A stretch of DNA of 64,000 bases from Chloroflexota bacterium. GTDB taxonomy: Bacteria; Chloroflexota; Anaerolineae; Anaerolineales; UBA11858. Below are positions 1 through 64,000 of the stretch, one piece after another; within the stretch, counting starts at the first letter, position 1, and every line of letters starts with the position of its first letter. The stretch spans positions 1,194 to 65,193 of the forward strand of contig VGOC01000005.1 of the NCBI GenBank assembly GCA_016865865.1, written 5' to 3'. The notes under the pieces are model-generated. The model did no database searches and had not been told where the DNA came from. It saw nothing but the letters and a program-made list of their open reading frames with translations. Made by a program: the position numbers and the translations under genes.

Positions 1-408
1 ATCATTCCGATCCATTTGGGAATAGACTTCCTCAGCAGAATATTGGGGTGCGCGTATTTTCCCCCCATATTCGATCCCCTCATAGACAGCCGGATTCCGT
101 AGCGGAAACGCCAGCCCAATCAGGTTGATGAGGAGGAATATGAGGCTGAGAACGAAAGTGGCAAAGCTGGGCAGCCTGGTTGTTCGAATGGCTTTCCACA
201 GCGATGGTGGTCGAACGACGAAACTGTTGATCCCTGTCATCAGGAGGCCAATGAAGATGATCGCTTTCTGAAGGACGCCAATCTCATAAAGCCCCGAATT
301 GTTTTGGATGAGATCGAGGCTGATGGCTCCCAAGGCGAGGGCGATGCCCAGGAAATCAAGTGAAAAAGCCGAAAAATCTTTGATGCGATTCGTTTTATTA
401 CTAGCCAT
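1..408 (-). CDS. Membrane protein of unknown function, N-terminal part; the ORF runs off the left edge
   Basis: Hand translation of the reverse strand from the ATG (complement of 406-408) gives MASNKTNRIKDFSAFSLDFLGIALALGAISLDLIQ... The frame stays open to position 1 and has several hydrophobic segments. It is absent from the ORF track because it has no stop inside the window. Confidence 0.6.
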   Translation of the reverse strand, partial: MASNKTNRIKDFSAFSLDFLGIALALGAISLDLIQNNSGLYEIGVLQKAIIFIGLLMTGINSFVVRPPSLWKAIRTTRLPSFATFVLSLIFLLINLIGLAFPLRNPAVYEGIEYGGKIRAPQYSAEEVYSQMDRND

Positions 409-422
409 ACGGCAATTATACT

Positions 423-548
423 CAGTGCTTCACGAAATTACGATCTTTTTGACCCGTTGCTCCGATTCACTCAGCATAGGCCTCGGGTTGCCCGGGGCTT
501 GCATTAAGCCTGGCCGAAGTGACGGGCTTTGGACCTTTTTCGTGATCT
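423..548. repeat. Expanded variant of the nested-palindrome (REP/terminator-like) element
   Basis: It shares the ends cttcacgaaat.acgatct / tttttcgtgatct and the core cctcgggt.gcccgggg with the copies at 32404, 39369 and 47921. Extra segments of about 23 nt sit on both sides of the inner hairpin. Confidence 0.55.
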
Positions 549-645
549 TTGATACTCGTATGGGGTCAGTTATTTGCACCTTGACCCAGGCTCTCTCGCG
601 GTTATAATTCAGGAGTTGAATTATGTATCGGGTTTTGGTGTTGAT

Positions 646-1125
646 ATGGAATTAGATACCTCTCATGAACAACGCGAACTGATCCTCCTGGAGCAAATCG
701 AGGAAGACCCGGATGTAAGCCAGGCCACCTTAGCCGATCGTCTCGATGTCGCGGTTGGCACGGTGAATTGGCATATCAAACGATTGGTCAACAAAGGCTA
801 TATCAAGTTGAAGCGCGCTGAGCGCAAGAAGCTGCGCTATATTATCACCCCCGAGGGAATCGCCTTCCGGGCGCACCTGACTGTAAAATATATCGAGAAT
901 TCGATGCTGCTATTCCGTAGGACTCGCCGCCGTGTGAAGGATTTGTTGTCGGAAGTACGCGGCGACGGTTATGACCGCGTGCAAATTGTGGGAGATGGAG
1001 ATCTCGCCGAAGTGATCCGCCTGACCTGCATCGAGCAGGGGATCAGAGTTGATAATGACCCGGAGTTGCCTGTCTTGGAAGTCCGCGGCTGGAAAGTGTA
1101 TCTAAACAAGGACGGCAAGGCTTGA
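646..1125 (+). CDS. Winged-helix (MarR/Lrp-like HTH) transcriptional regulator with an uncharacterised C-terminal domain
   Basis: The sequence contains ...DVSQATLADRLDVAVGTVNWHIKRLVNKGYIKLKR..., a typical HTH plus wing. The ATG at 646 is preferred over the longer track ORF starting at 574. Confidence 0.7.
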   Translation: MELDTSHEQRELILLEQIEEDPDVSQATLADRLDVAVGTVNWHIKRLVNKGYIKLKRAERKKLRYIITPEGIAFRAHLTVKYIENSMLLFRRTRRRVKDLLSEVRGDGYDRVQIVGDGDLAEVIRLTCIEQGIRVDNDPELPVLEVRGWKVYLNKDGKA

Positions 1126-2138
1126 AAGCGGAACACCATGTCTTGATCACCGGAGGCGCGGGGTATGTTGGTTCGTTTCTGGCCGGTGAACTTCTCCGTC
1201 AGGGGTATTCTGTCACCGTTGTGGATGATTTGCTCTATGGCGGCGAATCGCTGATGTCCTGCCTACCTCACGCGAGTTTCCATTTCGTGAAATCCGATGT
1301 ATGGGAATCGCGCGCCATTCGCACAGCGGTGAGAGGGGATTGGCCTACCCCCCAGGCCGTGATCCATTTGGCCGCCCTGGCTGGATTCCCTGCCTGCCAG
1401 TCAGTAGGCAGATTGGTGGCCTGGCGATACAACGTCGAGGCCACGCAACATGTTTTCGAACAGGCCGAGGCGTTGGGCGTGGAACGGTTTATCTATTTAT
1501 CCTCTTATAGCAATTATGGCCTCTCCACTGATGGTAAACCGGTCACGGAAGAAACGCCTCTCGATCCCCAATCCTTGTATGCAGAAACCAAAGTCGCCTC
1601 CGAGCAATACTTGTTGTCCCAGGTTGGCGTCAGCCGCTGCGCACCTCTGATCTTCCGACCTGCGACCTTATATGGGCTTTCTCCCCGGCCGCGCTTCGAT
1701 CTCATCGTCAACCAGTTCGTCCTCGAGGCTTTCAGCAGGCGGAAACTGATGATCTATCAGCGTGGTTATCTGCGCTCATTCGTTCACATCGCAGATGCGG
1801 TTCATGGTATTATTTTGGGTCTTCGATTGCCCCTGGAGAAGGTTCGTGGGCAGGTGTATAACATTGGCGCGCCCGAAGGTAACCTGACGAAAGATCAGCT
1901 TGTCGAGCTGATTCTCAAGCGTCTGCCGGAAACCTTTGTGTATTACAAGGATATCACCTTTGGCGGCGATATGCGCGATATAACAGTGTCGTTCAACAAG
2001 ATTCAACATGAATTGGGCTTTACAGCTAAGTACTCTGTTGATGACGGCATCCGGGAAGTTTTGCGCGCCCTGCAGGATGGCCTCATCCGGGAGCCGGGCG
2101 ATCCGCGTTACCGCAACGCGCGTTTCATCGTGCAGTGA
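1122..2138 (+). CDS. NAD-dependent sugar epimerase/dehydratase (extended SDR family)
   Basis: Has the VLITGGAGYVGS Rossmann motif and YAETK (YxxxK). The TTG start at 1122 overlaps the upstream stop; GTG at 1140 is an alternative start. Confidence 0.8.
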   Translation: MKAEHHVLITGGAGYVGSFLAGELLRQGYSVTVVDDLLYGGESLMSCLPHASFHFVKSDVWESRAIRTAVRGDWPTPQAVIHLAALAGFPACQSVGRLVAWRYNVEATQHVFEQAEALGVERFIYLSSYSNYGLSTDGKPVTEETPLDPQSLYAETKVASEQYLLSQVGVSRCAPLIFRPATLYGLSPRPRFDLIVNQFVLEAFSRRKLMIYQRGYLRSFVHIADAVHGIILGLRLPLEKVRGQVYNIGAPEGNLTKDQLVELILKRLPETFVYYKDITFGGDMRDITVSFNKIQHELGFTAKYSVDDGIREVLRALQDGLIREPGDPRYRNARFIVQ

Positions 2139-2178
2139 AAACTAGGGAGAAGTTGATGAGTACAAAAAGGAAAATGAA

Positions 2179-3246
2179 ATGAAAAAAGCTTTGATTACAG
2201 GCATATCTGGCCAGGATGGCTCTTATCTGACGGAGTTGTTGTTGTCGAAAGGCTATCAGGTCCATGGCATGATCCGCCGGTCGAGCACATTCAACACAGG
2301 GCGCATCGATCATATTTACCGTGATCCGCATAATGGCAAAAAGGCCAGGATGCGCCTCCACTACGGAGATTTGGCCAGCTCCGATAGTTTGCAGAATATG
2401 ATCTCCGAAGTCGAGCCTGACGAGATTTACAATCTGGCGGCTCAGAGTCATGTGCGCGTGAGTTTCGACATGCCTGAATACACGGGTGATGTCACCGGGT
2501 TAGGGACTTTGCGCCTCCTGGAAGCTGTTCGGCGTATTGGGGCCGATGTCCGTTTTTACCAGGCGTCTACCAGCGAGATGTTTGGCGACGCTTTGCCTCC
2601 TCAGTCTGAGATGACCCCGTTTGCGCCGCAAAGCCCCTATGCGGCTGCCAAGACCTACGCCCACTGGGTCACGAAGAATTATCGTGATGGATACGGCATT
2701 TTTGCCTGCAGCGGTATCCTCTTCAACCACGAGTCCCCACGCAGGGGTGAGACATTCGTCACGCGCAAGATCACGCGCGCTGTCGCGGCGATCCTTGCCG
2801 GGAAACAGACACACCTCTATATGGGCAATCTGGACGCCAAACGGGATTGGGGGTACGCGCCGGAGTACGTCGAAGTGATGTGGCGGTTGTTGCAGCATGA
2901 TGAGCCAATGGATATTGTCATCGGCACCGGGGAATCTTACTCAGTGCGTGAATTTCTCGAGGAAGCTTTCGGCTACGTTGCCCTGGATTATCGGGATTAT
3001 GTGAAAATTGATAAGCACTACTTTCGTCCCACCGAGGTGGATTATCTGTTGGCAGATCCAGGCAAAGCTCGAACAGTTCTGGGCTGGGAGCCGAAAATCC
3101 GTTTCCATGATTTGGTGCGTATCATGATGGATGCTGACCTGGAATTGCAGGGGTTGGATGTTCCCGGGGAGGGCAAGCGCCTCCTGGCAGAACGCTTCGA
3201 TGGCTGGCACCGCTGGGAAGATCAAGTCGTTAGTATGGATAAGTGA
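2179..3246 (+). CDS. gmd: GDP-mannose 4,6-dehydratase
   Basis: [47 protein letters not shown]... and ...[21 protein letters not shown] are hallmark Gmd sequence. Confidence 0.93.
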
Positions 3247-3248
3247 TT

Positions 3249-4223
3249 ATGGCTGAAAAGACGTTCCCTAAACCGGAAGAATTCTGGGCCGATCGGCGGG
3301 TCTGTGTGACTGGGGGGGCAGGCTTCTTAGGCTCGTTCGTGCAGCGAGAACTGCGGGATCGAGGCGCTACTGAAGTCTTCATCCCTCATGTCGAACATTA
3401 CGATTTGACTTTGTTGGAAGATGTCCAGCGGGTCTTGAAAGATGCCAATCCTGATGTAATCATACACCTGGCGGCAATCGCGGGCGGTATCGGCGCTAAC
3501 CGCGCTCGCCCGGCCGAGTTCTTCTATAAAAACCTCATGATGGGCGTGCCGTTGATGCACGAAGCCTGGAAACAAGGTGTGGAGAAATTCGTCGCCATTG
3601 GCACGATCTGCGCCTATCCCAAATTTACGCCGATTCCTTTCAGGGAGGAAAACCTGTGGGATGGTTACCCCGAAGAGACCAATGCTCCTTATGGGTTGGC
3701 GAAAAAGATGCTCCTGGTTCAGGCTCAGGCCTACCGGGAGCAATACGGTTTCAATGCGATATATCTGCTCCCCGTGAATTTATATGGCCCGGGCGACAAT
3801 TTCAACCTGGAGACCTCTCACGTAGTTCCGGCGTTGATTCGCAAGATGATCGAGGCTCAGCAGCGCGGCGACTCCGAAGTTGTGTTATGGGGGGACGGTT
3901 CCCCCACGCGCGAGTTCTTCTACGCTGGCGATGCAGCCCGTGGCATCGTGATGGCAGCGGAGCGTTACAATAGCGCTGAGCCGGTCAACCTGGGATCGGG
4001 CATGGAAATCAGCATCAAAGATTTGGCTTCGTTGATTGCAGAGCTGACCGGCTTCGAGGGCGAAATCGTTTGGGATACCACCAAACCCAATGGCCAGCCG
4101 CGCCGCGGCCTGGATACCAGCCGGGCGAAGGAGTATTTCGGCTTCGAGGCGCAAATGCCCTTCGAAGAGGGGTTGCGGAGGACGATAGCGTGGTTTAGAG
4201 AGAATCAGGAGCGAATAGCGTAA
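3249..4223 (+). CDS. fcl: GDP-L-fucose synthase (GDP-4-keto-6-deoxymannose 3,5-epimerase/4-reductase)
   Basis: Has [18 protein letters not shown] and [24 protein letters not shown], and lies directly after gmd. The ATG at 3249 is preferred over GTG at 3243. Confidence 0.88.
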
Positions 4224-4273
4224 AACGTAAAACGTGATGAGTGATTCACGCTTCACGTTTTACACTTTACACG
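4219..4273. repeat. Period-7 degenerate tandem repeat forming an imperfect palindrome (AAACGTG/CACGTTT family)
   Basis: Reads cgtaaaa|cgtaaaa|cgtgatg|agtgatt|cacgctt|cacgttt|tacactt|tacacgg. The left half is the inverted complement of the right half. Confidence 0.75.
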
Positions 4274-4281
4274 GAAATCAA

Positions 4282-5139
4282 ATGACAGAGACTTCTCTTA
4301 CGACGAAAGCGGCCCCAGAGACGATCCTCCTGCGCCCCTCGCGCGGCTGGGCAGCCTTGAATTTAATGGATCTCTGGCGCTACAGAGAGTTGATCTACTT
4401 CCTCACCTGGCGCGATATCAAGGTGCTCTACAAACAGACTGTCCTAGGAGCCGCCTGGGCGATCTTGCGTCCCATCATTACGATGATCGTTTACGCGTTC
4501 ATTTTTGGGCAACTTGCCAACCTGGATTCTGAAGGAGTGCCGTATACGATCTTCACTTATGTGGCCTTGTTGCCCTGGCAGCTTTTCTCGAGAGCGATGA
4601 GCGAAACCGGGCGCTCGATGGTATCGAACCGCAATATGATTACGAAAATCTATTTTCCGCGTCTGGTCATCCCAGTTTCAACGATACTCAGCGGCATGGT
4701 GGATTTCTTTATCGCTTTTGTGATTTTGATCGGCATGATGTTCTATTACCAGATCAGCCCAACCCTTGCTATCTGGACTTTGCCGCTCTTCTTGTTATTG
4801 ACCTTGATAACAGCCTTAGGTGTTGGATTGTGGTTTTCTTCTTTGAATGTGCTGTACCGTGACATTGGTTATATCCTGCCATTTCTGACCGAGGTATGGA
4901 AGTACCTCACCCCGGTAGCCTATTCGGCTGGATATATCACGGGCGCGTGGAAAATCATCTATTCGATCAATCCGATGGCCGGGGTCGTGGAAGGATTCCG
5001 TTGGGCTTTATTAGGCATCGAACTGGACTCGTCCGCCTCGCTCACGATGTCCATTTCGATCGGTGTAGCCATTGTTGTGCTTATCAGCGGTTTATTCTAC
5101 TTCCGCCGCATGGAGCGAACTTTCGCGGATATGGTGTAG
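4282..5139 (+). CDS. wzm: ABC-2 type polysaccharide/O-antigen export permease
   Basis: Six hydrophobic spans and the typical N-terminal LWRYRELIYFLTWRDIKVLYKQTVLGAAWAILRP. The ATG at 4282 is preferred because 4234-4281 lies inside the heptamer repeat. Confidence 0.88.
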   Translation: MTETSLTTKAAPETILLRPSRGWAALNLMDLWRYRELIYFLTWRDIKVLYKQTVLGAAWAILRPIITMIVYAFIFGQLANLDSEGVPYTIFTYVALLPWQLFSRAMSETGRSMVSNRNMITKIYFPRLVIPVSTILSGMVDFFIAFVILIGMMFYYQISPTLAIWTLPLFLLLTLITALGVGLWFSSLNVLYRDIGYILPFLTEVWKYLTPVAYSAGYITGAWKIIYSINPMAGVVEGFRWALLGIELDSSASLTMSISIGVAIVVLISGLFYFRRMERTFADMV

Positions 5140-5172
5140 AGTTTTCACGTATCACGTTTCGCGTTTCGAGTT

Positions 5173-6459
5173 ATGACGGATTTAGCGATAAGAGTAAATG
5201 ACCTCGGCAAACAATACCGCATTGGGTTGGCTCCTGAGCGATATAAGACGCTGCGCGATTCTATCGTTGATGTGGTGACCTGGCCGCTTCAACGAATCCG
5301 CCGTGGGCTGGCTCCCTCGGGTGAGGACTATGCTGATACCATCTGGGCATTGCGCGATGTATCCTTCGAGGTCGAGCAAGGGAAAGTATTGGGGGTGATT
5401 GGGCGGAATGGGGCGGGCAAGAGCACGCTGCTCAAGATATTGTCGCGCGTTACCGAACCCACCGAAGGAGAAGTCGAGATCCGCGGCCGGGTTGGATCGC
5501 TCCTGGAAGTCGGCACAGGCTTTCACCCGGAATTGACTGGGCGCGAAAATATCTATCTCAATGGCGCTATTCTAGGGATGAAGCGCTCCGAGATAGACGG
5601 CAAATTCGATGAGATCGTTGACTTCTCCGGCGTCGAGCAATTTATAGATACCCCGGTCAAACGTTACTCTAGCGGCATGTATCTACGATTGGCTTTTGCG
5701 GTTGCAGCGCATTTGGAACCGGAAATCCTGGTGGTGGACGAGGTGCTGGCCGTCGGCGATGCCGAGTTTCAACGAAAATGCCTGGGGAAAATGAGCGACG
5801 TCGCTCAGGAAGGCCGCACAGTGCTATTCGTTAGCCATGATATGTCCGCGATTCTGCGCCTTACCGAAGAGGCCATCGTGCTGGATGATGGTCAACTGGT
5901 TTACCGCGCCCCTACCGTCGCGGCGGTGGATTATTATATGGTATCCGGATTCTCCGAGGCGGGGGAGCGCGTCTGGGATGATGATGAGATTCCAGAATCG
6001 GCTGCGCCCTTCCACCCCCTGGCTATGCGCGTGTGTAACTCGAATGGGCAGAATGTTGACGTAGTTCGCTCGACTGAGCCGATCAGCTTAGAGGTCGAGT
6101 ATCAACTGGCAGAACCCATCCACGGGCTGCGCGTCGGCCTCTACCTGATGAGCGCGCGCGGCGAATATGTCCTGACATCCTTCGATACCGATGAGCCGGA
6201 GCAGTATAACAACTATGGCGTCCGCCCTGCCGGTCACTTCCTCAGCCGTTGTACGATCCCGCCGGATTTGTTGAATGAAGGCCGATATACAGTGGGGGTG
6301 AACGCCAGCTCCTTCCGGGTGAAACGCTATTTCATGGATGAACGGGCTTTGACCTTCACAGTTGACGGCATGGGCGCGCCAGGGAAACAGTGGGCCGAAA
6401 CGCGCATGGGGCTGGTGAGGCCGCGCTTGAATTGGCAGATCGAGGCGGTAGAGAAATGA
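5173..6459 (+). CDS. wzt: Polysaccharide ABC exporter ATPase with a C-terminal Wzt_C-like carbohydrate-binding extension
   Basis: Walker [15 protein letters not shown], signature YSSGM and Walker [13 protein letters not shown]. About 170 extra C-terminal residues follow (..[30 protein letters not shown]..), which look beta-rich. Confidence 0.88.
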
Positions 6460-8081
6460 CGATGATTGGAAGCGAATCCTTGAAGAAGATTCTTGGCGAG
6501 TTTCCTGTTACCGCAGATCTCTACTGGCGGATTATGCAGCAGGCTGATCCTCCAGTGGGGGGGTACTTGCTTGACGACGTTCGGAAGCATCTGCCAACCT
6601 GGCTGGATCAAGCGCGGGCGGCAGAGGTGAAAAGCAATCACCCCAAACGCGTGCTGGTTTTCAGTGTGCTTCGATATTGGCTGGAACATAGCCTGCTCAT
6701 GAGCCTGGCACTGGTGGCTTTTGGACATGAGGTCACGCTGGCCTATTTACCGTATGCTCACTGGAAAAGACCCATCAATCGCTTCGACCTGCGCCGTCAG
6801 GATCTTTATATCAAAAGCATCATCAAGCAAATCGAACCCTTCGTAAGATTGGTCTCGATGCTGGATGCTCCGAAAGCCGACAGGCTGCCTGAAGCGATTA
6901 GCGACCAAATGGCGGCGGCAGCTTTCCGCGATACTCAATACAGTATGCTGCGGGAAGACATCGACACCGATGGCGAGATCTACCGATTGCGCCAGGAGCG
7001 CAACAACGATTATGCCCTGCGAATGTTGGCCTGGATGCAAAATGAACGCCCTGACGTGGTAGTCGTCCCGAATGGCAGCATCCTCGAATTTGGTATTACC
7101 TATCGTCTTGCCCGTTACCTAAACATCCCCGTGACGACCTACGAGTTTGGGGAACAAAACCACCGCATGTGGATGGCACAGAATAATGATGTGATGCGCC
7201 AGGACACCTCGGATTTATGGAATGCGCGCGGCGAGATACCATTGACTGACGTAGAAAAGGAACTGATCTATAATCTATTTTCGTCTCGCCAGGGAGCCAG
7301 TCTGTGGCATACCTTTGCCCGGCGATGGCAGGATGCGCCCAAAATCGGCGGCAGCGCAATACGGCAGGAGCTGGGCCTCGATTTGCGGCCTCTGGCATTA
7401 ATCCCGGCCAATGTGTTAGGCGATAGTCTGGTCCTCGGCCGGCAGCTATTTAGCGAGAGCAATACGGAGTGGTTGAAGCGCACAGTCGAATTCTTTATCG
7501 AGCATCCTGAGGCCCAGTTGGTTATTCGTGTTCACCCGGGAGAGCGCATAGGTTGGGGGTCCTCGGTCTATGAAATCTTAGTGCAACATTTTCAGGAATT
7601 CCCAGAAAATATCCACCTGCTCCCTGCGGAATCGAGCGTCAATACGTATGATTTGGTGGATGCCGCTGACTTTGGGCTGGTCTTCACCACAACCACCGGG
7701 ATGGAGATGGCCATGATCGGAAAACCAGTAATCGTTACGGGCCACACGCACTATCGCGGCAAGGGGTTCACGATTGATCCGAATACCTGGAAAGAGTACT
7801 TCGAAGCCTTGAAACAGGTGCTGTATGACCCCAAGGCTCACACTTTATCTGAAGGTCAGATCGAATTATCCTGGCGCTATGCTTATCGCTTTTTCTTCGA
7901 ATATCCTCAGCCTTTCCCCTGGCGAGTCCCCTATCTTTGGGAGAGCTTGAAGGAATGGAGCATGGCGCGGGTTCTCAGCCCAGAAGGACAGGCCCAATTT
8001 GGGAATACTTTTCGTTATCTGGTTGGCGAGCCGATTGATTGGGCTCGAAGTTATGTAGAAGGTCGGCTGACGAATGAGTGA
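6456..8081 (+). CDS. Capsule_synth-like (KpsC/KpsS-type) GT-B protein; candidate CMP-ulosonic-acid transferase
   Basis: Motifs [23 protein letters not shown] and [25 protein letters not shown] match the Q.xDS / HP / G.EA.l.gkPv pattern of KpsS/KpsC. The ATG at 6456 overlaps the wzt stop (ATGA). Confidence 0.6.
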
Positions 8082-9078
8082 TCATTTACGAGACCATCCT
8101 GTATTTTTATGTGGTTATCCCAGGTCTGGCACCTCCTTAGTGCGCGCGCTATTAGATGGCCATCCTCAGCTTGTCGTATATCCGTTCGAGACTTTCTTTT
8201 TCCGCGGCTTTCTCCCCCAGGCAGCCAGGCGTGACATGGATGGCAAGGTGGAGTTGGCCTCGAGGTACCTCCTTCAATTCGTTGGACTTCGCCACGAGAT
8301 GGAGGAGGATTATGAGCATTTCCATCCCAATGAGGATACCGTCCATGATTTTGCAAAAATGTGTCTCTCCATTCAGCGGCAAATTGCTGCCCATGGCTGC
8401 CGGCACGATGGGGACCTGCTCGCGGCATCAGTCCTGGCTTTTGGAGAAGTGTATGGCTTTCTCCATGAAAATACCCGTTGCTGGCTAGAGAAATCTGTTC
8501 ATAATGAATTCTTTGCAGAACAAATCTTTGGGTGGTGGCCTGAGGCTCGGTGCATTCATCTCATGCGAGATCCGCGCGATGTTTATTCATCGTATCATCC
8601 CAGGCGACAGAAGGTTCTACCCCGCCTGTTTTCGCTCCGTTGGGCGAGAAGCGCCCAAAAAGGGCTGGATAATCAACGGGTTTATGGGGAAGATCATTAT
8701 TACCTGATCGAATACGAACAACTGGCGCAAGACCCTGAAGCAGCTCTTCAGGGGTTGACCCATTTCTTAGGGATCGAAGATCATCCGATTTTACGAATTC
8801 CGTCTTCTATGGGGATTCCATGGGAAGGCAATTCGACCTTCGCAGACAAGTTCGCTGGTATTAGCGCCAGGCCTGTCGAAAGGTGGAGAAAAGAACTGGC
8901 TCGACATGATGTGCAGATCATCGAGCAGATTGCCAGACAACCCATGACAAAGTTGGGTTATCGGGTAGAAAATAAATGGTCATTGTCGACAAGTCTACGG
9001 ATACTGCGCGGGTTTCTCAGTTATTATCGTGATGCAATCGAAAAGATAGACCCGGCGGATATAGATGGTGTTGAATAG
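8074..9078 (+). CDS. Sulfotransferase
   Basis: A 5'-PSB-like loop FLCGYPRSGTSLV and a 3'-PB-like LMRDPRDVYSS. The start overlaps the upstream stop. Confidence 0.8.
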   Translation: MSDHLRDHPVFLCGYPRSGTSLVRALLDGHPQLVVYPFETFFFRGFLPQAARRDMDGKVELASRYLLQFVGLRHEMEEDYEHFHPNEDTVHDFAKMCLSIQRQIAAHGCRHDGDLLAASVLAFGEVYGFLHENTRCWLEKSVHNEFFAEQIFGWWPEARCIHLMRDPRDVYSSYHPRRQKVLPRLFSLRWARSAQKGLDNQRVYGEDHYYLIEYEQLAQDPEAALQGLTHFLGIEDHPILRIPSSMGIPWEGNSTFADKFAGISARPVERWRKELARHDVQIIEQIARQPMTKLGYRVENKWSLSTSLRILRGFLSYYRDAIEKIDPADIDGVE

Positions 9079-9093
9079 GTATCGGATGTAGTA

Positions 9094-9996
9094 ATGGTGG
9101 CCATGGCCGATATAAAACAGCATGTGCGAGAGTTCTACGACCAGGTTGGTTGGCTGGAAGTCAGCGAGGGAGTTTATCAAAACGCTCGCTATGAGGATTT
9201 ACGGCCAGTTTCACGTGAATATATTCATCGTTGCCATCTACGTGTGAGCCGCCACATCAAACCCGAGGGGCGCTACTTCCTCGACGCAGGTTCTGGGCCG
9301 ATTCAATACCCGGAGTATTTGGAGTATTCCAAGGGATACAATTACCGGGTCTGCGCTGATATTTCCTATGTAGCCCTGCAGGAAGCCAGGAAAAGGGTTG
9401 GCGATCACGGCCTGTTTGTGGTCGCCGATGTAGCTAATTTGCCCTTCGCTCCTGAAACTTTCGAGGGCGTTGTCTCATTGCATACGATCCATCATCTGCC
9501 GCAAGAAGAGCATGTTCAGGCATACAGAGAGTTATACCGGGTATTGTCCCCCGGATGTTCGGCGTCGGTTGTCAACGGTTGGGGCGATGCGCTGATCCCG
9601 CGCCTGTTATCGAATCCCATGCGCTGGACGAACCGCTTGCTGGGGGTTGTCAGGCGTTTATTGGGCATTACGCCCACAGAACATCCTGCAAAACCTGTCA
9701 GTATGTCTGATGATAACAAACCCACAAGCACCTTTGTGCGCAAAGATAGCGCCGATTGGTTGAAGGAGCAGCTCGCTACGTTGATGCCAATCGAAATCGT
9801 TGTCTGGCGGGGGATCAGTGTAAAGCACTTGCGCACCTTCATCCATCAGGGATGGGGTGGATGCTATGTGTTACGGTTTTTATTCTGGCTAGAGGAACGT
9901 TTTCCTCATTTCTTCGGAGAGAAAGGTCAATACCCCTTGGTTGTGATCCGAAAAATGAGCTACACAGATGAGTTCACTGAAAGAACTCATGAATGA
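9094..9996 (+). CDS. Class I SAM-dependent methyltransferase
   Basis: Motif I FLDAGSGPIQ, plus ..VADVANLPFAPETFEGVVSLHTIHHL (Methyltransf_11-like). Confidence 0.8.
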   Translation: MVAMADIKQHVREFYDQVGWLEVSEGVYQNARYEDLRPVSREYIHRCHLRVSRHIKPEGRYFLDAGSGPIQYPEYLEYSKGYNYRVCADISYVALQEARKRVGDHGLFVVADVANLPFAPETFEGVVSLHTIHHLPQEEHVQAYRELYRVLSPGCSASVVNGWGDALIPRLLSNPMRWTNRLLGVVRRLLGITPTEHPAKPVSMSDDNKPTSTFVRKDSADWLKEQLATLMPIEIVVWRGISVKHLRTFIHQGWGGCYVLRFLFWLEERFPHFFGEKGQYPLVVIRKMSYTDEFTERTHE

Positions 9997-11019
9997 ATGG
10001 AGTTGCATATGAATTGGAAAGATAAAACTATTCTCGTCACAGGCGGAACCGGGTCCTTTGGAAAAGCATTTTCCAGGATTATGTTAGAGGAATACCAGCC
10101 GGCTAAGTTGATTGTATTTAGCCGGGATGAACTCAAGCAGCACGAAATGAGGGTTTCTGGTTTCGACTACCCCAATATCCGATATTTTATCGGCGACGTT
10201 CGCGATCTACCACGATTGAAGCGCGCCATGCAGGGTGTGGATATCGTCGTCCATGCAGCCGCTCTGAAACAGGTGCCAGCCTGTGAATATAACCCCATGG
10301 AGGCAGTAAAGACCAACATCCTTGGCAGCAGCAACGTGGTTGATGCTGCTCTAGATACTGGGGTTAAAAAAGTTATGGCCTTGAGCACCGACAAGGCCGT
10401 CAGCCCGGTCAATTTGTATGGGGCCACGAAGCTCGCTGCCGAAAAACTAGTGATTCAAAGTAATGCCTACGCAGGAAAGTACGAAACACGTCTGAGTTGT
10501 GTGCGCTATGGCAATGTTGTTGGCAGTCGGGGAAGCGTTGTCCCGGTTTTTCTGAGTCAACGGGCCAATAACGGCAAACTTACCATAACCGACAAACGGA
10601 TGACGCGCTTCTGGCTATCGCTTGAGCAAGGAGTCAGGTTCGTGATCAAGAGCATTGAACACATGTTAGGTGGGGAAGTATTCATTCCTAAGATACCTAG
10701 CATGAAAGTGGTTGATCTGGCTAAAGTCATCGCCCCTGATGCAGAGATAGACATCATCGGTATTCGGCCAGGCGAGAAATTGCATGAGATGCTGATCTCG
10801 CGGGATGAATCTCGCTCGACTATCGAAATGGATGATATGTTCGTCGTTCAGCCGGTCGAAGCCTTCTGGTTTGGTGGAAAATGGAGTGAGAAGGGAAAAC
10901 CTGTTCCTGATGGTTTCCGCTATTCCAGCGCCGAGAATCCAGAGTGGCTTAATGTCGAACAGATCAGAGAGATGATCAAACCTTTCGAGGAGGCGTTTGC
11001 GCAAGGAAAGCTAGCTTAA
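9997..11019 (+). CDS. UDP-GlcNAc 4,6-dehydratase of the PseB/FnlA/CapE type
   Basis: Has KTILVTGGTGSFGKAF, LIVFSRDELKQHEM, GDVRD and NLYGATKLAAEKL. ATG at 10009 is an alternative start. Confidence 0.85.
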   Translation: MELHMNWKDKTILVTGGTGSFGKAFSRIMLEEYQPAKLIVFSRDELKQHEMRVSGFDYPNIRYFIGDVRDLPRLKRAMQGVDIVVHAAALKQVPACEYNPMEAVKTNILGSSNVVDAALDTGVKKVMALSTDKAVSPVNLYGATKLAAEKLVIQSNAYAGKYETRLSCVRYGNVVGSRGSVVPVFLSQRANNGKLTITDKRMTRFWLSLEQGVRFVIKSIEHMLGGEVFIPKIPSMKVVDLAKVIAPDAEIDIIGIRPGEKLHEMLISRDESRSTIEMDDMFVVQPVEAFWFGGKWSEKGKPVPDGFRYSSAENPEWLNVEQIREMIKPFEEAFAQGKLA

Positions 11020-11108
11020 GTATGTTTGCCTTGTATACCTTGCTTACCTGCAGGCTCGATGTGACCTCTGGTTGAGTGAATTGGGTAAATAGTGAATACA
11101 AGGTAAAG

Positions 11109-12029
11109 ATGATGCGAATACTGATAACAGGTACAGGCGGCCTTTTGGGAAGCAACCTCGCTTTAGAAGCCGCCAGCCGCCACACAGTTTTCGGGGTGGA
11201 TAGAAGTTGTCCTCAGAAAACGACTGCTTTCACCCCTATGGTGGCCGACTTGCTAGACCCGGGCGTGGTGGAACGTATCCTGGATGATACTCAACCCGAT
11301 TGGGTGATCCATTGCGCTGCTCAGGCGAACGTGGATGCCTGTGAGCATGATCCAGAGAATGCCCGGAAATTGAATACAGAACTGCCGCGAAAACTGGCGC
11401 ATCATGTCGCCAGGGGCGGAGCGCGCATGTTGCATGTATCCACGGATGCGGTTTTCGATGGACAGAAGGGTGAATATGGCGAGGAAGATCCTCCAAATCC
11501 CCTCAATATTTATGCGCAAACAAAATTAGCTGGGGAATATGGAGTTCTCGAAACATCGCTCGATGCCATCGTAGCCCGGATAAATATCTTTGGGTGGAGT
11601 CCGTCAGGCAGGCGTAGCTTAGCTGAATTTTTCTATAACAACCTGGAAGCCGGTAACCCGATCAAGGGCTTCGTGGATGTTTTATTCTGCCCCTTGTTAG
11701 TGAATGATATAGCCGACCTGTTTCTAAAGATGCTAGATAGGGGATTGAGCGGGTTATATCATGTGGTCAGCAGCGAGAGCATCAGTAAATATGATTTCGG
11801 TGTTGCTATTGCGAGAAGATTCGGCTATGACCCTGATCTCATTACGCCAGTTTCTGTTAGCCAGGCTGGTCTTAAAGCGATCCGCTCTACCAACCTCACC
11901 CTGCGCGTGGATAAACTCATCCACGATTTGGGGGTAGTTCCTCCGGGTTTGTCCCCAGGGATAGATCGGTTTTACACGTTTTATCAACAGGGCTATCCAC
12001 AAATGATACGAACCTTGTGTGCAGAATAA
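11109..12029 (+). CDS. RmlD-substrate-binding-domain reductase (dTDP-4-dehydrorhamnose reductase / FnlB/WbjC-like)
   Basis: Has MMRILITGTGGLLGSNL and YAQTKLAGE. The ATG at 11109 is preferred over GTG at 11076. Confidence 0.75.
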   Translation: MMRILITGTGGLLGSNLALEAASRHTVFGVDRSCPQKTTAFTPMVADLLDPGVVERILDDTQPDWVIHCAAQANVDACEHDPENARKLNTELPRKLAHHVARGGARMLHVSTDAVFDGQKGEYGEEDPPNPLNIYAQTKLAGEYGVLETSLDAIVARINIFGWSPSGRRSLAEFFYNNLEAGNPIKGFVDVLFCPLLVNDIADLFLKMLDRGLSGLYHVVSSESISKYDFGVAIARRFGYDPDLITPVSVSQAGLKAIRSTNLTLRVDKLIHDLGVVPPGLSPGIDRFYTFYQQGYPQMIRTLCAE

Positions 12030-12048
12030 GAATGCAGAGGTCAAAGAT

Positions 12049-13131
12049 ATGAATATTCCCTCCCCTGAAATTACCATAGCTGACCGGAAAGTCGGCCTCA
12101 ATCACCCCACCTATTTCATCGCTGACATCGCCGCCAACCACGATGGCGATCTGGAGCGCGCCAGGTTTCTCATCCGGCTGGCGAAAGAAGCCGGCGCCGA
12201 GGCTGCCAAATTCCAGAATTTCCGCGCCCCCAATATCGTCTCCGATTATGGGTTCAAGTCGTTGGGCGGCCAGCTCTCTCATCAGGCCAGTTGGAAGAAA
12301 AGCGTGTTCGAGGTGTATAGAGATGCCTCGATCCCCTTCGAGTGGACGCCGATCCTCAAAGAGACATGTGACGATGTGGGAATTCACTATTTCTCCTCCC
12401 CATACGACTACGACGCCATTGATATGCTGGCCCCATATGTGCCAGCCTATAAAGCCGGCTCTGGGTTGATGTCGTGGCCTGATGGGCTGGTGCGCATGGC
12501 AAAACTCGGCAAACCCTTGCTGATCGCAACGGGCGCGGCGGATATCAGCGATGTGGTGCGCGCCATGCGGGCGGTGAGGCCGGTCAACGATCAAATTGTA
12601 CTCATGCAGTGCAACACCAATTACACCGCTGCCGACTCGAATTACGATCACCTCAATCTCAATGTGCTCAGGACATATGCCGCCATGTTCCCGGATGTAG
12701 TGTTGGGACTCTCGGATCACACCCACAGCCCGGCGCCGATCGTCGGCGCGATAGCCTTGGGGGCGCGCGTCATCGAACGGCACTTCACCGACGATAACGA
12801 CCGAGAAGGCCCCGACCACAAATTTGCCATGAACCCCGAGAATTGGGCTGAGATGGTTCATCAAGTCCGCACACTCGAGCGCGCATTGGGATCATTCGAC
12901 AAATTCGTCACCGGCAGCGAGCAAGAAACTTACGTGCTCCAACGCCGATGTCTGCGGGCTGCCCGGGAGATCAAGGCTGGCGAAACCATCGCTGAGGATA
13001 TGGTCGAACCCCTGCGCCCTGCCTCTCCAGGCGCGATCATGTCCTGGGAGCTGGACAGACTCGTTGGAAGGAAGGCCCTGGTGGACATGCCGTATGGGAT
13101 GGATATGCGGTGGGAGAATATTGGGGCATGA
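12049..13131 (+). CDS. NeuB/PseI/LegI-family ulosonic (nonulosonic) acid synthase with a SAF domain
   Basis: Has PTYFIADIAANHDGDLERARFLIRLAKEAGAEAAKFQNF, VIERHFT and a C-terminal REIKAGETI (SAF). The ATG at 12049 has a gagg RBS. Confidence 0.85.
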   Translation: MNIPSPEITIADRKVGLNHPTYFIADIAANHDGDLERARFLIRLAKEAGAEAAKFQNFRAPNIVSDYGFKSLGGQLSHQASWKKSVFEVYRDASIPFEWTPILKETCDDVGIHYFSSPYDYDAIDMLAPYVPAYKAGSGLMSWPDGLVRMAKLGKPLLIATGAADISDVVRAMRAVRPVNDQIVLMQCNTNYTAADSNYDHLNLNVLRTYAAMFPDVVLGLSDHTHSPAPIVGAIALGARVIERHFTDDNDREGPDHKFAMNPENWAEMVHQVRTLERALGSFDKFVTGSEQETYVLQRRCLRAAREIKAGETIAEDMVEPLRPASPGAIMSWELDRLVGRKALVDMPYGMDMRWENIGA

Positions 13132-13203
13132 AACGTAAAAAGGTAAACCGTAGAAAGTGATTTCAGTTTCTCGATTACATCTCACGTTTTACGTTTATTC
13201 CAT

Positions 13204-14361
13204 ATGCGTGTCCTTTACTTTACCAGAGACTACACCACCCACGATCACCGGTACCTCTCCGCTTTAGCCAAGACGGAGTACGAAGTTGGATATTTGCGGC
13301 TCGAACATGGGGGGCACGATTTGGATGATCGGCCACTGCCCTCGAAAATCGAGCAAATTTCCTGGATAGGAGGGCGAACGCCTGCCAGGTTGAGTGATGG
13401 GCCGCGGCTGCTTGCCGGTCTTCGAGGGGTGATTCGCTCTTTCAAGCCTGATCTGATTCAAGCCGGCCCCTTGCAGCGTTCTGCTTTCCTGGCAACATTG
13501 ACCGGCTTTCACCCCCTGGTGAGCATGTCGTGGGGTTATGATTTGCTGATGGATGTCAATCGAAACCGTTGGTGGGAGTGGGCTACTCGATATACGCTTC
13601 GACGGAGCGACGCCCTGGTGGGGGACTGTGATACCATTCGTAATCTTGCCATTCGATATGGCATGGCGCCAGAGCGGATCGTTACCTTCCCGTGGGGCGC
13701 GAATATCGAGAAATATTCGCCCGGTGACGATGGCGGGCTGCGCGAACGTTTAGGGTGGGGCGAGGATGCTTTTGTGCTGCTCTCCACCCGAGGTTGGGCG
13801 CCGATCTATGGCATTGATGTCCTGGCCCATGCTTTTATCAGGGCTGCGCGCCAGCGCCCGGAACTACGCCTGCTGATGTTGGGGAATGGGCCGCTGGCGC
13901 CACAAATCCGCCAGATTTTTATGCAGGCGGATTTCCTCGACCGGGTACATTTTCCCGGGCAAATGAACCAGAAGGATCTGCCGAATTATTATCGGGCGGC
14001 AGATTTATACATCAGCGCATCTCACAGCGATGGCGCGTCTATTTCTTTATTGGAAGCCCTGGCCAGTGGCAAGCCTGTACTGCTCTCTGATATTCCTGGG
14101 AATCAGGAGTGGGTATCCCCCTCGTCCCCGGCTCCCGCTTTGCGCGCCGTTGGCGTCTCTCAGGGAGAGGGGAGTCGGGTCGGCTGGTTGTTTCGGGACG
14201 GGGATGTGTCCTCTCTCACCGAAGGCATTCTCGGGGTCGTGGATCATCGGGAGCAGTTACCCGCTATGGGCGTAGCAGCCCGCCAATTGGCAGAATCACG
14301 CGCGAATTGGGAAGAGAACTTCCCAAAACTGTTCGAGGCTTATCGAATCGCTTTTACGTGA
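13204..14361 (+). CDS. GT4-family glycosyltransferase carrying an about 22-aa in-frame insertion
   Basis: ASHSDGASISLLEALASGKPVLLSDIPGNQEWV....GWLFRDGD shows the EX7E region interrupted by SPSSPAPALRAVGVSQGEGSRV. Confidence 0.85.
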   Translation: MRVLYFTRDYTTHDHRYLSALAKTEYEVGYLRLEHGGHDLDDRPLPSKIEQISWIGGRTPARLSDGPRLLAGLRGVIRSFKPDLIQAGPLQRSAFLATLTGFHPLVSMSWGYDLLMDVNRNRWWEWATRYTLRRSDALVGDCDTIRNLAIRYGMAPERIVTFPWGANIEKYSPGDDGGLRERLGWGEDAFVLLSTRGWAPIYGIDVLAHAFIRAARQRPELRLLMLGNGPLAPQIRQIFMQADFLDRVHFPGQMNQKDLPNYYRAADLYISASHSDGASISLLEALASGKPVLLSDIPGNQEWVSPSSPAPALRAVGVSQGEGSRVGWLFRDGDVSSLTEGILGVVDHREQLPAMGVAARQLAESRANWEENFPKLFEAYRIAFT

Positions 14362-14389
14362 TATTTTTAGCCATCGCATGTATGGAGGC

Positions 14390-14502
14390 AACTACTCAGC
14401 CAAACGGAGAAATTCCCGAAAAAAGGGTGTGCGTGGGGGTGCTGCGCACCCCCACGCACACCCTTTTTTCGGGCTAATCCGTTCGATGACTGAGCAGTTA
14501 CG
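14390..14502. mobile_element. 113-nt MITE-like palindromic element, copy A
   Basis: Identical to 61536-61648 except for the 3-nt loop. It has a perfect 28-bp stem, cccgaaaaaagggtgtgcgtgggggtgc / gcacccccacgcacacccttttttcggg, and imperfect outer inverted repeats aact.ctcag. Confidence 0.75.
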
Positions 14503-14516
14503 TATGGAGTGCCGTT

Positions 14517-15287
14517 ATGCTTACGAAAAACGATCTCATCGAAGAATTTCAAACTATTGGTGTAGAAGCCGGCGACTCCTTGCTGGTTCACAGCTCGTAC
14601 AAGTCGTTCGGCGGCGTTGAGGGCGGCCCGCAGATTGTCATAGATGCCCTGTTGGATGTCCTCGGCGACGAAGGCACGCTCATCATGCCGACCTTCAATT
14701 TCGATTTCTGCACAGGAGAACCCTGGGATGCGCGCGAAACGCCTTCCCACATGGGGGTCATCACCGAACTGGTTCGCAAAGACCCTCGCAGCCGCCGCGT
14801 TTTCCACCCCATCTATTCATTTGCTATCATCGGAAAACAGGCTGAATTCTTGACCAGAGAACGCTATAAGAGCAGTTATGGGCGCAATTCATTGTTTGGT
14901 AAACTGCGTGAACTCGACGGCAAGATCATGGTGATCGGTTTGCGTTATAACGACAGCATGACCTTTTTCCATCATGTCGAAGAACTGGAAGGGGTGGATT
15001 ATCGCTATCTAAAAACTTTCACCGGCATGGTCACAGATGAAGATGGCAACACCTATGAAGATTCCTTCCAGATGCTGGTGCGCGATATCGAAAAAGGCGT
15101 GGAAACGATGGTTGACCCTATGGGCGCATTGGCGGAAGAAGCTGGCGTCATCGCCGTGCGCCAGGTCGGTCAGGCGAAAGTCTCTCTCATGAAGGCCAAC
15201 GCGATCTACGACTTCACTGCCCGCGAAATGCGCCGCGACCCCAAATTACTCTATCGCATCGCCTCTCCCGACCAACCAGCCAACTAA
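14517..15287 (+). CDS. AAC(3)-family (Antibiotic_NAT fold) N-acetyltransferase; a sugar N-acetyltransferase is the likely role here
   Basis: LIEEFQTIGVEAGDSLLVHSSYKSFGGVEGGPQIVIDALLDVLGDEGTLIMPTFNF is the typical AAC(3) N-terminus. Confidence 0.8.
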   Translation: MLTKNDLIEEFQTIGVEAGDSLLVHSSYKSFGGVEGGPQIVIDALLDVLGDEGTLIMPTFNFDFCTGEPWDARETPSHMGVITELVRKDPRSRRVFHPIYSFAIIGKQAEFLTRERYKSSYGRNSLFGKLRELDGKIMVIGLRYNDSMTFFHHVEELEGVDYRYLKTFTGMVTDEDGNTYEDSFQMLVRDIEKGVETMVDPMGALAEEAGVIAVRQVGQAKVSLMKANAIYDFTAREMRRDPKLLYRIASPDQPAN

Positions 15288-15303
15288 CAAACTAACCAAC
15301 CCC

Positions 15304-16620
15304 ATGCAACTAAAACCTCTCCTCGAAAGAATCTACCCCCTTCATCGCACACTGGCCTCTGATGGCCTGGATGAAGCCTTGCGTATTGTAGGTGAGGCTA
15401 TGCCCGCCTCGGCGGGTTATGCTATCGAAACCTACAGGCCGGGCGATTCCATCTGGACATGGCGGGTGCCAGAACGCTATGTGGTTCATGATGCATCTCT
15501 CGAAACGGATCGTGGTCAGCGAGTGATCAATTTTGCTCACAACCCGCTTCACATCGTTTCATATTCGCTGCCCGTAGACAGAACACTCACCTGGGACGAA
15601 CTGGAGCCGCATCTTTTCTATTGCGAAGAGCGTCCCTGGGCGATCCCCTGGCACTTCAATTACTACCAGCGAGATTGGGGTTTTTGTCTCTCGAAAGAGG
15701 TATTCGACAATCTCCCGCGGGATGTCCGGTATCGGGCGGTGATCCGCTCGGAGTTTCTTGCAGATCCCAACGATGGCGGCTTTCGTGTGGGGGCGGGAGT
15801 GTTGCACCCCGAGGGTGGGCCTGTTTCCGGGGTTGGAGAATTGCTGATCTCGGCGCATATCTGCCATCCTATGCAGGCCAATGATGACGCCGCTGGGGTG
15901 GTCACAGCGGTCGAAGTTGCCCGGCGGCTGGCCGAAAATCCCTTGCCTCCCGGCTCGATGAGTGTGCGCTTCTGGTTTGGCCCTGAAACCATCGGCACGA
16001 TCGCTTATCTGGCTCACAACGAAGACCTGATCCCCAGGTTGAAGGGCGGCGTCTTCATCGAAATGACCGGCAACAATAACACCATCGCCTGGCACCATAC
16101 CCGTCAGCATACTCATTTATTAGATCGAATTACGCATTACGTTTTACGCAATATGGATCACATCGAGCGCAACTTTGCCGACTTCCCCCCCAATGACGAA
16201 CGCGTCATCAACGGTCCCGGCGTCAATGTTCCCTGCATTTCGATCAATCGCTGGCCTTACGACGAATACCACACCACCGATGACAACCCCGGCATCATCC
16301 ACGAAGAAATGCTCCAGAGCGCAGCCGATATTGTCGAGGAGATCGTGCGCATCTACGCATCCAATTTCATCCCCAAACGAAAATTCCGCGGCCCGCTTTT
16401 CTTATCGGGCAATGATCTCTGGGTGGATTGGCGGGAGAATTTCGATCTCAACCGCTCGTATGAAAAAATCATGATGCGGTTCGAGGGCCAGCACAGCCTC
16501 TTCGATATCGCCGAGGAGGTGGGGTTGGATTACTGGGTCGTGCGTGCGTATGTCGAAAAATATCGAGTGAAGGATTTTATCGAAGCGCTTCCTATCCCCA
16601 GCGAGGCGCCAGATTTTTAA
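15304..16620 (+). CDS. Aminopeptidase-like (M28-like, DUF4910-type) domain protein with a C-terminal winged helix
   Basis: Size and layout fit, with a C-terminal HSLFDIAEEVGLDYWVVRAYVEKY. This family recurs in polysaccharide loci and its function is not established. It contains a heptamer-repeat segment at 16127-16154 (RITHYVLRN). Confidence 0.6.
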   Translation: MQLKPLLERIYPLHRTLASDGLDEALRIVGEAMPASAGYAIETYRPGDSIWTWRVPERYVVHDASLETDRGQRVINFAHNPLHIVSYSLPVDRTLTWDELEPHLFYCEERPWAIPWHFNYYQRDWGFCLSKEVFDNLPRDVRYRAVIRSEFLADPNDGGFRVGAGVLHPEGGPVSGVGELLISAHICHPMQANDDAAGVVTAVEVARRLAENPLPPGSMSVRFWFGPETIGTIAYLAHNEDLIPRLKGGVFIEMTGNNNTIAWHHTRQHTHLLDRITHYVLRNMDHIERNFADFPPNDERVINGPGVNVPCISINRWPYDEYHTTDDNPGIIHEEMLQSAADIVEEIVRIYASNFIPKRKFRGPLFLSGNDLWVDWRENFDLNRSYEKIMMRFEGQHSLFDIAEEVGLDYWVVRAYVEKYRVKDFIEALPIPSEAPDF

Positions 16621-17483
16621 TGTCACATATTGTCGCCATCATTCAAGCTCGCATGAGCGCCTCGCGCCTGCCAGATAAAGTGCTTTTGGATATTGGCGGG
16701 CGACCGATGCTTCAATGGGTGGTCGAGAGAACGTGCCGTGCGAAAACAATCACCCACGTGGTTGTCGCAACAACGACTGATCCATCCGATGATCCTGTAG
16801 CGGAGTTTTGCCAATCCCAAAACATCGCTTTTACCCGCGGCAGCGTGCATGATGTCTTAGATCGCTATTACCTAGCTGCCAGGAAGTTTAAAGCGGGTGT
16901 AGTAGTACGCATCACCGCGGACTGCCCATTGGTCGACCCCGCTCTGATCGATCAGGCTGTCTGCGCTTTATTTACCCCTCCTAACCAGGCGCTAAATACT
17001 GACCACTGTTTACTGACCACTGTCCACTGGGACTTCATCGCCAACCGCCTGCCACAACCCTGGTGGCGCACTTACCCCCTCGGGTTGGATACCGAAGTAT
17101 TCACCTTCGACGCCCTCGAACGGGCGTGGAGGGAAGCCACAGAACTACACCAACGCGAACACGTCACGCCATTTTTCTACGAGGGCATTCCTGTCGAAGA
17201 TTTTCGTTTTTCATCAAACAAAACATCGTTTGTCAAATCCGAATCGCCGCGTGGATTCAAGGTCGGATTGCTTCATCACCATGAAGAACTGGGCCATCAC
17301 CGCTGGACGGTAGATACTCCTGAAGACTTGAAGTTAGTGCGCGAAATCGCGGCGCGGTTTTCCGACGATCACTTTACCTGGTTGGATGTCTTGGCGCTTA
17401 TCGAACGGGAGCCTGGTTTAGCGCAAATCAACGCCGCTGTGCAGCACAAGACTCACTTAGATGTAGATGAACGACCTCGCTGA
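16620..17483 (+). CDS. SpsF-like cytidylyltransferase (CTP_transf_3 family)
   Basis: Has IVAIIQARMSASRLPDKVLLDIGGRPMLQWVVER and RITADCPLVDP. The ATG overlaps the upstream TAA. A period-7 repeat insertion lies at 16997-17031. Confidence 0.8.
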   Translation: MSHIVAIIQARMSASRLPDKVLLDIGGRPMLQWVVERTCRAKTITHVVVATTTDPSDDPVAEFCQSQNIAFTRGSVHDVLDRYYLAARKFKAGVVVRITADCPLVDPALIDQAVCALFTPPNQALNTDHCLLTTVHWDFIANRLPQPWWRTYPLGLDTEVFTFDALERAWREATELHQREHVTPFFYEGIPVEDFRFSSNKTSFVKSESPRGFKVGLLHHHEELGHHRWTVDTPEDLKLVREIAARFSDDHFTWLDVLALIEREPGLAQINAAVQHKTHLDVDERPR

Positions 17484-18399
17484 GAAGATTCCATTCCTGA
17501 CAATCTTCACCGCCCCAAAACCCTTTGCAGACCCTCATATCAACATTATCCAGCGAAATGCGATTCGATCCTGGCAGTGTTTAAGCGGCGATGTCGAGGT
17601 GTTGTTGATCGGCGAAGAAGAAGGTCTGGCCGAGGCGGCAGACGAATTTGACATCCAGCATTTGCCGGATGTCGCCAGGAACGAGTGGGGCACGCCGCTG
17701 GTGAGTTCGATTTTTACGTTGGCCCGAGAGAATAGCCATGCGCCGTTGTTGGCATACGTTAATGCCGATATATTATTGACGCCGGATTTTCTAGAAGTCG
17801 CACGTCAGGTTGCCGAACAGACCGAGAAGTTCTTGATTGTAGGGCGGCGTTGGGATCTGGATGTCCGTTGGGAATTGGCATTCAGCGCAAACTGGGTATC
17901 CGGACTCCGCAAAGAAGTTCGAAGCAAAGGAAAACTGCATGCTCCTTCCGGAAGCGATTATTTCGTTTTCCCCCGGCATGTGTTTACCGAGATCCCTGAC
18001 TTCGCCATTGGGCGGGCAGGCTGGGATAATTGGATGATCTATCATGGTTTACGGCAAGGCTGGCCCGTGATAGATGCATCAGGTTCTCTGATGATTGTCC
18101 ATCAGGTTCATGATTACGGACATCTGCCCGACGGTCAAGCGCATTATGACCTCGAAGAGACGAAAATCAACGCCGAATTGGGAGGGGGAATGCAGAACAT
18201 GTATATGGTTCTCGATGCCAGTCATGAATTCGTCCATGGTCGCGTTCGCAAGGCGCGCTTTCGCCCGGTGGGTTTGGTGCGCAAGCTTGAGCGGTTGTTC
18301 TATTCTCCAGAACAGCAAGGTGTACGCTGGCTACTGACGCGTCGCCTGCGCAGCTTGCGCAAAAAATTGGTTTCGTCGAGCAAGGTGAAGGATGCCTGA
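17467..18399 (+). CDS. Hypothetical protein, possibly a GT-A-like nucleotide-sugar transferase
   Basis: The ORF is translationally coupled on both sides, and ..LLAYVNADILLTPDF.. is a DxD-like region. No family was confidently recognised. Confidence 0.35.
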   Translation: MNDLAEKIPFLTIFTAPKPFADPHINIIQRNAIRSWQCLSGDVEVLLIGEEEGLAEAADEFDIQHLPDVARNEWGTPLVSSIFTLARENSHAPLLAYVNADILLTPDFLEVARQVAEQTEKFLIVGRRWDLDVRWELAFSANWVSGLRKEVRSKGKLHAPSGSDYFVFPRHVFTEIPDFAIGRAGWDNWMIYHGLRQGWPVIDASGSLMIVHQVHDYGHLPDGQAHYDLEETKINAELGGGMQNMYMVLDASHEFVHGRVRKARFRPVGLVRKLERLFYSPEQQGVRWLLTRRLRSLRKKLVSSSKVKDA

Positions 18400-19276
18400 A
18401 GATATAAAACAATGCCCTCTTTGCCATAGCGAGAAGAGTTCTCTATTCGATCGGCGGCAGTTCCGAGGCCATCAGGTTGTCAACTGCCTCTGTGAGAACT
18501 GCGGTCTGGTGTATCAATCCCCTCGCATGACTCCCGCCGAGTTGGATGAATTCTATACGCGTGAGTATCGCCTAGTCTACCAGGGCGCTGAAGGCCCCAC
18601 GCCAAGAGACCTGTTCGTACAGAATAACCGCGCGGCTTCGTTGCTGGAGTTTCTGGCAGCGCAGGATATTCGACCTCAACGCTATCTCGATATCGGCGCC
18701 TCCTCGGGAATTCTATTGCAGCGTTTCACCGAGCGTTTTGGGTGCACTGCCGTGGGTATCGAGCCGGGAGAGGCTTACCGCGCCTACGCTCAGGAAGCTG
18801 ACTTTACAGTGTACGCCGATATCGCCGATCTGCGGGATGCGGGCGAAGCGGCTTTCGACCTGGTCAGCATGGCGCATGTTTTAGAGCATTTGCCCGACCC
18901 GGTGGCTTTCCTCGCTGATTTGCGCGGGGATGTACTGACTCCCTCGGGGGTGATCCTGATCGAGGTGCCTAATCTCTACGCCCACGACAGCTTCGAGATT
19001 GCCCACATGACCAGCTTCAGCGCCCACACTTTACGCCAGGTCCTTGCCCAAGCCGGATATGAGATCATTTTCCTGAAGAAACACGGACGCCCGCGCTCTA
19101 AGCTGCTGCCACTGTATCTGACGGTTTTAGCGCGGCCTGCTTTGAGTTATGAGTTAGGAGTTAGGGGCGAACGTCTTGTCGCTCTCAAACGCCGCGCTGG
19201 GATGCTCCGGCGGCGCGTTTTGACCAAACTTCTTCCCCGTCGAGCCTGGGTCCCAGGGATATACCCTCGAGAGTAG
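18392..19276 (+). CDS. SAM-dependent methyltransferase with an N-terminal Cys4 zinc ribbon
   Basis: Has CPLCHS...CENCG, motif I YLDIGASSG and VSMAHVLEHLPDP. A heptamer-repeat segment lies at 19144-19164. Confidence 0.8.
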   Translation: MPEDIKQCPLCHSEKSSLFDRRQFRGHQVVNCLCENCGLVYQSPRMTPAELDEFYTREYRLVYQGAEGPTPRDLFVQNNRAASLLEFLAAQDIRPQRYLDIGASSGILLQRFTERFGCTAVGIEPGEAYRAYAQEADFTVYADIADLRDAGEAAFDLVSMAHVLEHLPDPVAFLADLRGDVLTPSGVILIEVPNLYAHDSFEIAHMTSFSAHTLRQVLAQAGYEIIFLKKHGRPRSKLLPLYLTVLARPALSYELGVRGERLVALKRRAGMLRRRVLTKLLPRRAWVPGIYPRE

Positions 19277-19279
19277 AAA

Positions 19280-20224
19280 ATGCGCATTGGACAGAATCCG
19301 GCCAAAACGATAGAACGTGTCGTCCAGCCTCGGCAGGTGACCGTCGCCATCGTCACGTATATCCCCTTTTTGAGCGGATATTATGCCCAGGGGCTGGATA
19401 TCCTCGAGGCCAGCCTATCCAGCCTGCGAGCGAACACATCGGAACCATTCGATTTGATGGTCTTCGATAACGGCAGTGGGGTAGAAACGCAGTCATATCT
19501 CAGGGACGAATATGCTAAAGGTAATATCCAATATCTAATATTCTCTGGACGCAACCTGGGCAAAGGGGGGGGCTGGAATTTCATCTTCGGCGCTGCGCCG
19601 GGCGAGATCATCGCCTACGCCGATAGCGATATTTTCTACCATCCCGGTTGGCTAACACGCTCGCTGGAGATTTTGGAGACTTACCCGAACGTGGGCATGG
19701 TCTCGGCGCGGCCATTGCGCAGCAGGGAACAGTATTTCTCGGCCACGCTGGATTGGGCGCGGCGGACATCGGATGTGGAATTGACGCAGGGTCAATTCAT
19801 CACCTGGGAAATCTTCAATCAACACTCGTTGAGCTGCGGGATAGATGAGACGCAGTCGCGGCAGTGGTTCAACGAAAGCTGCGACTGGAAGCTAAATTAC
19901 CGGGGCCTGGAAGCATATGCCGGGGCGGCGCATTTTCAGTTCGTAGCTCGCAAGGATGTGTTGCACACCCTGCTGCCCTTCGAGATGGATAGACCCATGG
20001 GACAGGTGCGGGCGCTCGATGAGCAGTTGAACGAAGCCGACTATCTGCGCCTGATGACAGCCGAGCCGTTGATCCTTCACATGGGCAACATGCTCTTCGA
20101 CGGCCAGGCTGGCATGGGAGGACGCGAGAAAAGAACGCACCGCGTCGTTGATTGGCCGCCATTCAGGAAAATGATCTTATCCATTTATCATCGCATTTTT
20201 CGACTTTACTACGGCAGGTCTTGA
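19280..20224 (+). CDS. GT2-like (GT-A fold) glycosyltransferase, paralog 1 of 3
   Basis: Reads MRIGQNPAK...VTVAIVTYIP...DLMVFDNGSG...AYADSDIFYHPGWL. Confidence 0.7.
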   Translation: MRIGQNPAKTIERVVQPRQVTVAIVTYIPFLSGYYAQGLDILEASLSSLRANTSEPFDLMVFDNGSGVETQSYLRDEYAKGNIQYLIFSGRNLGKGGGWNFIFGAAPGEIIAYADSDIFYHPGWLTRSLEILETYPNVGMVSARPLRSREQYFSATLDWARRTSDVELTQGQFITWEIFNQHSLSCGIDETQSRQWFNESCDWKLNYRGLEAYAGAAHFQFVARKDVLHTLLPFEMDRPMGQVRALDEQLNEADYLRLMTAEPLILHMGNMLFDGQAGMGGREKRTHRVVDWPPFRKMILSIYHRIFRLYYGRS

Positions 20225-21258
20225 TGCGCGTTGGAACCAACCCCATTCGAAGTCGGTATCTGGCATATTCCTATCAGCGCGTTGGCGTAGCTTCGATCAC
20301 CTTTGCTCCGTTCCTGGAAGGATTCTTCAGCGAAGCTATAGAAGTGATTGATATTCATTTGAACAGCATTCGTCAATCTGTCAGCGAAAATATTGATCTG
20401 TTGGTTTTCGATAACGGCAGTTGTGTGGAGCTGACCGATTTTTTGTGCGCTCAGCAGCGCCTTGGGTTGATTGATTGGTTATTTTTATCGAAACACAATC
20501 TGGGTAAAGCAGGGGCGTTGAACTGGATTTTTGCATCCATGCCGAATGAGTACATCGTCTACACCGACAGCGATGTGCTCTTTCGCCCTGGTTGGTTAGA
20601 ACAGAGTTCAGAGGTTTTTAACACTTTCGAGCGTGTGGGCATTGTCAGCGCCCAAACGGCATTTTTCGATGACATCCCTGGCGTGGCGGCGACTGCCCAA
20701 CGGCTGGCTGAACTTCCGGGTGTGCAATTGTCGGAAGAAATGCCCAACCCGGAGATATTGTCTGAATTCTGTGAAGGTGTTGGCGCGCCCGCCGAAGTGC
20801 GTCAGCGGTTAGAACAGATTCCATTGCATGTTGCCACCCATCGAAAGAAAGGCGTGCGCGCTGTTGCCGGAACCACCCACATGCAGTTTATGCTGCAAAG
20901 GGAACTTGCCCGGCGGCTATCTCCCTTGCCAGTAACCCGCGCCCTGGATTCGAGTGATGACTTCGAAATCAACCGCCGCGTGGACGCTATGGGGTATTTG
21001 CAGTTATCCTTGCCTGTCCCTTTGGTGTATCACATGGGGAATCGGTTGGAAGGCCGGTATATGCTCGAAGCGAACAATATACGCCGCAATGCAGGCAGGG
21101 CGTTCGAACCGTGGGATCATGCGCGTGCTCAATCACGGCAGAAGAGCCGTTCTAAAAAAGTGTTTGGGCGGTCGCTCCAACATTCGCCGAGACTAAAACG
21201 ACTGATACAGCGTGTTTATGCGTTCCTGTTCGATATTCTCTATGCCAACTATGAATAG
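20224..21258 (+). CDS. GT2-like glycosyltransferase, paralog 2 of 3
   Basis: Reads MRVGTNPIRS...DLLVFDNGSC...VYTDSDVLFRPGWL. The ATG at 20224 overlaps the upstream TGA. Confidence 0.7.
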   Translation: MRVGTNPIRSRYLAYSYQRVGVASITFAPFLEGFFSEAIEVIDIHLNSIRQSVSENIDLLVFDNGSCVELTDFLCAQQRLGLIDWLFLSKHNLGKAGALNWIFASMPNEYIVYTDSDVLFRPGWLEQSSEVFNTFERVGIVSAQTAFFDDIPGVAATAQRLAELPGVQLSEEMPNPEILSEFCEGVGAPAEVRQRLEQIPLHVATHRKKGVRAVAGTTHMQFMLQRELARRLSPLPVTRALDSSDDFEINRRVDAMGYLQLSLPVPLVYHMGNRLEGRYMLEANNIRRNAGRAFEPWDHARAQSRQKSRSKKVFGRSLQHSPRLKRLIQRVYAFLFDILYANYE

Positions 21259-23440
21259 AATCCCGCGAGCCGCTGTATATGTGGGTTGGCTGCTGGTGAC
21301 CATAAGCTGGTGGTTGGCGGGAAGCGCGTTGTTCTTTGGAAACGAATATAGATTTTTTGCCCTCCGCGGCCTGCTTGAAAGCGCGCTGCTGTTGCCGATT
21401 TTCTTTCTCATCATCGGCGCTCTGACGAAATATTTTCTCTCATCTGCTTTCCAGAAAATTCTGGAAACTACTCGAACCCAATCCACGACGGTGGATTTCG
21501 TACGCCAGCCTCGAATTTATTCGATGGTTGAGCAAATCTTGCGCCGAAACCGGTTCTGGCTGGCAACATCTCTCTCGGCGTTGTCGGTCGTCATGCTTTT
21601 TCCACTTTCGATTCCTGCATTCCCTGCCGGACACAGCCTGGAAATTACGGCTATAGATGGGACAGTCGAGATTCGCCAACTGCTCTATCTGGATGGCAGC
21701 CCTATTCCTCTGGAGGAATTCGAGCTTTCCGGCGATTGGCAGGTGGTTGGAGACATGCTTATCGCTCAAGGGGGGGAACCTGGATCAACAGCCAGACTCG
21801 CCGGGATGATGCCAGGCGGAGTAGTGCTGAGCGTGCGTCATAATGTAGAGGCGGGAAGAATGTTGGTGCTTTGGGATGGGGAGCAGACCGAATGGGATTT
21901 ATCTGCCTCTCAGAGTGTGACCAACGATGTGGTTTTCGGAGGATCAGGCGCGACCCCGGGGCTGCTCCTGCTGGTGAGGGGATTCTACTTCCTGGCATTT
22001 TGGTCGTTGACCTTCGTCTTCGCGCTCCTTGTCGAGATGCGCTGGCCACGCCCCGTAGTGGTCAATGCCCTGTTGGCCGTACTTAATATCGCTATCATGG
22101 CCTCTTTTGTTCCCCAAAAACTGGCGTATGCTGAATTCAGTGCGGAACGAGTATTTCGCGACACAGAATGGTATGTCGAGACGGCAAGTGCTCCGTTAGG
22201 CTCGCTGGATTTTTGGGCTGGAACCCGCGCCTTCACATATCCTCTCGTTTTCAAGCTCTTTGGCATTAACTCGGGCAACTTCACCGATCCTGATTTGCTC
22301 GCTGATGTCGTTCAGTTCCAATATTGGTTCTCGATATTTGCCTGGTCTGCTCTTGCCCTGGCGGTGTCCCAATGTATGCGCGCGCTGTGGCTCAGGCCTG
22401 TTGTGTTGAGTTTGGTGCTCTATTTCAGCTTGAATTTGCAGATTTCGATTTGGGATAACTTGATACTTTCTGAATCCACATCGTTTTCCCTGTTCGCCCT
22501 GCTGATCGCAGTATGGATTTTGTGGAATGCGACAGCCTCGAAAGAGACCGGTCATCTCGCGCAGATTGGGTATCTGTCTTTGACTGTCCTGATAACCATC
22601 TTATATGTGTTTTCTCGTGAGAGCAACCAATATTTCGTATTCTTTGGGGTTTTGATCCTGCTGTCTGCTGGTTTGTTTGGCATACTTCCTCCACGGAATA
22701 CGAATTATTTACTGGCTTATTTCGTGATATTTATTGGGATTGTCGTTGGGAAGAATATCTCTTTCGAGAGGAGCAATCTCTGGCAGGTTCACCTTTTCGA
22801 TCATCTGGCGCATCGCATCATTCCAGACGAAAGGATGTTGGATTTTTTTGTTTCAGCCGGTTTGCCCCTCAGTGAAGACCTGATAGGGATTACTGATATG
22901 CCGGGGCATGAGTACCTGCCCTATTTGTTCGATGATCCCGGGATGGCTGAAGTTCGAGAATGGGTTAGCCAGTATGGATTATCCACTTACCTGGGCTATC
23001 TGATTTCCCATCCCATTGATTCGCTCATCGAACCTCTCCGCCAATTTCCTTCGATTCTTCTTGGTGATAACCTTGAATATCACAACCCACGCTATGCGGT
23101 TCAGACAATACCAGTCTGGTTGATGGATCTCACGCGGAGATTCTATCCCCGCGATTTTTATACCATGATTGCTTTTGTCGGGCTTGCTGCCTTCGGGGTG
23201 ATTCGATATATCTTTGATAGAAATCAAGCGCGGTCGTCATGGATTGTTGTGGCCGTACTCCTCGTCAGCCTGTACCCGATGATGTTCATCATCTGGCATG
23301 GCAACCCCATCGAGATCGAGCGACATGCCGCGTCTATTGGCATTCAACTCCGGCTGATGGGCTGGATGACGGTGGCGCTTCTGCTGGATCAACTGGCGTC
23401 TGGAAAATGGTACACGGATTACACGGATTACATGGATTAG
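21251..23440 (+). CDS. Large polytopic membrane protein (about 729 aa) with an N-proximal extracytoplasmic domain; function unknown (polymerase-like or GT-C-like)
   Basis: More than 10 hydrophobic spans and a non-hydrophobic segment of about 150 aa after the TM2-3 region. The ATG at 21251 overlaps the upstream stop. The C-terminal YTDYTDYMD is encoded by a 9-nt tandem repeat. Confidence 0.5.
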   Translation: MNRIPRAAVYVGWLLVTISWWLAGSALFFGNEYRFFALRGLLESALLLPIFFLIIGALTKYFLSSAFQKILETTRTQSTTVDFVRQPRIYSMVEQILRRNRFWLATSLSALSVVMLFPLSIPAFPAGHSLEITAIDGTVEIRQLLYLDGSPIPLEEFELSGDWQVVGDMLIAQGGEPGSTARLAGMMPGGVVLSVRHNVEAGRMLVLWDGEQTEWDLSASQSVTNDVVFGGSGATPGLLLLVRGFYFLAFWSLTFVFALLVEMRWPRPVVVNALLAVLNIAIMASFVPQKLAYAEFSAERVFRDTEWYVETASAPLGSLDFWAGTRAFTYPLVFKLFGINSGNFTDPDLLADVVQFQYWFSIFAWSALALAVSQCMRALWLRPVVLSLVLYFSLNLQISIWDNLILSESTSFSLFALLIAVWILWNATASKETGHLAQIGYLSLTVLITILYVFSRESNQYFVFFGVLILLSAGLFGILPPRNTNYLLAYFVIFIGIVVGKNISFERSNLWQVHLFDHLAHRIIPDERMLDFFVSAGLPLSEDLIGITDMPGHEYLPYLFDDPGMAEVREWVSQYGLSTYLGYLISHPIDSLIEPLRQFPSILLGDNLEYHNPRYAVQTIPVWLMDLTRRFYPRDFYTMIAFVGLAAFGVIRYIFDRNQARSSWIVVAVLLVSLYPMMFIIWHGNPIEIERHAASIGIQLRLMGWMTVALLLDQLASGKWYTDYTDYMD

Positions 23441-23536
23441 GTGGATTTATGGCGTGCTTATCTGTGTTCATCCCTTCAATCCGTGTCCCATTTCTTGTCT
23501 CACTTTCTCTGAAACAACTCTATTGGAGATTGATTA

Positions 23537-24496
23537 GTGCGTATTGGACAAAACCCCGCTAAATTTATCGAAGCAAGCCCGCAACCGGCGCGTGTGACCG
23601 TCGCGACCGTCACCTATATCCCGATGGTCAGTGGATATTTTGCCCAAAGTCTGGATATCCTCAAGCTGTGTTTCGATAGCTTATGGAAGCACACGCAGAT
23701 CGACTACGATTTGATGGTATTCGACAACGCCAGTTGTCCCGAAGTCAGGAAATACCTTCTCGAAGAGCAAAGCGAAGGACGGATTCAGTATTTGCTGCTT
23801 TCGCAAGAGAATATCGGCAAGGCCGGCGCCTGGAATGTCATCTTTGGGGCTGCCCCGGGAGAAATCATCGCCTATGCCGACAGCGATGTGTATTTCTATC
23901 CTGGATGGTTATCTGCGCAGTTAGAGGCGCTCGAAAAGTTCCCCAATGTGGGCATGATTACTGGAATGCCGATGTGGAGTCCCGAAGAATTTTCCACCAG
24001 CACCGTTCGGTGGGCCGAGGATACGCCAGATGTCACAATCGAGCGGGGAAACTTCATCTCATGGGAGAATCATTGGCGACATGCGCGCAGCCTGGGTGGA
24101 GAAGAGGCGCGTGTGCGCGAATTCTTTGCTGAAGTCGAAGACATCCGTCTGACGTATCAGGGCAAGCATTATTATGTGGGGGCCGGGCATTTCCAGTTTG
24201 TGGGGTACAAGCAAGCCCTCCAAAGCGTCCTGCCGATTCTGAACGAGCGTCCGATGGGACAGGTTCGCCTTTTAGATGTGGCGATCAATGAACGTGGCCT
24301 CTTGCGCCTTTCTACGCCCGAATGGTGGGTGCAGCATTTGGGCAATAGGCTCTCAGAGGATGAACTAGAACTTGGGGCGCCTGTGGTCAGCCTGAAAGGT
24401 AGAGAGCGCAAGCGACCCTGGATTCTGAAATGGCAACTCGCCGAGGATTTCCTGTATTGGATTTACCATCGCCTCTTCGAGTTCTTGCATGGCTGA
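23537..24496 (+). CDS. GT2-like glycosyltransferase, paralog 3 of 3 (GTG start)
   Basis: (V)RIGQNPAKFIE...DLMVFDNASC...AYADSDVYFYPGWL, closely similar to the 19280 gene. A ggag RBS precedes the GTG. Confidence 0.72.
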   Translation: MRIGQNPAKFIEASPQPARVTVATVTYIPMVSGYFAQSLDILKLCFDSLWKHTQIDYDLMVFDNASCPEVRKYLLEEQSEGRIQYLLLSQENIGKAGAWNVIFGAAPGEIIAYADSDVYFYPGWLSAQLEALEKFPNVGMITGMPMWSPEEFSTSTVRWAEDTPDVTIERGNFISWENHWRHARSLGGEEARVREFFAEVEDIRLTYQGKHYYVGAGHFQFVGYKQALQSVLPILNERPMGQVRLLDVAINERGLLRLSTPEWWVQHLGNRLSEDELELGAPVVSLKGRERKRPWILKWQLAEDFLYWIYHRLFEFLHG

Positions 24497-24520
24497 CCAG
24501 TTATCATAGATACGACTACT

Positions 24521-25372
24521 ATGGAAAAACTGCTTGAATTATTAGTATGTGAAGGCTGTGGACGAAGCTACCAGCAGAGTCAGGGCGGCGTGCTCCGGTG
24601 CAGCCAGTGCGGAAAGGCCGTGCCGATGCAGGAGAACATCCCTATCTTTACAGATATCCCAGATGATATCCACCCCTCTGATAAGGAGACCCGGGGCCCT
24701 GATATCGGCACGCCATGGCGGCAGGCGAACTGGCAGTTTTTGACCGACTGGCTGGAGAGCCAGAATCCAGACATCTTGATCCTCGATATCGGCGCAGGGC
24801 GTGGAGATTTTGCCGAGGCTCTCACAGGCAGAAACTGTATCGCCCTGGATATTTACCCATACCCCGAGGTGGATATCGTTTGTGACCTGACGAAAGCCAA
24901 CCCGTTTCGCCCTGCAAGCGTTGACGCTGCTTTGATGCTCAATGTGTTGGAACACATCTACGATACACATGCGATGCTCGAAACCCTTGCGAAAATCCTC
25001 AAGCCTGGCGGAAGGCTTTTGTTGGCGATTCCCTTCATGGTCAAGATGCATCAACCTCCCCTGGATTTCGTCCGTTATACACACTTCGCATTGCAGCAAA
25101 TCGGCCAAGAGTATGGATTGGAAATCGAACAACTCGAAGGCTTCTATGATCCGATGTTCTTCCTTGGGGAGGGCATCCGGAATATCCAATGGCCGATCTT
25201 GCGCAAGATGCGCGGCTGGAGGCAGCACATCGGGCGTTTGTTGCTGGCGGGAATTCGATTCTTCGCATATCTCATGCAGCCGGTGATCGGCTCCGGCCAC
25301 ATCAAATCCCCCATTGAAGCCATCAGCCTGGCTCCAACGGGATATCAGGTGGTTTATCGGAAAAAGGTGTAG
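24521..25372 (+). CDS. SAM-dependent methyltransferase with an N-terminal Trm112-like zinc ribbon
   Basis: Has CEGCG...CSQCG, motif I ILDIGAGRGDF and ALMLNVLEHIYD..LKPGGRLLL. Confidence 0.82.
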   Translation: MEKLLELLVCEGCGRSYQQSQGGVLRCSQCGKAVPMQENIPIFTDIPDDIHPSDKETRGPDIGTPWRQANWQFLTDWLESQNPDILILDIGAGRGDFAEALTGRNCIALDIYPYPEVDIVCDLTKANPFRPASVDAALMLNVLEHIYDTHAMLETLAKILKPGGRLLLAIPFMVKMHQPPLDFVRYTHFALQQIGQEYGLEIEQLEGFYDPMFFLGEGIRNIQWPILRKMRGWRQHIGRLLLAGIRFFAYLMQPVIGSGHIKSPIEAISLAPTGYQVVYRKKV

Positions 25373-25384
25373 ATCGCGGACGAC

Positions 25385-25444
25385 TTTCCGGGAAACGGGT
25401 TGCAAGTTCCACTTTGCCGTGATTTTCGCCCCGTTTCCCGGAAA
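25385..25444. promoter_or_regulatory. Perfect 15-bp inverted repeat with a 30-nt spacer (operator or hairpin)
   Basis: tttccgggaaacggg (25385-25399) pairs with cccgtttcccggaaa (25430-25444). It lies in the 170-nt gap after the methyltransferase stop. Confidence 0.4.
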
Positions 25445-25542
25445 CTGAAATCAAAGAGCCAGATTTATACCACAGACAGCGGACGACCGACCGTAAAGCA
25501 AAACCGCCGTCTTCCGTCAGTGGTCCGCGGTCGCTTCCATTT

Positions 25543-26988
25543 ATGGCAAACTCGAAGCGAATCTTCATTTGCGCCGATCATGGATTAGCGGCGATATATT
25601 TTTTGCAGAGCGACGTTGTGTCGGCATTGCTCGCTGCGGGCGTCGAAGTCATACTATTTACCGATGAGGCCCTCAAGGATCAGATTCAACGGCGTTTCGG
25701 TCGCCCCGGTTTGATCCTCGAGGGATTACGCCTGGAGCAGGCGCGCGACTACGAACGCACGGTCAGCCCTTCCCTGCAGTGGTGGCTTCATTTCTTGCGC
25801 CGGGCTGGGGCGTCCAATCGCATCAACCTGGAGGCTGTGGACGGCTTCGTCAGCCAAGTCGAGGACGAAGCCCACCCCAAGCGTAAGGCTTTGTTCCCAT
25901 TGATGAAATTGGTGATCGCCTTTTTGCGCCATAGCCAACCGGCGCGGCGAATGCTTATGCGGCTCCAGAATCGTTTCAATCCCAATCTGTACGCAGATTT
26001 GTTCGAGGAATACTGGCCAGAATTAGTCGTAGCTAGCACACCGGGTTGGCGATTCGATCGCTATCTGCTCCGGGAGGCGACCGCGCGCGGCGTAACCACT
26101 GCGGCGGTGATTGTTGGATGGGACAACACCAGCAGTTATAGTTTGCCTGGAGCTGCGGTGGACTGGATTTCATGTTGGTCGGATCTACAGAAGCAGGAAC
26201 TGACCCGAGGCGCGGATTGGCCCCCGGGGCGCGTGAACATCGGGGGGATACCCTCCTATGATGGCTATTTCCGCAGAGAGTGGCTCATCCCGCGACATGA
26301 ATATTTCCGTATGCACGGCCTCGACCCGGCGCGCAATCTGATCTCCTATGCCAGCAGTTTCGTCACCTTCTCGCCGAATCTGCCCAATGTGGAAATGCTA
26401 GCGCGCCTGGTTGCTGAAAACCAACTCTCTCGACCGGCGCAGTTGCTCATTCGCCTGCACCCCACCCATTTTTCGGAGATAGCGCATTACGCCGGAGAGC
26501 GCGAGAAAATCCGCCATTTGGCGCGTGATCTGCCCCATGTCCATGTGGTCGAGCCGGTGCCGCTGGGCGAAGGGGGCATGAGTTATTACTCAGGCGAAGA
26601 CATGCCGGAAAAATCCTCGATGATGGCCTACTCGGATGTGATGGTGACGGTCTATTCGACGATGGTCGTCGAGGCCTCGATCCATGGGACGCCGGTGATC
26701 AGCTTGTGCCTCGACTCGCCGGAAGGATGGCCGGGGAAGTTCACCTTGCCGCTGACGAAAATTGGCGGCTGGCCTACGCACCTGCGTTTCAGAGAATCCG
26801 GCGCCGGGCGTGAGGCGCGGGACGAAGCCGAGTTACTGGCCACCATCAACCGCTACCTGGATGATCCAACCGCAGATCAACAGGCCAGAAAAGATTTCAT
26901 CGCTCGCGAGTGTACTTTCATAGATGGCAAAGCGGGCGTACATACTGCCGAATTCTTGTTTTCTCTGCTGAATAGAAACGATGATTAA
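25543..26988 (+). CDS. GT-B-like transferase of uncertain family (Capsule_synth-like or TagF-like pattern)
   Basis: Has LLIRLHPTHF and YSDVMVTVYSTMVVEASIHGTPVISL. The N-terminal half is Rossmann-like (IFICADHGLAAIYFLQSDV). Confidence 0.45.
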   Translation: MANSKRIFICADHGLAAIYFLQSDVVSALLAAGVEVILFTDEALKDQIQRRFGRPGLILEGLRLEQARDYERTVSPSLQWWLHFLRRAGASNRINLEAVDGFVSQVEDEAHPKRKALFPLMKLVIAFLRHSQPARRMLMRLQNRFNPNLYADLFEEYWPELVVASTPGWRFDRYLLREATARGVTTAAVIVGWDNTSSYSLPGAAVDWISCWSDLQKQELTRGADWPPGRVNIGGIPSYDGYFRREWLIPRHEYFRMHGLDPARNLISYASSFVTFSPNLPNVEMLARLVAENQLSRPAQLLIRLHPTHFSEIAHYAGEREKIRHLARDLPHVHVVEPVPLGEGGMSYYSGEDMPEKSSMMAYSDVMVTVYSTMVVEASIHGTPVISLCLDSPEGWPGKFTLPLTKIGGWPTHLRFRESGAGREARDEAELLATINRYLDDPTADQQARKDFIARECTFIDGKAGVHTAEFLFSLLNRNDD

Positions 26989-28024
26989 GAAATTTACCAA
27001 ACGACTCAAGCTGGCAGCTCGAGTCCTCCTCACCGGGCAGGTTTCATCCGAGTCGAGAGGGGATATCCCTGGGATAACGCCTGAGGAGGCGGCTGAATTC
27101 CGAGCCTTCTTCCCCTTGGATAAGTTTTTCATCTTTGGCCATGCACGCTCCGGCACAACCCTGCTTACCCGGCTGATTCGCTTGCATCCTGAAGTTCACT
27201 GTAATTACCAGGGGCACTTTTTCACCCGCCAGCCCACATTGGAAGGACTTGTGGATAGCGCCGCGATCGAGGCCTGGCTTACGCGCCGCAGCAACCGTTG
27301 GAATCGCGGTCGTGATCTGTCGCCTGTGATGTTGCGGGCGGCGGTCGAATTCGTCATGGAGCGTGAAGCCCGCTTGGCGGGAGCCAGCGTCGTGGGAGAC
27401 AAAAGCCCCAATGCTTTGTTGAATGGCGAAGCCGTGCGCCGGATGCATAGAATCTATCCAGATGGCAAGCTGATCTTCATTGTGCGTGACGGACGCGACG
27501 CGGCTATCTCGCATCGTTTTCAGCAGTTCATTGATGCGCCTCACCATCTCTCAAGGCAAGACAGGCTGATCAGGAAGAAATTCGAAAGCGCCCCCGAATC
27601 TTCTCTGCGCGGAGAATATTCGATATTTACCAGAGAGGGGATCCGAGAAGCGGCGGAAGGCTGGGTCCGCAATGTCGCTGAAACAGATCAGATGGGGCGG
27701 CAGTTGTATGGGGATGGACAGTATATATCCGTGCGATATGAGGATTTACTGAAGTCTCCATGGGAGCAAATGCTGCGTTTGTGGGGATTCCTGGGCGTAG
27801 ATACTTCATCGGCTGGTTTACCCGCCCTTTTATACGAAGAATTAAGCAGCAACCCCGATGCCGAATGGCAGCAACAAAAAGCCGGTGACTTAATCGAGCC
27901 GTTGAAGAAGGGAAAATCCGGTTCCTGGCGCGAGTTGTTTACTACCAGGGATAAGCTGTTTTTCAAAGATGTTGCCGGAGATACGCTGATTGCCTGGGGG
28001 TATGAGAAAGACCTGGACTGGTAG
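26981..28024 (+). CDS. Sulfotransferase
   Basis: Has FIFGHARSGTTLLTRLI (PSB loop) and FIVRDGRDAAIS (3'-PB-like). Confidence 0.8.
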   Translation: MIKKFTKRLKLAARVLLTGQVSSESRGDIPGITPEEAAEFRAFFPLDKFFIFGHARSGTTLLTRLIRLHPEVHCNYQGHFFTRQPTLEGLVDSAAIEAWLTRRSNRWNRGRDLSPVMLRAAVEFVMEREARLAGASVVGDKSPNALLNGEAVRRMHRIYPDGKLIFIVRDGRDAAISHRFQQFIDAPHHLSRQDRLIRKKFESAPESSLRGEYSIFTREGIREAAEGWVRNVAETDQMGRQLYGDGQYISVRYEDLLKSPWEQMLRLWGFLGVDTSSAGLPALLYEELSSNPDAEWQQQKAGDLIEPLKKGKSGSWRELFTTRDKLFFKDVAGDTLIAWGYEKDLDW

Positions 28025-28027
28025 AAG

Positions 28028-29029
28028 ATGAAATTCCTGATCGCCGGTTTCGGCTCCATTGGCCGCCGCCATTTTCGTAATCTGATAGCGCTTGGGGAGC
28101 GGAATATTCTCTTTTTACGCAGCCAGCATAGCACACTGCCCGATGACGAAATTGCTGGCTTCCCTGTAGAGACAAACATCGAAGCTGCTCTGGCCCACAA
28201 GCCGGATGCAGTGATTGTCTCGAACCCCACCTCACTTCATCTGGATGTAGCCATCCCGGCTGCTGAGGTGGGTTGTCATCTGTTGCTGGAAAAACCCCTC
28301 TCTCACTCGATGGCGCGCGTAGACGAATTACAGGCGGCTGTCGAGCGAAAATGCGGGAGGGTATTGGTGGGGTTCCAGTTTCGTTATCATCCACAACTGC
28401 GGCAAATCGCCGCGCTGCTGGCTGATGAGGCCATCGGGTACCCTGTGTCAGTCCAGGTGATTTGGGGCGAGTATTTGCCGGGGTGGCATCCCTGGGAGGA
28501 TTATCGTCAGGGCTTCAGCGCCCGCGCTGATTTGGGGGGCGGGGTGATCCTGACTTTGACTCATCCGTTCGATTATCTGCGCTGGCTGCTGGGAGATGTT
28601 GCTGCTTTGTGGGCTTTTACCGGCCGGGTGGATGACCTGGAAATCGCTGTGGAAGGGGTTGCTGAAATAGGATTGCGTTTTGCCAATGGGGTCTTGGGTA
28701 CCGTCCATCTGGATTATATTCAACGCCCGCATACCCACCGATTGGAATTAGTTGGTACGCAGGGGACAATTCGCTGGGATTATCTCGAGGGGATTCTGCA
28801 GGTGTTCAGGGCATCGAAGGAGGAATGGGAAGTCTATTTAGTCCCTGAGGGTTTCGAGCGCAATCAATTATTCCTGGATCAGATGAAACACTTTTTGGCT
28901 GTGGCGCGCGGAGATGAGCAGCCCTTGTGTACGCTGGCTGACGGAATCTGGGCGCAGAAGCTGGCTATGGCCGCGCACGAGTCGGCTCGTTCGGGAAGAG
29001 TAGTCGCCTGGAGTTCACCGACCAGCTAA
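28028..29029 (+). CDS. Gfo/Idh/MocA-family NAD(P)-dependent sugar oxidoreductase
   Basis: Has MKFLIAGFGSIGRRHFRNL and EKPLSHS. Confidence 0.8.
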   Translation: MKFLIAGFGSIGRRHFRNLIALGERNILFLRSQHSTLPDDEIAGFPVETNIEAALAHKPDAVIVSNPTSLHLDVAIPAAEVGCHLLLEKPLSHSMARVDELQAAVERKCGRVLVGFQFRYHPQLRQIAALLADEAIGYPVSVQVIWGEYLPGWHPWEDYRQGFSARADLGGGVILTLTHPFDYLRWLLGDVAALWAFTGRVDDLEIAVEGVAEIGLRFANGVLGTVHLDYIQRPHTHRLELVGTQGTIRWDYLEGILQVFRASKEEWEVYLVPEGFERNQLFLDQMKHFLAVARGDEQPLCTLADGIWAQKLAMAAHESARSGRVVAWSSPTS

Positions 29030-30603
29030 GGGGCCTGTCCGACTCGCCCCCACAAAATATTTGGAGAATCGCTCCGGGCAGAGAATAACATCCCATCTAT
29101 CTCTACCACAGTGTAGTACTGTTGGATATATGCATATGCTATTTCTTTATCTCCCCAGAGCTGCACGATCATATCGGGTTCGAGCTGACCAATCGAGTAA
29201 TCATAATCCCATTTCATATGGCCGGGGCGGATATCCTCTAGCGATGCGGGGGTGTGGCTGGGCAGATGGGCGATATAGGGATCGTTTTTCCCTAGTAGAT
29301 CGATAGCCGGGCGGTCGGCGAAATAGGGGATTGCCCCGGCGGTCACCACGGCGATGCTGGCCTGAGGGGTGGTGCTTTTGCGAACGGCCAAGGCGATGCG
29401 GGTGTCTTCTTTGTTGCCCTCGATGAAAATCGGCGGCTGGAGCAGCAGCCACCGCCTCAAATAGGCGGTGTCGCGCCGGATGAAGTTGAAATTTGCCAGC
29501 GAGGCCAGCGTAAAACCAACCAGTATCAGGTTGACGAAAACAGGCTCAAGACGTGAAAATTGTCGTCGGATGGCCTGGAGAATTCGATCAACGCAGACTA
29601 CGAAGAGCGTGAAGAAGGCCGGCATTGCGATGGCAATATAGCGGTTAGCCCCGCCTTTGTGCTCCCAGGCGTCCCCGCCAACATAAACGCTGTAAGCTAC
29701 TTGCCCTACGAATAGCAGGGCGAGTAGAAAGGTTTTTCGGTCCCTTTCGAAGATCAGATGTATGAAGGGGAGAGTCAGCAACATCCAGTTCAGGTCCCTC
29801 CCGAACTGATAGAATACATAGAGGCCGCGTTGGATGCGTAAGAGTAGAGGGATTCCGCTCATTTTCAGGTAATACGTATTGGGCAAAGGGTCGCCGTAAT
29901 ACCACAGACGGAAGAGGGTCTGGCTGGCGAGGAAGGCGGCCAACAGGCCAAGCTCCCAGGCGAGACGCCGCCAGCGATGGCGGGGGACGAAAAGAAAGGC
30001 AAATCCTACAAGGACGAGATAAGGCACGGTCATATCTACTCGGACGAGCGTGCCAAACCCAAGTAGAAGATAAGGCCAGGGCGAAAAGCGATCGTTCCGA
30101 ATTTCGAACAGCATTATCAAAACGGCTGCGTTGAGCAAAAGCACCAAAATACTGACTTCCATACCTTGCAAGCCCCAGTTGTTGAGAGGAGTGTAGAAGG
30201 CAGTCAGCAGCACCGCCAGAAAGGGCGGGATGAATTCATTCGAGATGTTTTCGGTGATCTTTTTGACGAAGATTAAATTTAACCCCAGAAAGATCCCCCC
30301 ACTGATTTGAATGGCCAGGCTGACTTTCGACGCCGGGATGGGAAACAGGTGGAAGAAGGACATGAAGATCACCCATAGCGGGTTTGTGTAGCCTTCGACC
30401 GGCGTTTCACCAGGGTTCCATACCAGCCCATATCCCTCGGCAAAGTTCCTGGCGTAGCGCATCGAAATCATCGCGTCGTCGAAAAGGACGAAATACCGGA
30501 TCCCTTCTATGACGAAGCTGGTTTTGTAGATATACATTCCCGCATAGAAAACATAAACGCCGAGAAGGGTGATAAGCAGCCAGTTCTTATTGAAGGTATG
30601 CAT
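29026..30603 (-). CDS. GT-C-like polytopic membrane glycosyltransferase
   Basis: 525 aa with more than 10 TM spans. The first-loop motif VLFDDAMISMRYARNFAEGYG is typical of GT-C enzymes. It is the only reverse-strand gene inside the first locus. Confidence 0.6.
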   Translation of the reverse strand: MHTFNKNWLLITLLGVYVFYAGMYIYKTSFVIEGIRYFVLFDDAMISMRYARNFAEGYGLVWNPGETPVEGYTNPLWVIFMSFFHLFPIPASKVSLAIQISGGIFLGLNLIFVKKITENISNEFIPPFLAVLLTAFYTPLNNWGLQGMEVSILVLLLNAAVLIMLFEIRNDRFSPWPYLLLGFGTLVRVDMTVPYLVLVGFAFLFVPRHRWRRLAWELGLLAAFLASQTLFRLWYYGDPLPNTYYLKMSGIPLLLRIQRGLYVFYQFGRDLNWMLLTLPFIHLIFERDRKTFLLALLFVGQVAYSVYVGGDAWEHKGGANRYIAIAMPAFFTLFVVCVDRILQAIRRQFSRLEPVFVNLILVGFTLASLANFNFIRRDTAYLRRWLLLQPPIFIEGNKEDTRIALAVRKSTTPQASIAVVTAGAIPYFADRPAIDLLGKNDPYIAHLPSHTPASLEDIRPGHMKWDYDYSIGQLEPDMIVQLWGDKEIAYAYIQQYYTVVEIDGMLFSARSDSPNILWGRVGQAP

Positions 30604-30720
30604 GGTTTACACTTCAAGTCATTGATATCGTTGTACTGAGTATTATACGGCTGTTGCGGATTGTCCGAAAGGGGCGCCCATAGAAATTTCGAACTTTGCA
30701 GAAACAAAAGAACAGGTAGC

Positions 30721-31416
30721 ATGATCATGCAAAATCTTTCAACCCGAATTATTCGCCGTACACAAAGATATAAAAGAGATTTTTCCGGCGCCATTGATGT
30801 AAAACGATTTCTCAGGAGATATCCAGGTTTCAAAGAATATGATGAACATGTTCGTTCTCTAGAACTTCGCCTGAAACCTGCCTATGCGAGATACATCGAA
30901 GATATTTCTACGAAATATATGGCGGTATCGTTGGAAACGGCCTTTTTTTTGTACATAGCCGCTAAAATCAAAGGCGCGACCCAGATTTTAGATTTGGGGA
31001 GTGGTTTTAGTTCATATGTGTTGGGGTTATACTCTTCGAATACCGGAAGTAATGTGTTCGTACATACAGTAGATGATAATGATCTGTGGTTGGATAAGAC
31101 GAAGTCCTTCTTGCTCGAAAATGGAATGCCGATAGATCGAATCAGCACGTGGGCGGATTTCCACCAGAACAATCGAACCAGGTACGATCTGATATTTCAC
31201 GATCTGGGGGATATGCAAACCCGAATGGAAACGCTCCCCTTTGTGCTGAACTTGCTGTCAGAAGGAGGCATTGTTGTCTTGGATGATATGCACAAGAAGG
31301 AATACAGTCAATATGCCAGAGCCGAAGCCAGAAATGCAGGGTTTTCTTTGTTTTCTATGAGTCGTTACACATTAGATGAATTAGGACGTTTCTCGGAGAT
31401 AGCCATTGACGAATAA
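30721..31416 (+). CDS. Class I SAM-dependent methyltransferase-like protein
   Basis: Has ILDLGSGFSSYVLG, DLIFHDLGD and GGIVVLDDMHK. The ATG at 30721 is preferred over TTG at 30661. Confidence 0.6.
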   Translation: MIMQNLSTRIIRRTQRYKRDFSGAIDVKRFLRRYPGFKEYDEHVRSLELRLKPAYARYIEDISTKYMAVSLETAFFLYIAAKIKGATQILDLGSGFSSYVLGLYSSNTGSNVFVHTVDDNDLWLDKTKSFLLENGMPIDRISTWADFHQNNRTRYDLIFHDLGDMQTRMETLPFVLNLLSEGGIVVLDDMHKKEYSQYARAEARNAGFSLFSMSRYTLDELGRFSEIAIDE

Positions 31417-32329
31417 ACCTTTTCTTTTTCTTCTGCTGATTATTTTATCTTGCCTGGCTATCGCCGGTTGTGGTTTCCAGACGGAAGAGTTGCCATCCTT
31501 TACCCCCCTGACGCCCTCGGCCACGCCATTGCCACCCACAAAAACGATTACGCCTACGCCTTCGAAGACCCCTGTTCCACCCACGGAGACGCCGTCACCC
31601 ACCCAACCCCCTCTGACAAACACCCCCACAGATACGCCGACGATGGTTCCTGCATCATTGCTCGTCGAGCAGCCTGCGGTTTGTCGTACAGGACCAGGAA
31701 CGTCCTATAGCATCGCGGGCTACCTGGCTGAGGGGGATACAATGCCTGCCGATGGCGTAGTCGAAGGTGACCTCTTTTGGTGGCATATACATGTCAAGGA
31801 TGGTGAAGTATCCTGCTGGATAGCGGATACGGTCGTTTCTGTGGCGGGAAGCACAGCGAGTGTGCCGCGCCTGACCCCGCCGCCAACGCCTACCGAAGCG
31901 CCAATTTCTGCTTCAGGAGGAGAGGGGATCTATTATTTCCTGGTTGCTGAAAACACTGGCGGCCCATTTGCTTGTGGCGACAGCCTCCTGATGATTTATC
32001 CTGGCATCGCGCGAACCGGGGATGCGCAGGTTGACATTACGAATGCATTGAACGCTTTACTCTCGAACAAACATCAGTATTACAACGGCCTCTATAACCC
32101 AATGTATGCATCGTCATTGCGCGTGAGTGATGTAGATGTATTTCCTGGGGAGCCTGAGAGCAACGTATGGTTGGCCGGAGATTTTGCAAGGCCGAAGGAT
32201 AAATGCGACAGTTTACGTATGCGCGCTCAAGTGTGGGAGACCATCGAAATCCAATTCCCCGAAGTGGGACATGCTGTGATCCGGGCAAACAACGCCCTAC
32301 TGGGCGATCTTCTGGAAACGGGCTGGTGA
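31406..32329 (+). CDS. Lipoprotein with Pro/Thr-rich linkers, an SH3b-like domain and a GerMN-like C-terminal region
   Basis: Signal peptide plus lipobox LAIAGC, and a linker of about 50 aa (TPLTPSATPLPPTKTITPTPSKTPVPPTETPSPTQPP...). CRTGPGTSYSIAGYLAEGD is SH3b-like. TTG start. Confidence 0.65.
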   Translation: MTNKPFLFLLLIILSCLAIAGCGFQTEELPSFTPLTPSATPLPPTKTITPTPSKTPVPPTETPSPTQPPLTNTPTDTPTMVPASLLVEQPAVCRTGPGTSYSIAGYLAEGDTMPADGVVEGDLFWWHIHVKDGEVSCWIADTVVSVAGSTASVPRLTPPPTPTEAPISASGGEGIYYFLVAENTGGPFACGDSLLMIYPGIARTGDAQVDITNALNALLSNKHQYYNGLYNPMYASSLRVSDVDVFPGEPESNVWLAGDFARPKDKCDSLRMRAQVWETIEIQFPEVGHAVIRANNALLGDLLETGW

Positions 32330-32403
32330 GTTGGCGTAAACCATGTTATGATTTCGCCCCGCCGGCTTTATGGTCGGCGTTTTCGTTGTCACAAAATAAT
32401 TCT

Positions 32404-34229
<1,826 letters not shown>

Positions 34230-34240
34230 AAGGCAAACGA

Positions 34241-35062
34241 ATGTCCGATCTCCCTGATCTTTTCGATCTGTCATGCCGCGTGGCAATCGTCACCGGCGGG
34301 GCAGGGTTATTAGGGGCTGAGTTCTGCCAAACCCTGGCGTATGCGGGCGCAGCCGTTGTAATTGCAGATATAGATGAGGAAGTCGCCTCGAATTTGGCGG
34401 CTTCTCTGTCTCGAGGTGGATTCAGCGCCCTGGGCGTGAGGGCGGACGTGACCAGAGTTGATTCTGTTCGAGAAATGGTGGACTCAGCCCTGAAGAATTA
34501 CGACCGCCTCGACATCCTGGTCAACAGCGCTGCCCTGGATCCTAAGTTCGACCCACGATCGAAAAGAGCCCATTCCGGCGCTTTCGAAGACTATCCTCTC
34601 GATCTATGGCAGCAAGCCCTGGATGTCAATCTCACCGGGATGTTCCTGTGTTGTCAGGCCGCGGTGCAGCCCATGCTCGAACAGGAAAGCGGAGTGATTA
34701 TCAATATCGCTTCGATGTACGGCGTGGCTGCCCCCGACCAGCGTTTGTACCAGCGTGAAGGGCAGCCTCCTCAATACAAGCCGGTTTACTACACCGTCAC
34801 CAAAGCCGGGGTGCTGGGCATGACCAAATATCTGGCCGCCTATTACGCCGGAAAGAACATTCGTGTAAACGCGCTGACACCTGGGGGTGTGTTCAACGAG
34901 CATAGCGCAGAGTTTGTCGAGGCCTATTCTGCCCGCGCGGTGATAGGCCGCATGGCTAAAAAAGACGAGATGAACGGTGCCTTGCTCTTCCTGGCCTCCG
35001 ATGCCTCGAAGTACATGACCGGCGCCAATTTGATCGTCGACGGCGGATGGACAACCTGGTGA
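34241..35062 (+). CDS. Classical SDR-family oxidoreductase
   Basis: Has VAIVTGGAGLLGAEF, NSAA and YTVTKAG. Confidence 0.82.
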   Translation: MSDLPDLFDLSCRVAIVTGGAGLLGAEFCQTLAYAGAAVVIADIDEEVASNLAASLSRGGFSALGVRADVTRVDSVREMVDSALKNYDRLDILVNSAALDPKFDPRSKRAHSGAFEDYPLDLWQQALDVNLTGMFLCCQAAVQPMLEQESGVIINIASMYGVAAPDQRLYQREGQPPQYKPVYYTVTKAGVLGMTKYLAAYYAGKNIRVNALTPGGVFNEHSAEFVEAYSARAVIGRMAKKDEMNGALLFLASDASKYMTGANLIVDGGWTTW

Positions 35063-35067
35063 CTCCG

Positions 35068-35823
35068 ATGACCGAAGTCCTCGCCATTATCCCCGCCCGC
35101 GGCGGATCGAAATCTATCCCTCGTAAAAACATCCTCGACTTTGCCGGGCATCCGCTGATCGCTTACAGCATTGCTGCTGGGCTGGCCGCTGAAACGGTCA
35201 CGCGGGTGATCGTCTCCACCGATGATGAAGAGATCGCCGAGATCTCGCGTCGCTATGGGGCTGAAACCCCCTTCACTCGTCCCGAGAAGCACGCCCGGGA
35301 CCAGACCCCGGACCTGCCTGTCTTCCGGCACGCTCTGGAATGGTTGCAAACCAACGAAGGCTATCGGCCGGATATCGTCGTCCAATTACGCCCCACCTCC
35401 CCCTTTCGGCGAGTTCAGCACATTGACCAGGCTGTAGAGACTCTCGTCGAGCGCTCCGAAGCGGATGCCATTCGCACGGTCTGTATCCCTTTTCAAAATC
35501 CCTTCAAGATGTGGCGCATCGCTCCGGATGGTTTCATGCGGCCGATTGGCCTGGAGTTAGGAGTCGCTCACGAGCCTCATAACCAGCTCCGCCAGGCCTT
35601 ACCGGAGATTTACTGGCAAACCGGCTATGTGGACGCAGCCTGGGCAGATACGATCATGCTAAAAAATTCGATGACAGGCGACCGTATTTTGCCTCTCATC
35701 ATTGATCCCAGCGACTGGGTGGATATCGATTCGCCGGATGACTGGAAGAGGGCGGAGCGGTTGTTAGAGAGTGGGGAGATCACCTTGGATGATTTAGGAT
35801 TTCACTTGGAAGTAAACGAGTAG
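35068..35823 (+). CDS. Acylneuraminate (CMP-nonulosonate) cytidylyltransferase family
   Basis: Has MTEVLAIIPARGGSKSIPRKNILDFAGHPLIAYSI and VQLRPTSPFR. ATG at 35047 is an alternative start. Confidence 0.85.
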   Translation: MTEVLAIIPARGGSKSIPRKNILDFAGHPLIAYSIAAGLAAETVTRVIVSTDDEEIAEISRRYGAETPFTRPEKHARDQTPDLPVFRHALEWLQTNEGYRPDIVVQLRPTSPFRRVQHIDQAVETLVERSEADAIRTVCIPFQNPFKMWRIAPDGFMRPIGLELGVAHEPHNQLRQALPEIYWQTGYVDAAWADTIMLKNSMTGDRILPLIIDPSDWVDIDSPDDWKRAERLLESGEITLDDLGFHLEVNE

Positions 35824-35885
35824 ACAAGGTATACGAGTATTACCTGTCCACCTTGTGTACATGTACCTGTTACGGAGAATAAACT

Positions 35886-37775
35886 ATGCCTGAGATAAAA
35901 ATCGGCGACCGCCTGATAGGCGACGGACACCCAACTTATATCATTGCCGAGATCGGCGTCAATCACAATGGTATCCTGGAATACGCTTTCGAGTTGATTG
36001 ATGCTTCGGTGGATGCCGGCGCGGATGCAGTCAAATTCCAGAAACGAAACTTGGAGAAGCTCTACCCCAAGAAATACCTCGAAAATGCCAATATCGGCGA
36101 GAAAAACCTCAACTACCTGTTGCCCATTTTGCAACAGGTCGAACTTTCGGACGAAGATTATCACAAAATCGTCGCCTATTGTCAGAAGAAGGGGATTACT
36201 TTCCTGTGCTCGGCTTTCGATGAAGATAGCGCCGATTTCATCGAATCCCTGGGGGTTCCGGCCTTCAAAGTTGCCTCGGCGGATATGATCAATTTGCCAT
36301 TGCTTGACTATCTGATTGGGAAAGGCAAACCGATGATCGTGTCCACTGGCATGTCCCGTATGGAGGAGGTCGAAACCACAGTAGCCTTTCTCAAGGAGCG
36401 TCATGCTGAGTTCGCCTTGTTGCATTGTAATAGCGCCTACCCTGCGGCTTTCGCTGACATCAATTTGCGCTTTATGGAACGTCTGCGAGAGTTTGGGGTG
36501 CCGATAGGCTACTCAGGTCATGAGCGCGGGATCGCGGTCTCGACCGTCGCCGCGGCGCTGGGTGCTAGCATCATCGAACGGCATATCACCCTCGACCGCA
36601 CCATGGATGGCCCCGATCACGCTTCGAGCCTGGAACCGCATGGCTTCAAGAAAATGGTGCGCGATATCCGACAGGTGACCCTGGCTTTGGGAAGTGGGGA
36701 GGAGAAGTACTTCACGATGGGTGAAATCCTCAATCGGGAAGTCCTGGCCAAAAGCCTGGTGGCGACGCGGCGCATCGAACCTGGCGAGGAGATCACCCGC
36801 GAGATGGTCACTGTCAAAGGTCCTGGGCAGGGACTCTCCCCGCAGCGATATACCGATCTCATTGGTCGTGTGGCTGAACGCGTGATCGAAGAAGACGAAC
36901 CTTTTCTGCCCGTTGATTTGGGGCGCAGAGTCACGCTGGATGTGGAGCATACTCTGCCGATGGAATGGGGCTTTGTCGTCCGGTTCAACGACTTCGAGAA
37001 CATGCTGAAATATAACCCGCTGCTGTTGGAATTCCATTTCACCGATAAAGACCTGGATGAGCCTTACCGTGGCGAGGATTTGGATATTCAATTAGTCATC
37101 CATGCCCCAGAATTTTGGTCGAATCATCTGGTAGATTTGTGCACCTTCGATGATGATCACCGCCGGGCTTCGGTTCGACTCTTGCAGAAAGCCATCAACG
37201 TCAGCCGGGTTATGGCCCCACATTTCGCTGGCGTCCCGAAGGTGGTCGTCCACCCTGGGGCGGCCAGCATAGATAGCCCAATGATTGACCGTCGAGGCCT
37301 GTATGACAACCTCAAACGCTCAGTCGAAGAACTCGATTTCGATGGCGTGGAGTTGCTGATCGAAAACCTGCCCCCCCATCCCTGGTATTTTGGCGGTCAG
37401 TGGTTGACCAATGCTTTTATGGATACCTATGAAATCCGCGAATTCCTGGATTCGATGGGGATGATGACTTGTTATGACACCTCCCATCACAAATTGTATT
37501 GCAACTGGGCGAACGTTGATTTCTACGAGCAAGTCGGAGTCATTCTGCCTTATATTTCTCATTTGCATCTATCCGATGCCTCCGGCCTGGATGGGGAGGG
37601 GCTGCAGATTGGCCAGGGAAATATTGACTGGGTCGAATTCTTCAAGGTCGCCAAGGATTATCATGGCACCATGATCCCCGAAATCTGGCAGGGGCATCAG
37701 CGCGGCGGCGAAGGCTTTATTGTCGCCATCAACCGTCTCTCGGAGGCTTACTTCGAAGCGGTAGGAGATGCCTGA
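35886..37775 (+). CDS. Fusion protein: NeuB-type ulosonic acid synthase (with SAF domain) plus a xylose-isomerase-like TIM-barrel domain
   Basis: The N-terminal half has PTYIIAEIGVNHNGILEYAFELIDASVDAGADAVKFQKR, IIERHITLDRTMDGPDHASSLEP and RRIEPGEEIT. The C-terminal half has VIHAPEF, VVHPG, LIENL, CYDTSH and HLHLSD, the AP_endonuc_2/TIM pattern. Confidence 0.8.
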   Translation: MPEIKIGDRLIGDGHPTYIIAEIGVNHNGILEYAFELIDASVDAGADAVKFQKRNLEKLYPKKYLENANIGEKNLNYLLPILQQVELSDEDYHKIVAYCQKKGITFLCSAFDEDSADFIESLGVPAFKVASADMINLPLLDYLIGKGKPMIVSTGMSRMEEVETTVAFLKERHAEFALLHCNSAYPAAFADINLRFMERLREFGVPIGYSGHERGIAVSTVAAALGASIIERHITLDRTMDGPDHASSLEPHGFKKMVRDIRQVTLALGSGEEKYFTMGEILNREVLAKSLVATRRIEPGEEITREMVTVKGPGQGLSPQRYTDLIGRVAERVIEEDEPFLPVDLGRRVTLDVEHTLPMEWGFVVRFNDFENMLKYNPLLLEFHFTDKDLDEPYRGEDLDIQLVIHAPEFWSNHLVDLCTFDDDHRRASVRLLQKAINVSRVMAPHFAGVPKVVVHPGAASIDSPMIDRRGLYDNLKRSVEELDFDGVELLIENLPPHPWYFGGQWLTNAFMDTYEIREFLDSMGMMTCYDTSHHKLYCNWANVDFYEQVGVILPYISHLHLSDASGLDGEGLQIGQGNIDWVEFFKVAKDYHGTMIPEIWQGHQRGGEGFIVAINRLSEAYFEAVGDA

Positions 37776-39354
37776 TATCCCAGTGCGGCATTCGAAAGCA
37801 AATAGGATGGTATTCGAAAACTGGAAGCGCTTGCTTCCAGTTTTGTTGCCGCTATCTCTCGTGATCGCCGCCGGGATCTGGGGTGTGGATTTTGGCAATC
37901 ATTGGGATGAGGACAAACTCATCCCTCAGTTGCGTGACACAATCAGAACAGGCGTGTTTTTGCCTGGATGGTACCGTTATCCTTCGATTACATATTGGCT
38001 GAATCTATTAGGATTAGCACCATATATCGTCGGTATAGCTGCGAAAGGCGGGGCAGAACCAAGCGATCTTCGAGCTTATCTGATTGATGTTACCGGTGGA
38101 GACATCTTTCGCCTTCAAGCGCGCAAGATATTCATCGTCGTATCAGCTCTGGCGATTTTGTGGGTGTACTTGTTCATCCTTGTAGACAGAAAGCGCAGTT
38201 GGATGGAGTCGCTTTTGGGGGCTTTGTTCTTGGGATTTTCATGGGAAGTGGGGTATCACATGCGCTGGATTGCTCCTGACGGCGTCTTGATGCAGTTCGG
38301 CGCCTTGACCATTTTTTTTGTCTTTCTTGCTCTTCAGGCAGATCGAAGGAAATATTGGCTTTGGGCAGCGGCTGTAGCGGCAGGATTGGGGATGGGGTCG
38401 AAATATCCGGGGGGACTGCTTCTCGTCCCTGTGCTGATGGCTGCATTCAGGCTGAGGGTTCGATCTGGTTGGGGCATCCTTCTCGAAGTGCTGTTCGCCT
38501 TTGGAGTCAGTTTTGTTCTTTCTACCCCAGGCGTCTTCTTGCAGCCGAAAACTTTTTTCTCCGATGTCCTCTCGGAAGTCTCTCATTATCAGACCGGGCA
38601 TTATGGGTATGTGGTATCTCCATGGGAACACTTGGGATTGATGTCCACTTACTTCTCTCAGGTGACATTTTCCCACTACCGGGGTATTGCTTTGGTGCTT
38701 TTTCTGTTTTCTCTGGCGGGCATCTTCGCGCTGACGAGAGAATCCTGGCAGGATACAGTGTTGTTTCTGAGCTTTCCGCTCTTGTACGTGGTTTTCTTCA
38801 GCTTTCAGCGCGTGATGATCGTGCGAAATCTGTTGGTGCTGATCCCGTTTGGGGCAATTCTATCCGCCCGAGGTGTTTGTTATTTGTGGGATAAGATGCA
38901 TCATTGGCTGCCAAAGGCTGCTTTTGGATTGCTGATTCCGGCGATTGTCATCGTCAATGGCGTTTGGTTGTTTCGCGCTGCGCATTCGATCACCCTGCGA
39001 GGGACAGATGATTTCACTCGCCAATTGATCGCCTATTTCGACGAGAACCCACAGATGCGGTTTCTCCTATCTGATAAGGTGATGGACGACATCGAGTCTT
39101 TGGGAGAGCCAACTCCATCGAATGTGATCGGGGATGGGCTAGAGGGTGTTGATATGGTCGTTTTCTACGCTTCAGAGGGGATGGAGAAGCCTGCCGATTG
39201 GCCGCGAAATCGCCCAGGGATAGCAACGAAGTTCTTTGGCCCATGGGAAGTCAACTTTGACTACTATCCCACCTGGGCAGGCGATGATCGAGTATTGGTG
39301 ATGCCATTCGAGAAGGCTCGAGAGATGGGGATCAAAGCGCTCACAGATGAATGA
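37768..39354 (+). CDS. GT-C-like (ArnT/PMT_2-like) polytopic membrane glycosyltransferase
   Basis: 528 aa with more than 10 TM spans, an N-terminal loop DFGNHWDEDK and a soluble C-terminal domain of about 110 aa. Confidence 0.6.
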   Translation: MPDIPVRHSKANRMVFENWKRLLPVLLPLSLVIAAGIWGVDFGNHWDEDKLIPQLRDTIRTGVFLPGWYRYPSITYWLNLLGLAPYIVGIAAKGGAEPSDLRAYLIDVTGGDIFRLQARKIFIVVSALAILWVYLFILVDRKRSWMESLLGALFLGFSWEVGYHMRWIAPDGVLMQFGALTIFFVFLALQADRRKYWLWAAAVAAGLGMGSKYPGGLLLVPVLMAAFRLRVRSGWGILLEVLFAFGVSFVLSTPGVFLQPKTFFSDVLSEVSHYQTGHYGYVVSPWEHLGLMSTYFSQVTFSHYRGIALVLFLFSLAGIFALTRESWQDTVLFLSFPLLYVVFFSFQRVMIVRNLLVLIPFGAILSARGVCYLWDKMHHWLPKAAFGLLIPAIVIVNGVWLFRAAHSITLRGTDDFTRQLIAYFDENPQMRFLLSDKVMDDIESLGEPTPSNVIGDGLEGVDMVVFYASEGMEKPADWPRNRPGIATKFFGPWEVNFDYYPTWAGDDRVLVMPFEKAREMGIKALTDE

Positions 39355-39368
39355 TCCTGGCCGATATT

Positions 39369-39440
39369 CAATACTTCACGAAATCACGATCTACGACCCG
39401 TCCTCGGGTCGCCCGGGGACGGGCTTTCGATCTTTTTCGT
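39369..39440. repeat. Nested-palindrome REP/terminator-like element, copy 2 (core inverted relative to copy 1)
   Basis: caatacttcacgaaatcacgatctacgacccgtcctcgggtcgcccggggacgggctttcgatctttttcgt. A 14-bp GC-rich stem is followed by a T-rich tract, 15 nt after the upstream stop. Confidence 0.75.
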
Positions 39441-39517
39441 TATCCACTGATATTGGATAATGATTCACCGCAGAGCCGCGGAGTGCGCAGAGAAAAAATG
39501 GGTAGGGCAACATCAGA

Positions 39518-41173
39518 ATGTCTTCGATAGCTGTTGTTGAAAAGATAAAGTCGCGTGTAATGACACGGGCTTTGCAATATAAGTCTGATTTGCAGATTTC
39601 ACGCCTTTCGCGGGATGTGGCGCGTTTTAGCAACCTGGATTCTCAGCAGAAACCGGTTGCATTTTTCAATGTCTCCTCACGTCTGGGGGGCATAAGCCAG
39701 AATGCTGCCTTCACTCTCCTGACATCGTGGGGATTGCAGTTCGCAGGCTCGCCGGTCGTCCATTTTGCTTGCCGCGCCGGGATGAGCCGCTGTGTGTTGG
39801 GGATGAACCCTGATGACCACACTGCATCCCCGCCATGTGAAACTTGTGTCGCCCAATCGAAGAAGTTGCTGGCTTCAACCCCAGCCCATTGGTTCGAATT
39901 CATTCCAAATGAAGCACTTGCCAATGAGATCTATTCTCTCGACCTCGAAGAACTGAGCAATTATCAATTTACAATTGACAATTCACAATTATCAATTCAT
40001 GGCAGGATCATTCCTCTTGGAGAACTGACCATCACTTCCCTCCGCTGGGCCCTACGCCAGCATCACCTTCCCGACGACGAAGCCGTTCGTCACCAACTGC
40101 GTGAATATATCCTTTCTGCCTATCGTGTGGCTGAGACATTCGATTCCTTTCTGACCGGAGTCGAGCCAGCCGTCGTTGTCCTCTTCAACGGATTGCAGTT
40201 CCCCGAAGCCACAGCCCGTTGGGTGACCCGCCATCTCGGCATCCGCACGATCACACATGAGGTCAGCTTTCAGCCCTTTTCGGCCTTTTTCACCGAGGGG
40301 GATGCCACCGCTTACCCCATCGAGATACCAGACGAATTCGAATTATCCCCTTCGCAGAACGCTCGCCTGGAAGCCTATCTCAGTCACCGGTTCCAGGGCG
40401 AGTTCACTATGGCTGGCATCCGTTTCTGGCCTGAGATGAGCGGGTTAGACAAAGCCTTTTTACAATTCGCAGCCCAATTCGAGCAGATCGTGGCGGTGTT
40501 CACAAATGTGGTTTTCGACACCAGCCAGCTCCACGCCAACACGGTTTTCCCGCAGATGTTCGCCTGGTTGGACTTGATCCTCGAAATCATCAAATCGCAT
40601 CCTGAAACGCTTTTTGTGATTCGCGCTCATCCTGACGAAAAACGCCCCGGCACTCGCAAGCAGAGCCGCGAAAGCGTCAGTCATTGGGTGGCGCACAATG
40701 GCGTTGATCAGCTCCCCAATGTGATCTTCATCGATTCGGGCGAATATATCAGCTCCTATGATCTGATCCGCCGGGCAAAGTTCGTGATGGTATATAACTC
40801 TTCCATTGGCCTGGAAGCGACGCTACTAGATACGCCCGTCTTGTGCGGTGGGAAAGCCCGCTTCACTCAATACCCTATCGTACACTTTCCGCAGACGCCA
40901 GCGGAATACCGACAAGTTGCTGAAGAATTTCTGGCTTCCGAAAAGTTGATCGTGCCAGAAGAGTTCGAACGCAATGCCAGACGGTTTTTGTATTATCAAC
41001 TTTTCCGCGTTTCTTTGCCTTTCGATGAATTCATCGAAGCTCATCCTATCCCAGGATATGTGCAGCTCAAACCCTTCTCCTGGCGCGATCTGCAACCCGA
41101 ACACTCGCCCACGTTGCGCGTCGTCGTGGATGGAATCCTCGATACTAAGCCCTTCGTTCTTTCGGATGAATAA
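39518..41173 (+). CDS. Capsule_synth-like (KpsC/KpsS-type) GT-B protein with an N-terminal Cys cluster
   Basis: Has VAVFTNVVFDTSQL, LFVIRAHPDEKR and VMVYNSSIGLEATLLDTPVLCGGKARF. The Cys cluster is CRAGMSRC...CETC. An in-frame 42-nt heptamer repeat lies at 39958-39999. Confidence 0.6.
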   Translation: MSSIAVVEKIKSRVMTRALQYKSDLQISRLSRDVARFSNLDSQQKPVAFFNVSSRLGGISQNAAFTLLTSWGLQFAGSPVVHFACRAGMSRCVLGMNPDDHTASPPCETCVAQSKKLLASTPAHWFEFIPNEALANEIYSLDLEELSNYQFTIDNSQLSIHGRIIPLGELTITSLRWALRQHHLPDDEAVRHQLREYILSAYRVAETFDSFLTGVEPAVVVLFNGLQFPEATARWVTRHLGIRTITHEVSFQPFSAFFTEGDATAYPIEIPDEFELSPSQNARLEAYLSHRFQGEFTMAGIRFWPEMSGLDKAFLQFAAQFEQIVAVFTNVVFDTSQLHANTVFPQMFAWLDLILEIIKSHPETLFVIRAHPDEKRPGTRKQSRESVSHWVAHNGVDQLPNVIFIDSGEYISSYDLIRRAKFVMVYNSSIGLEATLLDTPVLCGGKARFTQYPIVHFPQTPAEYRQVAEEFLASEKLIVPEEFERNARRFLYYQLFRVSLPFDEFIEAHPIPGYVQLKPFSWRDLQPEHSPTLRVVVDGILDTKPFVLSDE

Positions 41174-42071
41174 GCTACGATATAGCGTTAGTCGGGTTGC
41201 TAACCTGATCCACCTCTCCTCGAAAGCAAAATTCGCTATCAAACTCGCTCGCCGCCAGGTACGCCGCGCGGCCGCAACGCTGAAGCATGGTTTTCTGGCG
41301 AGCGCGCCTGTTTTCTTCGCCAATTCCTTCCCCAAGAGCGGCACGCATCTGTTGATCCAGGCGCTGCAGGGATTGGCCCAACTCGGCCCGGCGGTGGATA
41401 GCGGCCTGCCGGCGGTGGTCACTTTCGATGGCCCAACCGGGCAGCCTCGCCCTCTGGATACGATCCTGCGGGATTTGCGGCGCTTCCAGCCTGGCGACGT
41501 AGGGTATGGCCATTTGCATGCCCTCCCGGAAATCGTTTCGTTGCTGACCCAGGATGGGATGGCCCCCTTTTTCATCTACCGCGATCCCCGTGATGTCGTC
41601 GTTTCGCACGTGTATTATGTCACCGAGATGGAGCCAAATCACGTGCACCATTATTATTATCGGGATGAATTGACCAGTTTCGATGAACGACTTCGGGTGA
41701 GCATTTTGGGACGTCCCGAGTTGGGTGGGCTTTTCCCTGATATTCGCAGGCGATTCGAACCTTATTTGGGCTGGCTCGAACGTCCCGAGGTCTTGATTCT
41801 GCAATTCGAGGATTTCATCACCCAACAAGAGCAGACTCTGCTTCGGGTGCTGGATCACGCCCGAGGTCGCGGGTTCCCGATCACCCTCGAGGAGCAGGAA
41901 GCGCTCAGGGTCTTGAAATCAGCCATTGATCCGATGAAATCTCCGACCTATCGTATGGGTCAAGTGGGCAAATGGCGCGAGTCATTCACCGAGGAACATA
42001 AATCGTGGTTCAAAGAAATATCCGGAAATCTTCTGGTACGCCTGGGGTATGAGCAGTCGGATGATTGGTGA
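41166..42071 (+). CDS. Sulfotransferase
   Basis: Has FANSFPKSGTHLLIQAL and FIYRDPRDVVVS. The ATG at 41166 overlaps the upstream stop; the longer track ORF from 40974 was rejected. Confidence 0.8.
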   Translation: MNKLRYSVSRVANLIHLSSKAKFAIKLARRQVRRAAATLKHGFLASAPVFFANSFPKSGTHLLIQALQGLAQLGPAVDSGLPAVVTFDGPTGQPRPLDTILRDLRRFQPGDVGYGHLHALPEIVSLLTQDGMAPFFIYRDPRDVVVSHVYYVTEMEPNHVHHYYYRDELTSFDERLRVSILGRPELGGLFPDIRRRFEPYLGWLERPEVLILQFEDFITQQEQTLLRVLDHARGRGFPITLEEQEALRVLKSAIDPMKSPTYRMGQVGKWRESFTEEHKSWFKEISGNLLVRLGYEQSDDW

Positions 42072-43020
42072 GGCTCCTCTATGCTCGGTGGTGATCCGGG
42101 CTTATAACGAGGGCGAACATATTGGCCGCCTGTTGATGGGCATCGCACAGCAGACGCTGCGAGATGTCGAAATCATCCTGGTGGATTCGGGTTCCACGGA
42201 TGATACCGCGGCGGTCGCTTCCCGTTACCCGGTGAGGGTTGTCCATATCCGTCCCGAGGAATTTACTTTTGGCCGCTCTCTCAACCGGGGCATCGAAGCT
42301 GCCAGGGGAAAATTCGTTGTGATCGTCAGCGCGCATTGTTACCCGGTCTACCCTGATTGGCTCGAGCAATTGCTGAAGCCTTTCGAAGATGTCGAAGTCG
42401 CGGTCGCCTACGGCAAGCAGCGCGGCGGGGAAACCAATCAATATTCCGAGCGCCAGTTCTTTCGCCAGTATTTCCCAGATAGCTCGCAACCGAGGCAGGC
42501 GAATGCGTATGCCCATAACGCCAATGCAGCTATTCGGCGCGCATTATGGGAACAGCACCCTTATAACGAAAACCTGACCGGCCTGGAAGACCTGGCCTGG
42601 AGCAGTTGGGCCAGGGAACAGGGCTATGCAATCGCCTACGTTGCAGAGGCGGAAGTCGTCCATTGGCATGACGAACGGCCGCTGCAGGTGTATAACCGTC
42701 ATCAGCGAGAGGCCATTGCCATGAAGCAGATTCTTCCGGGGAGTAAGTTCACCTGGTGGATTTTTTTGCGCCTCTGGTGGGGAATGACGATATCTGATCT
42801 ATTGAAAGCGCGGCGTGAGCATGTGCTCAAGTTGCATTGGGCAAGTATTCTTTGGTTCCGGTTTATGCAATACCTGGGGACATATCTCGGCTATCGCTAT
42901 TCTGGGAAAATCGATGCTCAGCTTCACCAAACCTTCTACTATCCGCCGGGCGTCCTCTCGAAGAAAACGTCCGCTCCGCGCCAGGTAACGCCGATTGATT
43001 ATGGGGATGCTGGAAGGTGA
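42049..43020 (+). CDS. GT2-family glycosyltransferase
   Basis: Has CSVVIRAYNEGEHIGRLL and IILVDSGSTDDT. Confidence 0.82.
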   Translation: MSSRMIGEAPLCSVVIRAYNEGEHIGRLLMGIAQQTLRDVEIILVDSGSTDDTAAVASRYPVRVVHIRPEEFTFGRSLNRGIEAARGKFVVIVSAHCYPVYPDWLEQLLKPFEDVEVAVAYGKQRGGETNQYSERQFFRQYFPDSSQPRQANAYAHNANAAIRRALWEQHPYNENLTGLEDLAWSSWAREQGYAIAYVAEAEVVHWHDERPLQVYNRHQREAIAMKQILPGSKFTWWIFLRLWWGMTISDLLKARREHVLKLHWASILWFRFMQYLGTYLGYRYSGKIDAQLHQTFYYPPGVLSKKTSAPRQVTPIDYGDAGR

Positions 43021-43049
43021 GAGTATAATTCGAAAATTAGGTAGAAAAT

Positions 43050-43718
43050 ATGTCTCGACTTATTGCCCTCGTCCCCATGCGGCACAGTTCCCAACGGGTG
43101 CCGGGAAAAAATTATCGCCTGTTGGGGGGGAAGCCGCTGTTTCACTACATCATTGCCACACTGCTCGAGGTTCCCCAGATCGCTGAAGTGGTAGTGAATA
43201 CCGACAGCCCAGAGATTGCCGAAGGTTTGGGGAAATCCTTCCCGAGCGTGCGGGTGCTGGAACGACCCGCGCATTTGCAAGCCCCTGAAGTGCCGATGAA
43301 TGAAATCCTGGCTTACGACACATCCCAGATCGAAGCTGATTTCTATTTGCAAACCCACAGCACAAATCCCCTGTTGTGCGCCGAGACGATATCGAAAGCA
43401 ATCAGAGTATTTTTGGAGCAGTATCCGGCCCATGATTCTCTTTTCTCGGTGACAAGTCTAAAGACCCGCCTGTACGATCAACTGGGGCGGGCGATCAACC
43501 ATAATCCGGCTTACCTGCTGCAAACCCAGGATTTACCCCCGGTTTACGAGGAGAATTCCTGCATCTACATCTTTACGAAAGAAACCTTGCTGGCGCGCCG
43601 AAACCGCCTGGGGGAACGGCCTCTGATGTTCGAGATCGCCGCCGTGGAGGCCTGGGATATCGATGAGGAACTAGATTTCGAGATAGTGGATTTCTTGATG
43701 AGGAGAAAAGGTGATTAG
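43050..43718 (+). CDS. CTP_transf_3-family cytidylyltransferase (third in the window)
   Basis: Has LIALVPMRHSSQRVPGKNYRLLGGKPLFHYIIATL and VVNTDS. Confidence 0.78.
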   Translation: MSRLIALVPMRHSSQRVPGKNYRLLGGKPLFHYIIATLLEVPQIAEVVVNTDSPEIAEGLGKSFPSVRVLERPAHLQAPEVPMNEILAYDTSQIEADFYLQTHSTNPLLCAETISKAIRVFLEQYPAHDSLFSVTSLKTRLYDQLGRAINHNPAYLLQTQDLPPVYEENSCIYIFTKETLLARRNRLGERPLMFEIAAVEAWDIDEELDFEIVDFLMRRKGD

Positions 43719-43789
43719 ATATTGGTGATTGGGTATTAGGTTAGACGCTTTCCTGATACCCACTACCCAATACCTAATACCCAATCACC
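43710..43789. repeat. Inverted pair of period-7 repeats (TGATTGG/CCAATCA family) containing a perfect 18-bp inverted repeat
   Basis: ggtgattgggtattaggt (43724-43741) pairs with acctaatacccaatcacc (43772-43789). The right arm ends at the base before the ATG at 43790. Confidence 0.85.
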
Positions 43790-44749
43790 ATGTTTACCAT
43801 TCTATTCACCGCCCCCTACATGATCCCCTCCCTCGATCGCTTCCGGCCTATGCTGGAGAAATATGGCCTGGAGTTGATCGTCGCCGAGGTAAAGGAACGG
43901 CTCGACGAAGAGGAGATCATCGCTTATGCCGGTCGGTTCGATGGCGCGATCTGCGGGGATGACCGCTATTCGGCGCGCGTCCTGGAGGCCTGCGCGCCGC
44001 GCTTGAAGGTGATTTCCAAGTGGGGCACCGGGATCGATTCCATCGACCAGGAAGCCTGCGCTCGCCTGGGGATCAAGATCGGCAATACGCCTAACGCTTT
44101 TACGCTGCCGGTGGCAGATACCGTGATGGGGTATATCCTGGCCTTCGCCCGCCGACAACCCTGGATGGATCGTGATATGAAAAAGGGTCGGTGGCAGAAG
44201 CTTCCAGGTTGGTCATTGAGCGAATGTACATTGGGCGTGATCGGTGTGGGAAATATCGGCAAGGCGGTCCTCCGCCGGGCCAGCGCCTTCGGCATGGAGT
44301 TGTTGGGCAATGATGTCGTCGAGGTTGATCCTGTTTTTGTGCGCGAAAACCGTGTCGAGATGACTTCACTCGAAGATTTGATGAAGCGGGCTGATTTCGT
44401 CAGCGTGAATTGCGATCTCAACCCCACCAGCCATCATTTGATCAATGCGCGGACATTGGCGTGGATGAGACCTGAATCGGTGTTGATCAATACCGCGCGC
44501 GGCCTCGTCGTTGACGAATCTGCCCTGATCGCGGCGCTGCAATCGGGCGGCATCGCCGGGGCGGCGTTGGATGTTTTCGAAACAGAACCCCTCCCAGAAG
44601 GGAGTCCGCTGCTCCACATGGATCAGGCGATGGTCGCGCCGCATAACGCCAATTCCAGCCCAATGGCCTGGGAGCGAGTCCACTGGAATACTATCCGTAA
44701 TCTGCTGGATGGACTGGGAATCGATTGTTCGAATTTGCCATCCCAATAA
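43790..44749 (+). CDS. D-isomer-specific 2-hydroxyacid dehydrogenase family (PGDH-like)
   Basis: Has LGVIGVGNIGKAVLRRA, INTARGLVVDESAL and LDVFETEPLP. Confidence 0.85.
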   Translation: MFTILFTAPYMIPSLDRFRPMLEKYGLELIVAEVKERLDEEEIIAYAGRFDGAICGDDRYSARVLEACAPRLKVISKWGTGIDSIDQEACARLGIKIGNTPNAFTLPVADTVMGYILAFARRQPWMDRDMKKGRWQKLPGWSLSECTLGVIGVGNIGKAVLRRASAFGMELLGNDVVEVDPVFVRENRVEMTSLEDLMKRADFVSVNCDLNPTSHHLINARTLAWMRPESVLINTARGLVVDESALIAALQSGGIAGAALDVFETEPLPEGSPLLHMDQAMVAPHNANSSPMAWERVHWNTIRNLLDGLGIDCSNLPSQ

Positions 44750-44779
44750 CCAGCAATCGTTTAGCGACTCGACAAAAAT

Positions 44780-45538
44780 ATGAAACGAAAAACTATGCTG
44801 ATCACTGGCGCGGCTGGAGGCATTGGCCGCGCAACGGTTGAGTTGTTTGCCAGGAAGGGCTGGCGTGTCATCGGCGTTGATCGCGCTCCCTTTGGGGATG
44901 GTTTCCCGGAGGATGGCTTGTTCATCCGAGCAGACATCTCGGATGGCTCAGCCCTGGAATCGATTTTCGAGCAAACGAAAAGCTTCACGAAAACCCTGGA
45001 TGCTTTGATCAACAATGCCGCCTATCAAATCACCAAGCCGTTGCTGGAGACCAGCGTGGAAGAATGGGATGCGGTGATGGCCTCGAATTTGCGCTCGGTA
45101 TTCTTGAGCGCCAAGCTGGCGTATCCGCTGTTGAAAAACCAAGGCGGCGGCGCGGTGGTCAATGTCTCGTCGGTTCATGCGGTGGCCACCTCGAAGGATA
45201 TCGCCGCCTACGCGGCCAGCAAAGGCGGGCTTCTGGCGTTGACCAGGGCTATGGCCATCGAATTCGCGCCAGATAACATCCGTGTGAACGCGATCCTGCC
45301 CGGGGCGGTGGATACGCCCATGCTGCGCGCCGGGATGAACCGCGATCACGCCGGCGCTGGCAGTGTGCAGGAGCGCCTGGACAATCTGGCCCGCAAGACG
45401 GTCAGCGGCAAGATCGGCACGCCCGAAGAGATTGCCCATGCGATCTATTTTCTGGCCGATGCGACTCAATCTTCCTTTATGACCGGGCAGGCCATGATCG
45501 TTGATGGGGGAGCGACGGCGCGATTGAGCACAGAATAG
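44780..45538 (+). CDS. Classical SDR-family oxidoreductase
   Basis: Has MLITGAAGGIGRAT, NNAA and YAASKGG. Confidence 0.85.
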   Translation: MKRKTMLITGAAGGIGRATVELFARKGWRVIGVDRAPFGDGFPEDGLFIRADISDGSALESIFEQTKSFTKTLDALINNAAYQITKPLLETSVEEWDAVMASNLRSVFLSAKLAYPLLKNQGGGAVVNVSSVHAVATSKDIAAYAASKGGLLALTRAMAIEFAPDNIRVNAILPGAVDTPMLRAGMNRDHAGAGSVQERLDNLARKTVSGKIGTPEEIAHAIYFLADATQSSFMTGQAMIVDGGATARLSTE

Positions 45539-45571
45539 CGTTCGAACGTAAAACGTGAAACGTCAAGAGCA

Positions 45572-46399
45572 ATGGCAGATTTAAGAAAAGCTATCAAAGG
45601 ATTGTTTCCTCCAGCGGTATGGGAGCCAATCAGCGAGGCGCGTTACACCATTCAGTATGCAGCCCAGTGGCCGGCGGCCACATTACACCCCTGGCGGCGG
45701 GAGAGCATCCGACGGCTGGCCGAATGGAAGGACAGATACAAAGGGGAGCGTTGTTTCATCATCGGCAATGGGCCAAGCCTGACGAACACCGACGTTTCGA
45801 AACTGGCGGGTGAGTATACCTTTGGGATGAACCGCATATATCTGGCCTTCCCCGAGTGGGGCTTCAAGACCACTTTTCTCGTCTCGGTCAACGACCTGGT
45901 TATCGAACAGTGCGTGGACGATTTTATCGCCCTGGATATTCCCAAATTCTTCTCCTGGCGCTCACGTCGGTTCTTTACCCAACCACCAATCCCTAATCAC
46001 CAATCACCGATCTTTCTCCACACCACCTACACCGGCCCAAAATTCGCTGCCGACGCCCGCGGCCGCCTGTGGGAGGGCGCGACTGTGACCTATGTCTGCC
46101 TGCAACTGGCCTTCTATCTGGGTTTCGAAAAGGTCATCTTGATCGGCGTGGATCATAGCTTTTCCAGCCAGGGCAAGCCGAATACGACTGTGGTCTCCTC
46201 TGGCGATGACCCGAATCATTTCGACCCCGGCTACTTCGGCAAGGGCTTCCGCTGGCAACTGCCTGATCTGGACACCTCAGAACGCGCCTATCGGATGGCA
46301 AGGGAGGTTTTCAAGTCGGCCAGGCGCCAGGTTCTGGATGCCACGATTGGGGGGAAATTGACTGTATTCCCAAAAATTGACTACGATACGTTGTTTTAG
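45572..46399 (+). CDS. DUF115 / MptE-like (Maf-type) protein; candidate CMP-nonulosonate transferase
   Basis: Has CFIIGNGPSLTNTDVSKL and VILIGVDHSF. The GNGPSL motif is shared with Campylobacter Maf proteins and GT42 sialyltransferases. A heptamer repeat segment lies at 45979-46013. Confidence 0.6.
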   Translation: MADLRKAIKGLFPPAVWEPISEARYTIQYAAQWPAATLHPWRRESIRRLAEWKDRYKGERCFIIGNGPSLTNTDVSKLAGEYTFGMNRIYLAFPEWGFKTTFLVSVNDLVIEQCVDDFIALDIPKFFSWRSRRFFTQPPIPNHQSPIFLHTTYTGPKFAADARGRLWEGATVTYVCLQLAFYLGFEKVILIGVDHSFSSQGKPNTTVVSSGDDPNHFDPGYFGKGFRWQLPDLDTSERAYRMAREVFKSARRQVLDATIGGKLTVFPKIDYDTLF

Positions 46400-46408
46400 T
46401 GTGAACCC

Positions 46409-47914
46409 ATGTTAGGCGGCCATAGTCCAGGTCACTCTAAATGGGCGTTGGGGATAGCAGGGGTCGTTGTTTTCACCTTCGGCCTGCTCGTCCGCCTAGT
46501 TGACCTGACTGATCCACCTTTGGATTTCAATCCTACCCGTCAACTGCGTTCGGCGATCATCGCCCGGGGCATGTATTACGGCAGCCAGCCCGAAGATGAC
46601 GCCTTGCATCGGCAGCTTGCGCTGACTCATTGGAAAATGATGGAACGATTGGAGCCGCCGCTATTGGAATGGGTAGTGGCTTCTACATATCGTTTGATCG
46701 GTGGAGAGCAAGTCTGGGCAGCGCGCATCTATACGATTTTCTTTTGGTTGATTGGCGGCGCGGCGCTGCATGATTTGGCGCGCCGAATGGCTTCTCCCTT
46801 GGGGGCGCTGGTGGGCGTTGGCTATTTTTTCTTCTTGCCTTTCAGCATCCTGGCCAGTCGTTCTTTTCAGCCAGACCCGGGCATGATTATGTTGATATTA
46901 TTGACGGGCTGGTCATTATGGCGATGGGCGGAGAAGCGCACCTGGCGATGGGCGCTTTTGGCGGGGGTCTTTGGCGGCGCGGCGGCCTTTGTCAAAGCCA
47001 TGGGTATCTTCTTTGTGGGGGGGATGGCTGCGGGAGTAGTTTTATACAATCTTGGGCTCGATGCTCAGGCATCCCTGATCACTGATTCGAAATGGCAGGT
47101 CAGGAACCTGAAATTTGGGCTTCGAGATCTCCAGGTTTGGGTCATGGCTGGACTGATGGTAACTCCGGCCTTACTCTATGCTGTGCTGGGGGCTGATGAA
47201 CAATCCTCGCCGCAAATCCTGCATTGGACAGTCTTGTCGCGCTGGCAGGATGTTTTGAGCCTGTCTTTCTATATGCGTTGGATGATCCGCGTCAGCAGCC
47301 TTATGGGGCCGGGCGTTGTCCTGGCCAGCTTTATCGGCGCGCTGCTGATTCCGCCCAAAAGCCGGGCATTGTTGTGGGGCTTTTGGATTGGATATGGCCT
47401 GTATGGCTTGACATTCCCCTACCATATCGCCACCCATGATTATTATCATCTGCCCCTTTTGGCCGTGGTATCGCTATCCCTCGCTGTACTGGCAGGCTTC
47501 ATTGCAGAAAAAGTGTGGGAGCAGGGCAGACTCACCCGTGTATTGTTCATCGTGGTGGCTCTGATCGCCGCGATCTACAACGGTTGGATTGGACGCTCGA
47601 TATTGGTTGGACAGGATTTCAGCCAGCATCCGGCGTATTGGCAGGAAATAGGGGATTCTTTTCCGGCGGATGCCAAAGCGGTTGGGGTGACGCAAGATTA
47701 TGGCTTTCGCCTGATGTATTACGGCTGGCGCACGATTAAGCTCTGGCCGTCAGGCGCCGGCAGCGAGAATTTCGAGGAGCAGGTTGGTGAGGCGGATTAT
47801 TTCGTCGTCACTGCCTTGAACCAGCTCGATTCCGATTTGAAAGAGTATCTCGCCGCCCAGTACCCCATCTATGCGGAGGGGATAGGGTATATCATTTATC
47901 ATCTGCGTCCCTGA
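46409..47914 (+). CDS. GT-C-like (ArnT/PMT_2-like) membrane glycosyltransferase, tandem paralog A
   Basis: 501 aa, polytopic, with LDFNPTRQLRSAIIARGMYY and SFQPDPGM. It is collinear with the next gene. Confidence 0.62.
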   Translation: MLGGHSPGHSKWALGIAGVVVFTFGLLVRLVDLTDPPLDFNPTRQLRSAIIARGMYYGSQPEDDALHRQLALTHWKMMERLEPPLLEWVVASTYRLIGGEQVWAARIYTIFFWLIGGAALHDLARRMASPLGALVGVGYFFFLPFSILASRSFQPDPGMIMLILLTGWSLWRWAEKRTWRWALLAGVFGGAAAFVKAMGIFFVGGMAAGVVLYNLGLDAQASLITDSKWQVRNLKFGLRDLQVWVMAGLMVTPALLYAVLGADEQSSPQILHWTVLSRWQDVLSLSFYMRWMIRVSSLMGPGVVLASFIGALLIPPKSRALLWGFWIGYGLYGLTFPYHIATHDYYHLPLLAVVSLSLAVLAGFIAEKVWEQGRLTRVLFIVVALIAAIYNGWIGRSILVGQDFSQHPAYWQEIGDSFPADAKAVGVTQDYGFRLMYYGWRTIKLWPSGAGSENFEEQVGEADYFVVTALNQLDSDLKEYLAAQYPIYAEGIGYIIYHLRP

Positions 47915-47920
47915 CCCGGA

Positions 47921-47998
47921 CTAGATCAAGAAAAGATCGAAAGCCCGTCCCCGGGCGACCCGAGGACGGGTCTTTGATCCTCTTTTCGTGAAGTATTG
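47921..47998. repeat. Nested-palindrome REP/terminator-like element, copy 3 (reverse complement of copy 2)
   Basis: ctagatcaagaaaagatcgaaagcccgtccccgggcgacccgaggacgggtctttgatcctcttttcgtgaagtattg. Confidence 0.75.
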
Positions 47999-48018
47999 AT
48001 TATCGTTATGGAGGCAGA

Positions 48019-49530
48019 GTGGACCTGAACTCAGAGCGTTTTTTCGATCGAAAATGGTTATTGTGGGTAGTCGTTGGTCTGGCTTTCGTCCTGGGCCTGG
48101 GGATTCGCGCTTACGACATCACAGATCCACCTTTCGACTTCCACGCCACTCGACAACTCCGTGCGGCTGTGATCGCTCGAGGTATGTATTACCAGGGTCT
48201 GGAGGACGCCCCCGAATGGCAGCGTCAACAAGCCGATATGGCCTGGCATGAAGAAGCGATCATCGAACCGCCGGTGATGGAACGCCTGGCGGCCTGGGGT
48301 TATCAGTTGGCTGGCAGTGAACAATTATGGATACCGCGTTCATTATCGGCGATATTCTGGTGTCTTGCGGGATTGGCGGTATGGCTCCTGGGGCGAGAGT
48401 TAAGCGCCGCTGATGGCGGAGTACCGGCGATATTCTACTTTCTCTTTCTGCCTTATAGCATCTACGCCACGCGGACTTTTCAGCCAGACCCTTTGATGGT
48501 GTGCCTGATCGCCTGGTCGTTATGGGCTGTCTCTCGCTGGCATCGGGAGCGGACGACGCGGATGGCGATTGTTGCCGGAGTTTTGGGCGGCCTGGCGATC
48601 TTCGTCAAGACCGTGGCGATCTTTTTCGTGGGGGGAGCTTTCATTGGCCTCATCCTCTTGGGCGCAGGTTTGGCCAAAGCCATCCGGGATAAGCAGGTCT
48701 GGCTGATGGGACTCTTGACCATATTGCCCACCAGCCTGTTCTACGTTTACGGATTGTGGATTGCAGGTTTTCTTCAGCGACAACTCAGCTACCGCTTTTT
48801 CCCGAGTTTATGGTGTGACCCTGCTTTTTATATCCGCTGGCAGGAAATGGCTACGAACATCTGCGGTTATGGGACGTTGTTGGCCGCCCTCGCTGCCCTG
48901 TTTCTGGTTCGGGATAGAGGCAAACGAGGGTTTCTCGCTGGCCTGTGGATCGGATATGGTCTGTACAGTATGACCTTTGCATATCATACCCTGACGCATG
49001 ATTACTACCAACTCCCGTTGATCCTTGTCATTAGTGTATCGCTCATTGCAGTGGCTGCTGAACTTTTGAAAGCCATTGCCGCGATCGAGAAAGGTCTCTG
49101 GGTGCGTCTTTTTATTGTCTTATTGCTCTTTGCCGGGGCTGCTTTCAAGATATGGGATGTGCGCGTAAACCTCATCCGGGATGACTACCGCGGCGAGGCG
49201 GCTTTTTGGGAAAAAGTCGGCGGCCTGATCGAACCTGGGGCGCGGGTGCTGGCGATGAGCCAGACGTATGGAAATGCGCTGAGTTATTACGGCTGGACGC
49301 CGAATGATTCCTGGGCCAGCGAAGGCGATATCAATTTGCGAGTATTAGCAGGCGCGTCTGCAGAAGATATCGAACAAAGCAGCTATGCCGCCATAGAACA
49401 TTACGATTATTTCGTGATCACGAAAGTTGGAGAGTTCGACGATACGCCTGAACTCAAAGAACTACTGTATAATAACTATACTGTGTTTGCGGAGGGGGAG
49501 GATTATATTATTTTCGACCTTAGACCGTGA
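48019..49530 (+). CDS. GT-C-like membrane glycosyltransferase, tandem paralog B (GTG start)
   Basis: Has FDFHATRQLRAAVIARGMYY and TFQPDPLM. A ggagg RBS precedes the GTG. The C-terminus ..YIIFDLRP resembles ..YIIYHLRP in paralog A. Confidence 0.62.
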   Translation: MDLNSERFFDRKWLLWVVVGLAFVLGLGIRAYDITDPPFDFHATRQLRAAVIARGMYYQGLEDAPEWQRQQADMAWHEEAIIEPPVMERLAAWGYQLAGSEQLWIPRSLSAIFWCLAGLAVWLLGRELSAADGGVPAIFYFLFLPYSIYATRTFQPDPLMVCLIAWSLWAVSRWHRERTTRMAIVAGVLGGLAIFVKTVAIFFVGGAFIGLILLGAGLAKAIRDKQVWLMGLLTILPTSLFYVYGLWIAGFLQRQLSYRFFPSLWCDPAFYIRWQEMATNICGYGTLLAALAALFLVRDRGKRGFLAGLWIGYGLYSMTFAYHTLTHDYYQLPLILVISVSLIAVAAELLKAIAAIEKGLWVRLFIVLLLFAGAAFKIWDVRVNLIRDDYRGEAAFWEKVGGLIEPGARVLAMSQTYGNALSYYGWTPNDSWASEGDINLRVLAGASAEDIEQSSYAAIEHYDYFVITKVGEFDDTPELKELLYNNYTVFAEGEDYIIFDLRP

Positions 49531-49548
49531 GGTTATTTGCCCTACGCG

Positions 49549-51471
49549 ATGAAACCACTCGTTTCGATTGTCACTCCCTCTTATAACCAGTCCCAATATC
49601 TGGAAGACACCATTCGCTCGGTTTTGGCCCAGGATTACCCCAATATCGAATATGTCATCGTAGATGGAGGTTCCACCGACGGCAGTGTAGAGATCATCCA
49701 GAAATACGCCCATCGTCTCTCCTGGTGGGTCTCGGAGCCGGATAAAGGCCAGGCGGACGCCATCAACAAAGGGCTGAGACGGGCTCGCGGTGAGATCGTA
49801 GCCTGGTTGAACTCTGACGATGTCTATTTCCCAGACGCCATCTCTCAAGCTATGGATGCTTTTCAAGCCCACCCCGAGGTGGGGATGGTGTTTGGCAACG
49901 CCATCTCGATGGATTCCCAGGGCTACCCCCTCCATAACCAGGCTTTCGGAGATTGGGGCCTGGATGAGTTGATGTGTTACAACATCATCTGCCAGCCGGC
50001 TGTTTTCATGCGCAAGGAAGCCCTCCAGCAGGCTGGATTTTTGGATCAGTCTTACCACTATTTGCTGGATCACCACCTCTGGTTGCGCATCTTTGACATG
50101 GCTGGCGCGAAGCATGTCCCCTCGATCTGGGCTGGCGCCAGGCATCACCTCGAAGCCAAGAACGTGGCCAAGGCCGCCGAGTTTAGCGCGGAAGTGTTCA
50201 GGATTCTCGATTGGATCCAAGAACAGCCATCCCTCGAGGCGCGCACGAAGAAACTCAAACGCCGCATCCTGGGCGGCGCCTACAATATCAGCGGTCGGTA
50301 TTTGCTCGAAGGGGGCTTGCCAGGCCCGGCCGTCAAAGATTACTGGCGGGCGACTTTCAAAGACCCTACCCTCCTCAAATTCTATTGGCACCGGATGATC
50401 TATGCCTACCTCAGTCTGATGGGTTGGAGCGGCACAGCCGAATGGTATTACTCGCTGATGACCCATTTCCGGCCCGACGTGGGTGAGGATCCCCGCCTGA
50501 AGACCTGGCCAGGCATAAAGCTAGATGGCAGGAGCACCCCCATCCTGATTACCGGTGTGCATCGTTCTGGCACTACCTGGGTTGGCAGAATGATCGCCGC
50601 CAGCAGCGATGTCATCTATTTGAGCGAACCACTCAATATCTGGCACCGGCCCGGGGTGATGCGCACCCCCGTCGAGTACTGGTATCAATATATCTGTGAG
50701 GAAAACGAAAAGGCCTTCCTTCACGCCCTGCAGGACACTTTGGAGTATCGTTATCACTTCGGCACAGAACTGTTTTCCATCCGCTCGGTCAAGGATGCCG
50801 GGCGTATGGTGCGCGACATGGGGCGCTTCCTCAAGGGCAACCTCTCCCATGCCCGCCCCTTGCTCAAAGACCCCTTCGCCGTGTTTTCTAGCCCCTGGTT
50901 TTCCAAACGCCTGGGGTGCAAGATCGTCATTGTGGTTCGTCACCCCGTCGCCTTCGTCAGCAGCCTCAAACGCCTGGGCTGGACCTTCGACTTCAAAAAT
51001 ATATTAGATCAGACCTTGTTGATGCGCGACCACTTATCTGCGTATGAACAGGAAATGGAAAGGATGTTGGATTTCCCGGAGGATATTATTGGACAGGGAA
51101 GCCTGCTGTGGCGCATGGTTTATGATGTCGTGGATCGCTATCAGGTCACTCATCCGGAGTTTGTGGTGGTGAGGCATGAAGATATTTCTCTTCGCCCCCT
51201 GGCGGGATACCAGCAAATGTACCAGACTTTGGGGTTATCTTTTACCCCGTGGGTGCGCCGTTCGATCATGAGATCATCAGAAGGAAGTAACCCCTCCGAG
51301 CAGCCGCGCCAAAAAGAATTTTCGACCCAATTGGATAGCCGGGCTAACCTGTTGAATTGGCAGCATCGCCTCACCAGGGACGAAGTTGCCCGGGTGAAGG
51401 AGCTGACTTCTGACATCGCCGGAAAATTCTACACCGATGAAGAGTGGCAGCAGTGGACAGGCAGCTCCTAG
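49549..51471 (+). CDS. Fusion protein: GT2 glycosyltransferase plus a C-terminal sulfotransferase domain
   Basis: The N-terminus has [22 protein letters not shown] and [11 protein letters not shown]. The C-terminal part (about 50540 onward) has [18 protein letters not shown] and [13 protein letters not shown]. Confidence 0.75.
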
Positions 51472-52265
51472 TATCGGTTGTCACCCCCTCTTTCAATCAG
51501 GCCAAATATCTCGAAGCGACCATTCGCTCGGTATTGGAGCAGGGTTACCCGCACATCGAATATATCATCATTGATGGCGGCTCGACTGATGGCAGCGTCG
51601 AGATCATCCGCAAGTATGGTAAGCGATTGGCCTGGTGGGTCTCGGAACCCGACCAGGGTCAGACTGCGGCCATTAATAGAGGTTTTGCCCATGCCAGCGG
51701 AGAGATCTTCGCCTGGCTGAATTCAGACGATACGTACAATCCCAACGCTGTAGCCGAGGCCGTCGCTTTCTTGAGTGCGCACCCCGAGGTTGGCCTGGTA
51801 TATAGCGACGCCGACTTCATCGACTCCAACGGAGGGGTTGTGGGAAAATTCAACGCTCGACAGACCAGTTATCGGCGTTTGCGCCGCGGCGGGGTATACA
51901 TCCCTCAGCAGGCCGCTTTCTGGCGGGCGGATTTGTGGCGTCAAGTCGGCCCGTTGGATCCAAGCTATTATTTCGCGATGGATTACGATTTGTGGGTGCG
52001 GCTGGCAAGGGTATCGGATATTCGATATTATCCCGGCCACACCTGGGCTAACTTCCGCTTGCACGACGACGCCAAGACCATCGCCGCCGATGAACGCTGC
52101 TGGCCAGAGATGCTGCGCATCCACCGCCGCGATGGCGGAAGCTGGTTCTCGTGGATCTACCTGCGTTACTTTGCCCGCCGCGCCCTCTCCCCGCTGATCA
52201 AATGGCGGTTGCGCCGTAAATTTCGCACTCGGGGAACATATCGTCCAACGCCCCAGGCGCTATGA
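51444..52265 (+). CDS. GT2 glycosyltransferase, close paralog of the N-terminal domain of the preceding fusion
   Basis: Has [22 protein letters not shown] and [11 protein letters not shown]. The start is uncertain (GTG at 51444 or 51453). Confidence 0.8.
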
Positions 52266-52733
52266 TATGGTGGGCACAGCAGCCCGGATGGCATGAAAGC
52301 CATGCGGATCGGTATTACAAACACTTCGATGAGCTATTGCCAGAAAATAACCACTTGGTAGTTGTCGTGATCTTCAAAATGCAGTTGGACAAAGCGCTTC
52401 GCGCAGATGATTTTCCCCGCATAGGCTCTGACAATTTCATTCGTTCGCATGAGCGCAAAATCACACTCTGCCCGTTGTGCGCTGACACTCACCACTCGCA
52501 GCGTAGACTCGGGGCCGCAGCCAATCACCTGCCTGCTGCGTGCGGCTTAGTCCAACTGGATTGATGTGGCGGCGCATAGGCTCCAGCTTCGGCGTTGGTT
52601 CTGACCGATACATCAATCCTTAATCGTTAGGTTGAGGTTGTCAACCGAGTTTTTAGTTAGGTTGCTTGGTATCGCAACCTTAAAAGGCTCAATTAGCAGA
52701 GAGAGACATCTCTCAAGGGGTATAATCCTATAC

Positions 52734-53360
52734 ATGAATATCACAGATTTATTCACTGACCAGAAAACGATAGCCAAAATACAAGTACGCCTGCCTGAGT
52801 TGTTTCACATTGCAGAAGTAGAGAGTTCGCGGGCTGGCAAGATTGGCATGGAAGTAGGATCTGCAAGAGAAAGAATCCTGATCGCGTTGCTGATCTACAA
52901 GTTTGGCGAAGCGAATGTTGAAACCGAAATACCGATAACGGAGCCAGAAGTGGATGTCAAAGTGTTTGGTCTGCCTATCTCAATCAAAACCATCACAGGG
53001 AGAAAGCTAAATGGAGTAAAACTCATCTGGACAGTTGACGCGGAACAAGCCCTCAAATTCAGCCAAGAGTATAACCCTCGCTGTGATATTCTTCTGGCCC
53101 AAATGAACTGAAATGACTGGGGGCGGTTTTTCTTCTTCCCAAAATCTGCCCAAATTGAAACATTGCATCGAATCGGCAGGCAAAACTATATCAAGTTACC
53201 AAAAGCAGGTACAAACCCGCGAGGTGTTGAAATTTCGGCAGAAGCGCTCGGACTTCTTGCGGGTCACTCTCAAAGCTTGAACATTCCGGTAAAATGGTAT
53301 CGAAAGCAAGTTGACTATGATCCCTATGAACGATGGTTAGAACTTTGGAAAAAGGACTGA
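52734..53360 (+). pseudogene. Type II restriction endonuclease-like gene interrupted by a single in-frame TGA (53109-53111)
   Basis: ORFs 52734..53111 and 53112..53360 are in the same frame with no other stop (...ILLAQMN*NDWGRFFFFPKSAQIETLHRIGRQ...). It sits directly upstream of a DNA methyltransferase. A TATAAT lies at 52721-52726. Confidence 0.55.
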
Positions 53361-53363
53361 GTA

Positions 53364-54260
53364 ATGAAAAAAGGTTCAAAAACCAGTAGCTTCGGTACGA
53401 CATCGCGGATAAGCCACGACTCTTCGCAGTATTACAATTCGAAGCTTTATTCAGAACTGCCAGGAAATAACGGTTCACTTCCAATCCCCGACAATCTGTT
53501 TCCGCCTGAATACGAGAACACCACCATTCTTGGTAGCTCGGAGAACATGAAAGAAATCCCAGATAACTCGTTGCATTTGATGATCACTTCACCCCCTTAC
53601 AACGTAACGAAAGAATACGATGAAGACCTTTCGCTCAAAGAATATTTACAACTACTAAGAAATGTATTCTCTGAGACTTATCGTGTTCTGGTTTATGGTG
53701 GTAGAGCTTGCATCAATGTGGCAAACTTAGGGCGTAAGCCCTACATACCACTATCAGACTATATTTCCCAGATCATGATAGAAATTGGCTATCTCATGCG
53801 TGGGGAAATTATCTGGTACAAAGGCGCAGGAGCAGGCATCTCAATGGCCTGGGGTAGCTGGCAATCTGCCGCCAATCCTGTATTGCGTGACACTCATGAA
53901 TACATCATGGTTTTTTCAAAAGGATCATTTTCCCGTAAAAAGCCAGAAGACAAAGAGAATACGATAACCAGAGATCAATTTATGGAATGGACGAAATCTG
54001 TCTGGACGATGAATCCAGAGTCGGCTAAAAAGGTTGGACATCCTGCCCCATTTCCCGTTGAATTACCTTATCGGTTAATTCAGCTTTACACTTACAAAGG
54101 AGATATTATTCTTGACCCGTTTATGGGTAGCGGCACTACAGCGATTGCGGCCTTGAAATCTGAACGTAAATACGTCGGTTATGATATTGACCCTGAATAC
54201 GTTAAATTGACCGAAGATAGAGTTGCACCCTATAAACTTCAAATGAGCTTGGGCTTATAA
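53364..54260 (+). CDS. Beta-class DNA N4-cytosine/N6-adenine methyltransferase (N6_N4_Mtase family)
   Basis: Motif IV LMITSPPYNV precedes motif I DIILDPFMGSGTTAIAA. Confidence 0.88.
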   Translation: MKKGSKTSSFGTTSRISHDSSQYYNSKLYSELPGNNGSLPIPDNLFPPEYENTTILGSSENMKEIPDNSLHLMITSPPYNVTKEYDEDLSLKEYLQLLRNVFSETYRVLVYGGRACINVANLGRKPYIPLSDYISQIMIEIGYLMRGEIIWYKGAGAGISMAWGSWQSAANPVLRDTHEYIMVFSKGSFSRKKPEDKENTITRDQFMEWTKSVWTMNPESAKKVGHPAPFPVELPYRLIQLYTYKGDIILDPFMGSGTTAIAALKSERKYVGYDIDPEYVKLTEDRVAPYKLQMSLGL

Positions 54261-54605
54261 GAAGCGCAGCCTAACAACCGCTTCCACCTGACCGCCTTCG
54301 GCGCGGGTATGCGTGCGCCATGAGGCAGCATAGGCTTTGGTTTACCGTGAGTCTTGCTCGCCCCGCTCGGCGGCTTATCCAGGTCGTTGGGTGGCTTGAA
54401 GGTTCGCAGCTTTGTGGTAGAAGTGACAGAAATGAAAACAAAATTGAACTCATTATCTGATTTACAGTACGGAATTTTAAGAGCCTTTGTTAGCCTTATC
54501 CTATCAGAAATCCAGTGCTCATTTTCAATTTTGGCGAAACTCCAGATTTAAAGTAACAACTCAGGCATCCCTCGCCCTGGATTGAAATCCTGGGCTGGAA
54601 AGCAA

Positions 54606-54704
54606 AGTCCGTTCAAACGGACTGGTAAATCAGCGTATTTCCAGTCGGATTTCATCCGACTTCGTTTCTCAGCCTGGGAATTCATTCTCAGTCGGTTGGC
54701 TGAG
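54606..54704 (+). other. Array of three short stem-loops in the leader of the 1240-aa gene
   Basis: agtccgtt-ca-aacggact (54606-54623), agtcggat-ttc-atccgact (54643-54661) and ctcagtc-ggtt-ggctgag (54687-54704). Confidence 0.5.
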
Positions 54705-54747
54705 TAGTAACGATTTAAAAATACATCCCGAATTCCAATTGGCTGAC

Positions 54748-57700
54748 ATGAACACCAATCACGAACGCCAGAAATGGGATCACTACTATGCTTCTCTTCC
54801 TTCCACGGATGAGGATGAGAATATCATCCGATTCCGGGAAGAGTTTACTAGCGTTGTTGCTGATCTGCTGCCCGAGGGCGGGTGGATTCTCGAAGCTGGC
54901 TGCGGAGGAGGGGAGCAGAGTCTGGCGTTGGCGAAGACGGGGAAATATCAACTGACGCTGCTGGATTTTTCAGCAGAGGCCCTCGAAAAGGCGCGTCTGG
55001 CCTTCGACCGTGAGGGGTTGCAGGCCGAATTCCTGCTCGAAGATGCATTCCGGCCCGGAAATGCGCGATTCGACCTGGTTTTCAACGCTGGGGTCCTGGA
55101 GCATTATTCCACCGACCAACAGGGTTCTCTGCTGCGCGGGATGGCTAGCCGCAGTGAGAAATATGTCCTGGCGCTGGCGCCCAATTTTCGAAACTACTGG
55201 TACTGGCTGTGGCGCGCCCACAAGACCAGCCAAAACCAGTGGCCTTTTGGCCGCGAAGTCCCCGCCCTCGATTTGAGCGGAGCCTTCGAGGCCGCCGGCA
55301 TGCGTTACCTGGGGAGCGCCTTCTTGGGCCAGAGTTGGACGGAAAGCTTCATCAGCGGCGTAGACGGCATGGCCGATGACTTGAAAGGGCTGCTGCTCCA
55401 GATTCACCGTGGGGGAATTTTGCCCGCCGCGCAGACCAGCTATCTCGTCGCGGCGCTGGGGGGCGTGGATGAGGTTTCTGCTCCGCCTGGCTGGGGCGAT
55501 CTCCCGGAGGCTGACCGAGCTCCTGCAATCGAAGCCTTGACCGCGGCGCTGACCGACGCCCTGGCTTTGCAGGTGGAGGCGCGCCGTGAAGCGCGAGTTG
55601 CGCGGGACGAATATCTGGCCCGGCTGGCGGATATGTCAACGCAACTGATGGAACAAAAGCGGGGTCATACTATCGGGCTGATGGAACGCGTTCAGGAGAT
55701 CGAGCGGCAGACTGCCGACGAACTGGTCGGAAAGATTCAGGAGATCGAACGCCGCTTCGACGAGCGCGTCCGCCAGATCGAGCAGCAGAGCGCAGACGAC
55801 CTGACCTGCAAAGTTCAGGAGATCGAGCGCCGCTTCGATGAGCGCGTCCACCAGATCGAGCAGGCACGCGCCAGCGACCTGGCCGAGCAGATAGGGGCCA
55901 TCGAGCGAGACGGCGCTGAACAACTCGTCGGGCGGCTTCGAGAGATCGAACGACGCAACGCCGAAGCACTCATCGAGAAGCTCAAGGAGATCGAGTATCA
56001 ACAGGTCTTCGACTACACCGGCCTGGTTCGGCAGATCGAACACGACCATACCGGCGTTCTGATCGGCAAAATTCGTGAGATCGAACATCTCCGGGCGCAG
56101 ATCGAAGCCCTTCATCAGCCTCCCACGCCCATCCTGAGTCAGCAGGTCAAGTCTTTCCTGATACGTATCTTCACAAAGCTGGGTCTGCTTTCCTATGCAA
56201 TCGAATTGAAAAAAAACCTGAAAAAAGCCCGTCATCTCTTCCGCAAAAAAATCCCTTCAGAAGCGTCGTATCAGCCGCCGATTTCCCTGGGACATCCCGC
56301 CATCCCACCAGAGAGAAGGGTGGTCATCCTGACTTATACGTTTTTCGATTTCGATGGGGGAAATATGTATTGTGGGGGGGCGGAGCGCTATGTTCTCGAG
56401 CTGGCGCGCTTGATACGGGAGTTGGGTTTTTTCCCGGAGTTGTATCAGTGCGGGAACGGCTATTGGGTGCGCTATTACCGCGATTTGCGGGTCACGGGGC
56501 TCGATGTGGGCGGGGAAGCAGAACGTCTGGCGGCGGAATATCGGAAGTTGCCGCATCAGCAGGCGTTGACGATCTTTTCGCCATTTTCTCTGGCTATCTC
56601 TGCCGGGGAGGGGCGCTCGGTGGGAATCAGTCACGGCGTCTTCTGGGATTATCCTGATTTCCAGGCTAATCGGCCAGCTATGCAGGCGGTGTGGGATTCT
56701 TGCCGCAATCTGGAGATCATCGTTTCCGTAGACACCAACACGATCAACTGGGTGCGGGCCAGCGCGGCGGGGTTGGCAGAGAAGTTCGTGTATATCCCTA
56801 ATTTTGTGGATGTGGATGTGTTCGAACCCGCTCCCCTGACCCCTCACCCCGCCAGGGAGGAGGATGCCAGGAGTGTGGGCGATAGAATCACCATTCTTTA
56901 TCCCCGGCGGTTGTACCGGCCGCGCGGTTTCTGGCTGGTTGCCGAAGTGCTGCCGAAGATATTGGAGCGTTACCCGCAGGTGGAGTTTTTCTTTGTCGGC
57001 AGGGCGGATAAACCTGAGGCGGATTATGTTTGCGAGTTGACCGTGTGTTATCCGGGGCGAGTGCGCTGGGAGATCTTGCCCCCAGAGGAGATGCCTCAGG
57101 CGTACCGGCAGGCTCATATCACGGTAGCGCCCACGCTGCACAGCGAGGGGACTTCGCTATCGTGTTTGGAGGCCATGGCCTCGGGAAACGCGGTGATTGC
57201 CACCAACGTGGGCGGGCTGCCCAACCTGATCCTGCCATATCACAACGGATTGTTGATTGATGCCTCGGCGGACGCGCTCGAAAATGCCCTGGTAGAGCTG
57301 ATCGAGAACCCAGCCCTGCGCCAGCAGATCGCGCAGCGCGGCCGCGAGGCGGCTGCTGCTTTCTCGATCGAACGCTGGCGCGCGCAGTGGCGAGAAATCC
57401 TGGCGCAGCGTCTGGTTGCTGGTGAAAGGGTAGATAGTGAATCCACGAAAGTGGCCTTCTTCCCGATCGCTCCCGGGATTCCTTGGGAAGGTATCAAGCA
57501 GCGCCCCCACCATTTAGCCATGCAGCTTGCCAGGGCGGGGATCGAGACATTTTGGGGCAACCCCACCCGGAGGCAGGCCAGCCCGCATCCGCTGCTGCAT
57601 ATCCTCGGCCCGCGCGAGGAGACCCATTTCAGCCGCCCGCTGATTTTCGTGTATTACCCCTTCACTTATAGAGCGATACATCAATATGATGATCCATTTG

Positions 57701-58470
57701 TTGTGTATGATGTTCTGGATGATCCCAGCATTCACGAAACCTCGGATCAGGCTTTGCCGGTAGGGCGCCGGGCAATTGATTATCATCGAAAATTGTTGGC
57801 CGAGGCCGATTTAGTGATCGCTTCATCGTCAGTGTTGGTCCGGCGTCTCGAGCCTCAGCGCCCGGATGTGCTCTTGATTCCGAATGGGGTTGATTTGGCG
57901 CACTTCCGCCCCGATGACCTTCGCGCACACGATAAGCAGGCTGACACAACAGGGAAGCCCCGCATCGGTTTTCATGGCGCGATTGCGGAATGGTTCGATG
58001 TGGATTTGGCCTGCGAAATCGCCAGATTGCGGCCTGACTATCAGTTCGAGTTTATCGGGCCTGCTTCGGTTGATACCCAGCAACTGAGACGCCTCCCGAA
58101 TGTGATCGTCCGAGATGCGGTGGCCTATGAAGAAATCCCCCGCCATATTGCCCGGTTCGACGTGGGCATCCTGCCTTTCCACCTCGATGCGTTGACCCAG
58201 GCAGTCCGACCGCTCAAGGTCTTAGAATATCTGGCGATGGGCAAACCCGTTGTGGCTGCGCCTCTGGAAGAGATCGAAGGCTGGCCTGGCGTTCTAACCG
58301 CCAGGGATCCCCAGGATTTTGCTGCACAGATTGACCATGCTCTGGCGATTCGAGACGCCATTTCGAGCGACGAACAAGTTCAGGATTTTGTCGTCTCCGC
58401 CTCCTGGCAAAAGACGACTCAACCGCTCATCGCTCTTCTCGATGAGGCTTTTCGAGTATCTTCTCAATAA
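54748..58470 (+). CDS. Multidomain protein: SAM methyltransferase, about 200 aa of coiled coil, a GT4 domain and a second GT1/GT4 (TuaH-like) domain
   Basis: MT motif I ILEAGCGGGEQS and FNAGVLEHY. A repetitive xxEIExx helical region lies at 55520-56115. GGAERYVLELARLI...EGTSLSCLEAMASGNAVIATNVGG marks the GT4 domain. The C-terminal GT-B domain has KQRPHHLAMQLARAG...LKVLEYLAMGKPVVA. Confidence 0.8.
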   Translation: MNTNHERQKWDHYYASLPSTDEDENIIRFREEFTSVVADLLPEGGWILEAGCGGGEQSLALAKTGKYQLTLLDFSAEALEKARLAFDREGLQAEFLLEDAFRPGNARFDLVFNAGVLEHYSTDQQGSLLRGMASRSEKYVLALAPNFRNYWYWLWRAHKTSQNQWPFGREVPALDLSGAFEAAGMRYLGSAFLGQSWTESFISGVDGMADDLKGLLLQIHRGGILPAAQTSYLVAALGGVDEVSAPPGWGDLPEADRAPAIEALTAALTDALALQVEARREARVARDEYLARLADMSTQLMEQKRGHTIGLMERVQEIERQTADELVGKIQEIERRFDERVRQIEQQSADDLTCKVQEIERRFDERVHQIEQARASDLAEQIGAIERDGAEQLVGRLREIERRNAEALIEKLKEIEYQQVFDYTGLVRQIEHDHTGVLIGKIREIEHLRAQIEALHQPPTPILSQQVKSFLIRIFTKLGLLSYAIELKKNLKKARHLFRKKIPSEASYQPPISLGHPAIPPERRVVILTYTFFDFDGGNMYCGGAERYVLELARLIRELGFFPELYQCGNGYWVRYYRDLRVTGLDVGGEAERLAAEYRKLPHQQALTIFSPFSLAISAGEGRSVGISHGVFWDYPDFQANRPAMQAVWDSCRNLEIIVSVDTNTINWVRASAAGLAEKFVYIPNFVDVDVFEPAPLTPHPAREEDARSVGDRITILYPRRLYRPRGFWLVAEVLPKILERYPQVEFFFVGRADKPEADYVCELTVCYPGRVRWEILPPEEMPQAYRQAHITVAPTLHSEGTSLSCLEAMASGNAVIATNVGGLPNLILPYHNGLLIDASADALENALVELIENPALRQQIAQRGREAAAAFSIERWRAQWREILAQRLVAGERVDSESTKVAFFPIAPGIPWEGIKQRPHHLAMQLARAGIETFWGNPTRRQASPHPLLHILGPREETHFSRPLIFVYYPFTYRAIHQYDDPFVVYDVLDDPSIHETSDQALPVGRRAIDYHRKLLAEADLVIASSSVLVRRLEPQRPDVLLIPNGVDLAHFRPDDLRAHDKQADTTGKPRIGFHGAIAEWFDVDLACEIARLRPDYQFEFIGPASVDTQQLRRLPNVIVRDAVAYEEIPRHIARFDVGILPFHLDALTQAVRPLKVLEYLAMGKPVVAAPLEEIEGWPGVLTARDPQDFAAQIDHALAIRDAISSDEQVQDFVVSASWQKTTQPLIALLDEAFRVSSQ

Positions 58471-58483
58471 CTTGGGGGAAGAT

Positions 58484-58522
58484 GGGGGGTGTGCGGGCGG
58501 CGAAGCCGCCCGCACACCCCCC
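58484..58522 (+). terminator. GC-rich hairpin (17-18 bp stem) after the 1240-aa gene; no clear U-tract
   Basis: ggggggtgtgcgggcgg-cgaag-ccgcccgcacacccccc. It starts 13 nt after the stop. Confidence 0.35.
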
Positions 58523-58554
58523 GCTCCCCCTATTATTGAGTTGATACCTTTTCG

Positions 58555-60696
58555 ATGAATCTTGACGGGTGGAAGAACAATATTGGTTTTTGGTTGGGTA
58601 CCGCAGGGGTCATTTTTAGTTTAATGCTCAGCATCTGGTTTTCGGCTGCCACATTCCTCGATCCCTTGCCTCCTTATGTCTTCTATGACCATGATCTGCG
58701 CATCGCAATCCTCTATCTGGTCATTTTCTCGATTGTGGGATTCTTGTCCCTGATCCAGAAACCTTGCTGGCTGGGGACATTAACCATCGTCTCGAGTGGG
58801 GGAATGATTCTGGTCGCTGCAAAGACGCCTTCTCTGGCCGTCAGCCTTCTCTTGCTTTTGTGGTTTCTCTGGTCGAGCTGGTGTATTGGGGAGGCGGCCC
58901 TTCGATGGCTGGTCAACCCCGAGGATTTATCTGCCGGCGAAGGGGCGGCGTTGGCGATCGTTTTGGGGTGGGGCGTGCTGGTTGTGTTGACTCTATTCCT
59001 GGGGGTGATCGGTCTTTATCAGCGCTGGCTATTTTACGCGCTTTTCTCGTTGATCACGATCTGGGGCTTATGGAAACACAAAATGAAATTCAGGCAGCGG
59101 CGCTCCAACCGTCATCCAGGTTCCTGGCCTGGCGCGCTCGTATCGAGCCTGTTGGCGGTCGTCGCCGCAGGGAGTTTTTTCTGGGCGCTGGCTCCTGCCG
59201 TTCGCTATGATTCCCTCAGCTATCATTTGGCGGTCCCTCTCCGCTATCTCGAGGCCGGGCGGATGCTCGAACTGCCCGAGTCCTTCCAGATGTATTTTGC
59301 CCATTATGGCGAGATGCTCTACCTGATTGCCTTCGCACTGGGCGATCAGCCTTTGCCGGGGTTGATTAATTTCTCCGCCGGGATTCTGCTCACCATTCAG
59401 ACATATTTCCTCGGCAAACGCCTGGCAAATCGAACACTGGGATGGATTGCAGCAGTGATTTTGTATTCGCTGCCAATCATCGGCATCGAGTCGGCGACAA
59501 CGTATGTAGACATATTCATCGCTCTGTTCGTTACTTCAGCGCTCCATGCTGCGTTGTTGTGGTCGCAGGGAAAGGGGGGTCGGTGGCTGTTTTTGACAGG
59601 GATTTTCTCCGGCCTTGCGCTGGGGACGAAGTTGAACGCCTTCCTTTTGTTGCTTCCCTTCTGGCTTTGGACATTCACCGCAGAGACGCGAAGTTCGAGG
59701 AGCAAGACAGTAATAAATATTCCGCGCTCTCTGCATCTCCGCGGTGAAGCGCTATTGTCGCTAGGTTTGCCCGCGCTGTTGTTGTGGGCGCCCTGGCTGG
59801 CCCGCGACTGGTTCTGGACTGGTAATCCGATCTTTCCGAATCTGAATGCCATCTTTCGAAGCCCCGAGTGGTTCGACAGGCATTTTTTCGTTTTCCAACC
59901 CACCCTGAACACTCTCCAGGGGATCCTCTTTTTCCCCTGGTTGGGGGTCGCGGACTCTCACCGATATTATCACGAAGCTCCCGGGGCGGTTCTGGGCGCG
60001 TTGCCGATGCTCAGCCTGCCCTGGTTCTATGGCTGGCGAATACGGCGCTCCCAAACGCTGTCGCTTTTTTTCGCTTTTTGTGCGGCGATGGCCTTGCTCT
60101 TCGGCTTTGGCGCAAATGCCCGATACCTGATGCCGCTTTTTCCATTGCTCAGCGTCCTGGCAGCTTCGAATGTCGAATCCTTTGGCGAGATTCTATTCCG
60201 GAAGCAAAAGCACTGGGGCGCGCCCCTCGTTTTCCTGGCGTTGCTGTACGTATTTTCGACGCGCCTGGCGTTTACGGCGCGCTGGTGGGAGATCCCCGAA
60301 AGGTACCCGATTCGAATCTGGCTGGGACAAGAATCCCAGGAACATTTTGTGGAGCGTGTCTTGCCAGTCTATGGGGCGTTCGAGTTTTTAAATCAACAAG
60401 GGCGCTTCAAGGTGTTCTCTGTGGGGAATGAACTTCGGCTTTACACAGCTTCGGAGATATATGGCATCCTCTTCTCCAAAGAAGCCCATCATGCCCTTCA
60501 CGATGCCACCACCCCAGATGAATTGGCCCAAAACCTTGCCAGGGAGGGCTATGATTACCTATTGATCTATCCGCCAGAACAGGAACACCGCCCAGAGATT
60601 TACACCTCCCCGAGTTTGCACGAAGCCTTTTTTGAGCGCTATACGCGCTTAGAATATAGCCAGAAAAATGTTTATCTCTACCATTTTGTGCCATAA
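58555..60696 (+). CDS. GT-C-like polytopic membrane protein (713 aa)
   Basis: More than 12 hydrophobic spans. RYDSLSYHLAVPLRYLEAGRM is a typical first periplasmic loop of ArnT/PMT_2-like proteins. There is a soluble C-terminal domain. Confidence 0.55.
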   Translation: MNLDGWKNNIGFWLGTAGVIFSLMLSIWFSAATFLDPLPPYVFYDHDLRIAILYLVIFSIVGFLSLIQKPCWLGTLTIVSSGGMILVAAKTPSLAVSLLLLLWFLWSSWCIGEAALRWLVNPEDLSAGEGAALAIVLGWGVLVVLTLFLGVIGLYQRWLFYALFSLITIWGLWKHKMKFRQRRSNRHPGSWPGALVSSLLAVVAAGSFFWALAPAVRYDSLSYHLAVPLRYLEAGRMLELPESFQMYFAHYGEMLYLIAFALGDQPLPGLINFSAGILLTIQTYFLGKRLANRTLGWIAAVILYSLPIIGIESATTYVDIFIALFVTSALHAALLWSQGKGGRWLFLTGIFSGLALGTKLNAFLLLLPFWLWTFTAETRSSRSKTVINIPRSLHLRGEALLSLGLPALLLWAPWLARDWFWTGNPIFPNLNAIFRSPEWFDRHFFVFQPTLNTLQGILFFPWLGVADSHRYYHEAPGAVLGALPMLSLPWFYGWRIRRSQTLSLFFAFCAAMALLFGFGANARYLMPLFPLLSVLAASNVESFGEILFRKQKHWGAPLVFLALLYVFSTRLAFTARWWEIPERYPIRIWLGQESQEHFVERVLPVYGAFEFLNQQGRFKVFSVGNELRLYTASEIYGILFSKEAHHALHDATTPDELAQNLAREGYDYLLIYPPEQEHRPEIYTSPSLHEAFFERYTRLEYSQKNVYLYHFVP

Positions 60697-60747
60697 GGGG
60701 GAAGGATTCTCTTTCTCCTACGCAAGCGGTCCCTATTTAGATATATT

Positions 60748-61242
60748 TCACTTACCAGTGTTCAATCGAGCAAGCTGTCCGCGTACTCTTTGGATGAATT
60801 CCCCAGGCCGTAATATGTTAATATCTGGATTTCCTGGCTGGTAGTGACGGATGTTGAGTGTCACTAGCCAGGGATACCCTTCTCGTAAAGCGGCTGCTAT
60901 GATGGGTAAATCTTTTGGATCAGCCTGTCCCTGCAATGGGAGTAAATCTTCCGGTTTTGGATCTGGGACGATCTTTATACACCTGCTGACAAGGTGATTG
61001 AACGCTGAGAGGACCTGAGGCAATTTTTCACCCAGGTTGCGCTTCGCTTCTGTGATCACTTGCTCTGAAGTCAGGGCTTCAATGAATGCTATTTCAGCTA
61101 GCCGAAAAATAAGCAAACTCGCCCCGTGTTCGATTGGTGAGGCTGTTCCAGCAAATAACACATCTGCATCGACGAAAACCTGAGGTTTAGGTTGTCTGAT
61201 CGGCGGCATACTTCTCCTGGTAAAATCGTTGGCGTTGTTCAC
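60748..61242 (-). CDS. PIN-domain toxin (VapC-like)
   Basis: Has an N-terminal VFVDADVLFAG acidic motif and is about 150 aa. It overlaps the upstream AbrB-type gene. ATG at 61209 is an alternative start. Confidence 0.65.
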   Translation of the reverse strand: MNNANDFTRRSMPPIRQPKPQVFVDADVLFAGTASPIEHGASLLIFRLAEIAFIEALTSEQVITEAKRNLGEKLPQVLSAFNHLVSRCIKIVPDPKPEDLLPLQGQADPKDLPIIAAALREGYPWLVTLNIRHYQPGNPDINILRPGEFIQRVRGQLARLNTGK

Positions 61243-61465
61243 GCAACCCTTTTAGCAATTCTTCCAGGCTCACCCCAGCCTCCAGGCGCGCTCGCTCGAT
61301 CTCTTGAGCCAATTCAGGCGCCATGGGAACCATGGGCGTCAACACGAAAATCCCATCCATATCGACCAGGCGGAAGGCATCCCCTTCCTGTATCGCATAT
61401 CGCTCGCGTAATTCAGAAGGCAAGGTCAGAACGCCTCGTTTACGAATTTGAAGTGTTGCTTCCAT
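61187..61465 (-). CDS. AbrB/MazE/SpoVT-family antitoxin
   Basis: MEATLQIRKRGVLTLPSELRERYAIQEGDAFRLVDMDG. The start at 61465 is preferred over the longer track ORF. Confidence 0.65.
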   Translation of the reverse strand: MEATLQIRKRGVLTLPSELRERYAIQEGDAFRLVDMDGIFVLTPMVPMAPELAQEIERARLEAGVSLEELLKGLREQRQRFYQEKYAADQTT

Positions 61466-61535
61466 TTTCACATTCCTCTTGCTGTATGAATTTCCGCATT
61501 TGCAGATTATCTGCATCATACTTTGGAATCGATGT

Positions 61536-61648
61536 AACTACTCAGCCAAACGGAGAAATTCCCGAAAAAAGGGTGTGCGTGGGGGTGCGCAGCACCCCCA
61601 CGCACACCCTTTTTTCGGGCTAATCCGTTCGATGACTGAGCAGTTACG
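61536..61648. mobile_element. 113-nt MITE-like palindromic element, copy B
   Basis: Same sequence as 14390-14502, but the loop is gca instead of tgc, so the hairpin core is inverted relative to the flanks. Confidence 0.75.
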
Positions 61649-61678
61649 AATCGATTATGTATTTGGAGATATATACCT

Positions 61679-62506
61679 GTGAAGCAGTTTTCAGTGAACT
61701 TTTACGACTCATCCAGCGTAGTTCACCCCTTCGTTGAGGAAATCCAGGCGTTGATGGCTTATCGAGGGTTGGTTGTGCAGTTTGTGGCCCGGTCGATCAA
61801 GACCCGCTACAAGCGTTCGATCCTGGGTGTGGCTTGGACCATGCTCAACCCTTTGTTGACTATGATCGCGCTCACGGTGGTATTCTCTCAGCTCTTTCGG
61901 ATTCAAATCGAAAACTTTCCTGTTTACGTGCTGAGCGGCCAATTAGTGTGGATCTTCTTCTCAACGACGACCAGCAGCGCCATGGGAGAGATGATCTGGA
62001 GCAGCGAATTGATCAAACGTATCTACTTGCCCAAATCGGTCTTTGCTGTTGCTGCGGTTGGGACAGGATTGGTCAATTTTCTCTTTTCCTTGCTGCCGTT
62101 GTCAGTCATTGCTTTGGTGTTGGGCGTCGAACTACGCTCGGCCTTATTCACCTGGCTGCTGACGATGTTGCTTCTATCATTCTTCTCCTTGGGGTTGGGT
62201 CTGCTGCTCTCGACGGCGACTGTCTATTTTGCGGATATGTTGCCGGTGTACAACGTGCTTTTGACGATCTGGCTTTATCTGACGCCGGTGATTTACCCTA
62301 TGGAGATCGTCCCCACACAGTGGCATTGGTTGTTCCGCATCAACCCGGTTTACTATTATGTAGAAGCTTTCCGTGAGCCTTTGTTGGCTGGCAGTATCCC
62401 GGGCTGGGGAACCTGGCTCCCGGCAACCGGATTTGCGTTGGTGACTTTTCTGATCGGGTGGTTTGTTTTTACATCCAGATCAAGCGAATACGCCTATCGG
62501 ATATAG
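61679..62506 (+). CDS. wzm: ABC-2 type polysaccharide export permease (second copy, GTG start)
   Basis: Has LMAYRGLVVQFVARSIKTRYKRSILGVAWTMLNP and six hydrophobic spans. Confidence 0.85.
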   Translation: MKQFSVNFYDSSSVVHPFVEEIQALMAYRGLVVQFVARSIKTRYKRSILGVAWTMLNPLLTMIALTVVFSQLFRIQIENFPVYVLSGQLVWIFFSTTTSSAMGEMIWSSELIKRIYLPKSVFAVAAVGTGLVNFLFSLLPLSVIALVLGVELRSALFTWLLTMLLLSFFSLGLGLLLSTATVYFADMLPVYNVLLTIWLYLTPVIYPMEIVPTQWHWLFRINPVYYYVEAFREPLLAGSIPGWGTWLPATGFALVTFLIGWFVFTSRSSEYAYRI

Positions 62507-62656
62507 ATCAACTACCCCCCTCTCTGTCCCCCCATTTTCGCATGCGTGTGCAGCAAGCACCCCCGTATATGCCGCCCCGCCCCCTCATTGATGAATTTTT
62601 TCAGTGAACTCAGGCAATCGATGGCGAAAATGGGGAGATGAAAGGTGGGGGTGTTC

Positions 62657-63424
62657 ATGATGCAAACCAAACCCGACTCGTTTATCAACAGTGAAGATTC
62701 CGTGATTCGCGTGGAGGGCGTTTCTGTGCGGTACCGCGTTCTCCGCGAGCAACTCTCGGGGATCAAGGAGTATGCGATCCGTTGGCTGCAACGACGCCTG
62801 CAATATCGTGACTTCTGGGCTTTGAACGATATCAGCATCGAGGTTCGCCGGGGGGAGTTTTTCGGGATCGTCGGTCGCAATGGCGCGGGGAAGAGCACTC
62901 TCCTCAAGGTGATGGCCCGGGTGATCAGGCCAACCCTGGGGAGGGTAGTCATGCTTGGTAGAACTGCGCCCCTCCTCGAGCTGGGCGCGGGATTCCATCC
63001 CGAATTGACCGGTCGTGAAAATATCTTCCTCAATGGCGCTTTGTTGGGATTATCTCACACGGAAATCGTTCAGCGTTTCGAGGAGATCGTTGCTTTTTCC
63101 GAAATCGTCGAGTTCATCGAAGCGCCGCTGCGGACGTATTCCACCGGTATGGTGGCGCGCCTGGGGTTTGCAGTGGCGACCAGCGTGAGGCCAGATATCA
63201 TGCTGGTGGATGAGGTCCTCTCCGTCGGCGATGCGCAGTTTCAGGAGAAGTGCCTGGTTCGGATGCGCGCCTTTCAGGAACAGGGCGCGACGATTGTGTT
63301 GGTCACGCACAGCATGGAGAGGGTGGTCGCATTGTGTGAACGGGCGATCTGGTTGGATGGGGGAAAGGTTGCAGCCCAGGGGGAAGCCTCGGCAGTTGTC
63401 AATCAATACTCACGAACGCTATAG
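62657..63424 (+). CDS. wzt: Polysaccharide ABC exporter ATPase without a C-terminal binding domain (second copy)
   Basis: Has [19 protein letters not shown] and IMLVDEVLSVGD. It ends about 20 aa after the NBD. Confidence 0.85.
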   Translation: MMQTKPDSFINSEDSVIRVEGVSVRYRVLREQLSGIKEYAIRWLQRRLQYRDFWALNDISIEVRRGEFFGIVGRNGAGKSTLLKVMARVIRPTLGRVVMLGRTAPLLELGAGFHPELTGRENIFLNGALLGLSHTEIVQRFEEIVAFSEIVEFIEAPLRTYSTGMVARLGFAVATSVRPDIMLVDEVLSVGDAQFQEKCLVRMRAFQEQGATIVLVTHSMERVVALCERAIWLDGGKVAAQGEASAVVNQYSRTL

Positions 63425-63446
63425 AAAGCTCTATTGAAAGCAAAAC

Positions 63447-64000
63447 ATGAGCAGCATCGGAAAACCACGCGTTTTGTTTTGCCGATCGAATCCCGTCGCG
63501 CCGGACCCGCGCCTCGAAAAGGCAGCTGCCGCTTTAGCTGAAGCCGGATATGACGTTGCCATATTGTGTTGGGATCGCACTGGCCAGTTTCCTGCCCGCG
63601 ATCAAGTGGGCGGCGTATCATGCTACCGCCTTCCGATCAAGGCCTGGTTTGGAACTGGCCTGGGCAATTTTCGTCCACTCTTGAGATGGCAGTGGGGCTT
63701 GTTGCGTTGGCTGATCCGGTGCCGCCATGAATATGATCTGATCCACGCTTGCGACTTCGATACGGTGCTGCCGGCCATGCTCTCTAAGATGCTCTTTCGC
63801 AAGAAAGTTGTCTATGATATTTACGATTTCTATGCCGATCACTTGAGAGCCACACCAGGGTGGATCAAACGCGTCATCCGGGCTGTTGACCTGCGCGTGA
63901 TTCGATCTGTGGAGGGGTTGATCATCACCGACGATTCTCGCTGGGAGCAGATGGGCCTTGCTCCCCTGTCGAATAGCGCGGCGATCTACAACTCGCCTCA
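63447..64000 (+). CDS. GT4-family glycosyltransferase, N-terminal part; runs off the right edge
   Basis: Hand translation gives MSSIGKPRVLFCRSNPVAPDPRLEKAAAALAEAGYDVAILCWDR...HACDFDTVLPA... The frame is open to the end of the window. Confidence 0.7.
   Translation, partial: MSSIGKPRVLFCRSNPVAPDPRLEKAAAALAEAGYDVAILCWDRTGQFPARDQVGGVSCYRLPIKAWFGTGLGNFRPLLRWQWGLLRWLIRCRHEYDLIHACDFDTVLPAMLSKMLFRKKVVYDIYDFYADHLRATPGWIKRVIRAVDLRVIRSVEGLIITDDSRWEQMGLAPLSNSAAIYNSP

Follow-up and report, generated by a model that had tools for sequence, protein, structure and literature searches.

A surface-glycan locus with four sulfotransferase domains and an embedded PAPS synthase in an uncultured Anaerolineales (Chloroflexota) bacterium

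The window, a 64,000-nt stretch of a metagenome contig from an uncultured Anaerolineales (Chloroflexota) bacterium, contains at positions 1–52265 one glycan biosynthesis locus, which lies on the plus strand. Pfam searches and motif inspection identified four sulfotransferase domains and an intact PAPS-making enzyme in this ≈52-kb surface-sugar locus. Other Pfam matches include a Wzm/Wzt transporter with a Wzt_C domain, a GDP-mannose dehydratase, two NeuB synthases, three CTP_transf_3 genes, two Capsule_synth genes, GT2 and GT4 genes, and several methyltransferases. Four PMT_2 genes lie within the locus, and a fifth (58555–60696) belongs to a second cluster. Pfam found no sulfate permease, CysQ or CysH in the window, and the locus yielded no initiating phosphoglycosyltransferase.

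The predicted glycan exporter consists of the ABC-2 permease Wzm (4234–5139; ABC2_membrane, E = 6e-18) and the ATPase Wzt (5173–6459; ABC_tran, E = 5e-22), which has a C-terminal Wzt_C carbohydrate-binding domain (E = 4e-8, 34 bits against a cut-off of 30.4). The next gene, Kps1 (6390–8081, with the true start likely near 6456), encodes a KpsC/KpsS-like GT-B transferase that scored 32.3 bits against the Capsule_synth cut-off of 20. It also matched KpsC (6mgd, E = 3e-5), in an alignment that places NVLGD on the QVESD nucleophile motif and VIRVHPG on the HP motif. The order wzm–wzt–Kps1 is kept in about 50 metagenome contigs. The usual next gene is a SAM methyltransferase of the type found here at 9094–9996 (Methyltransf_11, E = 2e-16), which directly follows Kps1 in 37 of 54 related contigs; the first sulfotransferase, ST1, fills that slot in only seven of the 54, and an ST2-like gene does so in two more. 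ST1 is an accessory insertion.

All four sulfotransferase domains proposed in the initial annotation scored above the curated Pfam cut-offs. These are ST1 (8074–9078; Sulfotransfer_3, E = 2e-27; Sulfotransfer_1, E = 2e-11), ST2 (26981–28024; Sulfotransfer_3, E = 1e-23; Sulfotransfer_1, E = 4e-13), ST3 (41166–42071; Sulfotransfer_1, E = 7e-9, 35.9 bits against a cut-off of 22), and ST4, the C-terminal part of a fusion protein, GT2::ST4 (49549–51471). ST3 starts at the ATG at 41166 rather than at the earliest in-frame start (40974), in agreement with a JGI gene call of 301 aa. GT2::ST4 starts at the ATG at 49549, in a frame open from 49537, and has an N-terminal GT2 domain at residues 10–126 and the sulfotransferase domain at residues 334–623 (≈50536–51405; Sulfotransfer_3, E = 1e-10; Sulfotransfer_1, E = 6e-8). 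Of its 150 best representatives at 50% identity, only three had both halves, while 56 were stand-alone sulfotransferases of ≈310 aa.

The 5'-PSB and 3'-PB motifs were found where they had been reported, and read PRSGTS, ARSGTT, PKSGTH and HRSGTT, and RDPRD, RDGRD, RDPRD and RHPVA, respectively, in ST1 to ST4. They start at residues 16 and 165 in ST1 and at residues 55 and 169 in ST2, and a conserved Ser follows each 3'-PB motif, as in RDPRDVYSS. Both motifs occurred together in only four of the 45 locus proteins, namely ST1–ST4, and in none of 500 shuffles; the pattern was built from these same four proteins, and Pfam provides the independent test. All four are genuine sulfotransferase domains. 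Since pairwise identity among ST1–ST4 is at most 26%, they are distinct enzymes rather than recent duplicates, and this divergence makes the multi-site sulfation suggested earlier plausible.

The fused ATP sulfurylase/APS kinase in the middle of the locus (32505–34229) is likewise intact, with all three Pfam domains present (PUA_2, E = 9e-46; ATP-sulfurylase, E = 7e-83; APS_kinase, E = 2e-63). Its closest match is the bifunctional SAT/APS kinase of Aquifex aeolicus (2gks, E = 3e-235), with which it aligns over its full length, and its motifs are kept (16 protein letters not shown, the kinase P-loop, LDGD and SPYR). The two proteins share the same three-domain architecture with all catalytic motifs aligned, but differ in genomic context and in the physiological consumer of PAPS, the gene described here being embedded among sulfotransferases. 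A terminator-like hairpin (32360–32379) lies just upstream. The PAPS synthase is followed, after only 11 nt, by an SDR gene (34241–35062), a CMP-sugar synthetase (CTP_transf_3; 35047–35823) and a NeuB::AP_endonuc_2 fusion (35886–37775), all assigned by Pfam, which form a putative CMP-ulosonic-acid pathway. Every relative that bears the cluster has them in this same order.

Each of the four sulfotransferase domains is tied to a glycosyltransferase-type protein, by translational coupling or by fusion. The sequence has 8-nt stop/start overlaps between Kps1 and ST1, X and ST2, and Kps2 and ST3, and the fourth coupling is the GT2::ST4 fusion. X (25543–26988) has no Pfam match of its own; it is a GT-B-fold protein, weakly similar to TagB/TagF, with an AF2 model of pLDDT 82.6 and an LIRLHP motif. 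A fold search returned generic GT-B matches, including UDP-GlcNAc 2-epimerases, and some X homologs carry PF04464, with the JGI label "CDP-glycerol glycerophosphotransferase". Kps2 (39518–41173; Capsule_synth, 30.4 bits against a cut-off of 20) is a second KpsC/KpsS-like GT-B transferase, with motifs NVVFD and VIRAHP, and aligns with Kps1 at 98% probability in hhalign. Among its 5338 homologs, those with a named source were all labelled as Chloroflexota/Anaerolineae MAGs. Kps2 and ST3 remain neighbors in six genomes, and X and ST2 in two; in a third genome, L005, the latter pair is ≈130 nt apart.

A core cassette of PAPS synthase, SDR, cytidylyltransferase, NeuB fusion, KpsC-like transferase and sulfotransferase is conserved across some 17 species-level genomes of Anaerolineales, as well as in other contigs from metagenomes. 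The full cassette reads X–ST2–GFO–PAPS synthase–SDR–cytidylyltransferase–NeuB fusion–Kps2–ST3–GT2–cytidylyltransferase–2-hydroxyacid dehydrogenase, and was counted whole or in part around the PAPS synthase in the 17 genomes, some of whose contigs are short. Their PAPS synthases share 73–90% identity with the copy in the window. ST2 orthologs (43–76% identity) lie near the PAPS synthase in seven genomes, and the GFO/IDH/MocA oxidoreductase (28028–29029; Pfam) keeps its place between ST2 and the PAPS synthase in 14 loci. The cassette was also present in four contigs found through Kps2 homologs (59–62% identity), some with four sulfotransferases within 17 kb. Outside this group, sulfotransferases flank the fused sat-cysC in Acidobacteriota and Binatia loci as well.

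The initial annotation regarded such a gene set as unusual for a prokaryotic glycan, which overstates the case, as precedents exist in Vibrio sp. KMM 8419, Cobetia marina KMM 1449 (PMC11766843) and the synechan cluster. In the Vibrio strain, an ABC-transporter capsule cluster carries three sulfotransferases along with a second copy of cysNDC, a combination that the authors describe as a hallmark of sulfated polysaccharide synthesis (PMC11641403), and capsules whose sulfation is chemically proven go together with polysaccharide clusters that hold both PAPS genes and sulfotransferases (PMC11641403, PMC11766843). The Vibrio and Cobetia clusters share with the present locus the ABC-transporter dependence, the embedded PAPS-biosynthesis genes, several sulfotransferases among glycosyltransferases, and Capsule_synth genes of the KpsS/KpsC type. 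However, they use cysDN/cysC, to which Cobetia adds cysQ and a sulfate permease, and the Vibrio set is a proven second copy, whereas here there is a single Aquifex-type sat-cysC fusion without cysQ or permease. They also differ from our locus in their exporter (KpsMTED instead of Wzm/Wzt with Wzt_C), their non-Chloroflexota hosts, their lack of a one-to-one coupling of sulfotransferases to glycosyltransferase-type genes, and their sugars, which are Rha, Glc or Man, while those here are apparently nonulosonic/ulosonic acids. Their products have been chemically characterized; the product here is predicted from genes.

The cyanobacterial synechan (xss) cluster, with its own sulfotransferases, produces a sulfated extracellular glycan (PMC13125312). 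It resembles our locus as a bacterial polysaccharide cluster carrying sulfotransferases, which we infer to be unrelated in sequence to ST1–ST4. Synechan is made by a Wzx/Wzy-type pathway, and to our knowledge its cluster has no embedded PAPS synthase. Rhizobial NodPQ with NodH/NoeE also combines locus-embedded sulfate activation with carbohydrate sulfotransferases, but NodPQ is a duplicate of the CysDN/C type rather than a sat-cysC fusion, and the sulfate goes onto a lipochitooligosaccharide instead of a polymer. Kps1 and Kps2, both above the Capsule_synth cut-off, resemble the retaining β-Kdo glycosyltransferases KpsC/KpsS (GT107) and WbbB (GT99) (PMC10148158, PMC9587256), but the QxxxD motif invariant in those enzymes reads NxxxD in both, and in these proteins of 550–560 aa the N-terminal half is long and unrelated. 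A sulfotransferase gene comes after each of them, an arrangement of which we found no description for KpsC, KpsS or WbbB in the literature examined. WbbB caps the O antigen with a terminal β-Kdo (PMC9587256), and by analogy Kps1, whose gene comes right behind those of the ABC transporter, might attach a similar residue at the end of the chain.

By its gene content, the locus probably specifies a sulfated cell-surface glycan rich in ulosonic/nonulosonic acids. The analysis establishes the domain identities, intact motifs, gene coupling and conserved synteny; that sulfation takes place, that it falls on glycan residues, and on which of them, is inferred. We considered the possibility that the sulfotransferases merely share an operon with glycan genes and act on a membrane lipid, on protein tyrosines in a TPST-like manner, or on a small metabolite. 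The nearest solved relatives of ST1 are indeed the CurM/OLS polyketide sulfotransferases and TPST1/2, not carbohydrate sulfotransferases, the PSB loop has Arg instead of Lys in three of the four enzymes, as is also the case in TPST, and acceptors cannot be read from sequence. However, the four couplings to glycosyltransferase-type proteins, the lack of Pfam matches to lipid, polyketide or peptide biosynthesis genes in the 52-kb locus, and NCBIfam matches of ST1 and ST2 to the Nod-factor sulfotransferase NoeE, weak and far under cut-off, make non-glycan acceptors unlikely. It is highly improbable that sat-cysC came to lie here accidentally, functionally unconnected to the sulfotransferases, although the initial annotation had offered a chance location as a simpler explanation. 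In this genome a variable low-GC segment (29026–32329) does lie between ST2/GFO and the PAPS synthase, but the corresponding gap between GFO and PAPS synthase in L005 is only ≈170 nt and gene-free, and the recurrence of the neighborhood down to 59% Kps2 identity effectively refutes a coincidence. Because the cassette recurs across relatives, the PAPS synthase and the sulfotransferases are functionally linked.

This linkage falls short of showing the dedicated PAPS supply claimed earlier. There is a considerable, though less than even, chance that sat-cysC is the general sulfate-activation enzyme of the cell, ancestrally located here, with the sulfotransferases being one among several users of its product. 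In the best 80 genome loci, no assembly yielded a second fused copy, a count that covers the fused type in incomplete MAGs. Orthologs with 69–79% identity in sister lineages lie beside aconitase/SecA/TauE or other non-glycan genes, and in a rough NJ tree the embedded and non-embedded copies interleave, as expected of one orthologous lineage. The protein is highly conserved (78–92% identity over ≈120 clusters), and the cultured Chloroflexota strain ZRK33 assimilates sulfate, with CysC and CysH in the published model and in related MAGs (PMC11005417). On the other hand, CysH and sulfite reductase are absent nearby, both here and in cluster-bearing relatives, a CysH-like gene accompanies the fused gene in only three of the best 80 loci, and the 11-nt spacing to the ulosonic-acid genes belongs to a conserved arrangement. 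Given that the best 80 loci hold no second fused copy and that the orthologs lie in housekeeping contexts, this PAPS synthase is probably the only one of its type in the cell and may also serve other needs, which is compatible with, and not exclusive of, its supplying a sulfated glycan.

In the proposed pathway to this sulfated glycan, GT2, GT4 and KpsC-like transferases would build the chain in the cytoplasm from a GDP-6-deoxyhexose and two or three CMP-activated ulosonic acids. The fused Sat-CysC enzyme would make PAPS from sulfate and ATP, and the four divergent sulfotransferases would sulfate different positions or residues. Each of them is coupled to the likely producer of its acceptor (Kps1 for ST1, X for ST2, Kps2 for ST3, and GT2 for ST4). 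Methyltransferases would decorate the product further, Wzm/Wzt would export it, and PMT_2-type GT-C enzymes may modify it further outside the membrane. This gene arrangement is familiar from marine bacteria and cyanobacteria, and is described here for the phylum Chloroflexota, where it had not been described previously.

The first part of the window (1–52265) is a single plus-strand glycan locus from an uncultured organism that is known from metagenome contigs only; contigs identical to this one are present in two JGI metagenomes (3300020603 and 3300020083) and two SRA assemblies. The plus-strand gene order starts with an HTH regulator, an epimerase, a GDP-mannose dehydratase and a GDP-fucose-synthase-like gene. 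These are followed by the exporter genes Wzm and Wzt (4234–6459), the latter with a Wzt_C domain, then by a Capsule_synth gene (Kps1, 6390–8081) that leads into the sulfotransferase gene ST1, and a methyltransferase. Next come PseB-like, RmlD-like, NeuB, GT4, Antibiotic_NAT, DUF4910/M28 and cytidylyltransferase genes, and then methyltransferases, GT2 genes and unknowns. The central part holds a GT-B-fold gene (X, 25543–26988) leading into ST2, GFO (28028–29029), a variable low-GC segment, and, again on the plus strand, the PAPS synthase, an SDR, a cytidylyltransferase, a NeuB::AP_endonuc_2 fusion, a PMT_2 gene and a second Capsule_synth gene (Kps2, 39518–41173) leading into ST3. The locus ends, on the same strand, with GT2, cytidylyltransferase, 2-hydroxyacid dehydrogenase, SDR and MptE-like genes, two PMT_2 genes, the GT2::ST4 fusion and a further GT2.

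Several regions of the locus have features of their own. The first nonulosonic-acid module (9997–17483; PseB-like, RmlD-like, NeuB and cytidylyltransferase) has no DegT-type aminotransferase and carries instead an Antibiotic_NAT acetyltransferase and a DUF4910/DUF2172/M28-like protein, a pair that recurs in three relatives' loci (L005, L162 and L163). A 742-aa unknown protein (21212–23440), encoded in a T-rich stretch, is probably a membrane protein. The variable low-GC (0.48) segment at 29026–32329 contains a reverse-strand GT-C-like gene (LA_3751/3752 family, weak match) together with two ORFs, one methyltransferase-like and one SH3-like; it is missing in L005, where no gene separates GFO from the PAPS synthase ≈170 nt further downstream. 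Four PMT_2/ArnT-like GT-C paralogs, three in the locus (37768–39354, 46409–47914 and 48019–49530) and one beyond it (58555–60696), together with GT2 genes resembling polyprenyl-phosphate sugar synthases, suggest extracytoplasmic glycosylation steps.

Four sulfotransferase domains, as proposed in the initial annotation, were confirmed by Pfam, with scores for ST1–ST4 of 97.1, 85.2, 35.9 and 42.5 bits against curated cut-offs of 27, 27, 22 and 27. ST1 (8074–9078) matched Sulfotransfer_3 (E 2e-27) and Sulfotransfer_1 (E 2e-11), as did ST2 (26981–28024; E 1e-23 and 4e-13), while ST3 matched Sulfotransfer_1 (E 7e-9). The open frame of ST3 spans 40974/41166–42071, with the true start at ATG 41166, in agreement with a 301-aa JGI gene call. 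In GT2::ST4 (49537/49549–51471), a GT2 domain occupies residues 10–126, and Sulfotransfer_3 and Sulfotransfer_1 matches cover residues 334–623. The PAPS-binding motifs were found in all four ORFs where they had been placed. The 5'-PSB loops read PRSGTS, ARSGTT, PKSGTH and HRSGTT in ST1–ST4, and the 3'-PB motifs read LMRDPRDVYSS in ST1, IVRDGRDAAIS in ST2 and IYRDPRDVVVS in ST3. The 3'-PB of ST4 diverges most, with RHPVA in place of RDPRD, so that both Asp residues are missing. In this enzyme class, a 5'-PSB of the P-K/R-S-G-T-T type lies near the domain N-terminus and a 3'-PB (R-x-x-x-D/x ... S) follows ≈85–150 residues downstream. With a search pattern derived from the window sequences themselves, the pair was found in ST1–ST4 only (4 of 45 locus proteins), and in none of 500 shuffles. 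Pairwise identity among the four domains is ≤26%.

The PAPS synthase (32505–34229) combines PUA_2, ATP-sulfurylase and APS_kinase domains in a single chain. A full-length alignment to 2gks, the bifunctional SAT/APS kinase of Aquifex aeolicus (E 3e-235), shows every motif of both active sites to be intact (QxRNPxHxxH, GRDHAG, the kinase P-loop, LDGD and SPY), as expected for the bifunctional ATP sulfurylase/APS kinase family. The domains, alignment and motifs thus bear out the embedded fusion enzyme. Among the matches listed, the named relatives were Chloroflexi, Anaerolineae or Anaerolineales MAGs (78–92% identity). A promoter and terminator scan around the gene gave counts at chance level, with a lone notable hairpin at 32360–32379.

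The initial annotation read this gene as a dedicated PAPS supply, and offered as the simpler explanation that sat/cysC was located here by chance. Species-representative genomes were searched first with the PAPS synthase and then, by tblastn and blastp, with the window proteins. In 17 species-level genomes of Anaerolineales, some of them represented by short contigs, the PAPS synthase is surrounded by all or part of a recurring module (X–ST2–GFO–PAPS synthase–SDR–cytidylyltransferase–NeuB fusion–Kps2–ST3–GT2–cytidylyltransferase). The PAPS synthases of these genomes are 73–90% identical to the window copy, and the gene tables of two module-bearing genomes confirmed the module. The same core was present in four more contigs found through Kps2 homologs (59–62% identity), flanked to left and right by one or two sulfotransferases, up to four of them within 17 kb. 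This recurrence rules out chance placement: the PAPS synthase is not in the glycan locus by accident. Pfam annotation of the ORF sets around non-cluster PAPS synthases was noisy, and a CysH motif scan and phmmer were used instead. Of 80 loci, only 3 had a CysH-like gene in the flanks of the fused sat-cysC. With ST1–ST4 as phmmer queries, sulfotransferases were found beside the fused type in Acidobacteriota and Binatia loci as well.

Exclusivity of the PAPS supply fared less well. No second fused sat-cysC was detected in the same assembly, every assembly appearing once among the best 80 loci, and in sister Anaerolineales the orthologs (69–79% identical) lie in housekeeping contexts, such as aconitase/SecA/TauE. 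A rough NJ tree does not separate embedded from non-embedded PAPS synthases, which interleave in a pattern that fits a single orthologous lineage whose ancestral position may have been inside the locus. Because of the single occurrence per assembly among these loci, the housekeeping orthologs and the interleaved tree, 32505–34229 may be the only enzyme of the fused type that supplies the cell with PAPS, and the term "dedicated" is not borne out. Searches of the glycan locus (1–52265) found no cysQ, sulfate permease, CysH or initiating phosphoglycosyltransferase, and neither cysQ nor a sulfate permease was found anywhere in the window.

The relatives' loci showed some variations on the cassette. 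A fusion of NeuB with a xylose-isomerase-like TIM barrel (AP_endonuc_2; 35886–37775 in the window) is kept in all of them, in every case two genes 3' of the PAPS synthase, and its sugar product may be an unusual ulosonic acid. In L161 (ERZ25039514 contig_80029), several genes of the cassette, among them the PAPS synthase and the NeuB fusion, are broken into fragments, owing either to indel errors in long reads or to decay of the cassette. Tandem sulfotransferase pairs flank the cassette on both sides in L162 and L163. Between Kps2 and the sulfotransferases, these two loci also contain a carrier-protein (PP-binding) gene, an adjacent 401–423-aa gene (no Pfam match in L162, a weak tRNA-synt_2b match in L163) and a GNAT acetyltransferase, which hint at additional acyl or aminoacyl decoration. 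A TauE/SafE-family permease, absent from the window, adjoins the PAPS synthase in some relatives (L007 12109–12858; context of P0470) and may be a sulfate or sulfite transporter partner.

The sulfotransferases are closely coupled to their upstream genes. ST1, ST2 and ST3 each overlap the stop of the preceding gene by 8 nt (ATGAGTGA, ATGATTAA and ATGAATAA). The Kps2–ST3 adjacency is retained in six genomes and that of X and ST2 in two (L006 and L014), with a gap of ≈130 nt in L005. ST4 is fused to its GT2 domain. Such fusions were seen in only 3 of 150 representatives and are therefore not a widespread architecture; stand-alone relatives of ≈310 aa are common among the representatives. There were no Kps2–sulfotransferase fusions among the 120 Kps2 homologs listed.

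Kps1 and Kps2 matched Capsule_synth with 32.3 and 30.4 bits, respectively (cut-off 20), and are homologous to each other (hhalign probability 98%); X had no match. An HP motif, the His of which protonates the CMP leaving group in retaining β-Kdo glycosyltransferases, is present in all three proteins (VIRVHPG in Kps1, VIRAHPD in Kps2 and LIRLHPT in X). In the GT99 and GT107 families of these enzymes, an invariant QxxxD motif carries the Asp nucleophile (PMC10148158). Kps1 aligns NVLGD over the corresponding QVESD of KpsC (6mgd) and Kps2 has NVVFD; the Asp is kept and Gln is replaced by Asn. An equivalent of this Asp is absent from X. The donor of these families is CMP-β-Kdo; in the locus, three CTP_transf_3 and two NeuB genes suggest CMP-ulosonic donors.

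We considered X as a divergent KpsC-like protein, but hhalign gave a probability of only 3% against the Kps2 family and 38% against Kps1. A PDB sequence search with X returned no match, and Foldseek with its confident AF2 model (pLDDT 82.6) retrieved generic GT-B proteins, headed by UDP-GlcNAc 2-epimerases, MshA and BshA. These results do not establish X as a "third Kdo-type transferase". Some X homologs carry PF04464 (TagB/TagF); this weak similarity, the GT-B fold and the HP motif are all that stand.

A metagenome scan with Kps1 identified a conserved core (HTH–epimerase–Fcl–Wzm–Wzt–Kps1–methyltransferase–PseB–RmlD–NeuB–GT4) in ≈50 contigs. The next gene 3' of Kps1 was a methyltransferase in 37 of 54 contigs and ST1 in seven; the others had an unknown gene (seven), an ST2-like sulfotransferase (two) or PseB (one). 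ST1 is thus an accessory insertion in a slot mostly filled by the methyltransferase, and the predicted sulfation there is therefore a lineage-specific decoration. Kps1 lies directly 3' of ABC transporter genes with a Wzt_C domain, and WbbB puts a terminal β-Kdo residue on an O antigen (PMC9587256). It is therefore an attractive, though unproven, idea that the glycan might end in a modified cap.

Beyond the glycan locus, a low-GC (0.47) region at 52632–54260, between two glycan clusters, carries an N6/N4 DNA methylase and a ThaI-like restriction endonuclease ORF of 159 aa that covers profile positions 1–120 of 203 and may be truncated. At 54739–64000, a second ABC-transporter glycan cluster begins. 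Its products include a WbdA/WbdD-like protein of 1243 aa, which joins a methyltransferase to GT4 domains, a PMT-like GT-C protein of 713 aa, another ABC-2 permease (61679–62506) and, probably, the cognate ATPase, encoded by the next ORF (from 62645).

The initial annotation called multi-site or multi-residue sulfation unusual for a prokaryotic glycan. The principle of PAPS supply and sulfotransferases inside a polysaccharide cluster is not new. Two marine bacteria with chemically proven sulfated capsules combine PAPS genes and several sulfotransferases in ABC-transporter polysaccharide clusters. In Vibrio sp. KMM 8419, the cluster has three sulfotransferases besides a second copy of cysNDC, and a locus that unites PAPS genes and sulfotransferases with glycosyltransferases and an ABC exporter is a stated hallmark (PMC11641403). 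The cluster of Cobetia marina KMM 1449 includes cysNC, cysD, cysQ and a permease (PMC11766843), and cyanobacterial synechan clusters contain sulfotransferases (PMC13125312). The window locus shows the same hallmark as the Vibrio and Cobetia clusters, but, unlike Cobetia, lacks cysQ and the permease and, unlike Vibrio, has no second PAPS gene set of the fused type among the best 80 loci. It further differs from the published clusters in its Chloroflexota host, Aquifex-type PAPS fusion and Wzm/Wzt exporter, in the tight linkage of the PAPS synthase to ulosonic-acid genes, and in the pairing of sulfotransferases with GT-type genes. Our literature search turned up no account of sulfated glycans in Chloroflexota, or of sulfotransferases as biosynthetic genes there, and nothing specific on sulfated glycans, nonulosonic acids or sulfotransferases in Anaerolineae. 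A mat metagenome study detected no PF13469 sulfotransferase in its two Chloroflexi MAGs (PMC9723792). In the EPS of granular sludge, abundant sialylation and sulfation co-occur, and the responsible sulfotransferases were not found (PMC10483923).

The interpretation of the initial annotation is thus partly supported: the four sulfotransferase domains and the PAPS synthase stand, and the supply may or may not be exclusive. The locus probably directs a sulfated, ulosonic-acid-containing surface glycan, with PAPS made in situ and four coupled sulfotransferases decorating distinct sites. A more specific reading, which we regard as unlikely, is that the ulosonic or nonulosonic acid residues of this Anaerolineales glycan are themselves O-sulfated. 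Three KpsC/TagF-like transferases, probably using CMP-linked donors, would then each work with their own sulfotransferase. The Kps1–ST1–methyltransferase trio, because it directly follows wzm–wzt, may produce a terminal cap that bears both sulfate and methyl groups, and the carbohydrate-binding domain of Wzt would read this cap as an export signal. If true, this would be the first genetic basis of sulfated sialic-acid-like sugars in bacteria and a candidate source of the "sialylated and sulfated" EPS of anaerobic granular sludge (PMC10483923). The sat-cysC–SDR–cytidylyltransferase–NeuB fusion–KpsC-like–sulfotransferase cassette offers a conserved, easily recognised genetic marker with which the production of sulfated glycans could be traced in a widespread group of filamentous bacteria, and the way in which each sulfotransferase is paired with one transferase could help to assign the acceptor specificity of bacterial carbohydrate sulfotransferases, enzymes of biotechnological interest.

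What the first reader, a model, noticed from the sequence alone, without database searches (positions are those of the whole stretch)
9997..17483. Ulosonic-acid module 1 lacks a recognisable aminotransferase and hydrolysing epimerase
The gene order is a PseB/FnlA-type 4,6-dehydratase, an RmlD/FnlB-type reductase, a NeuB-type synthase, a GT4, an AAC(3)-type acetyltransferase, an aminopeptidase-like protein and an SpsF-type cytidylyltransferase.

Canonical pseudaminic and legionaminic acid pathways need a DegT/PseC-type PLP aminotransferase, a GNAT acetyltransferase and a PseG/NeuC-type hydrolase. None of these is recognisable anywhere in the window.

A dehydratase plus reductase would give a 6-deoxy-HexNAc, as in the FnlA/FnlB or WbjB/WbjC routes. 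Condensing that sugar with PEP would give a 9-deoxy mono-amino nonulosonic acid, which is an unusual product.
Basis: inference. Interest (0 to 1): 0.6.

Follow-up and report, generated by a model that had tools for sequence, protein, structure and literature searches.

The report
Amine-free nonulosonic acid gene cassette
This block of genes in an uncultured Anaerolineales bacterium looks like the pseudaminic-acid (bacterial sialic-acid-like sugar) pathway with a reductase where the amino-adding enzymes normally sit; the same core genes lie in the O-antigen locus of Fusobacterium nucleatum ATCC 25586, the one strain known to make the one-nitrogen, 9-deoxy sugar acid this route predicts, but no enzyme has been tested and the step that frees the sugar from UDP has no assigned gene.

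Summary
The genes at 9997-17483 are PseB, an RmlD-like reductase, a divergent NeuB-family synthase, a GT4, an AAC(3)-fold acetyltransferase, a DUF4910/M28-like protein and a CTP_transf_3 cytidylyltransferase. The window has no DegT, PseG or NeuC.

- The core PseB, RmlD-like, NeuB, GT4 and cytidylyltransferase genes are syntenic in 80 of 80 fetched Anaerolineales loci, and none carries DegT, PseG or NeuC.
- Orthologs of the synthase occur in about 98 of 151 sampled genomes of the order.
- Three closed genomes with the cassette lack PseG and have only a WecB-type epimerase.
- This NeuB clade has an RmlD-like gene directly upstream in 63/80 and 68/82 loci from many phyla, including archaea.
- The same module lies in the O-antigen locus of F. 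nucleatum ATCC 25586. That O-antigen contains L-6dAltNAc and a 5-amino-3,5,9-trideoxy-nonulosonic acid.

The product class is therefore known chemically (one case, 2017), but I found no description of its genes. AAC(3) and DUF4910 are accessory, present in roughly half of the loci. The UDP-release step is unassigned.

This scan has flagged the same cassette before on other genomes. I class it as a new variant of a known kind, resting on genomics only.

The parts
9997..11019 (+). PseB, the inverting UDP-GlcNAc 4,6-dehydratase
   Evidence: TIGR03589 scores 493 bits, above the cut-off of 407.75. Found in 67 of 80 related Anaerolineales loci at 69-88% identity. It is 51% identical to the PseB of the F. 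nucleatum ATCC 25586 locus.
11076..12029 (+). RmlD-like extended SDR, the proposed C4 ketoreductase (probable start 11112)
   Evidence: PF04321 at 200 bits; TIGR01214 at 187 bits, below its cut-off. The GxxGxxG, STD and YxxTK motifs are conserved. It overlaps the NeuB start by 11 nt. An RmlD-like gene is the immediate upstream neighbour of the clade NeuB in 63/80 and 68/82 diverse loci.
12019..13131 (+). NeuB-family synthase of a distinct clade, neither NeuB nor PseI equivalog
   Evidence: PF03102 at 212 bits, but below both equivalog cut-offs. Metal and PEP motifs are retained. Clade signature motifs are QCNTNY and HFTDD. The clade has SH-aLRT support of 98 and is separate from the genome's own PseI. 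It is 52% identical to the F. nucleatum ATCC 25586 protein.
13204..14361 (+). GT4 (GT-B fold): either a glycosyltransferase or a candidate UDP-sugar hydrolase
   Evidence: Pfam Glycos_transf_1 and Glyco_trans_4. AF2 model pLDDT 92, with best folds MshA, BshA and SPS. Directly downstream of NeuB in 69 of 80 Anaerolineales loci. Elsewhere a GNAT or a small GT2 takes this position.
14517..15287 (+). AAC(3)-fold acetyltransferase, an accessory gene
   Evidence: PF02522 at 167 bits. Present in roughly half of the related loci.
15304..16620 (+). DUF4910/DUF2172/M28-like protein, an accessory gene
   Evidence: Pfam. Present in roughly half of the related loci, paired with AAC(3). The family is linked to modified-sugar loci in PMC4000134. 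It also follows the module on an unrelated metagenome contig.
16620..17483 (+). CTP_transf_3 cytidylyltransferase, the CMP-activation step
   Evidence: PF02348 at 119 bits; PseF equivalog not met. Found in 56 of 80 Anaerolineales loci and 65 of 82 diverse loci.
17467..18399 (+). Conserved 310-aa GT-A fold protein with no Pfam family
   Evidence: No family match. AF2 pLDDT 94; Foldseek matches GT-A transferases such as SpsA, K4CP and WrtF at TM about 0.45-0.5. Follows the cytidylyltransferase in 52 of 80 loci.
6390..8081 (+). KpsC/KpsS-like (Capsule_synth) protein, a conserved upstream neighbour and candidate ulosonic-acid transferase
   Evidence: PF05159. Present upstream of the cassette in most related loci.
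9094..9996 (+). SAM methyltransferase, a conserved upstream neighbour abutting PseB
   Evidence: PF08241. Syntenic in most related loci. No gap between it and PseB.

Best explanation
The cassette is a reductase-type variant of the pseudaminic-acid pathway. It most likely makes a CMP-activated 5-amino-3,5,9-trideoxy-non-2-ulosonic acid with a hydroxyl at C7, of the kind found in the F. nucleatum ATCC 25586 O-antigen. The sugar would serve the ABC-transporter-exported, sulfated polysaccharide encoded around it.

Proposed steps:
1. PseB converts UDP-GlcNAc to UDP-2-acetamido-2,6-dideoxy-beta-L-arabino-hexos-4-ulose. The family assignment is shown; the activity is inferred.
2. The RmlD-like SDR reduces C4 to give UDP-6-deoxy-L-AltNAc, in place of the PseC and PseH steps (inferred).
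3. UDP is removed by an enzyme not yet identified (inferred). In Anaerolineales the GT4 directly after the synthase is the leading candidate, followed by the GT-A protein at 17467.
4. The clade-specific NeuB condenses the free 6-deoxy-hexosamine with PEP (inferred).
5. The CTP_transf_3 enzyme makes the CMP-sugar (inferred).
6. A KpsC/S-like or GT-A enzyme transfers it (inferred).

The AAC(3)-fold and DUF4910/M28-like pair is an optional tailoring unit. It may exchange the N5 acyl group (speculative).
For: -
- Synteny of PseB, RmlD-like, NeuB, GT4 and the cytidylyltransferase holds in the 80 fetched Anaerolineales loci, out of at least 591 matching stretches. None of the 80 has DegT, PseG or NeuC.
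- Orthologs at 57% identity or more occur in about 98 of 151 sampled genomes of the order.
- Five near-complete cassette-bearing genomes have no PseG. In the four examined, the Epimerase_2 gene tested (the best or only match) is WecB-type.
- The module recurs in unrelated settings: a Lysinibacillus flagellin-glycosylation island with Maf, and metagenome polysaccharide loci.
- The RmlD-like gene is the direct upstream neighbour of the clade NeuB in 63/80 and 68/82 loci across phyla. PseG and NeuC each appear in only 2 of 82.
- F. nucleatum ATCC 25586 (AE009951.2) carries PseB (520 bits), RmlD-like, clade NeuB, a cytidylyltransferase domain and a GNAT. No DegT, PseG or NeuC lies within 10 kb either side.
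- The RmlD-like protein keeps the reductase catalytic motifs.
- The window NeuB groups with the F. nucleatum and Lysinibacillus proteins, apart from canonical paralogs.
Against: - No enzyme of the module has been assayed, and no chemistry exists for any Chloroflexota.
- No gene for UDP release is identified. The gene after NeuB varies (GNAT in 53, small GT2 in 12, GT4 in 5 of 82 loci), so GT4 cannot be a universal hydrolase.
- GT4 resembles ordinary retaining transferases. It shows only a generic GT-B similarity to this genome's PseG (hhalign probability 12%).
- The RmlD-like and NeuB pair persists in 25 of 82 loci that also carry a DegT, one of them a true PseC. The F. nucleatum locus also holds an AKR and a short-chain SDR. 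The RmlD-like enzyme might therefore have a role other than C4 reduction.
- The window proteins are only 31-52% identical to the F. nucleatum ones, so stereochemistry and N-acyl groups may differ.
Confidence: 0.6

Rival explanations
1. The RmlD-like enzyme is not the replacement for PseC and PseH. Instead it works with the synthase. It might release the hexose from UDP by a transient-oxidation (GH4-like) mechanism, or it might reduce or epimerise the nine-carbon product. Another enzyme would then deal with the C4 keto group, or it would be handled later.
For: - The RmlD-like and NeuB genes are translationally coupled and adjacent across phyla, whether or not a DegT is present (25 of 82 loci have one, one a true PseC).
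- PseG and NeuC are missing from nearly all such loci and from closed genomes.
- The F. nucleatum locus has two further reductases, an AKR and an adh_short, directly after PseB.
- An earlier scan note reports RmlD-like::PseC fusions (not checked here).
Against: - The protein keeps the standard RmlD reductase motifs.
- The minimal Anaerolineales cassette has no other reductase for the 4-keto group.
- Six of seven module-adjacent DegTs tested are not PseC and may serve other sugars of the same glycan.
- To my knowledge no extended SDR is known to cleave a sugar nucleotide.
Confidence: 0.18
2. PseB and the RmlD-like enzyme only make a UDP-6-deoxy-L-HexNAc, which the GT4 puts into the polysaccharide (as in FnlA/WbvB-WbvR routes followed by a GT4). 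The NeuB and cytidylyltransferase pair uses an unrelated aldose such as ManNAc or mannose.
For: - Dehydratase, reductase and GT4 is a common layout in O-antigen loci (established knowledge of the fnl/wbj/wbv clusters).
- L-6dAltNAc is itself a residue of the F. nucleatum ATCC 25586 O-antigen.
- The GT4 looks like an ordinary retaining transferase.
- Synteny inside one glycan locus does not prove a shared pathway.
Against: - The RmlD-like gene directly precedes, and often overlaps, this specific NeuB clade in most loci from many phyla. These include a flagellin island that has no GT4.
- Closed cassette-bearing genomes have no NeuC-type or PseG gene to supply any free hexosamine.
- The trideoxy acid of F. 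nucleatum needs exactly such a 6-deoxy precursor.
- The two uses are not exclusive.
Confidence: 0.1
3. The cassette is an ordinary pseudaminic-acid pathway whose PseC, PseH and PseG are supplied in trans from other contigs of this fragmented genome.
For: The genome has 7 DegT genes, a PseG and a true PseI elsewhere. The assembly is in 168 contigs.
Against: - Those genes sit with their own PseB-like gene (C101) and their own PseI and cytidylyltransferase (C118).
- The window NeuB and cytidylyltransferase fail the PseI and PseF equivalog cut-offs.
- Three closed genomes with the cassette have no PseG at all.
- A conserved reductase would have no role in such a pathway.
Confidence: 0.04

Closest known systems
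CMP-pseudaminic acid pathway (PseB, PseC, PseH, PseG, PseI, PseF) of Campylobacter jejuni and Helicobacter pylori
   Same: It has the same first enzyme (a true PseB equivalog). It follows the same logic of dehydration, condensation with PEP by a NeuB-family synthase, and CMP activation by a CTP_transf_3 enzyme.
   Different: It has no PseC, PseH or PseG. An RmlD-like reductase is coupled to the synthase. The synthase and cytidylyltransferase fail the PseI and PseF equivalog cut-offs. The predicted product has a hydroxyl at C7, not an acylamino group.
[quoted passage not shown] 2017, cited in PMC13014188 and PMC7371886)
   Same: It has the same core of PseB, RmlD-like reductase, the same NeuB clade (52% identity) and a CTP_transf_3 domain. 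No DegT, PseG or NeuC lies nearby. Its product class is the one predicted for the window.
   Different: The Fusobacterium locus has a GNAT after the synthase where the window has a GT4. It adds an AKR, a short-chain SDR and a NeuB-like::cytidylyltransferase fusion, and it is Wzx/Wzy-type, not ABC-transporter-type. I found no published assignment of its genes to the sugar.
UDP-2-acetamido-2,6-dideoxy-L-hexose routes (FnlA/WbjB/WbvB dehydratase with the WbvR RmlD-like 4-reductase or FnlB/WbjC)
   Same: An inverting UDP-GlcNAc 4,6-dehydratase is followed by an SDR 4-reductase, and a GT4 often follows.
   Different: The window's dehydratase is a PseB equivalog (FnlA model 262 against a cut-off of 730). 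The reductase is coupled to a NeuB-family synthase and a cytidylyltransferase, which those routes lack.
Bacillus subtilis SpsE (PDB 1vli) and Neisseria meningitidis NeuB (1xuu)
   Same: These are the best solved relatives of the synthase (167 and 150 bits). They share the TIM-barrel plus SAF architecture and the metal and PEP motifs.
   Different: Identity is only about 30-35%. The window's clade has its own signature motifs (FIADIA.NHDG, QCNTNY, HFTDDN) and an insertion near residue 85.

Membership tests
PseB (TIGR03589, inverting UDP-GlcNAc 4,6-dehydratase) | Score above the curated equivalog cut-off over the full length | tested here: met
   493.3 bits against 407.75, covering residues 8-327 of 340.
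Canonical CMP-pseudaminic acid pathway | PseC-type DegT aminotransferase in the locus | tested here: not met
   No PF01041 match on the window's contig. No tblastn hit in 80 related loci.
Canonical CMP-pseudaminic acid pathway | PseG UDP-sugar hydrolase | tested here: not met
   The only TIGR03590 match in the genome is on contig C118. None in 80 related loci. None in 5 near-complete cassette-bearing genomes.
Canonical CMP-pseudaminic acid pathway | PseH GNAT N-acetyltransferase | tested here: not met
   No GNAT among the window ORFs scanned with Pfam. Two ORFs were not scanned. The acetyltransferase present is AAC(3)-fold and is optional in relatives.
PseI (TIGR03586) / NeuB_NnaB (TIGR03569) equivalogs | Score above the curated cut-off | tested here: not met
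   PseI 220 against 340; NeuB 239 against 400. The genome's own C118 paralog scores 499.5 for PseI.
NeuB family (PF03102) PEP-condensing synthases | NeuB TIM-barrel domain plus SAF domain, with metal and PEP-binding motifs (GLSDHT, ERHFT, GPDH, KFQ) | tested here: met
   PF03102 at 212 bits and SAF at 23 bits. The motifs are aligned to 1vli and 1xuu.
RmlD (TIGR01214, dTDP-4-dehydrorhamnose reductase) | Equivalog cut-off, and the catalytic S/T-D plus YxxxK motifs with an N-terminal GxxGxxG | tested here: inconclusive
   186.8 bits, below the cut-off of 224, so it is not an RmlD equivalog. The motifs TGxxGLLG, STD and YAxTK are conserved. The substrate was not tested.
PseF (TIGR03584) cytidylyltransferase | Equivalog cut-off | tested here: not met
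   21.7 bits against 205.7. It belongs to the general CTP_transf_3 family at 119 bits.
Reductase-type nonulosonic acid module (as in the F. nucleatum ATCC 25586 O-antigen locus) | PseB equivalog, an RmlD-like gene directly upstream of a NeuB of the QCNTNY/HFTDD clade, and a CTP_transf_3 gene, with no PseG or NeuC | tested here: met
   Window. F. nucleatum. Clade tree. Adjacency statistics.
Reductase-type nonulosonic acid module | Product is a 5-amino-3,5,9-trideoxy-non-2-ulosonic acid | not testable with these tools
   Chemistry exists only for F. nucleatum ATCC 25586. There is none for Chloroflexota.

The most novel reading that the evidence does not exclude
The module may contain a new way of freeing a 6-deoxy-hexosamine from UDP. 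Organisms with the module, including closed genomes, have neither PseG nor a NeuC-type enzyme. The step would be done either by the variable third gene (GT4, small GT2 or PseH-like GNAT) or by the RmlD-like SDR itself through transient oxidation. Either would be a new enzyme class for nonulosonic acid biosynthesis. In Anaerolineales the product would be a near-universal, undescribed envelope sugar.
Probability: 0.2. Interest if true: 0.8.

Novelty: new variant of a known kind. Interest (0 to 1): 0.62.

Why it matters
Nonulosonic acids shape how bacterial surfaces are recognised by phages, immune lectins such as Siglecs, and other cells. So far only three biosynthetic logics are established: the Neu, Leg and Pse routes.

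This cassette would be a fourth route that skips amination. It occurs in most sampled Anaerolineales, which are abundant in activated sludge, sediments and anaerobic digesters. It also occurs in many other phyla, including archaea.

It would give a genetic basis to the only reported trideoxy nonulosonic acid, found in F. nucleatum ATCC 25586, an oral and tumour-associated bacterium. It also exposes an unassigned step, UDP release without PseG or NeuC, that can be tested directly with a few purified enzymes.

Tried and rejected
**Searches that gave nothing useful**
- Papers on DUF4910, nonulosonic acid in Chloroflexi or Anaerolinea, and PseB with a 4-reductase gave no description of this pathway.
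- A search for '5-acetamido ... trideoxy non-2-ulosonic' found no natural example. The F. nucleatum structure only turned up when searched by name.
- Searching the RmlD-like protein in the 5.8-billion-protein set returned only generic names.

**Tests of hydrolase candidates**
- hhalign of the GT-A protein family against a small GT2 found downstream of NeuB elsewhere showed no relation.
- hhalign of the GT4 family against this genome's PseG gave only a weak, generic C-terminal GT-B match (probability 12%).
- The idea that the GT4 is a universal PseG substitute is rejected, because most non-Chloroflexota modules have a GNAT or a small GT2 at that position.
- The idea that module-adjacent DegTs are PseC is rejected for 6 of the 7 tested.

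**Reaching the F. nucleatum genome**
- Among 22 Fusobacterium species-representative genomes, only one has the ortholog. It proved to be Fusobacterium sp. oral taxon 370 F0437, not ATCC 25586.
- The ATCC 25586 record was reached by protein look-up instead.
- A whole-genome search of ATCC 25586 for PseG and NeuC was not possible, because the record is not held.
- The oral taxon 370 draft has no PseG above the cut-off and no Epimerase_2.

**Tools and limits**
- The careful tree did not finish, so a quick IQ-TREE tree is reported.

Full report
**What is there**

The window is G000:C5:1194-65193 of a 3.25-Mb, 168-contig genome. Related loci place it in the Anaerolineales, phylum Chloroflexota.

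- PseB at 9997-11019 (TIGR03589, 493 bits, above the cut-off of 407.75; the FnlA model falls far below its cut-off).
- An RmlD_sub_bind SDR at 11076-12029 (TIGR01214, 187 bits against a cut-off of 224).
- A NeuB plus SAF synthase at 12019-13131, below both the NeuB (239/400) and PseI (220/340) equivalog cut-offs.
- A GT4 at 13204-14361.
- An AAC(3)-fold acetyltransferase at 14517-15287.
- A DUF4910/DUF2172/M28-like protein at 15304-16620.
- A CTP_transf_3 cytidylyltransferase at 16620-17483.

The genes abut or overlap. RmlD-like and NeuB overlap by 11 nt, and the cytidylyltransferase overlaps the next ORF by 17 nt. The one larger gap, 155 nt, holds a hairpin element.

The block lies inside a large polysaccharide locus. 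That locus encodes:
- Wzm/Wzt export components;
- sulfotransferases and PAPS synthesis;
- several GT2s and two KpsC/S-like proteins;
- a second NeuB, fused to a TIM barrel;
- three cytidylyltransferases in all.

**The missing enzymes**

Whole-genome family searches find no DegT, PseG or Epimerase_2 on the window's contig. These genes do exist elsewhere in the genome, but in their own sets:
- A true PseI (499.5 bits) with PseG and a cytidylyltransferase on C118.
- A PseB-like gene with a DegT on C101.
- A NeuB-like gene with a DegT and a cytidylyltransferase on C56.
- A NeuC-type epimerase with a DegT and a cytidylyltransferase on C43.

**Conservation in the order**

The synthase has relatives at 63-86% identity in at least 591 species-level genome records. 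The 80 best are all Anaerolineales or Chloroflexota.

In those loci the following order is kept: KpsC/S-like, methyltransferase, PseB, RmlD-like, NeuB, GT4, [AAC(3), DUF4910], cytidylyltransferase, 310-aa ORF, GT2. ORF-level counts out of 80 are PseB 67, RmlD-like 73, GT4 69, cytidylyltransferase 56 and the 310-aa ORF 52. These are lower bounds, because many contigs end inside the locus. AAC(3) and DUF4910 occur in roughly half, so they are accessory.

A tblastn search with this genome's seven DegTs, its PseG and both Epimerase_2 proteins found nothing in any of the 80 loci. Genes occasionally inserted between the core genes are unrelated: a PMT_2 protein, methyltransferases, and a HIT plus GDPD pair.

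Across 151 sampled genomes of the order, about 98 have an ortholog at 57% identity or more.

Five near-complete genomes carry the cassette, three of them single contigs.
- None has a PseG match.
- All have an Epimerase_2 gene. In the four examined, the gene tested (the best or only match) is WecB-type, the non-hydrolysing kind: TIGR00236 is above its cut-off and NeuC is far below.
- DegT genes exist but lie tens of kilobases or more from the cassette.

**The module outside Chloroflexota**

A search of cluster representatives found relatives of the synthase at 49-52% identity. Their contigs show the same PseB-like, RmlD-like, NeuB and CTP_transf_3 set in unrelated settings:
- a Lysinibacillus sp. 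A1 flagellin-glycosylation island beside a Maf (MptE-like) gene (organism from PMC4384132);
- two metagenomic polysaccharide loci;
- a contig where DUF4910 follows the module.

The clade has signature motifs. The hits come from many bacterial phyla and from archaea.

| Measure | 80 pattern-scan loci (8 kb) | 82 relatives of the Fusobacterium protein (13 kb) |
|---|---|---|
| RmlD-like directly upstream of NeuB | 63/80 | 68/82 |
| PseB present | 40/80 | 55/82 |
| Cytidylyltransferase present | 44/80 | 65/82 |
| PseG | 1/80 | 2/82 |
| NeuC | 0/80 | 2/82 |
| DegT | 15/80 | 25/82 |

In the second set, the gene directly downstream of NeuB is a GNAT in 53 loci, a small GT2 in 12 and a GT4 in 5.

Of seven module-adjacent DegTs tested, only one is a true PseC.

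A quick maximum-likelihood tree puts the window protein in a clade of 28 rows with SH-aLRT support of 98. The clade includes the Fusobacterium, Lysinibacillus and archaeal members. It is separate from this genome's PseI and its other paralogs.

**The chemical anchor**

From memory I recalled the O-antigen of F. nucleatum ATCC 25586. [quoted passage not shown] It is described as the single reported trideoxy nonulosonic acid (PMC13014188 and PMC7371886).

Earlier notes of this scan claim that the strain carries the same genes, so I tested this myself.
- A 16S probe gave Fusobacterium handles.
- Only one of 22 species representatives has the ortholog. It is Fusobacterium sp. oral taxon 370 F0437.
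- Its closest named relative, 96% identical, is a F. nucleatum protein.
- That exact protein is encoded in AE009951.2 and CP028101.1. AE009951 is the ATCC 25586 genome (PMC3237422).

The ATCC 25586 locus reads: GT2, EpsG-type polymerase, PseB (520 bits), AKR, short-chain SDR, a NeuB-like::CTP_transf_3 fusion, RmlD-like, the clade NeuB, GNAT, Wzx. No DegT, PseG or NeuC lies within 10 kb either side.

The window proteins are 51% (PseB), 31% (RmlD-like) and 52% (NeuB) identical to these.

The related oral taxon 370 draft genome has no PseG above the cut-off and no Epimerase_2 at all.

**Mechanism**

The most economical reading has these steps:
1. PseB makes the 4-keto-6-deoxy-L-altro intermediate.
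2. The RmlD-like enzyme reduces C4 to give UDP-6-deoxy-L-AltNAc. It keeps the GxxGxxG, STD and YxxTK motifs.
3. The free sugar is condensed with PEP by the clade NeuB.
4. The product is CMP-activated.

By carbon bookkeeping, hexose C2 becomes C5 of the acid, C4 becomes C7 and C6 becomes C9. The result is a 5-acylamino-3,5,9-trideoxy acid with a hydroxyl at C7. The gluco configuration reported for the Fusobacterium sugar differs from the manno configuration of Pse only at C4, the centre created by the condensation. This fits an altro-configured precursor. All of these steps are inferred from families, synteny and one structure; none has been assayed.

**The open step**

UDP release has no assigned enzyme.
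- The GT4 is a well-folded, ordinary-looking GT-B enzyme. Its best structural matches are MshA, BshA and sucrose-phosphate synthase.
- The 310-aa ORF is a GT-A fold protein with no Pfam family.
- Neither shows specific similarity to PseG or to the small GT2 of other lineages.
- The third gene of the triad varies among GNAT, small GT2 and GT4. The RmlD-like and NeuB pair also persists where a DegT is present. I therefore keep a rival in which the SDR has a role at or after the synthase step.

**Verdict**

The cassette is a widespread variant of a known kind of pathway and, to my searches, genetically undescribed. Its product class is known from one chemical structure.

The scan has reported the same cassette several times on other genomes. 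That neither raises nor lowers the score here.

Noticed in passing
window 14362-14516: The 155-nt gap between GT4 and the AAC(3) gene holds a long perfect GC-rich inverted repeat flanked by A and T runs. It looks like a MITE or a bidirectional terminator.
   Followed up: no
window 45572-46399: A 275-aa MptE-like (Maf/DUF115 family) protein lies near a third CTP_transf_3 gene (43050-43718), a 2-hydroxyacid dehydrogenase and an SDR. The Maf family is linked to nonulosonic-acid transfer onto flagellins, so this is a candidate transferase in a non-flagellar polysaccharide locus.
   Followed up: no
window 52632-54260: A ThaI-like restriction endonuclease and an N6/N4 DNA methylase sit in the lowest-GC stretch of the window (0.47), interrupting the polysaccharide locus.
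   Followed up: no
window 49537-51471: One ORF fuses a GT2 glycosyltransferase to a sulfotransferase (644 aa). The window holds at least four further sulfotransferase genes and a PAPS synthase (32502-34229), which suggests a heavily sulfated glycan.
   Followed up: no
window 61679-63424: A second Wzm/Wzt-like ABC-2 transporter pair lies at the end of the window, in addition to the pair at 4234-6459.
   Followed up: no
L045:6779-7972 (Candidatus Villigracilis affinis): A HIT-domain protein and a GDPD phosphodiesterase are inserted between the RmlD-like and NeuB genes in this relative. They are nucleotide and phosphodiester hydrolases placed at exactly the point where UDP removal is unassigned.
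   Followed up: partly
L364:7337-9112 (F. nucleatum ATCC 25586, CP028101.1): A 591-aa protein has Pfam NeuB and CTP_transf_3 hits but no NCBIfam match at E<=1e-15. In the older AE009951.2 annotation only a 259-aa cytidylyltransferase is called, so the N-terminal NeuB-like part may be degenerate or misannotated. It is extremely divergent in the tree (branch length about 10).
   Followed up: partly
G000 contigs C118, C101, C56, C43: Besides the two modules in the window, the genome encodes an apparently canonical Pse set split over short contigs (C118: cytidylyltransferase, PseG, PseI; C101: PseB-like plus DegT). It also has two further NeuB- or NeuC-containing sets, giving up to four or five nonulosonic-acid routes in a 3.2-Mb genome.
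   Followed up: partly
L288, L291, L292, L304, L305 (diverse loci): A recurrent DegT of about 396-409 aa sits next to the cytidylyltransferase and PseB genes of the module. It scores about 200 bits for both LegC and PseC, far below both cut-offs. It may be a separate aminotransferase subfamily tied to a more decorated version of the pathway, often with an aldo/keto reductase.
   Followed up: partly

What the first reader, a model, noticed from the sequence alone, without database searches (positions are those of the whole stretch)
35068..37775. NeuB-type synthase fused to a xylose-isomerase-like TIM barrel, next to a NeuA-type cytidylyltransferase
The 629-aa protein joins a complete NeuB + SAF unit (residues about 1-340) to a domain of about 280 aa. 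That domain has the HxP / HPG / EN / D.SH / H.H.SD pattern of sugar-phosphate isomerase/epimerase (AP_endonuc_2) TIM barrels.

A fused isomerase or epimerase could generate or epimerise the aldose (or aldose phosphate) substrate. It could also process a 9-phosphate product. Either way the domain sits directly on the synthase. I am not aware of a characterised example. The preceding SDR (34241) and NeuA homolog complete a compact second ulosonic-acid module.
Basis: partly seen in the sequence, partly recalled or inferred. Interest (0 to 1): 0.62.

Follow-up and report, generated by a model that had tools for sequence, protein, structure and literature searches.

The report
NeuB synthase fused to metal TIM-barrel
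This is a real, widespread but biochemically untested two-enzyme fusion that most likely makes the sialic-acid-like sugar KDN from mannose-6-phosphate, with the extra barrel domain probably removing the leftover phosphate rather than isomerising a sugar.

Summary
The 629-aa ORF (35886..37775, +) is a genuine NeuB + SAF + xylose-isomerase-like TIM-barrel fusion. Four independent metagenome assemblies span it with no gaps. More than 120 homologue clusters and at least 591 GTDB species genomes carry the same NeuB-TIM linkage.

It is not unprecedented. The architecture occurs in cultured bacteria (Rothia, Kocuria, Gulosibacter, Ensifer). It was also noted in Serratia marcescens KL1/KL2 NeuB, which together with neuA is needed for KDN capsule synthesis (PMC9000132). 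The role of the extra domain was not tested there.

The TIM domain is an orphan branch of the superfamily. Its nearest sequence relatives are MJ1311 and endonuclease IV (multi-metal phosphoesterases), not ketose epimerases.

Every TIM-associated NeuB has lost Arg314, which contacts the N-acetyl group of ManNAc, and has E134→D. These are the two changes reported for eukaryotic synthases that use 6-phosphorylated sugars. TIM-less controls keep Arg314.

Loci in cultured bacteria contain only a cytidylyltransferase plus the fusion. In Ensifer a mannose-6-phosphate isomerase gene lies directly upstream.

Best reading (about 45%): a bifunctional KDN-9-phosphate synthase/phosphatase. Rivals are an aldose-supplying isomerase and an NDP-sugar hydrolase. 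In Anaerolineales the gene sits in a conserved locus (PAPS synthase, SDR, NeuA, fusion, KpsC/S-like transferase, sulfotransferase).

The parts
35886..37775 (+). Whole fusion gene: 629 aa, NeuB-SAF-TIM barrel
   Evidence: ORF. Pfam domains. The same architecture in the 120 best homologue clusters. Four independent contigs span it with no gaps.
35994..36701 (+). NeuB catalytic domain (aa 37-272). The PEP, metal and catalytic residues are kept (equivalents of NmNeuB E25, K53, Q55, K129, S132, S154, Y186, S213, H215, E234, H236, D247). The E134 equivalent is Asp133 (nt 36282-36284).
   Evidence: Pfam E 6.8e-85. Alignment to N. meningitidis NeuB 4ipi/1xuu. Residue table. NCBIfam NeuB_NnaB scores 354 bits, below its cut-off of 399.65.
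36750..36920 (+). SAF (antifreeze-like) domain, aa 289-345. Gly312 (nt 36819-36821) replaces NmNeuB Arg314.
   Evidence: Pfam SAF E 1.6e-09. R314 aligns with G312 in 'VKGPGQG'. All TIM-associated NeuBs have G/S/T/A/C here, while 7 of 7 TIM-less controls keep Arg.
36921..36956 (+). Linker between the SAF domain and the TIM barrel (about aa 346-357)
   Evidence: No regular secondary structure before strand 360-365 in the full-length model. First barrel strand at domain residues 15-20.
36957..37772 (+). Xylose-isomerase-like TIM barrel (aa 358-629). Family-wide invariant core: R366, D369, E382, H384, H406, D531, H534, H561, D564, E571, G572, E599, W601, H604. The subtype triad H456/E493/N494 is present in the window protein.
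   Evidence: Pfam AP_endonuc_2. AF2 pLDDT 95. Foldseek. PDB profile search: MJ1311 1.6e-17, endonuclease IV 9e-09. Conservation by class.
35047..35823 (+). NeuA-type cytidylyltransferase (CTP_transf_3), the presumed CMP-ulosonate synthetase. An alternative start lies at 35068.
   Evidence: Pfam E 6.4e-22. NCBIfam PseF scores 157 bits, below its cut-off of 205.7. Upstream of the fusion in 68 of 82 loci. Adjacent in Rothia, Kocuria, Gulosibacter and Ensifer.
34241..35062 (+). Classical SDR oxidoreductase with an unknown, probably tailoring role. It is specific to the Chloroflexota version of the module.
   Evidence: Pfam adh_short_C2 E 6.7e-51. Best NCBIfam match PRK09186, 193 bits, below its cut-off. 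Present in 67 of 82 loci. Absent from the actinobacterial two-gene modules.
32502..34229 (+). Bifunctional ATP sulfurylase / APS kinase (PAPS synthase)
   Evidence: Pfam PUA_2 + ATP-sulfurylase + APS_kinase. Syntenic with the fusion in 53 of 82 loci, including an otherwise housekeeping neighbourhood in L001.
39518..41173 (+). KpsC/KpsS-like Capsule_synth protein, a candidate CMP-ulosonate-dependent glycosyltransferase
   Evidence: Pfam PF05159 E 3.5e-07. Directly downstream of the fusion in 66 of 82 loci. In this window a PMT_2 gene (37768..39354) is inserted between the two.
40974..42071 (+). Sulfotransferase
   Evidence: Pfam Sulfotransfer_1 E 7.1e-09. A homologue lies within 9 kb in 38 of 82 loci.

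Best explanation
The gene most likely encodes a bifunctional ulosonic-acid-9-phosphate synthase/phosphatase, probably specific for KDN.

Proposed pathway:
1. The NeuB-SAF half condenses phosphoenolpyruvate with a 6-phosphorylated, non-N-acetylated hexose. Mannose-6-phosphate from central metabolism is the most likely substrate. The product is KDN-9-phosphate.
2. The fused TIM barrel uses a His/Asp/Glu-rich metal centre related to those of MJ1311, endonuclease IV and CbiR. It hydrolyses the 9-phosphate to give free KDN. In this role it would replace the HAD-family phosphatase used by Bacteroides and animals.
3. The adjacent NeuA homologue makes the CMP-sugar.
4. The KpsC/S-like enzyme transfers it.
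5. PAPS synthase and the sulfotransferases sulfate the glycan.

What is shown:
- The fusion and its domains.
- The NeuB-TIM linkage across phyla, as a fusion or as adjacent genes.
- The conserved synteny.
- The residue signatures.
- The superfamily placement.

What is taken from the literature: a NeuB carrying an extra COG1082 domain, together with NeuA, underlies KDN production in Serratia.

What is inferred: the phosphorylated substrate, the phosphatase activity of the TIM domain, and the identity of the sugar made by the Chloroflexota enzyme.
For: 1. The NeuB-TIM link is obligate. The TIM subfamily (726 representatives at 50% identity) is almost always fused to NeuB-SAF, with or without an N-terminal CBS module. 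When it stands alone, its gene lies immediately downstream of a NeuB gene.

2. Self-sufficient two-gene modules occur in cultured bacteria. In Gulosibacter, Rothia and Kocuria the polysaccharide cluster contains only CTP_transf_3 plus the fusion as ulosonate genes. There is no NeuC, no dehydratase/aminotransferase pair and no HAD phosphatase. Serratia KL1/KL2 has only neuA plus neuB (with a COG1082 domain), makes KDN and Neu5Ac at about 20:1, and needs neuB for this (PMC9000132).

3. In Ensifer canadensis a type-II mannose-6-phosphate isomerase/GMP gene lies directly upstream of NeuA and the CBS-NeuB-TIM gene.

4. All TIM-associated NeuBs carry E134→D and R314→G/S/T/A/C while keeping every PEP, metal and catalytic residue. 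Seven of seven TIM-less, SAF-containing controls keep R314. PMC8208679 reports exactly these two changes as what separates eukaryotic, sugar-6-phosphate-using synthases from bacterial NeuB. It places residue 134 near where the 6-phosphate would sit.

5. All biochemically characterised KDN pathways (B. thetaiotaomicron, Prymnesium, human) run Man-6-P → KDN-9-P → phosphatase (PMC6200933).

6. The nearest sequence relatives of the TIM domain are MJ1311 (E 1.6e-17) and endonuclease IV (E 9e-09 and weaker). Epimerases and isomerases score E above 1e-4. The most frequent weak NCBIfam match is the phosphodiesterase CbiR, in 18 of 32 members. The window protein keeps 7 of the 9 positions that align with endonuclease IV metal ligands: H406, H456, E493, D531, H534, H561 and E599.

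7. No HAD motif-I ORF is present in the 64-kb island, and no HAD gene was seen among the scanned ORFs.
Against: - No activity has been measured for any member of this family.
- I could not retrieve the Serratia NeuB sequence. That its COG1082 domain belongs to this TIM subfamily is therefore likely but unverified.
- Structure comparison does not separate phosphoesterases from epimerases. All matches have TM 0.6-0.7, and UlaE has the highest TM score.
- The endonuclease IV analogy is imperfect. The Asp/His pair of the third zinc site lies in an insertion that this family lacks.
- The CBS/actinobacterial subclass, the group that includes the cultured two-gene-module organisms, has S/N456 and Q493 instead of His and Glu. 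Only 5 of the 9 endonuclease IV ligand positions are therefore family-wide.
- Some contexts fit a 9-phosphate poorly. An NDP-hexose 4,6-dehydratase-like gene is directly upstream in L076 and L078. L086 holds a full dehydratase/aminotransferase/NeuC-like set. Both suggest 6-deoxy precursors, which have no 9-hydroxyl to phosphorylate.
- E134→D is also found in 29% of environmental bacterial NeuBs. It is suggestive, not diagnostic.
- The full-length monomer model gives no defined inter-domain geometry (pTM 0.58).
Confidence: 0.45

Rival explanations
1. The TIM domain is a sugar or sugar-phosphate isomerase/epimerase that makes the aldose for the synthase. Examples would be ketose to aldose, or 2-epimerisation to the manno configuration.
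For: The domain has the xylose-isomerase-like fold. Ketose 3-epimerases and UlaE are among the best structural matches. Weak NCBIfam matches include fructoselysine 3-epimerase, hydroxypyruvate isomerase and Ru5P 3-epimerase. The window protein has the E-D-H-E tetrad positions E493/D531/H561/E599. The N-terminal CBS module in many members recalls KdsD (SIS + CBS).
Against: Sequence profiles rank epimerases and isomerases well below MJ1311 and endonuclease IV. All family scores are far below the curated cut-offs. The position of the catalytic Glu is Gln in all 120 CBS-class members and in 46 of 66 long representatives. The extra invariant histidines (H384, H406, H534, H604) have no counterpart in the epimerase metal tetrad. 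Mannose-6-phosphate isomerase is a housekeeping function and is encoded separately right next to the module in Ensifer. This reading also leaves the 9-phosphate, implied by the NeuB residue signature, without a phosphatase.
Confidence: 0.17
2. The TIM domain is a phosphoesterase acting before the synthase. It would release a free aldose from a nucleotide sugar or a sugar-1-phosphate, for example GDP-mannose or a tailored GDP-hexose to hexose. This would be a non-homologous substitute for NeuC, LegG or PseG.
For: The affinity to phosphoesterases is the same as for the best explanation. Several neighbours act on GDP-mannose: an enzyme that makes it lies upstream in Ensifer, a GDP-mannose-4,6-dehydratase-like gene is directly upstream in L076 and L078, and an epimerase/dehydratase is directly downstream in L077. 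L085 has a dehydratase and an aminotransferase nearby. NeuC-like genes are absent from most loci.
Against: It does not explain the eukaryote-like E134D and R314-loss signature linked to phosphorylated substrates. No natural KDN pathway from free mannose is known, and characterised KDN synthases use Man-6-P. L086 has both a TIM gene and a NeuC-like Epimerase_2 gene. Dehydratase neighbours may simply serve other sugars of the same glycan.
Confidence: 0.15
3. The TIM domain tailors the ulosonic acid after condensation. Possibilities are an enolate-based dehydratase or epimerase acting next to the 2-keto group, or an oxidative multinuclear-iron enzyme. It might work together with the SDR.
For: The superfamily includes dehydratases acting beta to a carbonyl (IolE, AsbF) and MNIO oxidases. 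MbnB appears among the structural matches, and two members show weak ApyH matches. The SDR is conserved next to the module in Chloroflexota.
Against: In Serratia the product of the neuA + neuB(COG1082) module is authentic KDN, identified against standards by three methods. The domain therefore does not change the sugar's structure there. The SDR is absent from the actinobacterial and Serratia modules.
Confidence: 0.08
4. The fusion is an artefact, namely two genes joined by a frameshift or an assembly error.
For: None was found.
Against: Four independent contigs are gap-free across 35800-37900. The architecture is identical in the 120 best clusters and in 80 of 82 loci. It is also present in complete genomes of cultured bacteria.
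Confidence: 0.01

Closest known systems
Serratia marcescens KL1/KL2 capsule NeuB (Anderson et al. 2022, PMC9000132)
   Same: [quoted passage not shown] Genetics show it is required for KDN (plus minor Neu5Ac) and for capsule production.
   Different: I could not obtain its sequence, so subfamily identity and the presence of a CBS module are unverified. It serves an enterobacterial group-1-type capsule, not a Chloroflexota sulfated-glycan locus. The extra domain's activity was not tested.
CBS-NeuB-SAF-TIM proteins of Actinomycetota and Ensifer (Rothia dentocariosa WP_311161939.1, Kocuria massiliensis WP_085528650.1, Gulosibacter molinativorax, Aquihabitans; annotated 'N-acetylneuraminate synthase family protein')
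   Same: The same NeuB and TIM subfamilies (about 40% identity over the full length). The same R314 loss and E134D. The same invariant TIM core. A NeuA gene is adjacent.
   Different: They have an extra N-terminal CBS module of about 120 aa. The TIM subtype is S/N456, Q493, T494 instead of H456, E493, N494. No SDR, PAPS synthase or sulfotransferase is nearby. They are uncharacterised.
Bacteroides thetaiotaomicron KDN-9-P synthase BT1714 with HAD phosphatase BT1713; human NANS with NANP
   Same: The proposed chemistry is the same: Man-6-P (or ManNAc-6-P) + PEP → ulosonate-9-P, then dephosphorylation, then CMP activation (PMC6200933). Eukaryotic synthases share the E134D and R314-loss signature (PMC8208679).
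   Different: In those systems the phosphatase is a separate HAD-fold protein. Here the candidate phosphatase is a fused metal-dependent TIM barrel of a different superfamily. Whether BT1714 carries the residue signature was not checked, because no sequence was available.
MJ1311 of Methanocaldococcus jannaschii (PDB 3WQO, 'D-tagatose 3-epimerase-like protein')
   Same: It is the closest solved structure by sequence profile (E 1.6e-17) and the top Foldseek hit. It shares the HAP, HPG, EN, D..H, H.H.D and E.GxGxI motifs.
   Different: Identity is about 20%. It is a stand-alone archaeal protein of unknown function. From my own recollection of the 3WQO paper, not checked here, it keeps all nine endonuclease IV zinc ligands. 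Our family has an invariant Gly where MJ1311 has the last His ('DDEH' against 'DGEG').
Endonuclease IV (Nfo/End; PDB 5ZHZ, 1QTW, 2X7V)
   Same: Same fold. Seven of its nine trinuclear-site ligand positions align with identical residues in the window protein. By general knowledge the enzyme is a phosphodiesterase that also has 3'-phosphatase activity.
   Different: Our domain lacks the insertion carrying the Asp/His pair of the third zinc site. It scores far below the nfo family cut-offs. There is no reason to expect DNA binding. Only 5 of the 9 positions are conserved family-wide.
Neisseria meningitidis NeuB (PDB 1XUZ/1XUU)
   Same: It is the best solved relative of the N-terminal half (E 5.5e-54, 330 aligned residues). 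All PEP, Mn2+ and catalytic residues except E134 are identical.
   Different: It uses unphosphorylated ManNAc, has the essential Arg314, and has no C-terminal TIM domain.

Membership tests
NeuB / nonulosonic-acid synthase family (PF03102 + SAF) | Pfam NeuB and SAF domains above the gathering thresholds | tested here: met
   NeuB scores 284.8 bits (cut-off 22.1) and SAF scores 38.6 bits (cut-off 21).
NeuB / nonulosonic-acid synthase family (PF03102 + SAF) | PEP, metal and catalytic residues of NmNeuB: E25, K53, Q55, K129, S132, S154, Y186, S213, H215, E234, H236, D247 | tested here: met
   All are identical in the window protein and in essentially all TIM-associated NeuBs.
N-acetylneuraminate synthase proper (TIGR03569 NeuB_NnaB equivalog) | Score above the curated equivalog cut-off | tested here: not met
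   354.3 bits against a cut-off of 399.65.
N-acetylneuraminate synthase proper (TIGR03569 NeuB_NnaB equivalog) | Arg314 of the SAF domain, which is essential in NmNeuB and conserved in bacterial SAF-containing NeuBs (PMC8208679) | tested here: not met
   Gly312 occupies this position. The clade has G/S/T/A/C throughout, and TIM-less controls keep Arg.
Pseudaminic acid synthase (TIGR03586 PseI) | Score above the curated equivalog cut-off | tested here: not met
   252.3 bits against a cut-off of 340.25.
Sugar-6-phosphate-using sialic acid synthases (NANS / KDN-9-P synthase type) | E134→D and loss of R314, the differences from bacterial NeuB reported in PMC8208679 | tested here: met
   D133 and G312 in the window protein. 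The pattern is D plus G/S in 77 of 78 TIM-fused ORFs in the loci and in all classes. The signature is suggestive, not proven diagnostic.
Sugar-6-phosphate-using sialic acid synthases (NANS / KDN-9-P synthase type) | Activity with Man-6-P or ManNAc-6-P and not with the free sugars | not testable with these tools
   This needs an enzyme assay.
Xylose-isomerase-like TIM barrel superfamily (PF01261 AP_endonuc_2) | Pfam match above threshold and an eight-stranded barrel with the conserved residues at the C-terminal ends of the strands | tested here: met
   91.3 bits against a cut-off of 31.1. AF2 pLDDT 95 with eight strand/helix units. 200 PDB matches at E of 0.001 or better, all from this superfamily at the top.
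Ketose 3-epimerases (D-tagatose/D-psicose 3-epimerase, UlaE, fructoselysine 3-epimerase) | Family model score above cut-off | tested here: not met
   Fructoselysine 3-epimerase scores 18 bits against 305. Ru5P 3-epimerase scores 16 bits against 200.
Ketose 3-epimerases (D-tagatose/D-psicose 3-epimerase, UlaE, fructoselysine 3-epimerase) | A Glu-Asp-His-Glu metal tetrad in which the two Glu residues act as catalytic bases (general knowledge of the family) | tested here: inconclusive
   The aligned positions E493, D531, H561 and E599 are present in the window protein. The first Glu is Gln in all 120 CBS-class members and in 46 of 66 long representatives.
Endonuclease IV (TIGR00587 nfo) | Family model score above cut-off | tested here: not met
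   The window domain gives no match at E of 0.05 or better. Only 3 of 32 family members match weakly. The PDB profile hit to Mtb endonuclease IV is E 9e-09.
Endonuclease IV (TIGR00587 nfo) | Nine ligands of the trinuclear metal site | tested here: not met
   Seven of nine aligned positions are kept in the window protein and five of nine family-wide. The Asp/His pair lies in a 4-residue insertion that is absent here.
CbiR cobamide-remodelling phosphodiesterase (NF041277) | Family model score above cut-off | tested here: not met
   20.5 bits against a cut-off of 105. It is nevertheless the most frequent weak match, in 18 of 32 members.
HAD-type KDN-9-P / Neu5Ac-9-P / Kdo-8-P phosphatases | HAD fold with the DxDG(T/V) motif I | tested here: not met
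   The C-terminal domain is a TIM barrel, not a HAD fold. No motif-I ORF is present in the window. Any phosphatase function here would be analogous, not homologous.

The most novel reading that the evidence does not exclude
The TIM barrel defines a previously unrecognised class of sialic-acid-9-phosphate phosphatase. It would be a metal-dependent enzyme related to endonuclease IV and MJ1311 that is fused to, or encoded right after, a dedicated sugar-6-phosphate-using NeuB clade. If so, the NeuB::TIM architecture, together with the R314-loss and E134D signature, would be a sequence-readable marker for KDN-type ulosonic acid synthesis. It would apply to at least 591 bacterial species. These include clinical Serratia capsules, oral Rothia, and the Chloroflexota of lakes and sludge, where the sugar would feed a sulfated glycan.
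Probability: 0.4. Interest if true: 0.7.

Novelty: new member of a known kind. Interest (0 to 1): 0.5.

Why it matters
KDN is the second most abundant nonulosonic acid in wastewater granular-sludge matrices. The authors of that study state that KDN and Neu5Ac synthases cannot be told apart from annotation (PMC10483923). KDN is also the main sialic acid of the infection-associated Serratia marcescens capsule types (PMC9000132).

If the NeuB::TIM fusion is a self-contained KDN-9-phosphate synthase/phosphatase, three things follow:
- It explains how a two-gene module (neuA + neuB) is enough to make CMP-KDN from central metabolism.
- It gives a sequence marker that separates KDN producers from Neu5Ac, Leg and Pse producers in genomes and metagenomes.
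- It adds a phosphomonoesterase function to a TIM-barrel branch whose nearest structure, MJ1311, has no known function.

In Anaerolineales the conserved locus (PAPS synthase, SDR, NeuA, fusion, KpsC/S-like transferase, sulfotransferase) is a concrete genetic candidate for the sialylated and sulfated polymers seen chemically in such communities.

The architecture itself is not new. It sits in RefSeq under a generic name and has been remarked on once in print.

Tried and rejected
- Frameshift or mis-assembly: rejected.
- Filing the TIM domain under a named family: NCBIfam scans of the window protein and of 32 diverse members gave only sub-threshold matches spread over CbiR, epimerases, hydroxypyruvate isomerase and nfo.
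- Foldseek against the PDB confirmed the fold but could not rank phosphoesterases against epimerases (TM 0.6-0.7 for all).
- Full-length AlphaFold2 monomer: confident domains but pTM 0.58, so nothing could be learned about domain packing or channelling. Model coordinates are not exposed, so I could not measure the active-site geometry.
- The first literature searches found nothing on the fusion. The Serratia remark surfaced only with 'sugar phosphate isomerase' + 'nonulosonic'.
- The paper on phosphate-binding determinants of human NANS (PubMed 25242570) is not held.
A 7-sequence subset worked.
- Non-orthologous displacement test: I looked for close TIM-less NeuBs lacking R314 that sit next to a HAD phosphatase. 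The four closest plasmid-borne TIM-less NeuBs all keep R314 and lie in aminotransferase-type clusters, so no such case was found.
- I could not fetch the Serratia NeuB sequence.
- KpsC/S-like neighbour against PDB sequences: no hit.
- The SDR against the PDB and NCBIfam: only generic SDR matches, so no functional assignment.

Full report

Yes. Window 35886..37775 (+) is one uninterrupted 629-codon ORF. Pfam places NeuB at residues 37-272 (E 6.8e-85), SAF at 289-345 and AP_endonuc_2 at 397-604 (E 1.1e-25, 91 bits against a cut-off of 31).

- The exact sequence is held by at least eight lake-water metagenome runs. Contigs from four of them cover 35800-37900 with no gaps and at most one substitution.
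- The 120 best homologue clusters (75-90% identity, 627-641 aa, from NCBI, JGI, ENA and Logan) all carry the same three domains.
- In 80 of 82 related loci the NeuB domain lies directly upstream of the TIM domain.

**2. How widespread is it, and is the link to NeuB specific?**

An exhaustive search of 1.84 billion representatives with the C-terminal 284 aa alone found 726 clusters at 50% identity (129 at E ≤ 1e-30). They fall into three length classes:
- About 630 aa: NeuB-SAF-TIM.
- About 750 aa: CBS-NeuB-SAF-TIM.
- About 275 aa: stand-alone proteins, many of them truncated gene calls.

Genuinely stand-alone copies lie immediately downstream of a separate NeuB gene (L085, L086). This TIM subfamily is therefore a dedicated NeuB partner, whether fused or adjacent.

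Most are Anaerolineales. Desulfobacterales, Dehalococcoidia and Saccharibacteria also appear.

The CBS class belongs to Actinomycetota. It includes cultured Rothia dentocariosa and R. mucilaginosa, Kocuria, Gulosibacter, Aquihabitans and Phycicoccus. It also occurs on an Ensifer canadensis megaplasmid. NCBI names these proteins 'N-acetylneuraminate synthase family protein'. JGI names them 'sialic acid synthase SpsE/sugar phosphate isomerase/epimerase'.

**3. Has anyone described it?**

Once, in passing. Anderson et al. [quoted passage not shown] Those loci carry only neuA and neuB for sialic acid synthesis. The strains make KDN with about 1/20 Neu5Ac. Deleting neuB abolishes both sialic acid and capsule.

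The extra domain was not studied there, nor in the follow-up paper. A large phylogenetic survey of NulO synthases does not mention it. I could not retrieve the Serratia sequence, so its membership of this TIM subfamily is probable but unverified.

**4. What is the TIM domain?**

An AlphaFold2 model of residues 346-629 is a confident eight-stranded barrel (pLDDT 95, pTM 0.92). The invariant residues sit at the C-terminal ends of the strands.

Foldseek confirms the xylose-isomerase-like fold but does not discriminate. MJ1311 (3WQO), D-psicose and D-tagatose 3-epimerases, UlaE and endonuclease IV all align at TM 0.6-0.7.

Sequence profiles are more telling. A profile of 32 diverse members hits MJ1311 at E 1.6e-17 and endonuclease IV at E 9e-09 to 1e-05. 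A putative sugar isomerase comes only at 1.6e-04, and UlaE and L-ribulose 3-epimerase at 0.01-0.1.

Against NCBIfam every match is far below its cut-off. The most frequent is the phosphodiesterase CbiR, in 18 of 32 members.

The window protein keeps seven of the nine positions that align with the endonuclease IV metal ligands: H406, H456, E493, D531, H534, H561 and E599. The Asp/His pair of the third site lies in an insertion that this family lacks.

Across 306 full-length members the universal core is R366, D369, E382, H384, H406, D531, H534, H561, D564, E571, G572, E599, W601 and H604. Two co-varying subtypes exist. The window class has H456/E493/N494. The CBS class and most long representatives have S,N456/Q493/T494. 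Gln at 493 removes the Glu that is a catalytic base in ketose 3-epimerases, which argues against an epimerase mechanism. It also shows that the endonuclease IV analogy is only partial.

The domain is therefore an orphan branch of the superfamily, with a His-rich centre that is presumably multi-metal.

**5. What does the NeuB half say?**

It aligns over 330 residues with N. meningitidis NeuB (E 5.5e-54). I tabulated the known functional residues across 50 diverse TIM-associated NeuBs: both fusion classes, the distant phyla, and the unfused neighbours in L085 and L086. All keep E25, K53, Q55, K129, S132, S154, Y186, S213, H215, E234, H236 and D247. All have Asp at position 134 and a small residue (G, S, T, A or C) at position 314. 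The only exception is one degenerate sequence, P0173.

In the fetched loci, 77 of 78 TIM-fused ORFs are D134 with G or S at 314.

The controls without a TIM partner but with a SAF domain keep Arg314 in 7 of 7 cases. They are NmNeuB, the window's other NeuB (12019..13131), an L064 paralogue, and the four closest plasmid-borne homologues from Ensifer adhaerens, Halorussus, Azospirillum and Sinorhizobium mexicanum.

PMC8208679 reports that R314 is the one conserved SAF-domain catalytic residue of bacterial NeuBs and is essential in NmNeuB. It also reports that eukaryotic synthases, which use 6-phosphorylated sugars, differ by exactly E134→D and loss of R314. It places residue 134 near where the 6-phosphate would lie.

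The TIM-associated clade therefore carries the signature of a synthase that does not grip an N-acetyl group and probably accepts a phosphorylated sugar.

**6. Genomic context**

In Anaerolineales the order PAPS synthase, SDR, NeuA, NeuB::TIM, KpsC/S-like, sulfotransferase is strongly conserved. Of 82 loci, NeuA is present in 68, the SDR in 67, the KpsC/S-like gene directly downstream in 66, PAPS synthase in 53 and a sulfotransferase in 38. In L001 the core sits among housekeeping genes.

In cultured Actinomycetota the only ulosonate genes in the polysaccharide cluster are CTP_transf_3 and the fusion, flanked by glycosyltransferases. This is the same two-gene logic as in Serratia.

In Ensifer canadensis a bifunctional mannose-6-phosphate isomerase / mannose-1-phosphate guanylyltransferase gene lies directly upstream of NeuA and the fusion.

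No HAD-type phosphatase was found in any of these loci or in the 64-kb window.

Some contexts fit less neatly. An NDP-hexose 4,6-dehydratase-like gene is directly upstream in two deltaproteobacterial loci, together with radical SAM enzymes. L086 holds a full dehydratase/aminotransferase/NeuC-like set.

**7. Most likely mechanism**

All characterised KDN pathways run Man-6-P + PEP → KDN-9-P → phosphatase → CMP-KDN (PMC6200933). A two-gene module that makes KDN needs a phosphatase.

The NeuB clade looks like a phospho-sugar user that ignores the N-acetyl group. The partner domain is closest to metal phosphoesterases. A separate Man-6-P isomerase is at hand where one is encoded at all.

I therefore favour a bifunctional KDN-9-phosphate (or close analogue) synthase/phosphatase, at about 45%. 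'KDN-type product' is somewhat more likely than the specific phosphatase assignment.

The rivals are:
- An aldose-supplying isomerase or epimerase (about 17%).
- A phosphoesterase that frees the aldose from GDP-mannose or a tailored NDP-hexose (about 15%). This fits the dehydratase-adjacent loci better but not the residue signature.
- A product-tailoring enzyme (about 8%). This is disfavoured because the Serratia module yields authentic KDN.

The SDR is specific to the Chloroflexota version and remains unexplained. It may tailor the sugar before sulfation.

**8. Novelty and verdict**

The fusion is real, ancient and common. The claim of no precedent needs correcting.

The window protein is a new member, from Chloroflexota and of the H/E/N TIM subtype, of an architecture that is already in databases and has been remarked on in Serratia. 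The second domain of that architecture has never been assayed.

What is new here is the hypothesis that the domain is a non-HAD ulosonate-9-phosphate phosphatase, and the observation that R314 loss plus E134D co-segregates perfectly with the TIM partner. Both are cheap to test. Interest is moderate at 0.5. It would rise to about 0.7 if the phosphatase role and the KDN marker value are confirmed.

Noticed in passing
window 39518..41173 and 6390..8081; L003-L082: Two paralogous KpsC/KpsS-like (Capsule_synth, PF05159) genes are present. A homologue lies directly downstream of the NeuB::TIM fusion in 66 of 82 loci. It has no sequence match in the PDB. It is a candidate CMP-ulosonate (KDN?) transferase of the beta-Kdo-transferase type.
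   Followed up: partly
window 32502..34229, 8074..9078, 26981..28024, 40974..42071, 49537..51471: The island holds a PAPS synthase, three sulfotransferases and a GT2-sulfotransferase fusion. The PAPS synthase is syntenic with the fusion in 53 of 82 loci, even where the surroundings are housekeeping genes (L001). The island looks like a locus for a sulfated ulosonic-acid glycan.
   Followed up: partly
window 43050..46399: A third cytidylyltransferase module consists of CTP_transf_3, a D-2-hydroxyacid dehydrogenase, an SDR and an MptE-like (DUF115) protein. It is conserved downstream in 17-28 of 82 loci. In Dehalococcoidia locus L077 a CTP_transf_3 and 2-hydroxyacid dehydrogenase pair directly precedes the fusion. 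Its function is unknown.
   Followed up: no
window 9997..17483: This is the first ulosonic-acid module. It comprises a PseB-like dehydratase, an RmlD-like reductase, a SAF-less NeuB (12019..13131, which keeps the Arg314-equivalent by alignment and has Leu at 134), a GT4, an aminoglycoside-3-N-acetyltransferase-type enzyme, DUF4910 and CTP_transf_3.
   Followed up: partly
window residues 456/493/494 of the fusion (nt 37251-37253, 37362-37367); P0392-P0510: The TIM domain has two strictly co-varying subtypes. One is H/E/N (all 120 close relatives of the window protein). The other is S,N/Q/T (all 120 CBS-class members and most long representatives). One metal site may be present in only the first subtype.
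   Followed up: partly
P0173 (640-aa representative): In this fusion the NeuB catalytic residues are degenerate (K53R, Q55P, K129F, H215N, E234V, D247A), yet the TIM domain still matches at E 1.3e-44. It may be a case of the TIM domain working without an active synthase half.
   Followed up: no
L083/L084 7602..8852: A 120-aa NeuB/SAF remnant is followed by an intact stand-alone TIM gene in 2.3-Mb and 8.7-Mb contigs. It lies next to a GMC oxidoreductase and a PMT_2 glycosyltransferase.
   Followed up: no
L085 6860..10838: In an archaeal-looking locus with an S-layer protein, NeuB and a stand-alone TIM are followed by a TagD-like cytidylyltransferase (PF01467), an asparagine synthase, a CDP-alcohol phosphatidyltransferase and B12 radical SAM enzymes. 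This raises the possibility of a phospho-linked ulosonate.
   Followed up: no
window 37768..39354: A PMT_2 membrane glycosyltransferase gene overlaps the end of the fusion gene by 8 nt. It is inserted between the fusion and the KpsC/S-like gene. Among the 82 loci compared, this insertion was seen only in L005. Four further PMT_2 genes lie in the window (29026..30603 region, 46409.., 48019.., 58555..).
   Followed up: no
window 52000..54300: A low-GC patch (GC 0.47 against about 0.54) contains an N6/N4 DNA methylase (53364..54260) in the middle of the glycan island.
   Followed up: no
L088 7217..8287, L090 7147..8226, L091 7187..8257: A conserved protein of about 357 aa with no Pfam match lies immediately upstream of the cytidylyltransferase and fusion pair in Gulosibacter, Rothia and Kocuria. 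It may be the ulosonate transferase or polymerase.
   Followed up: no
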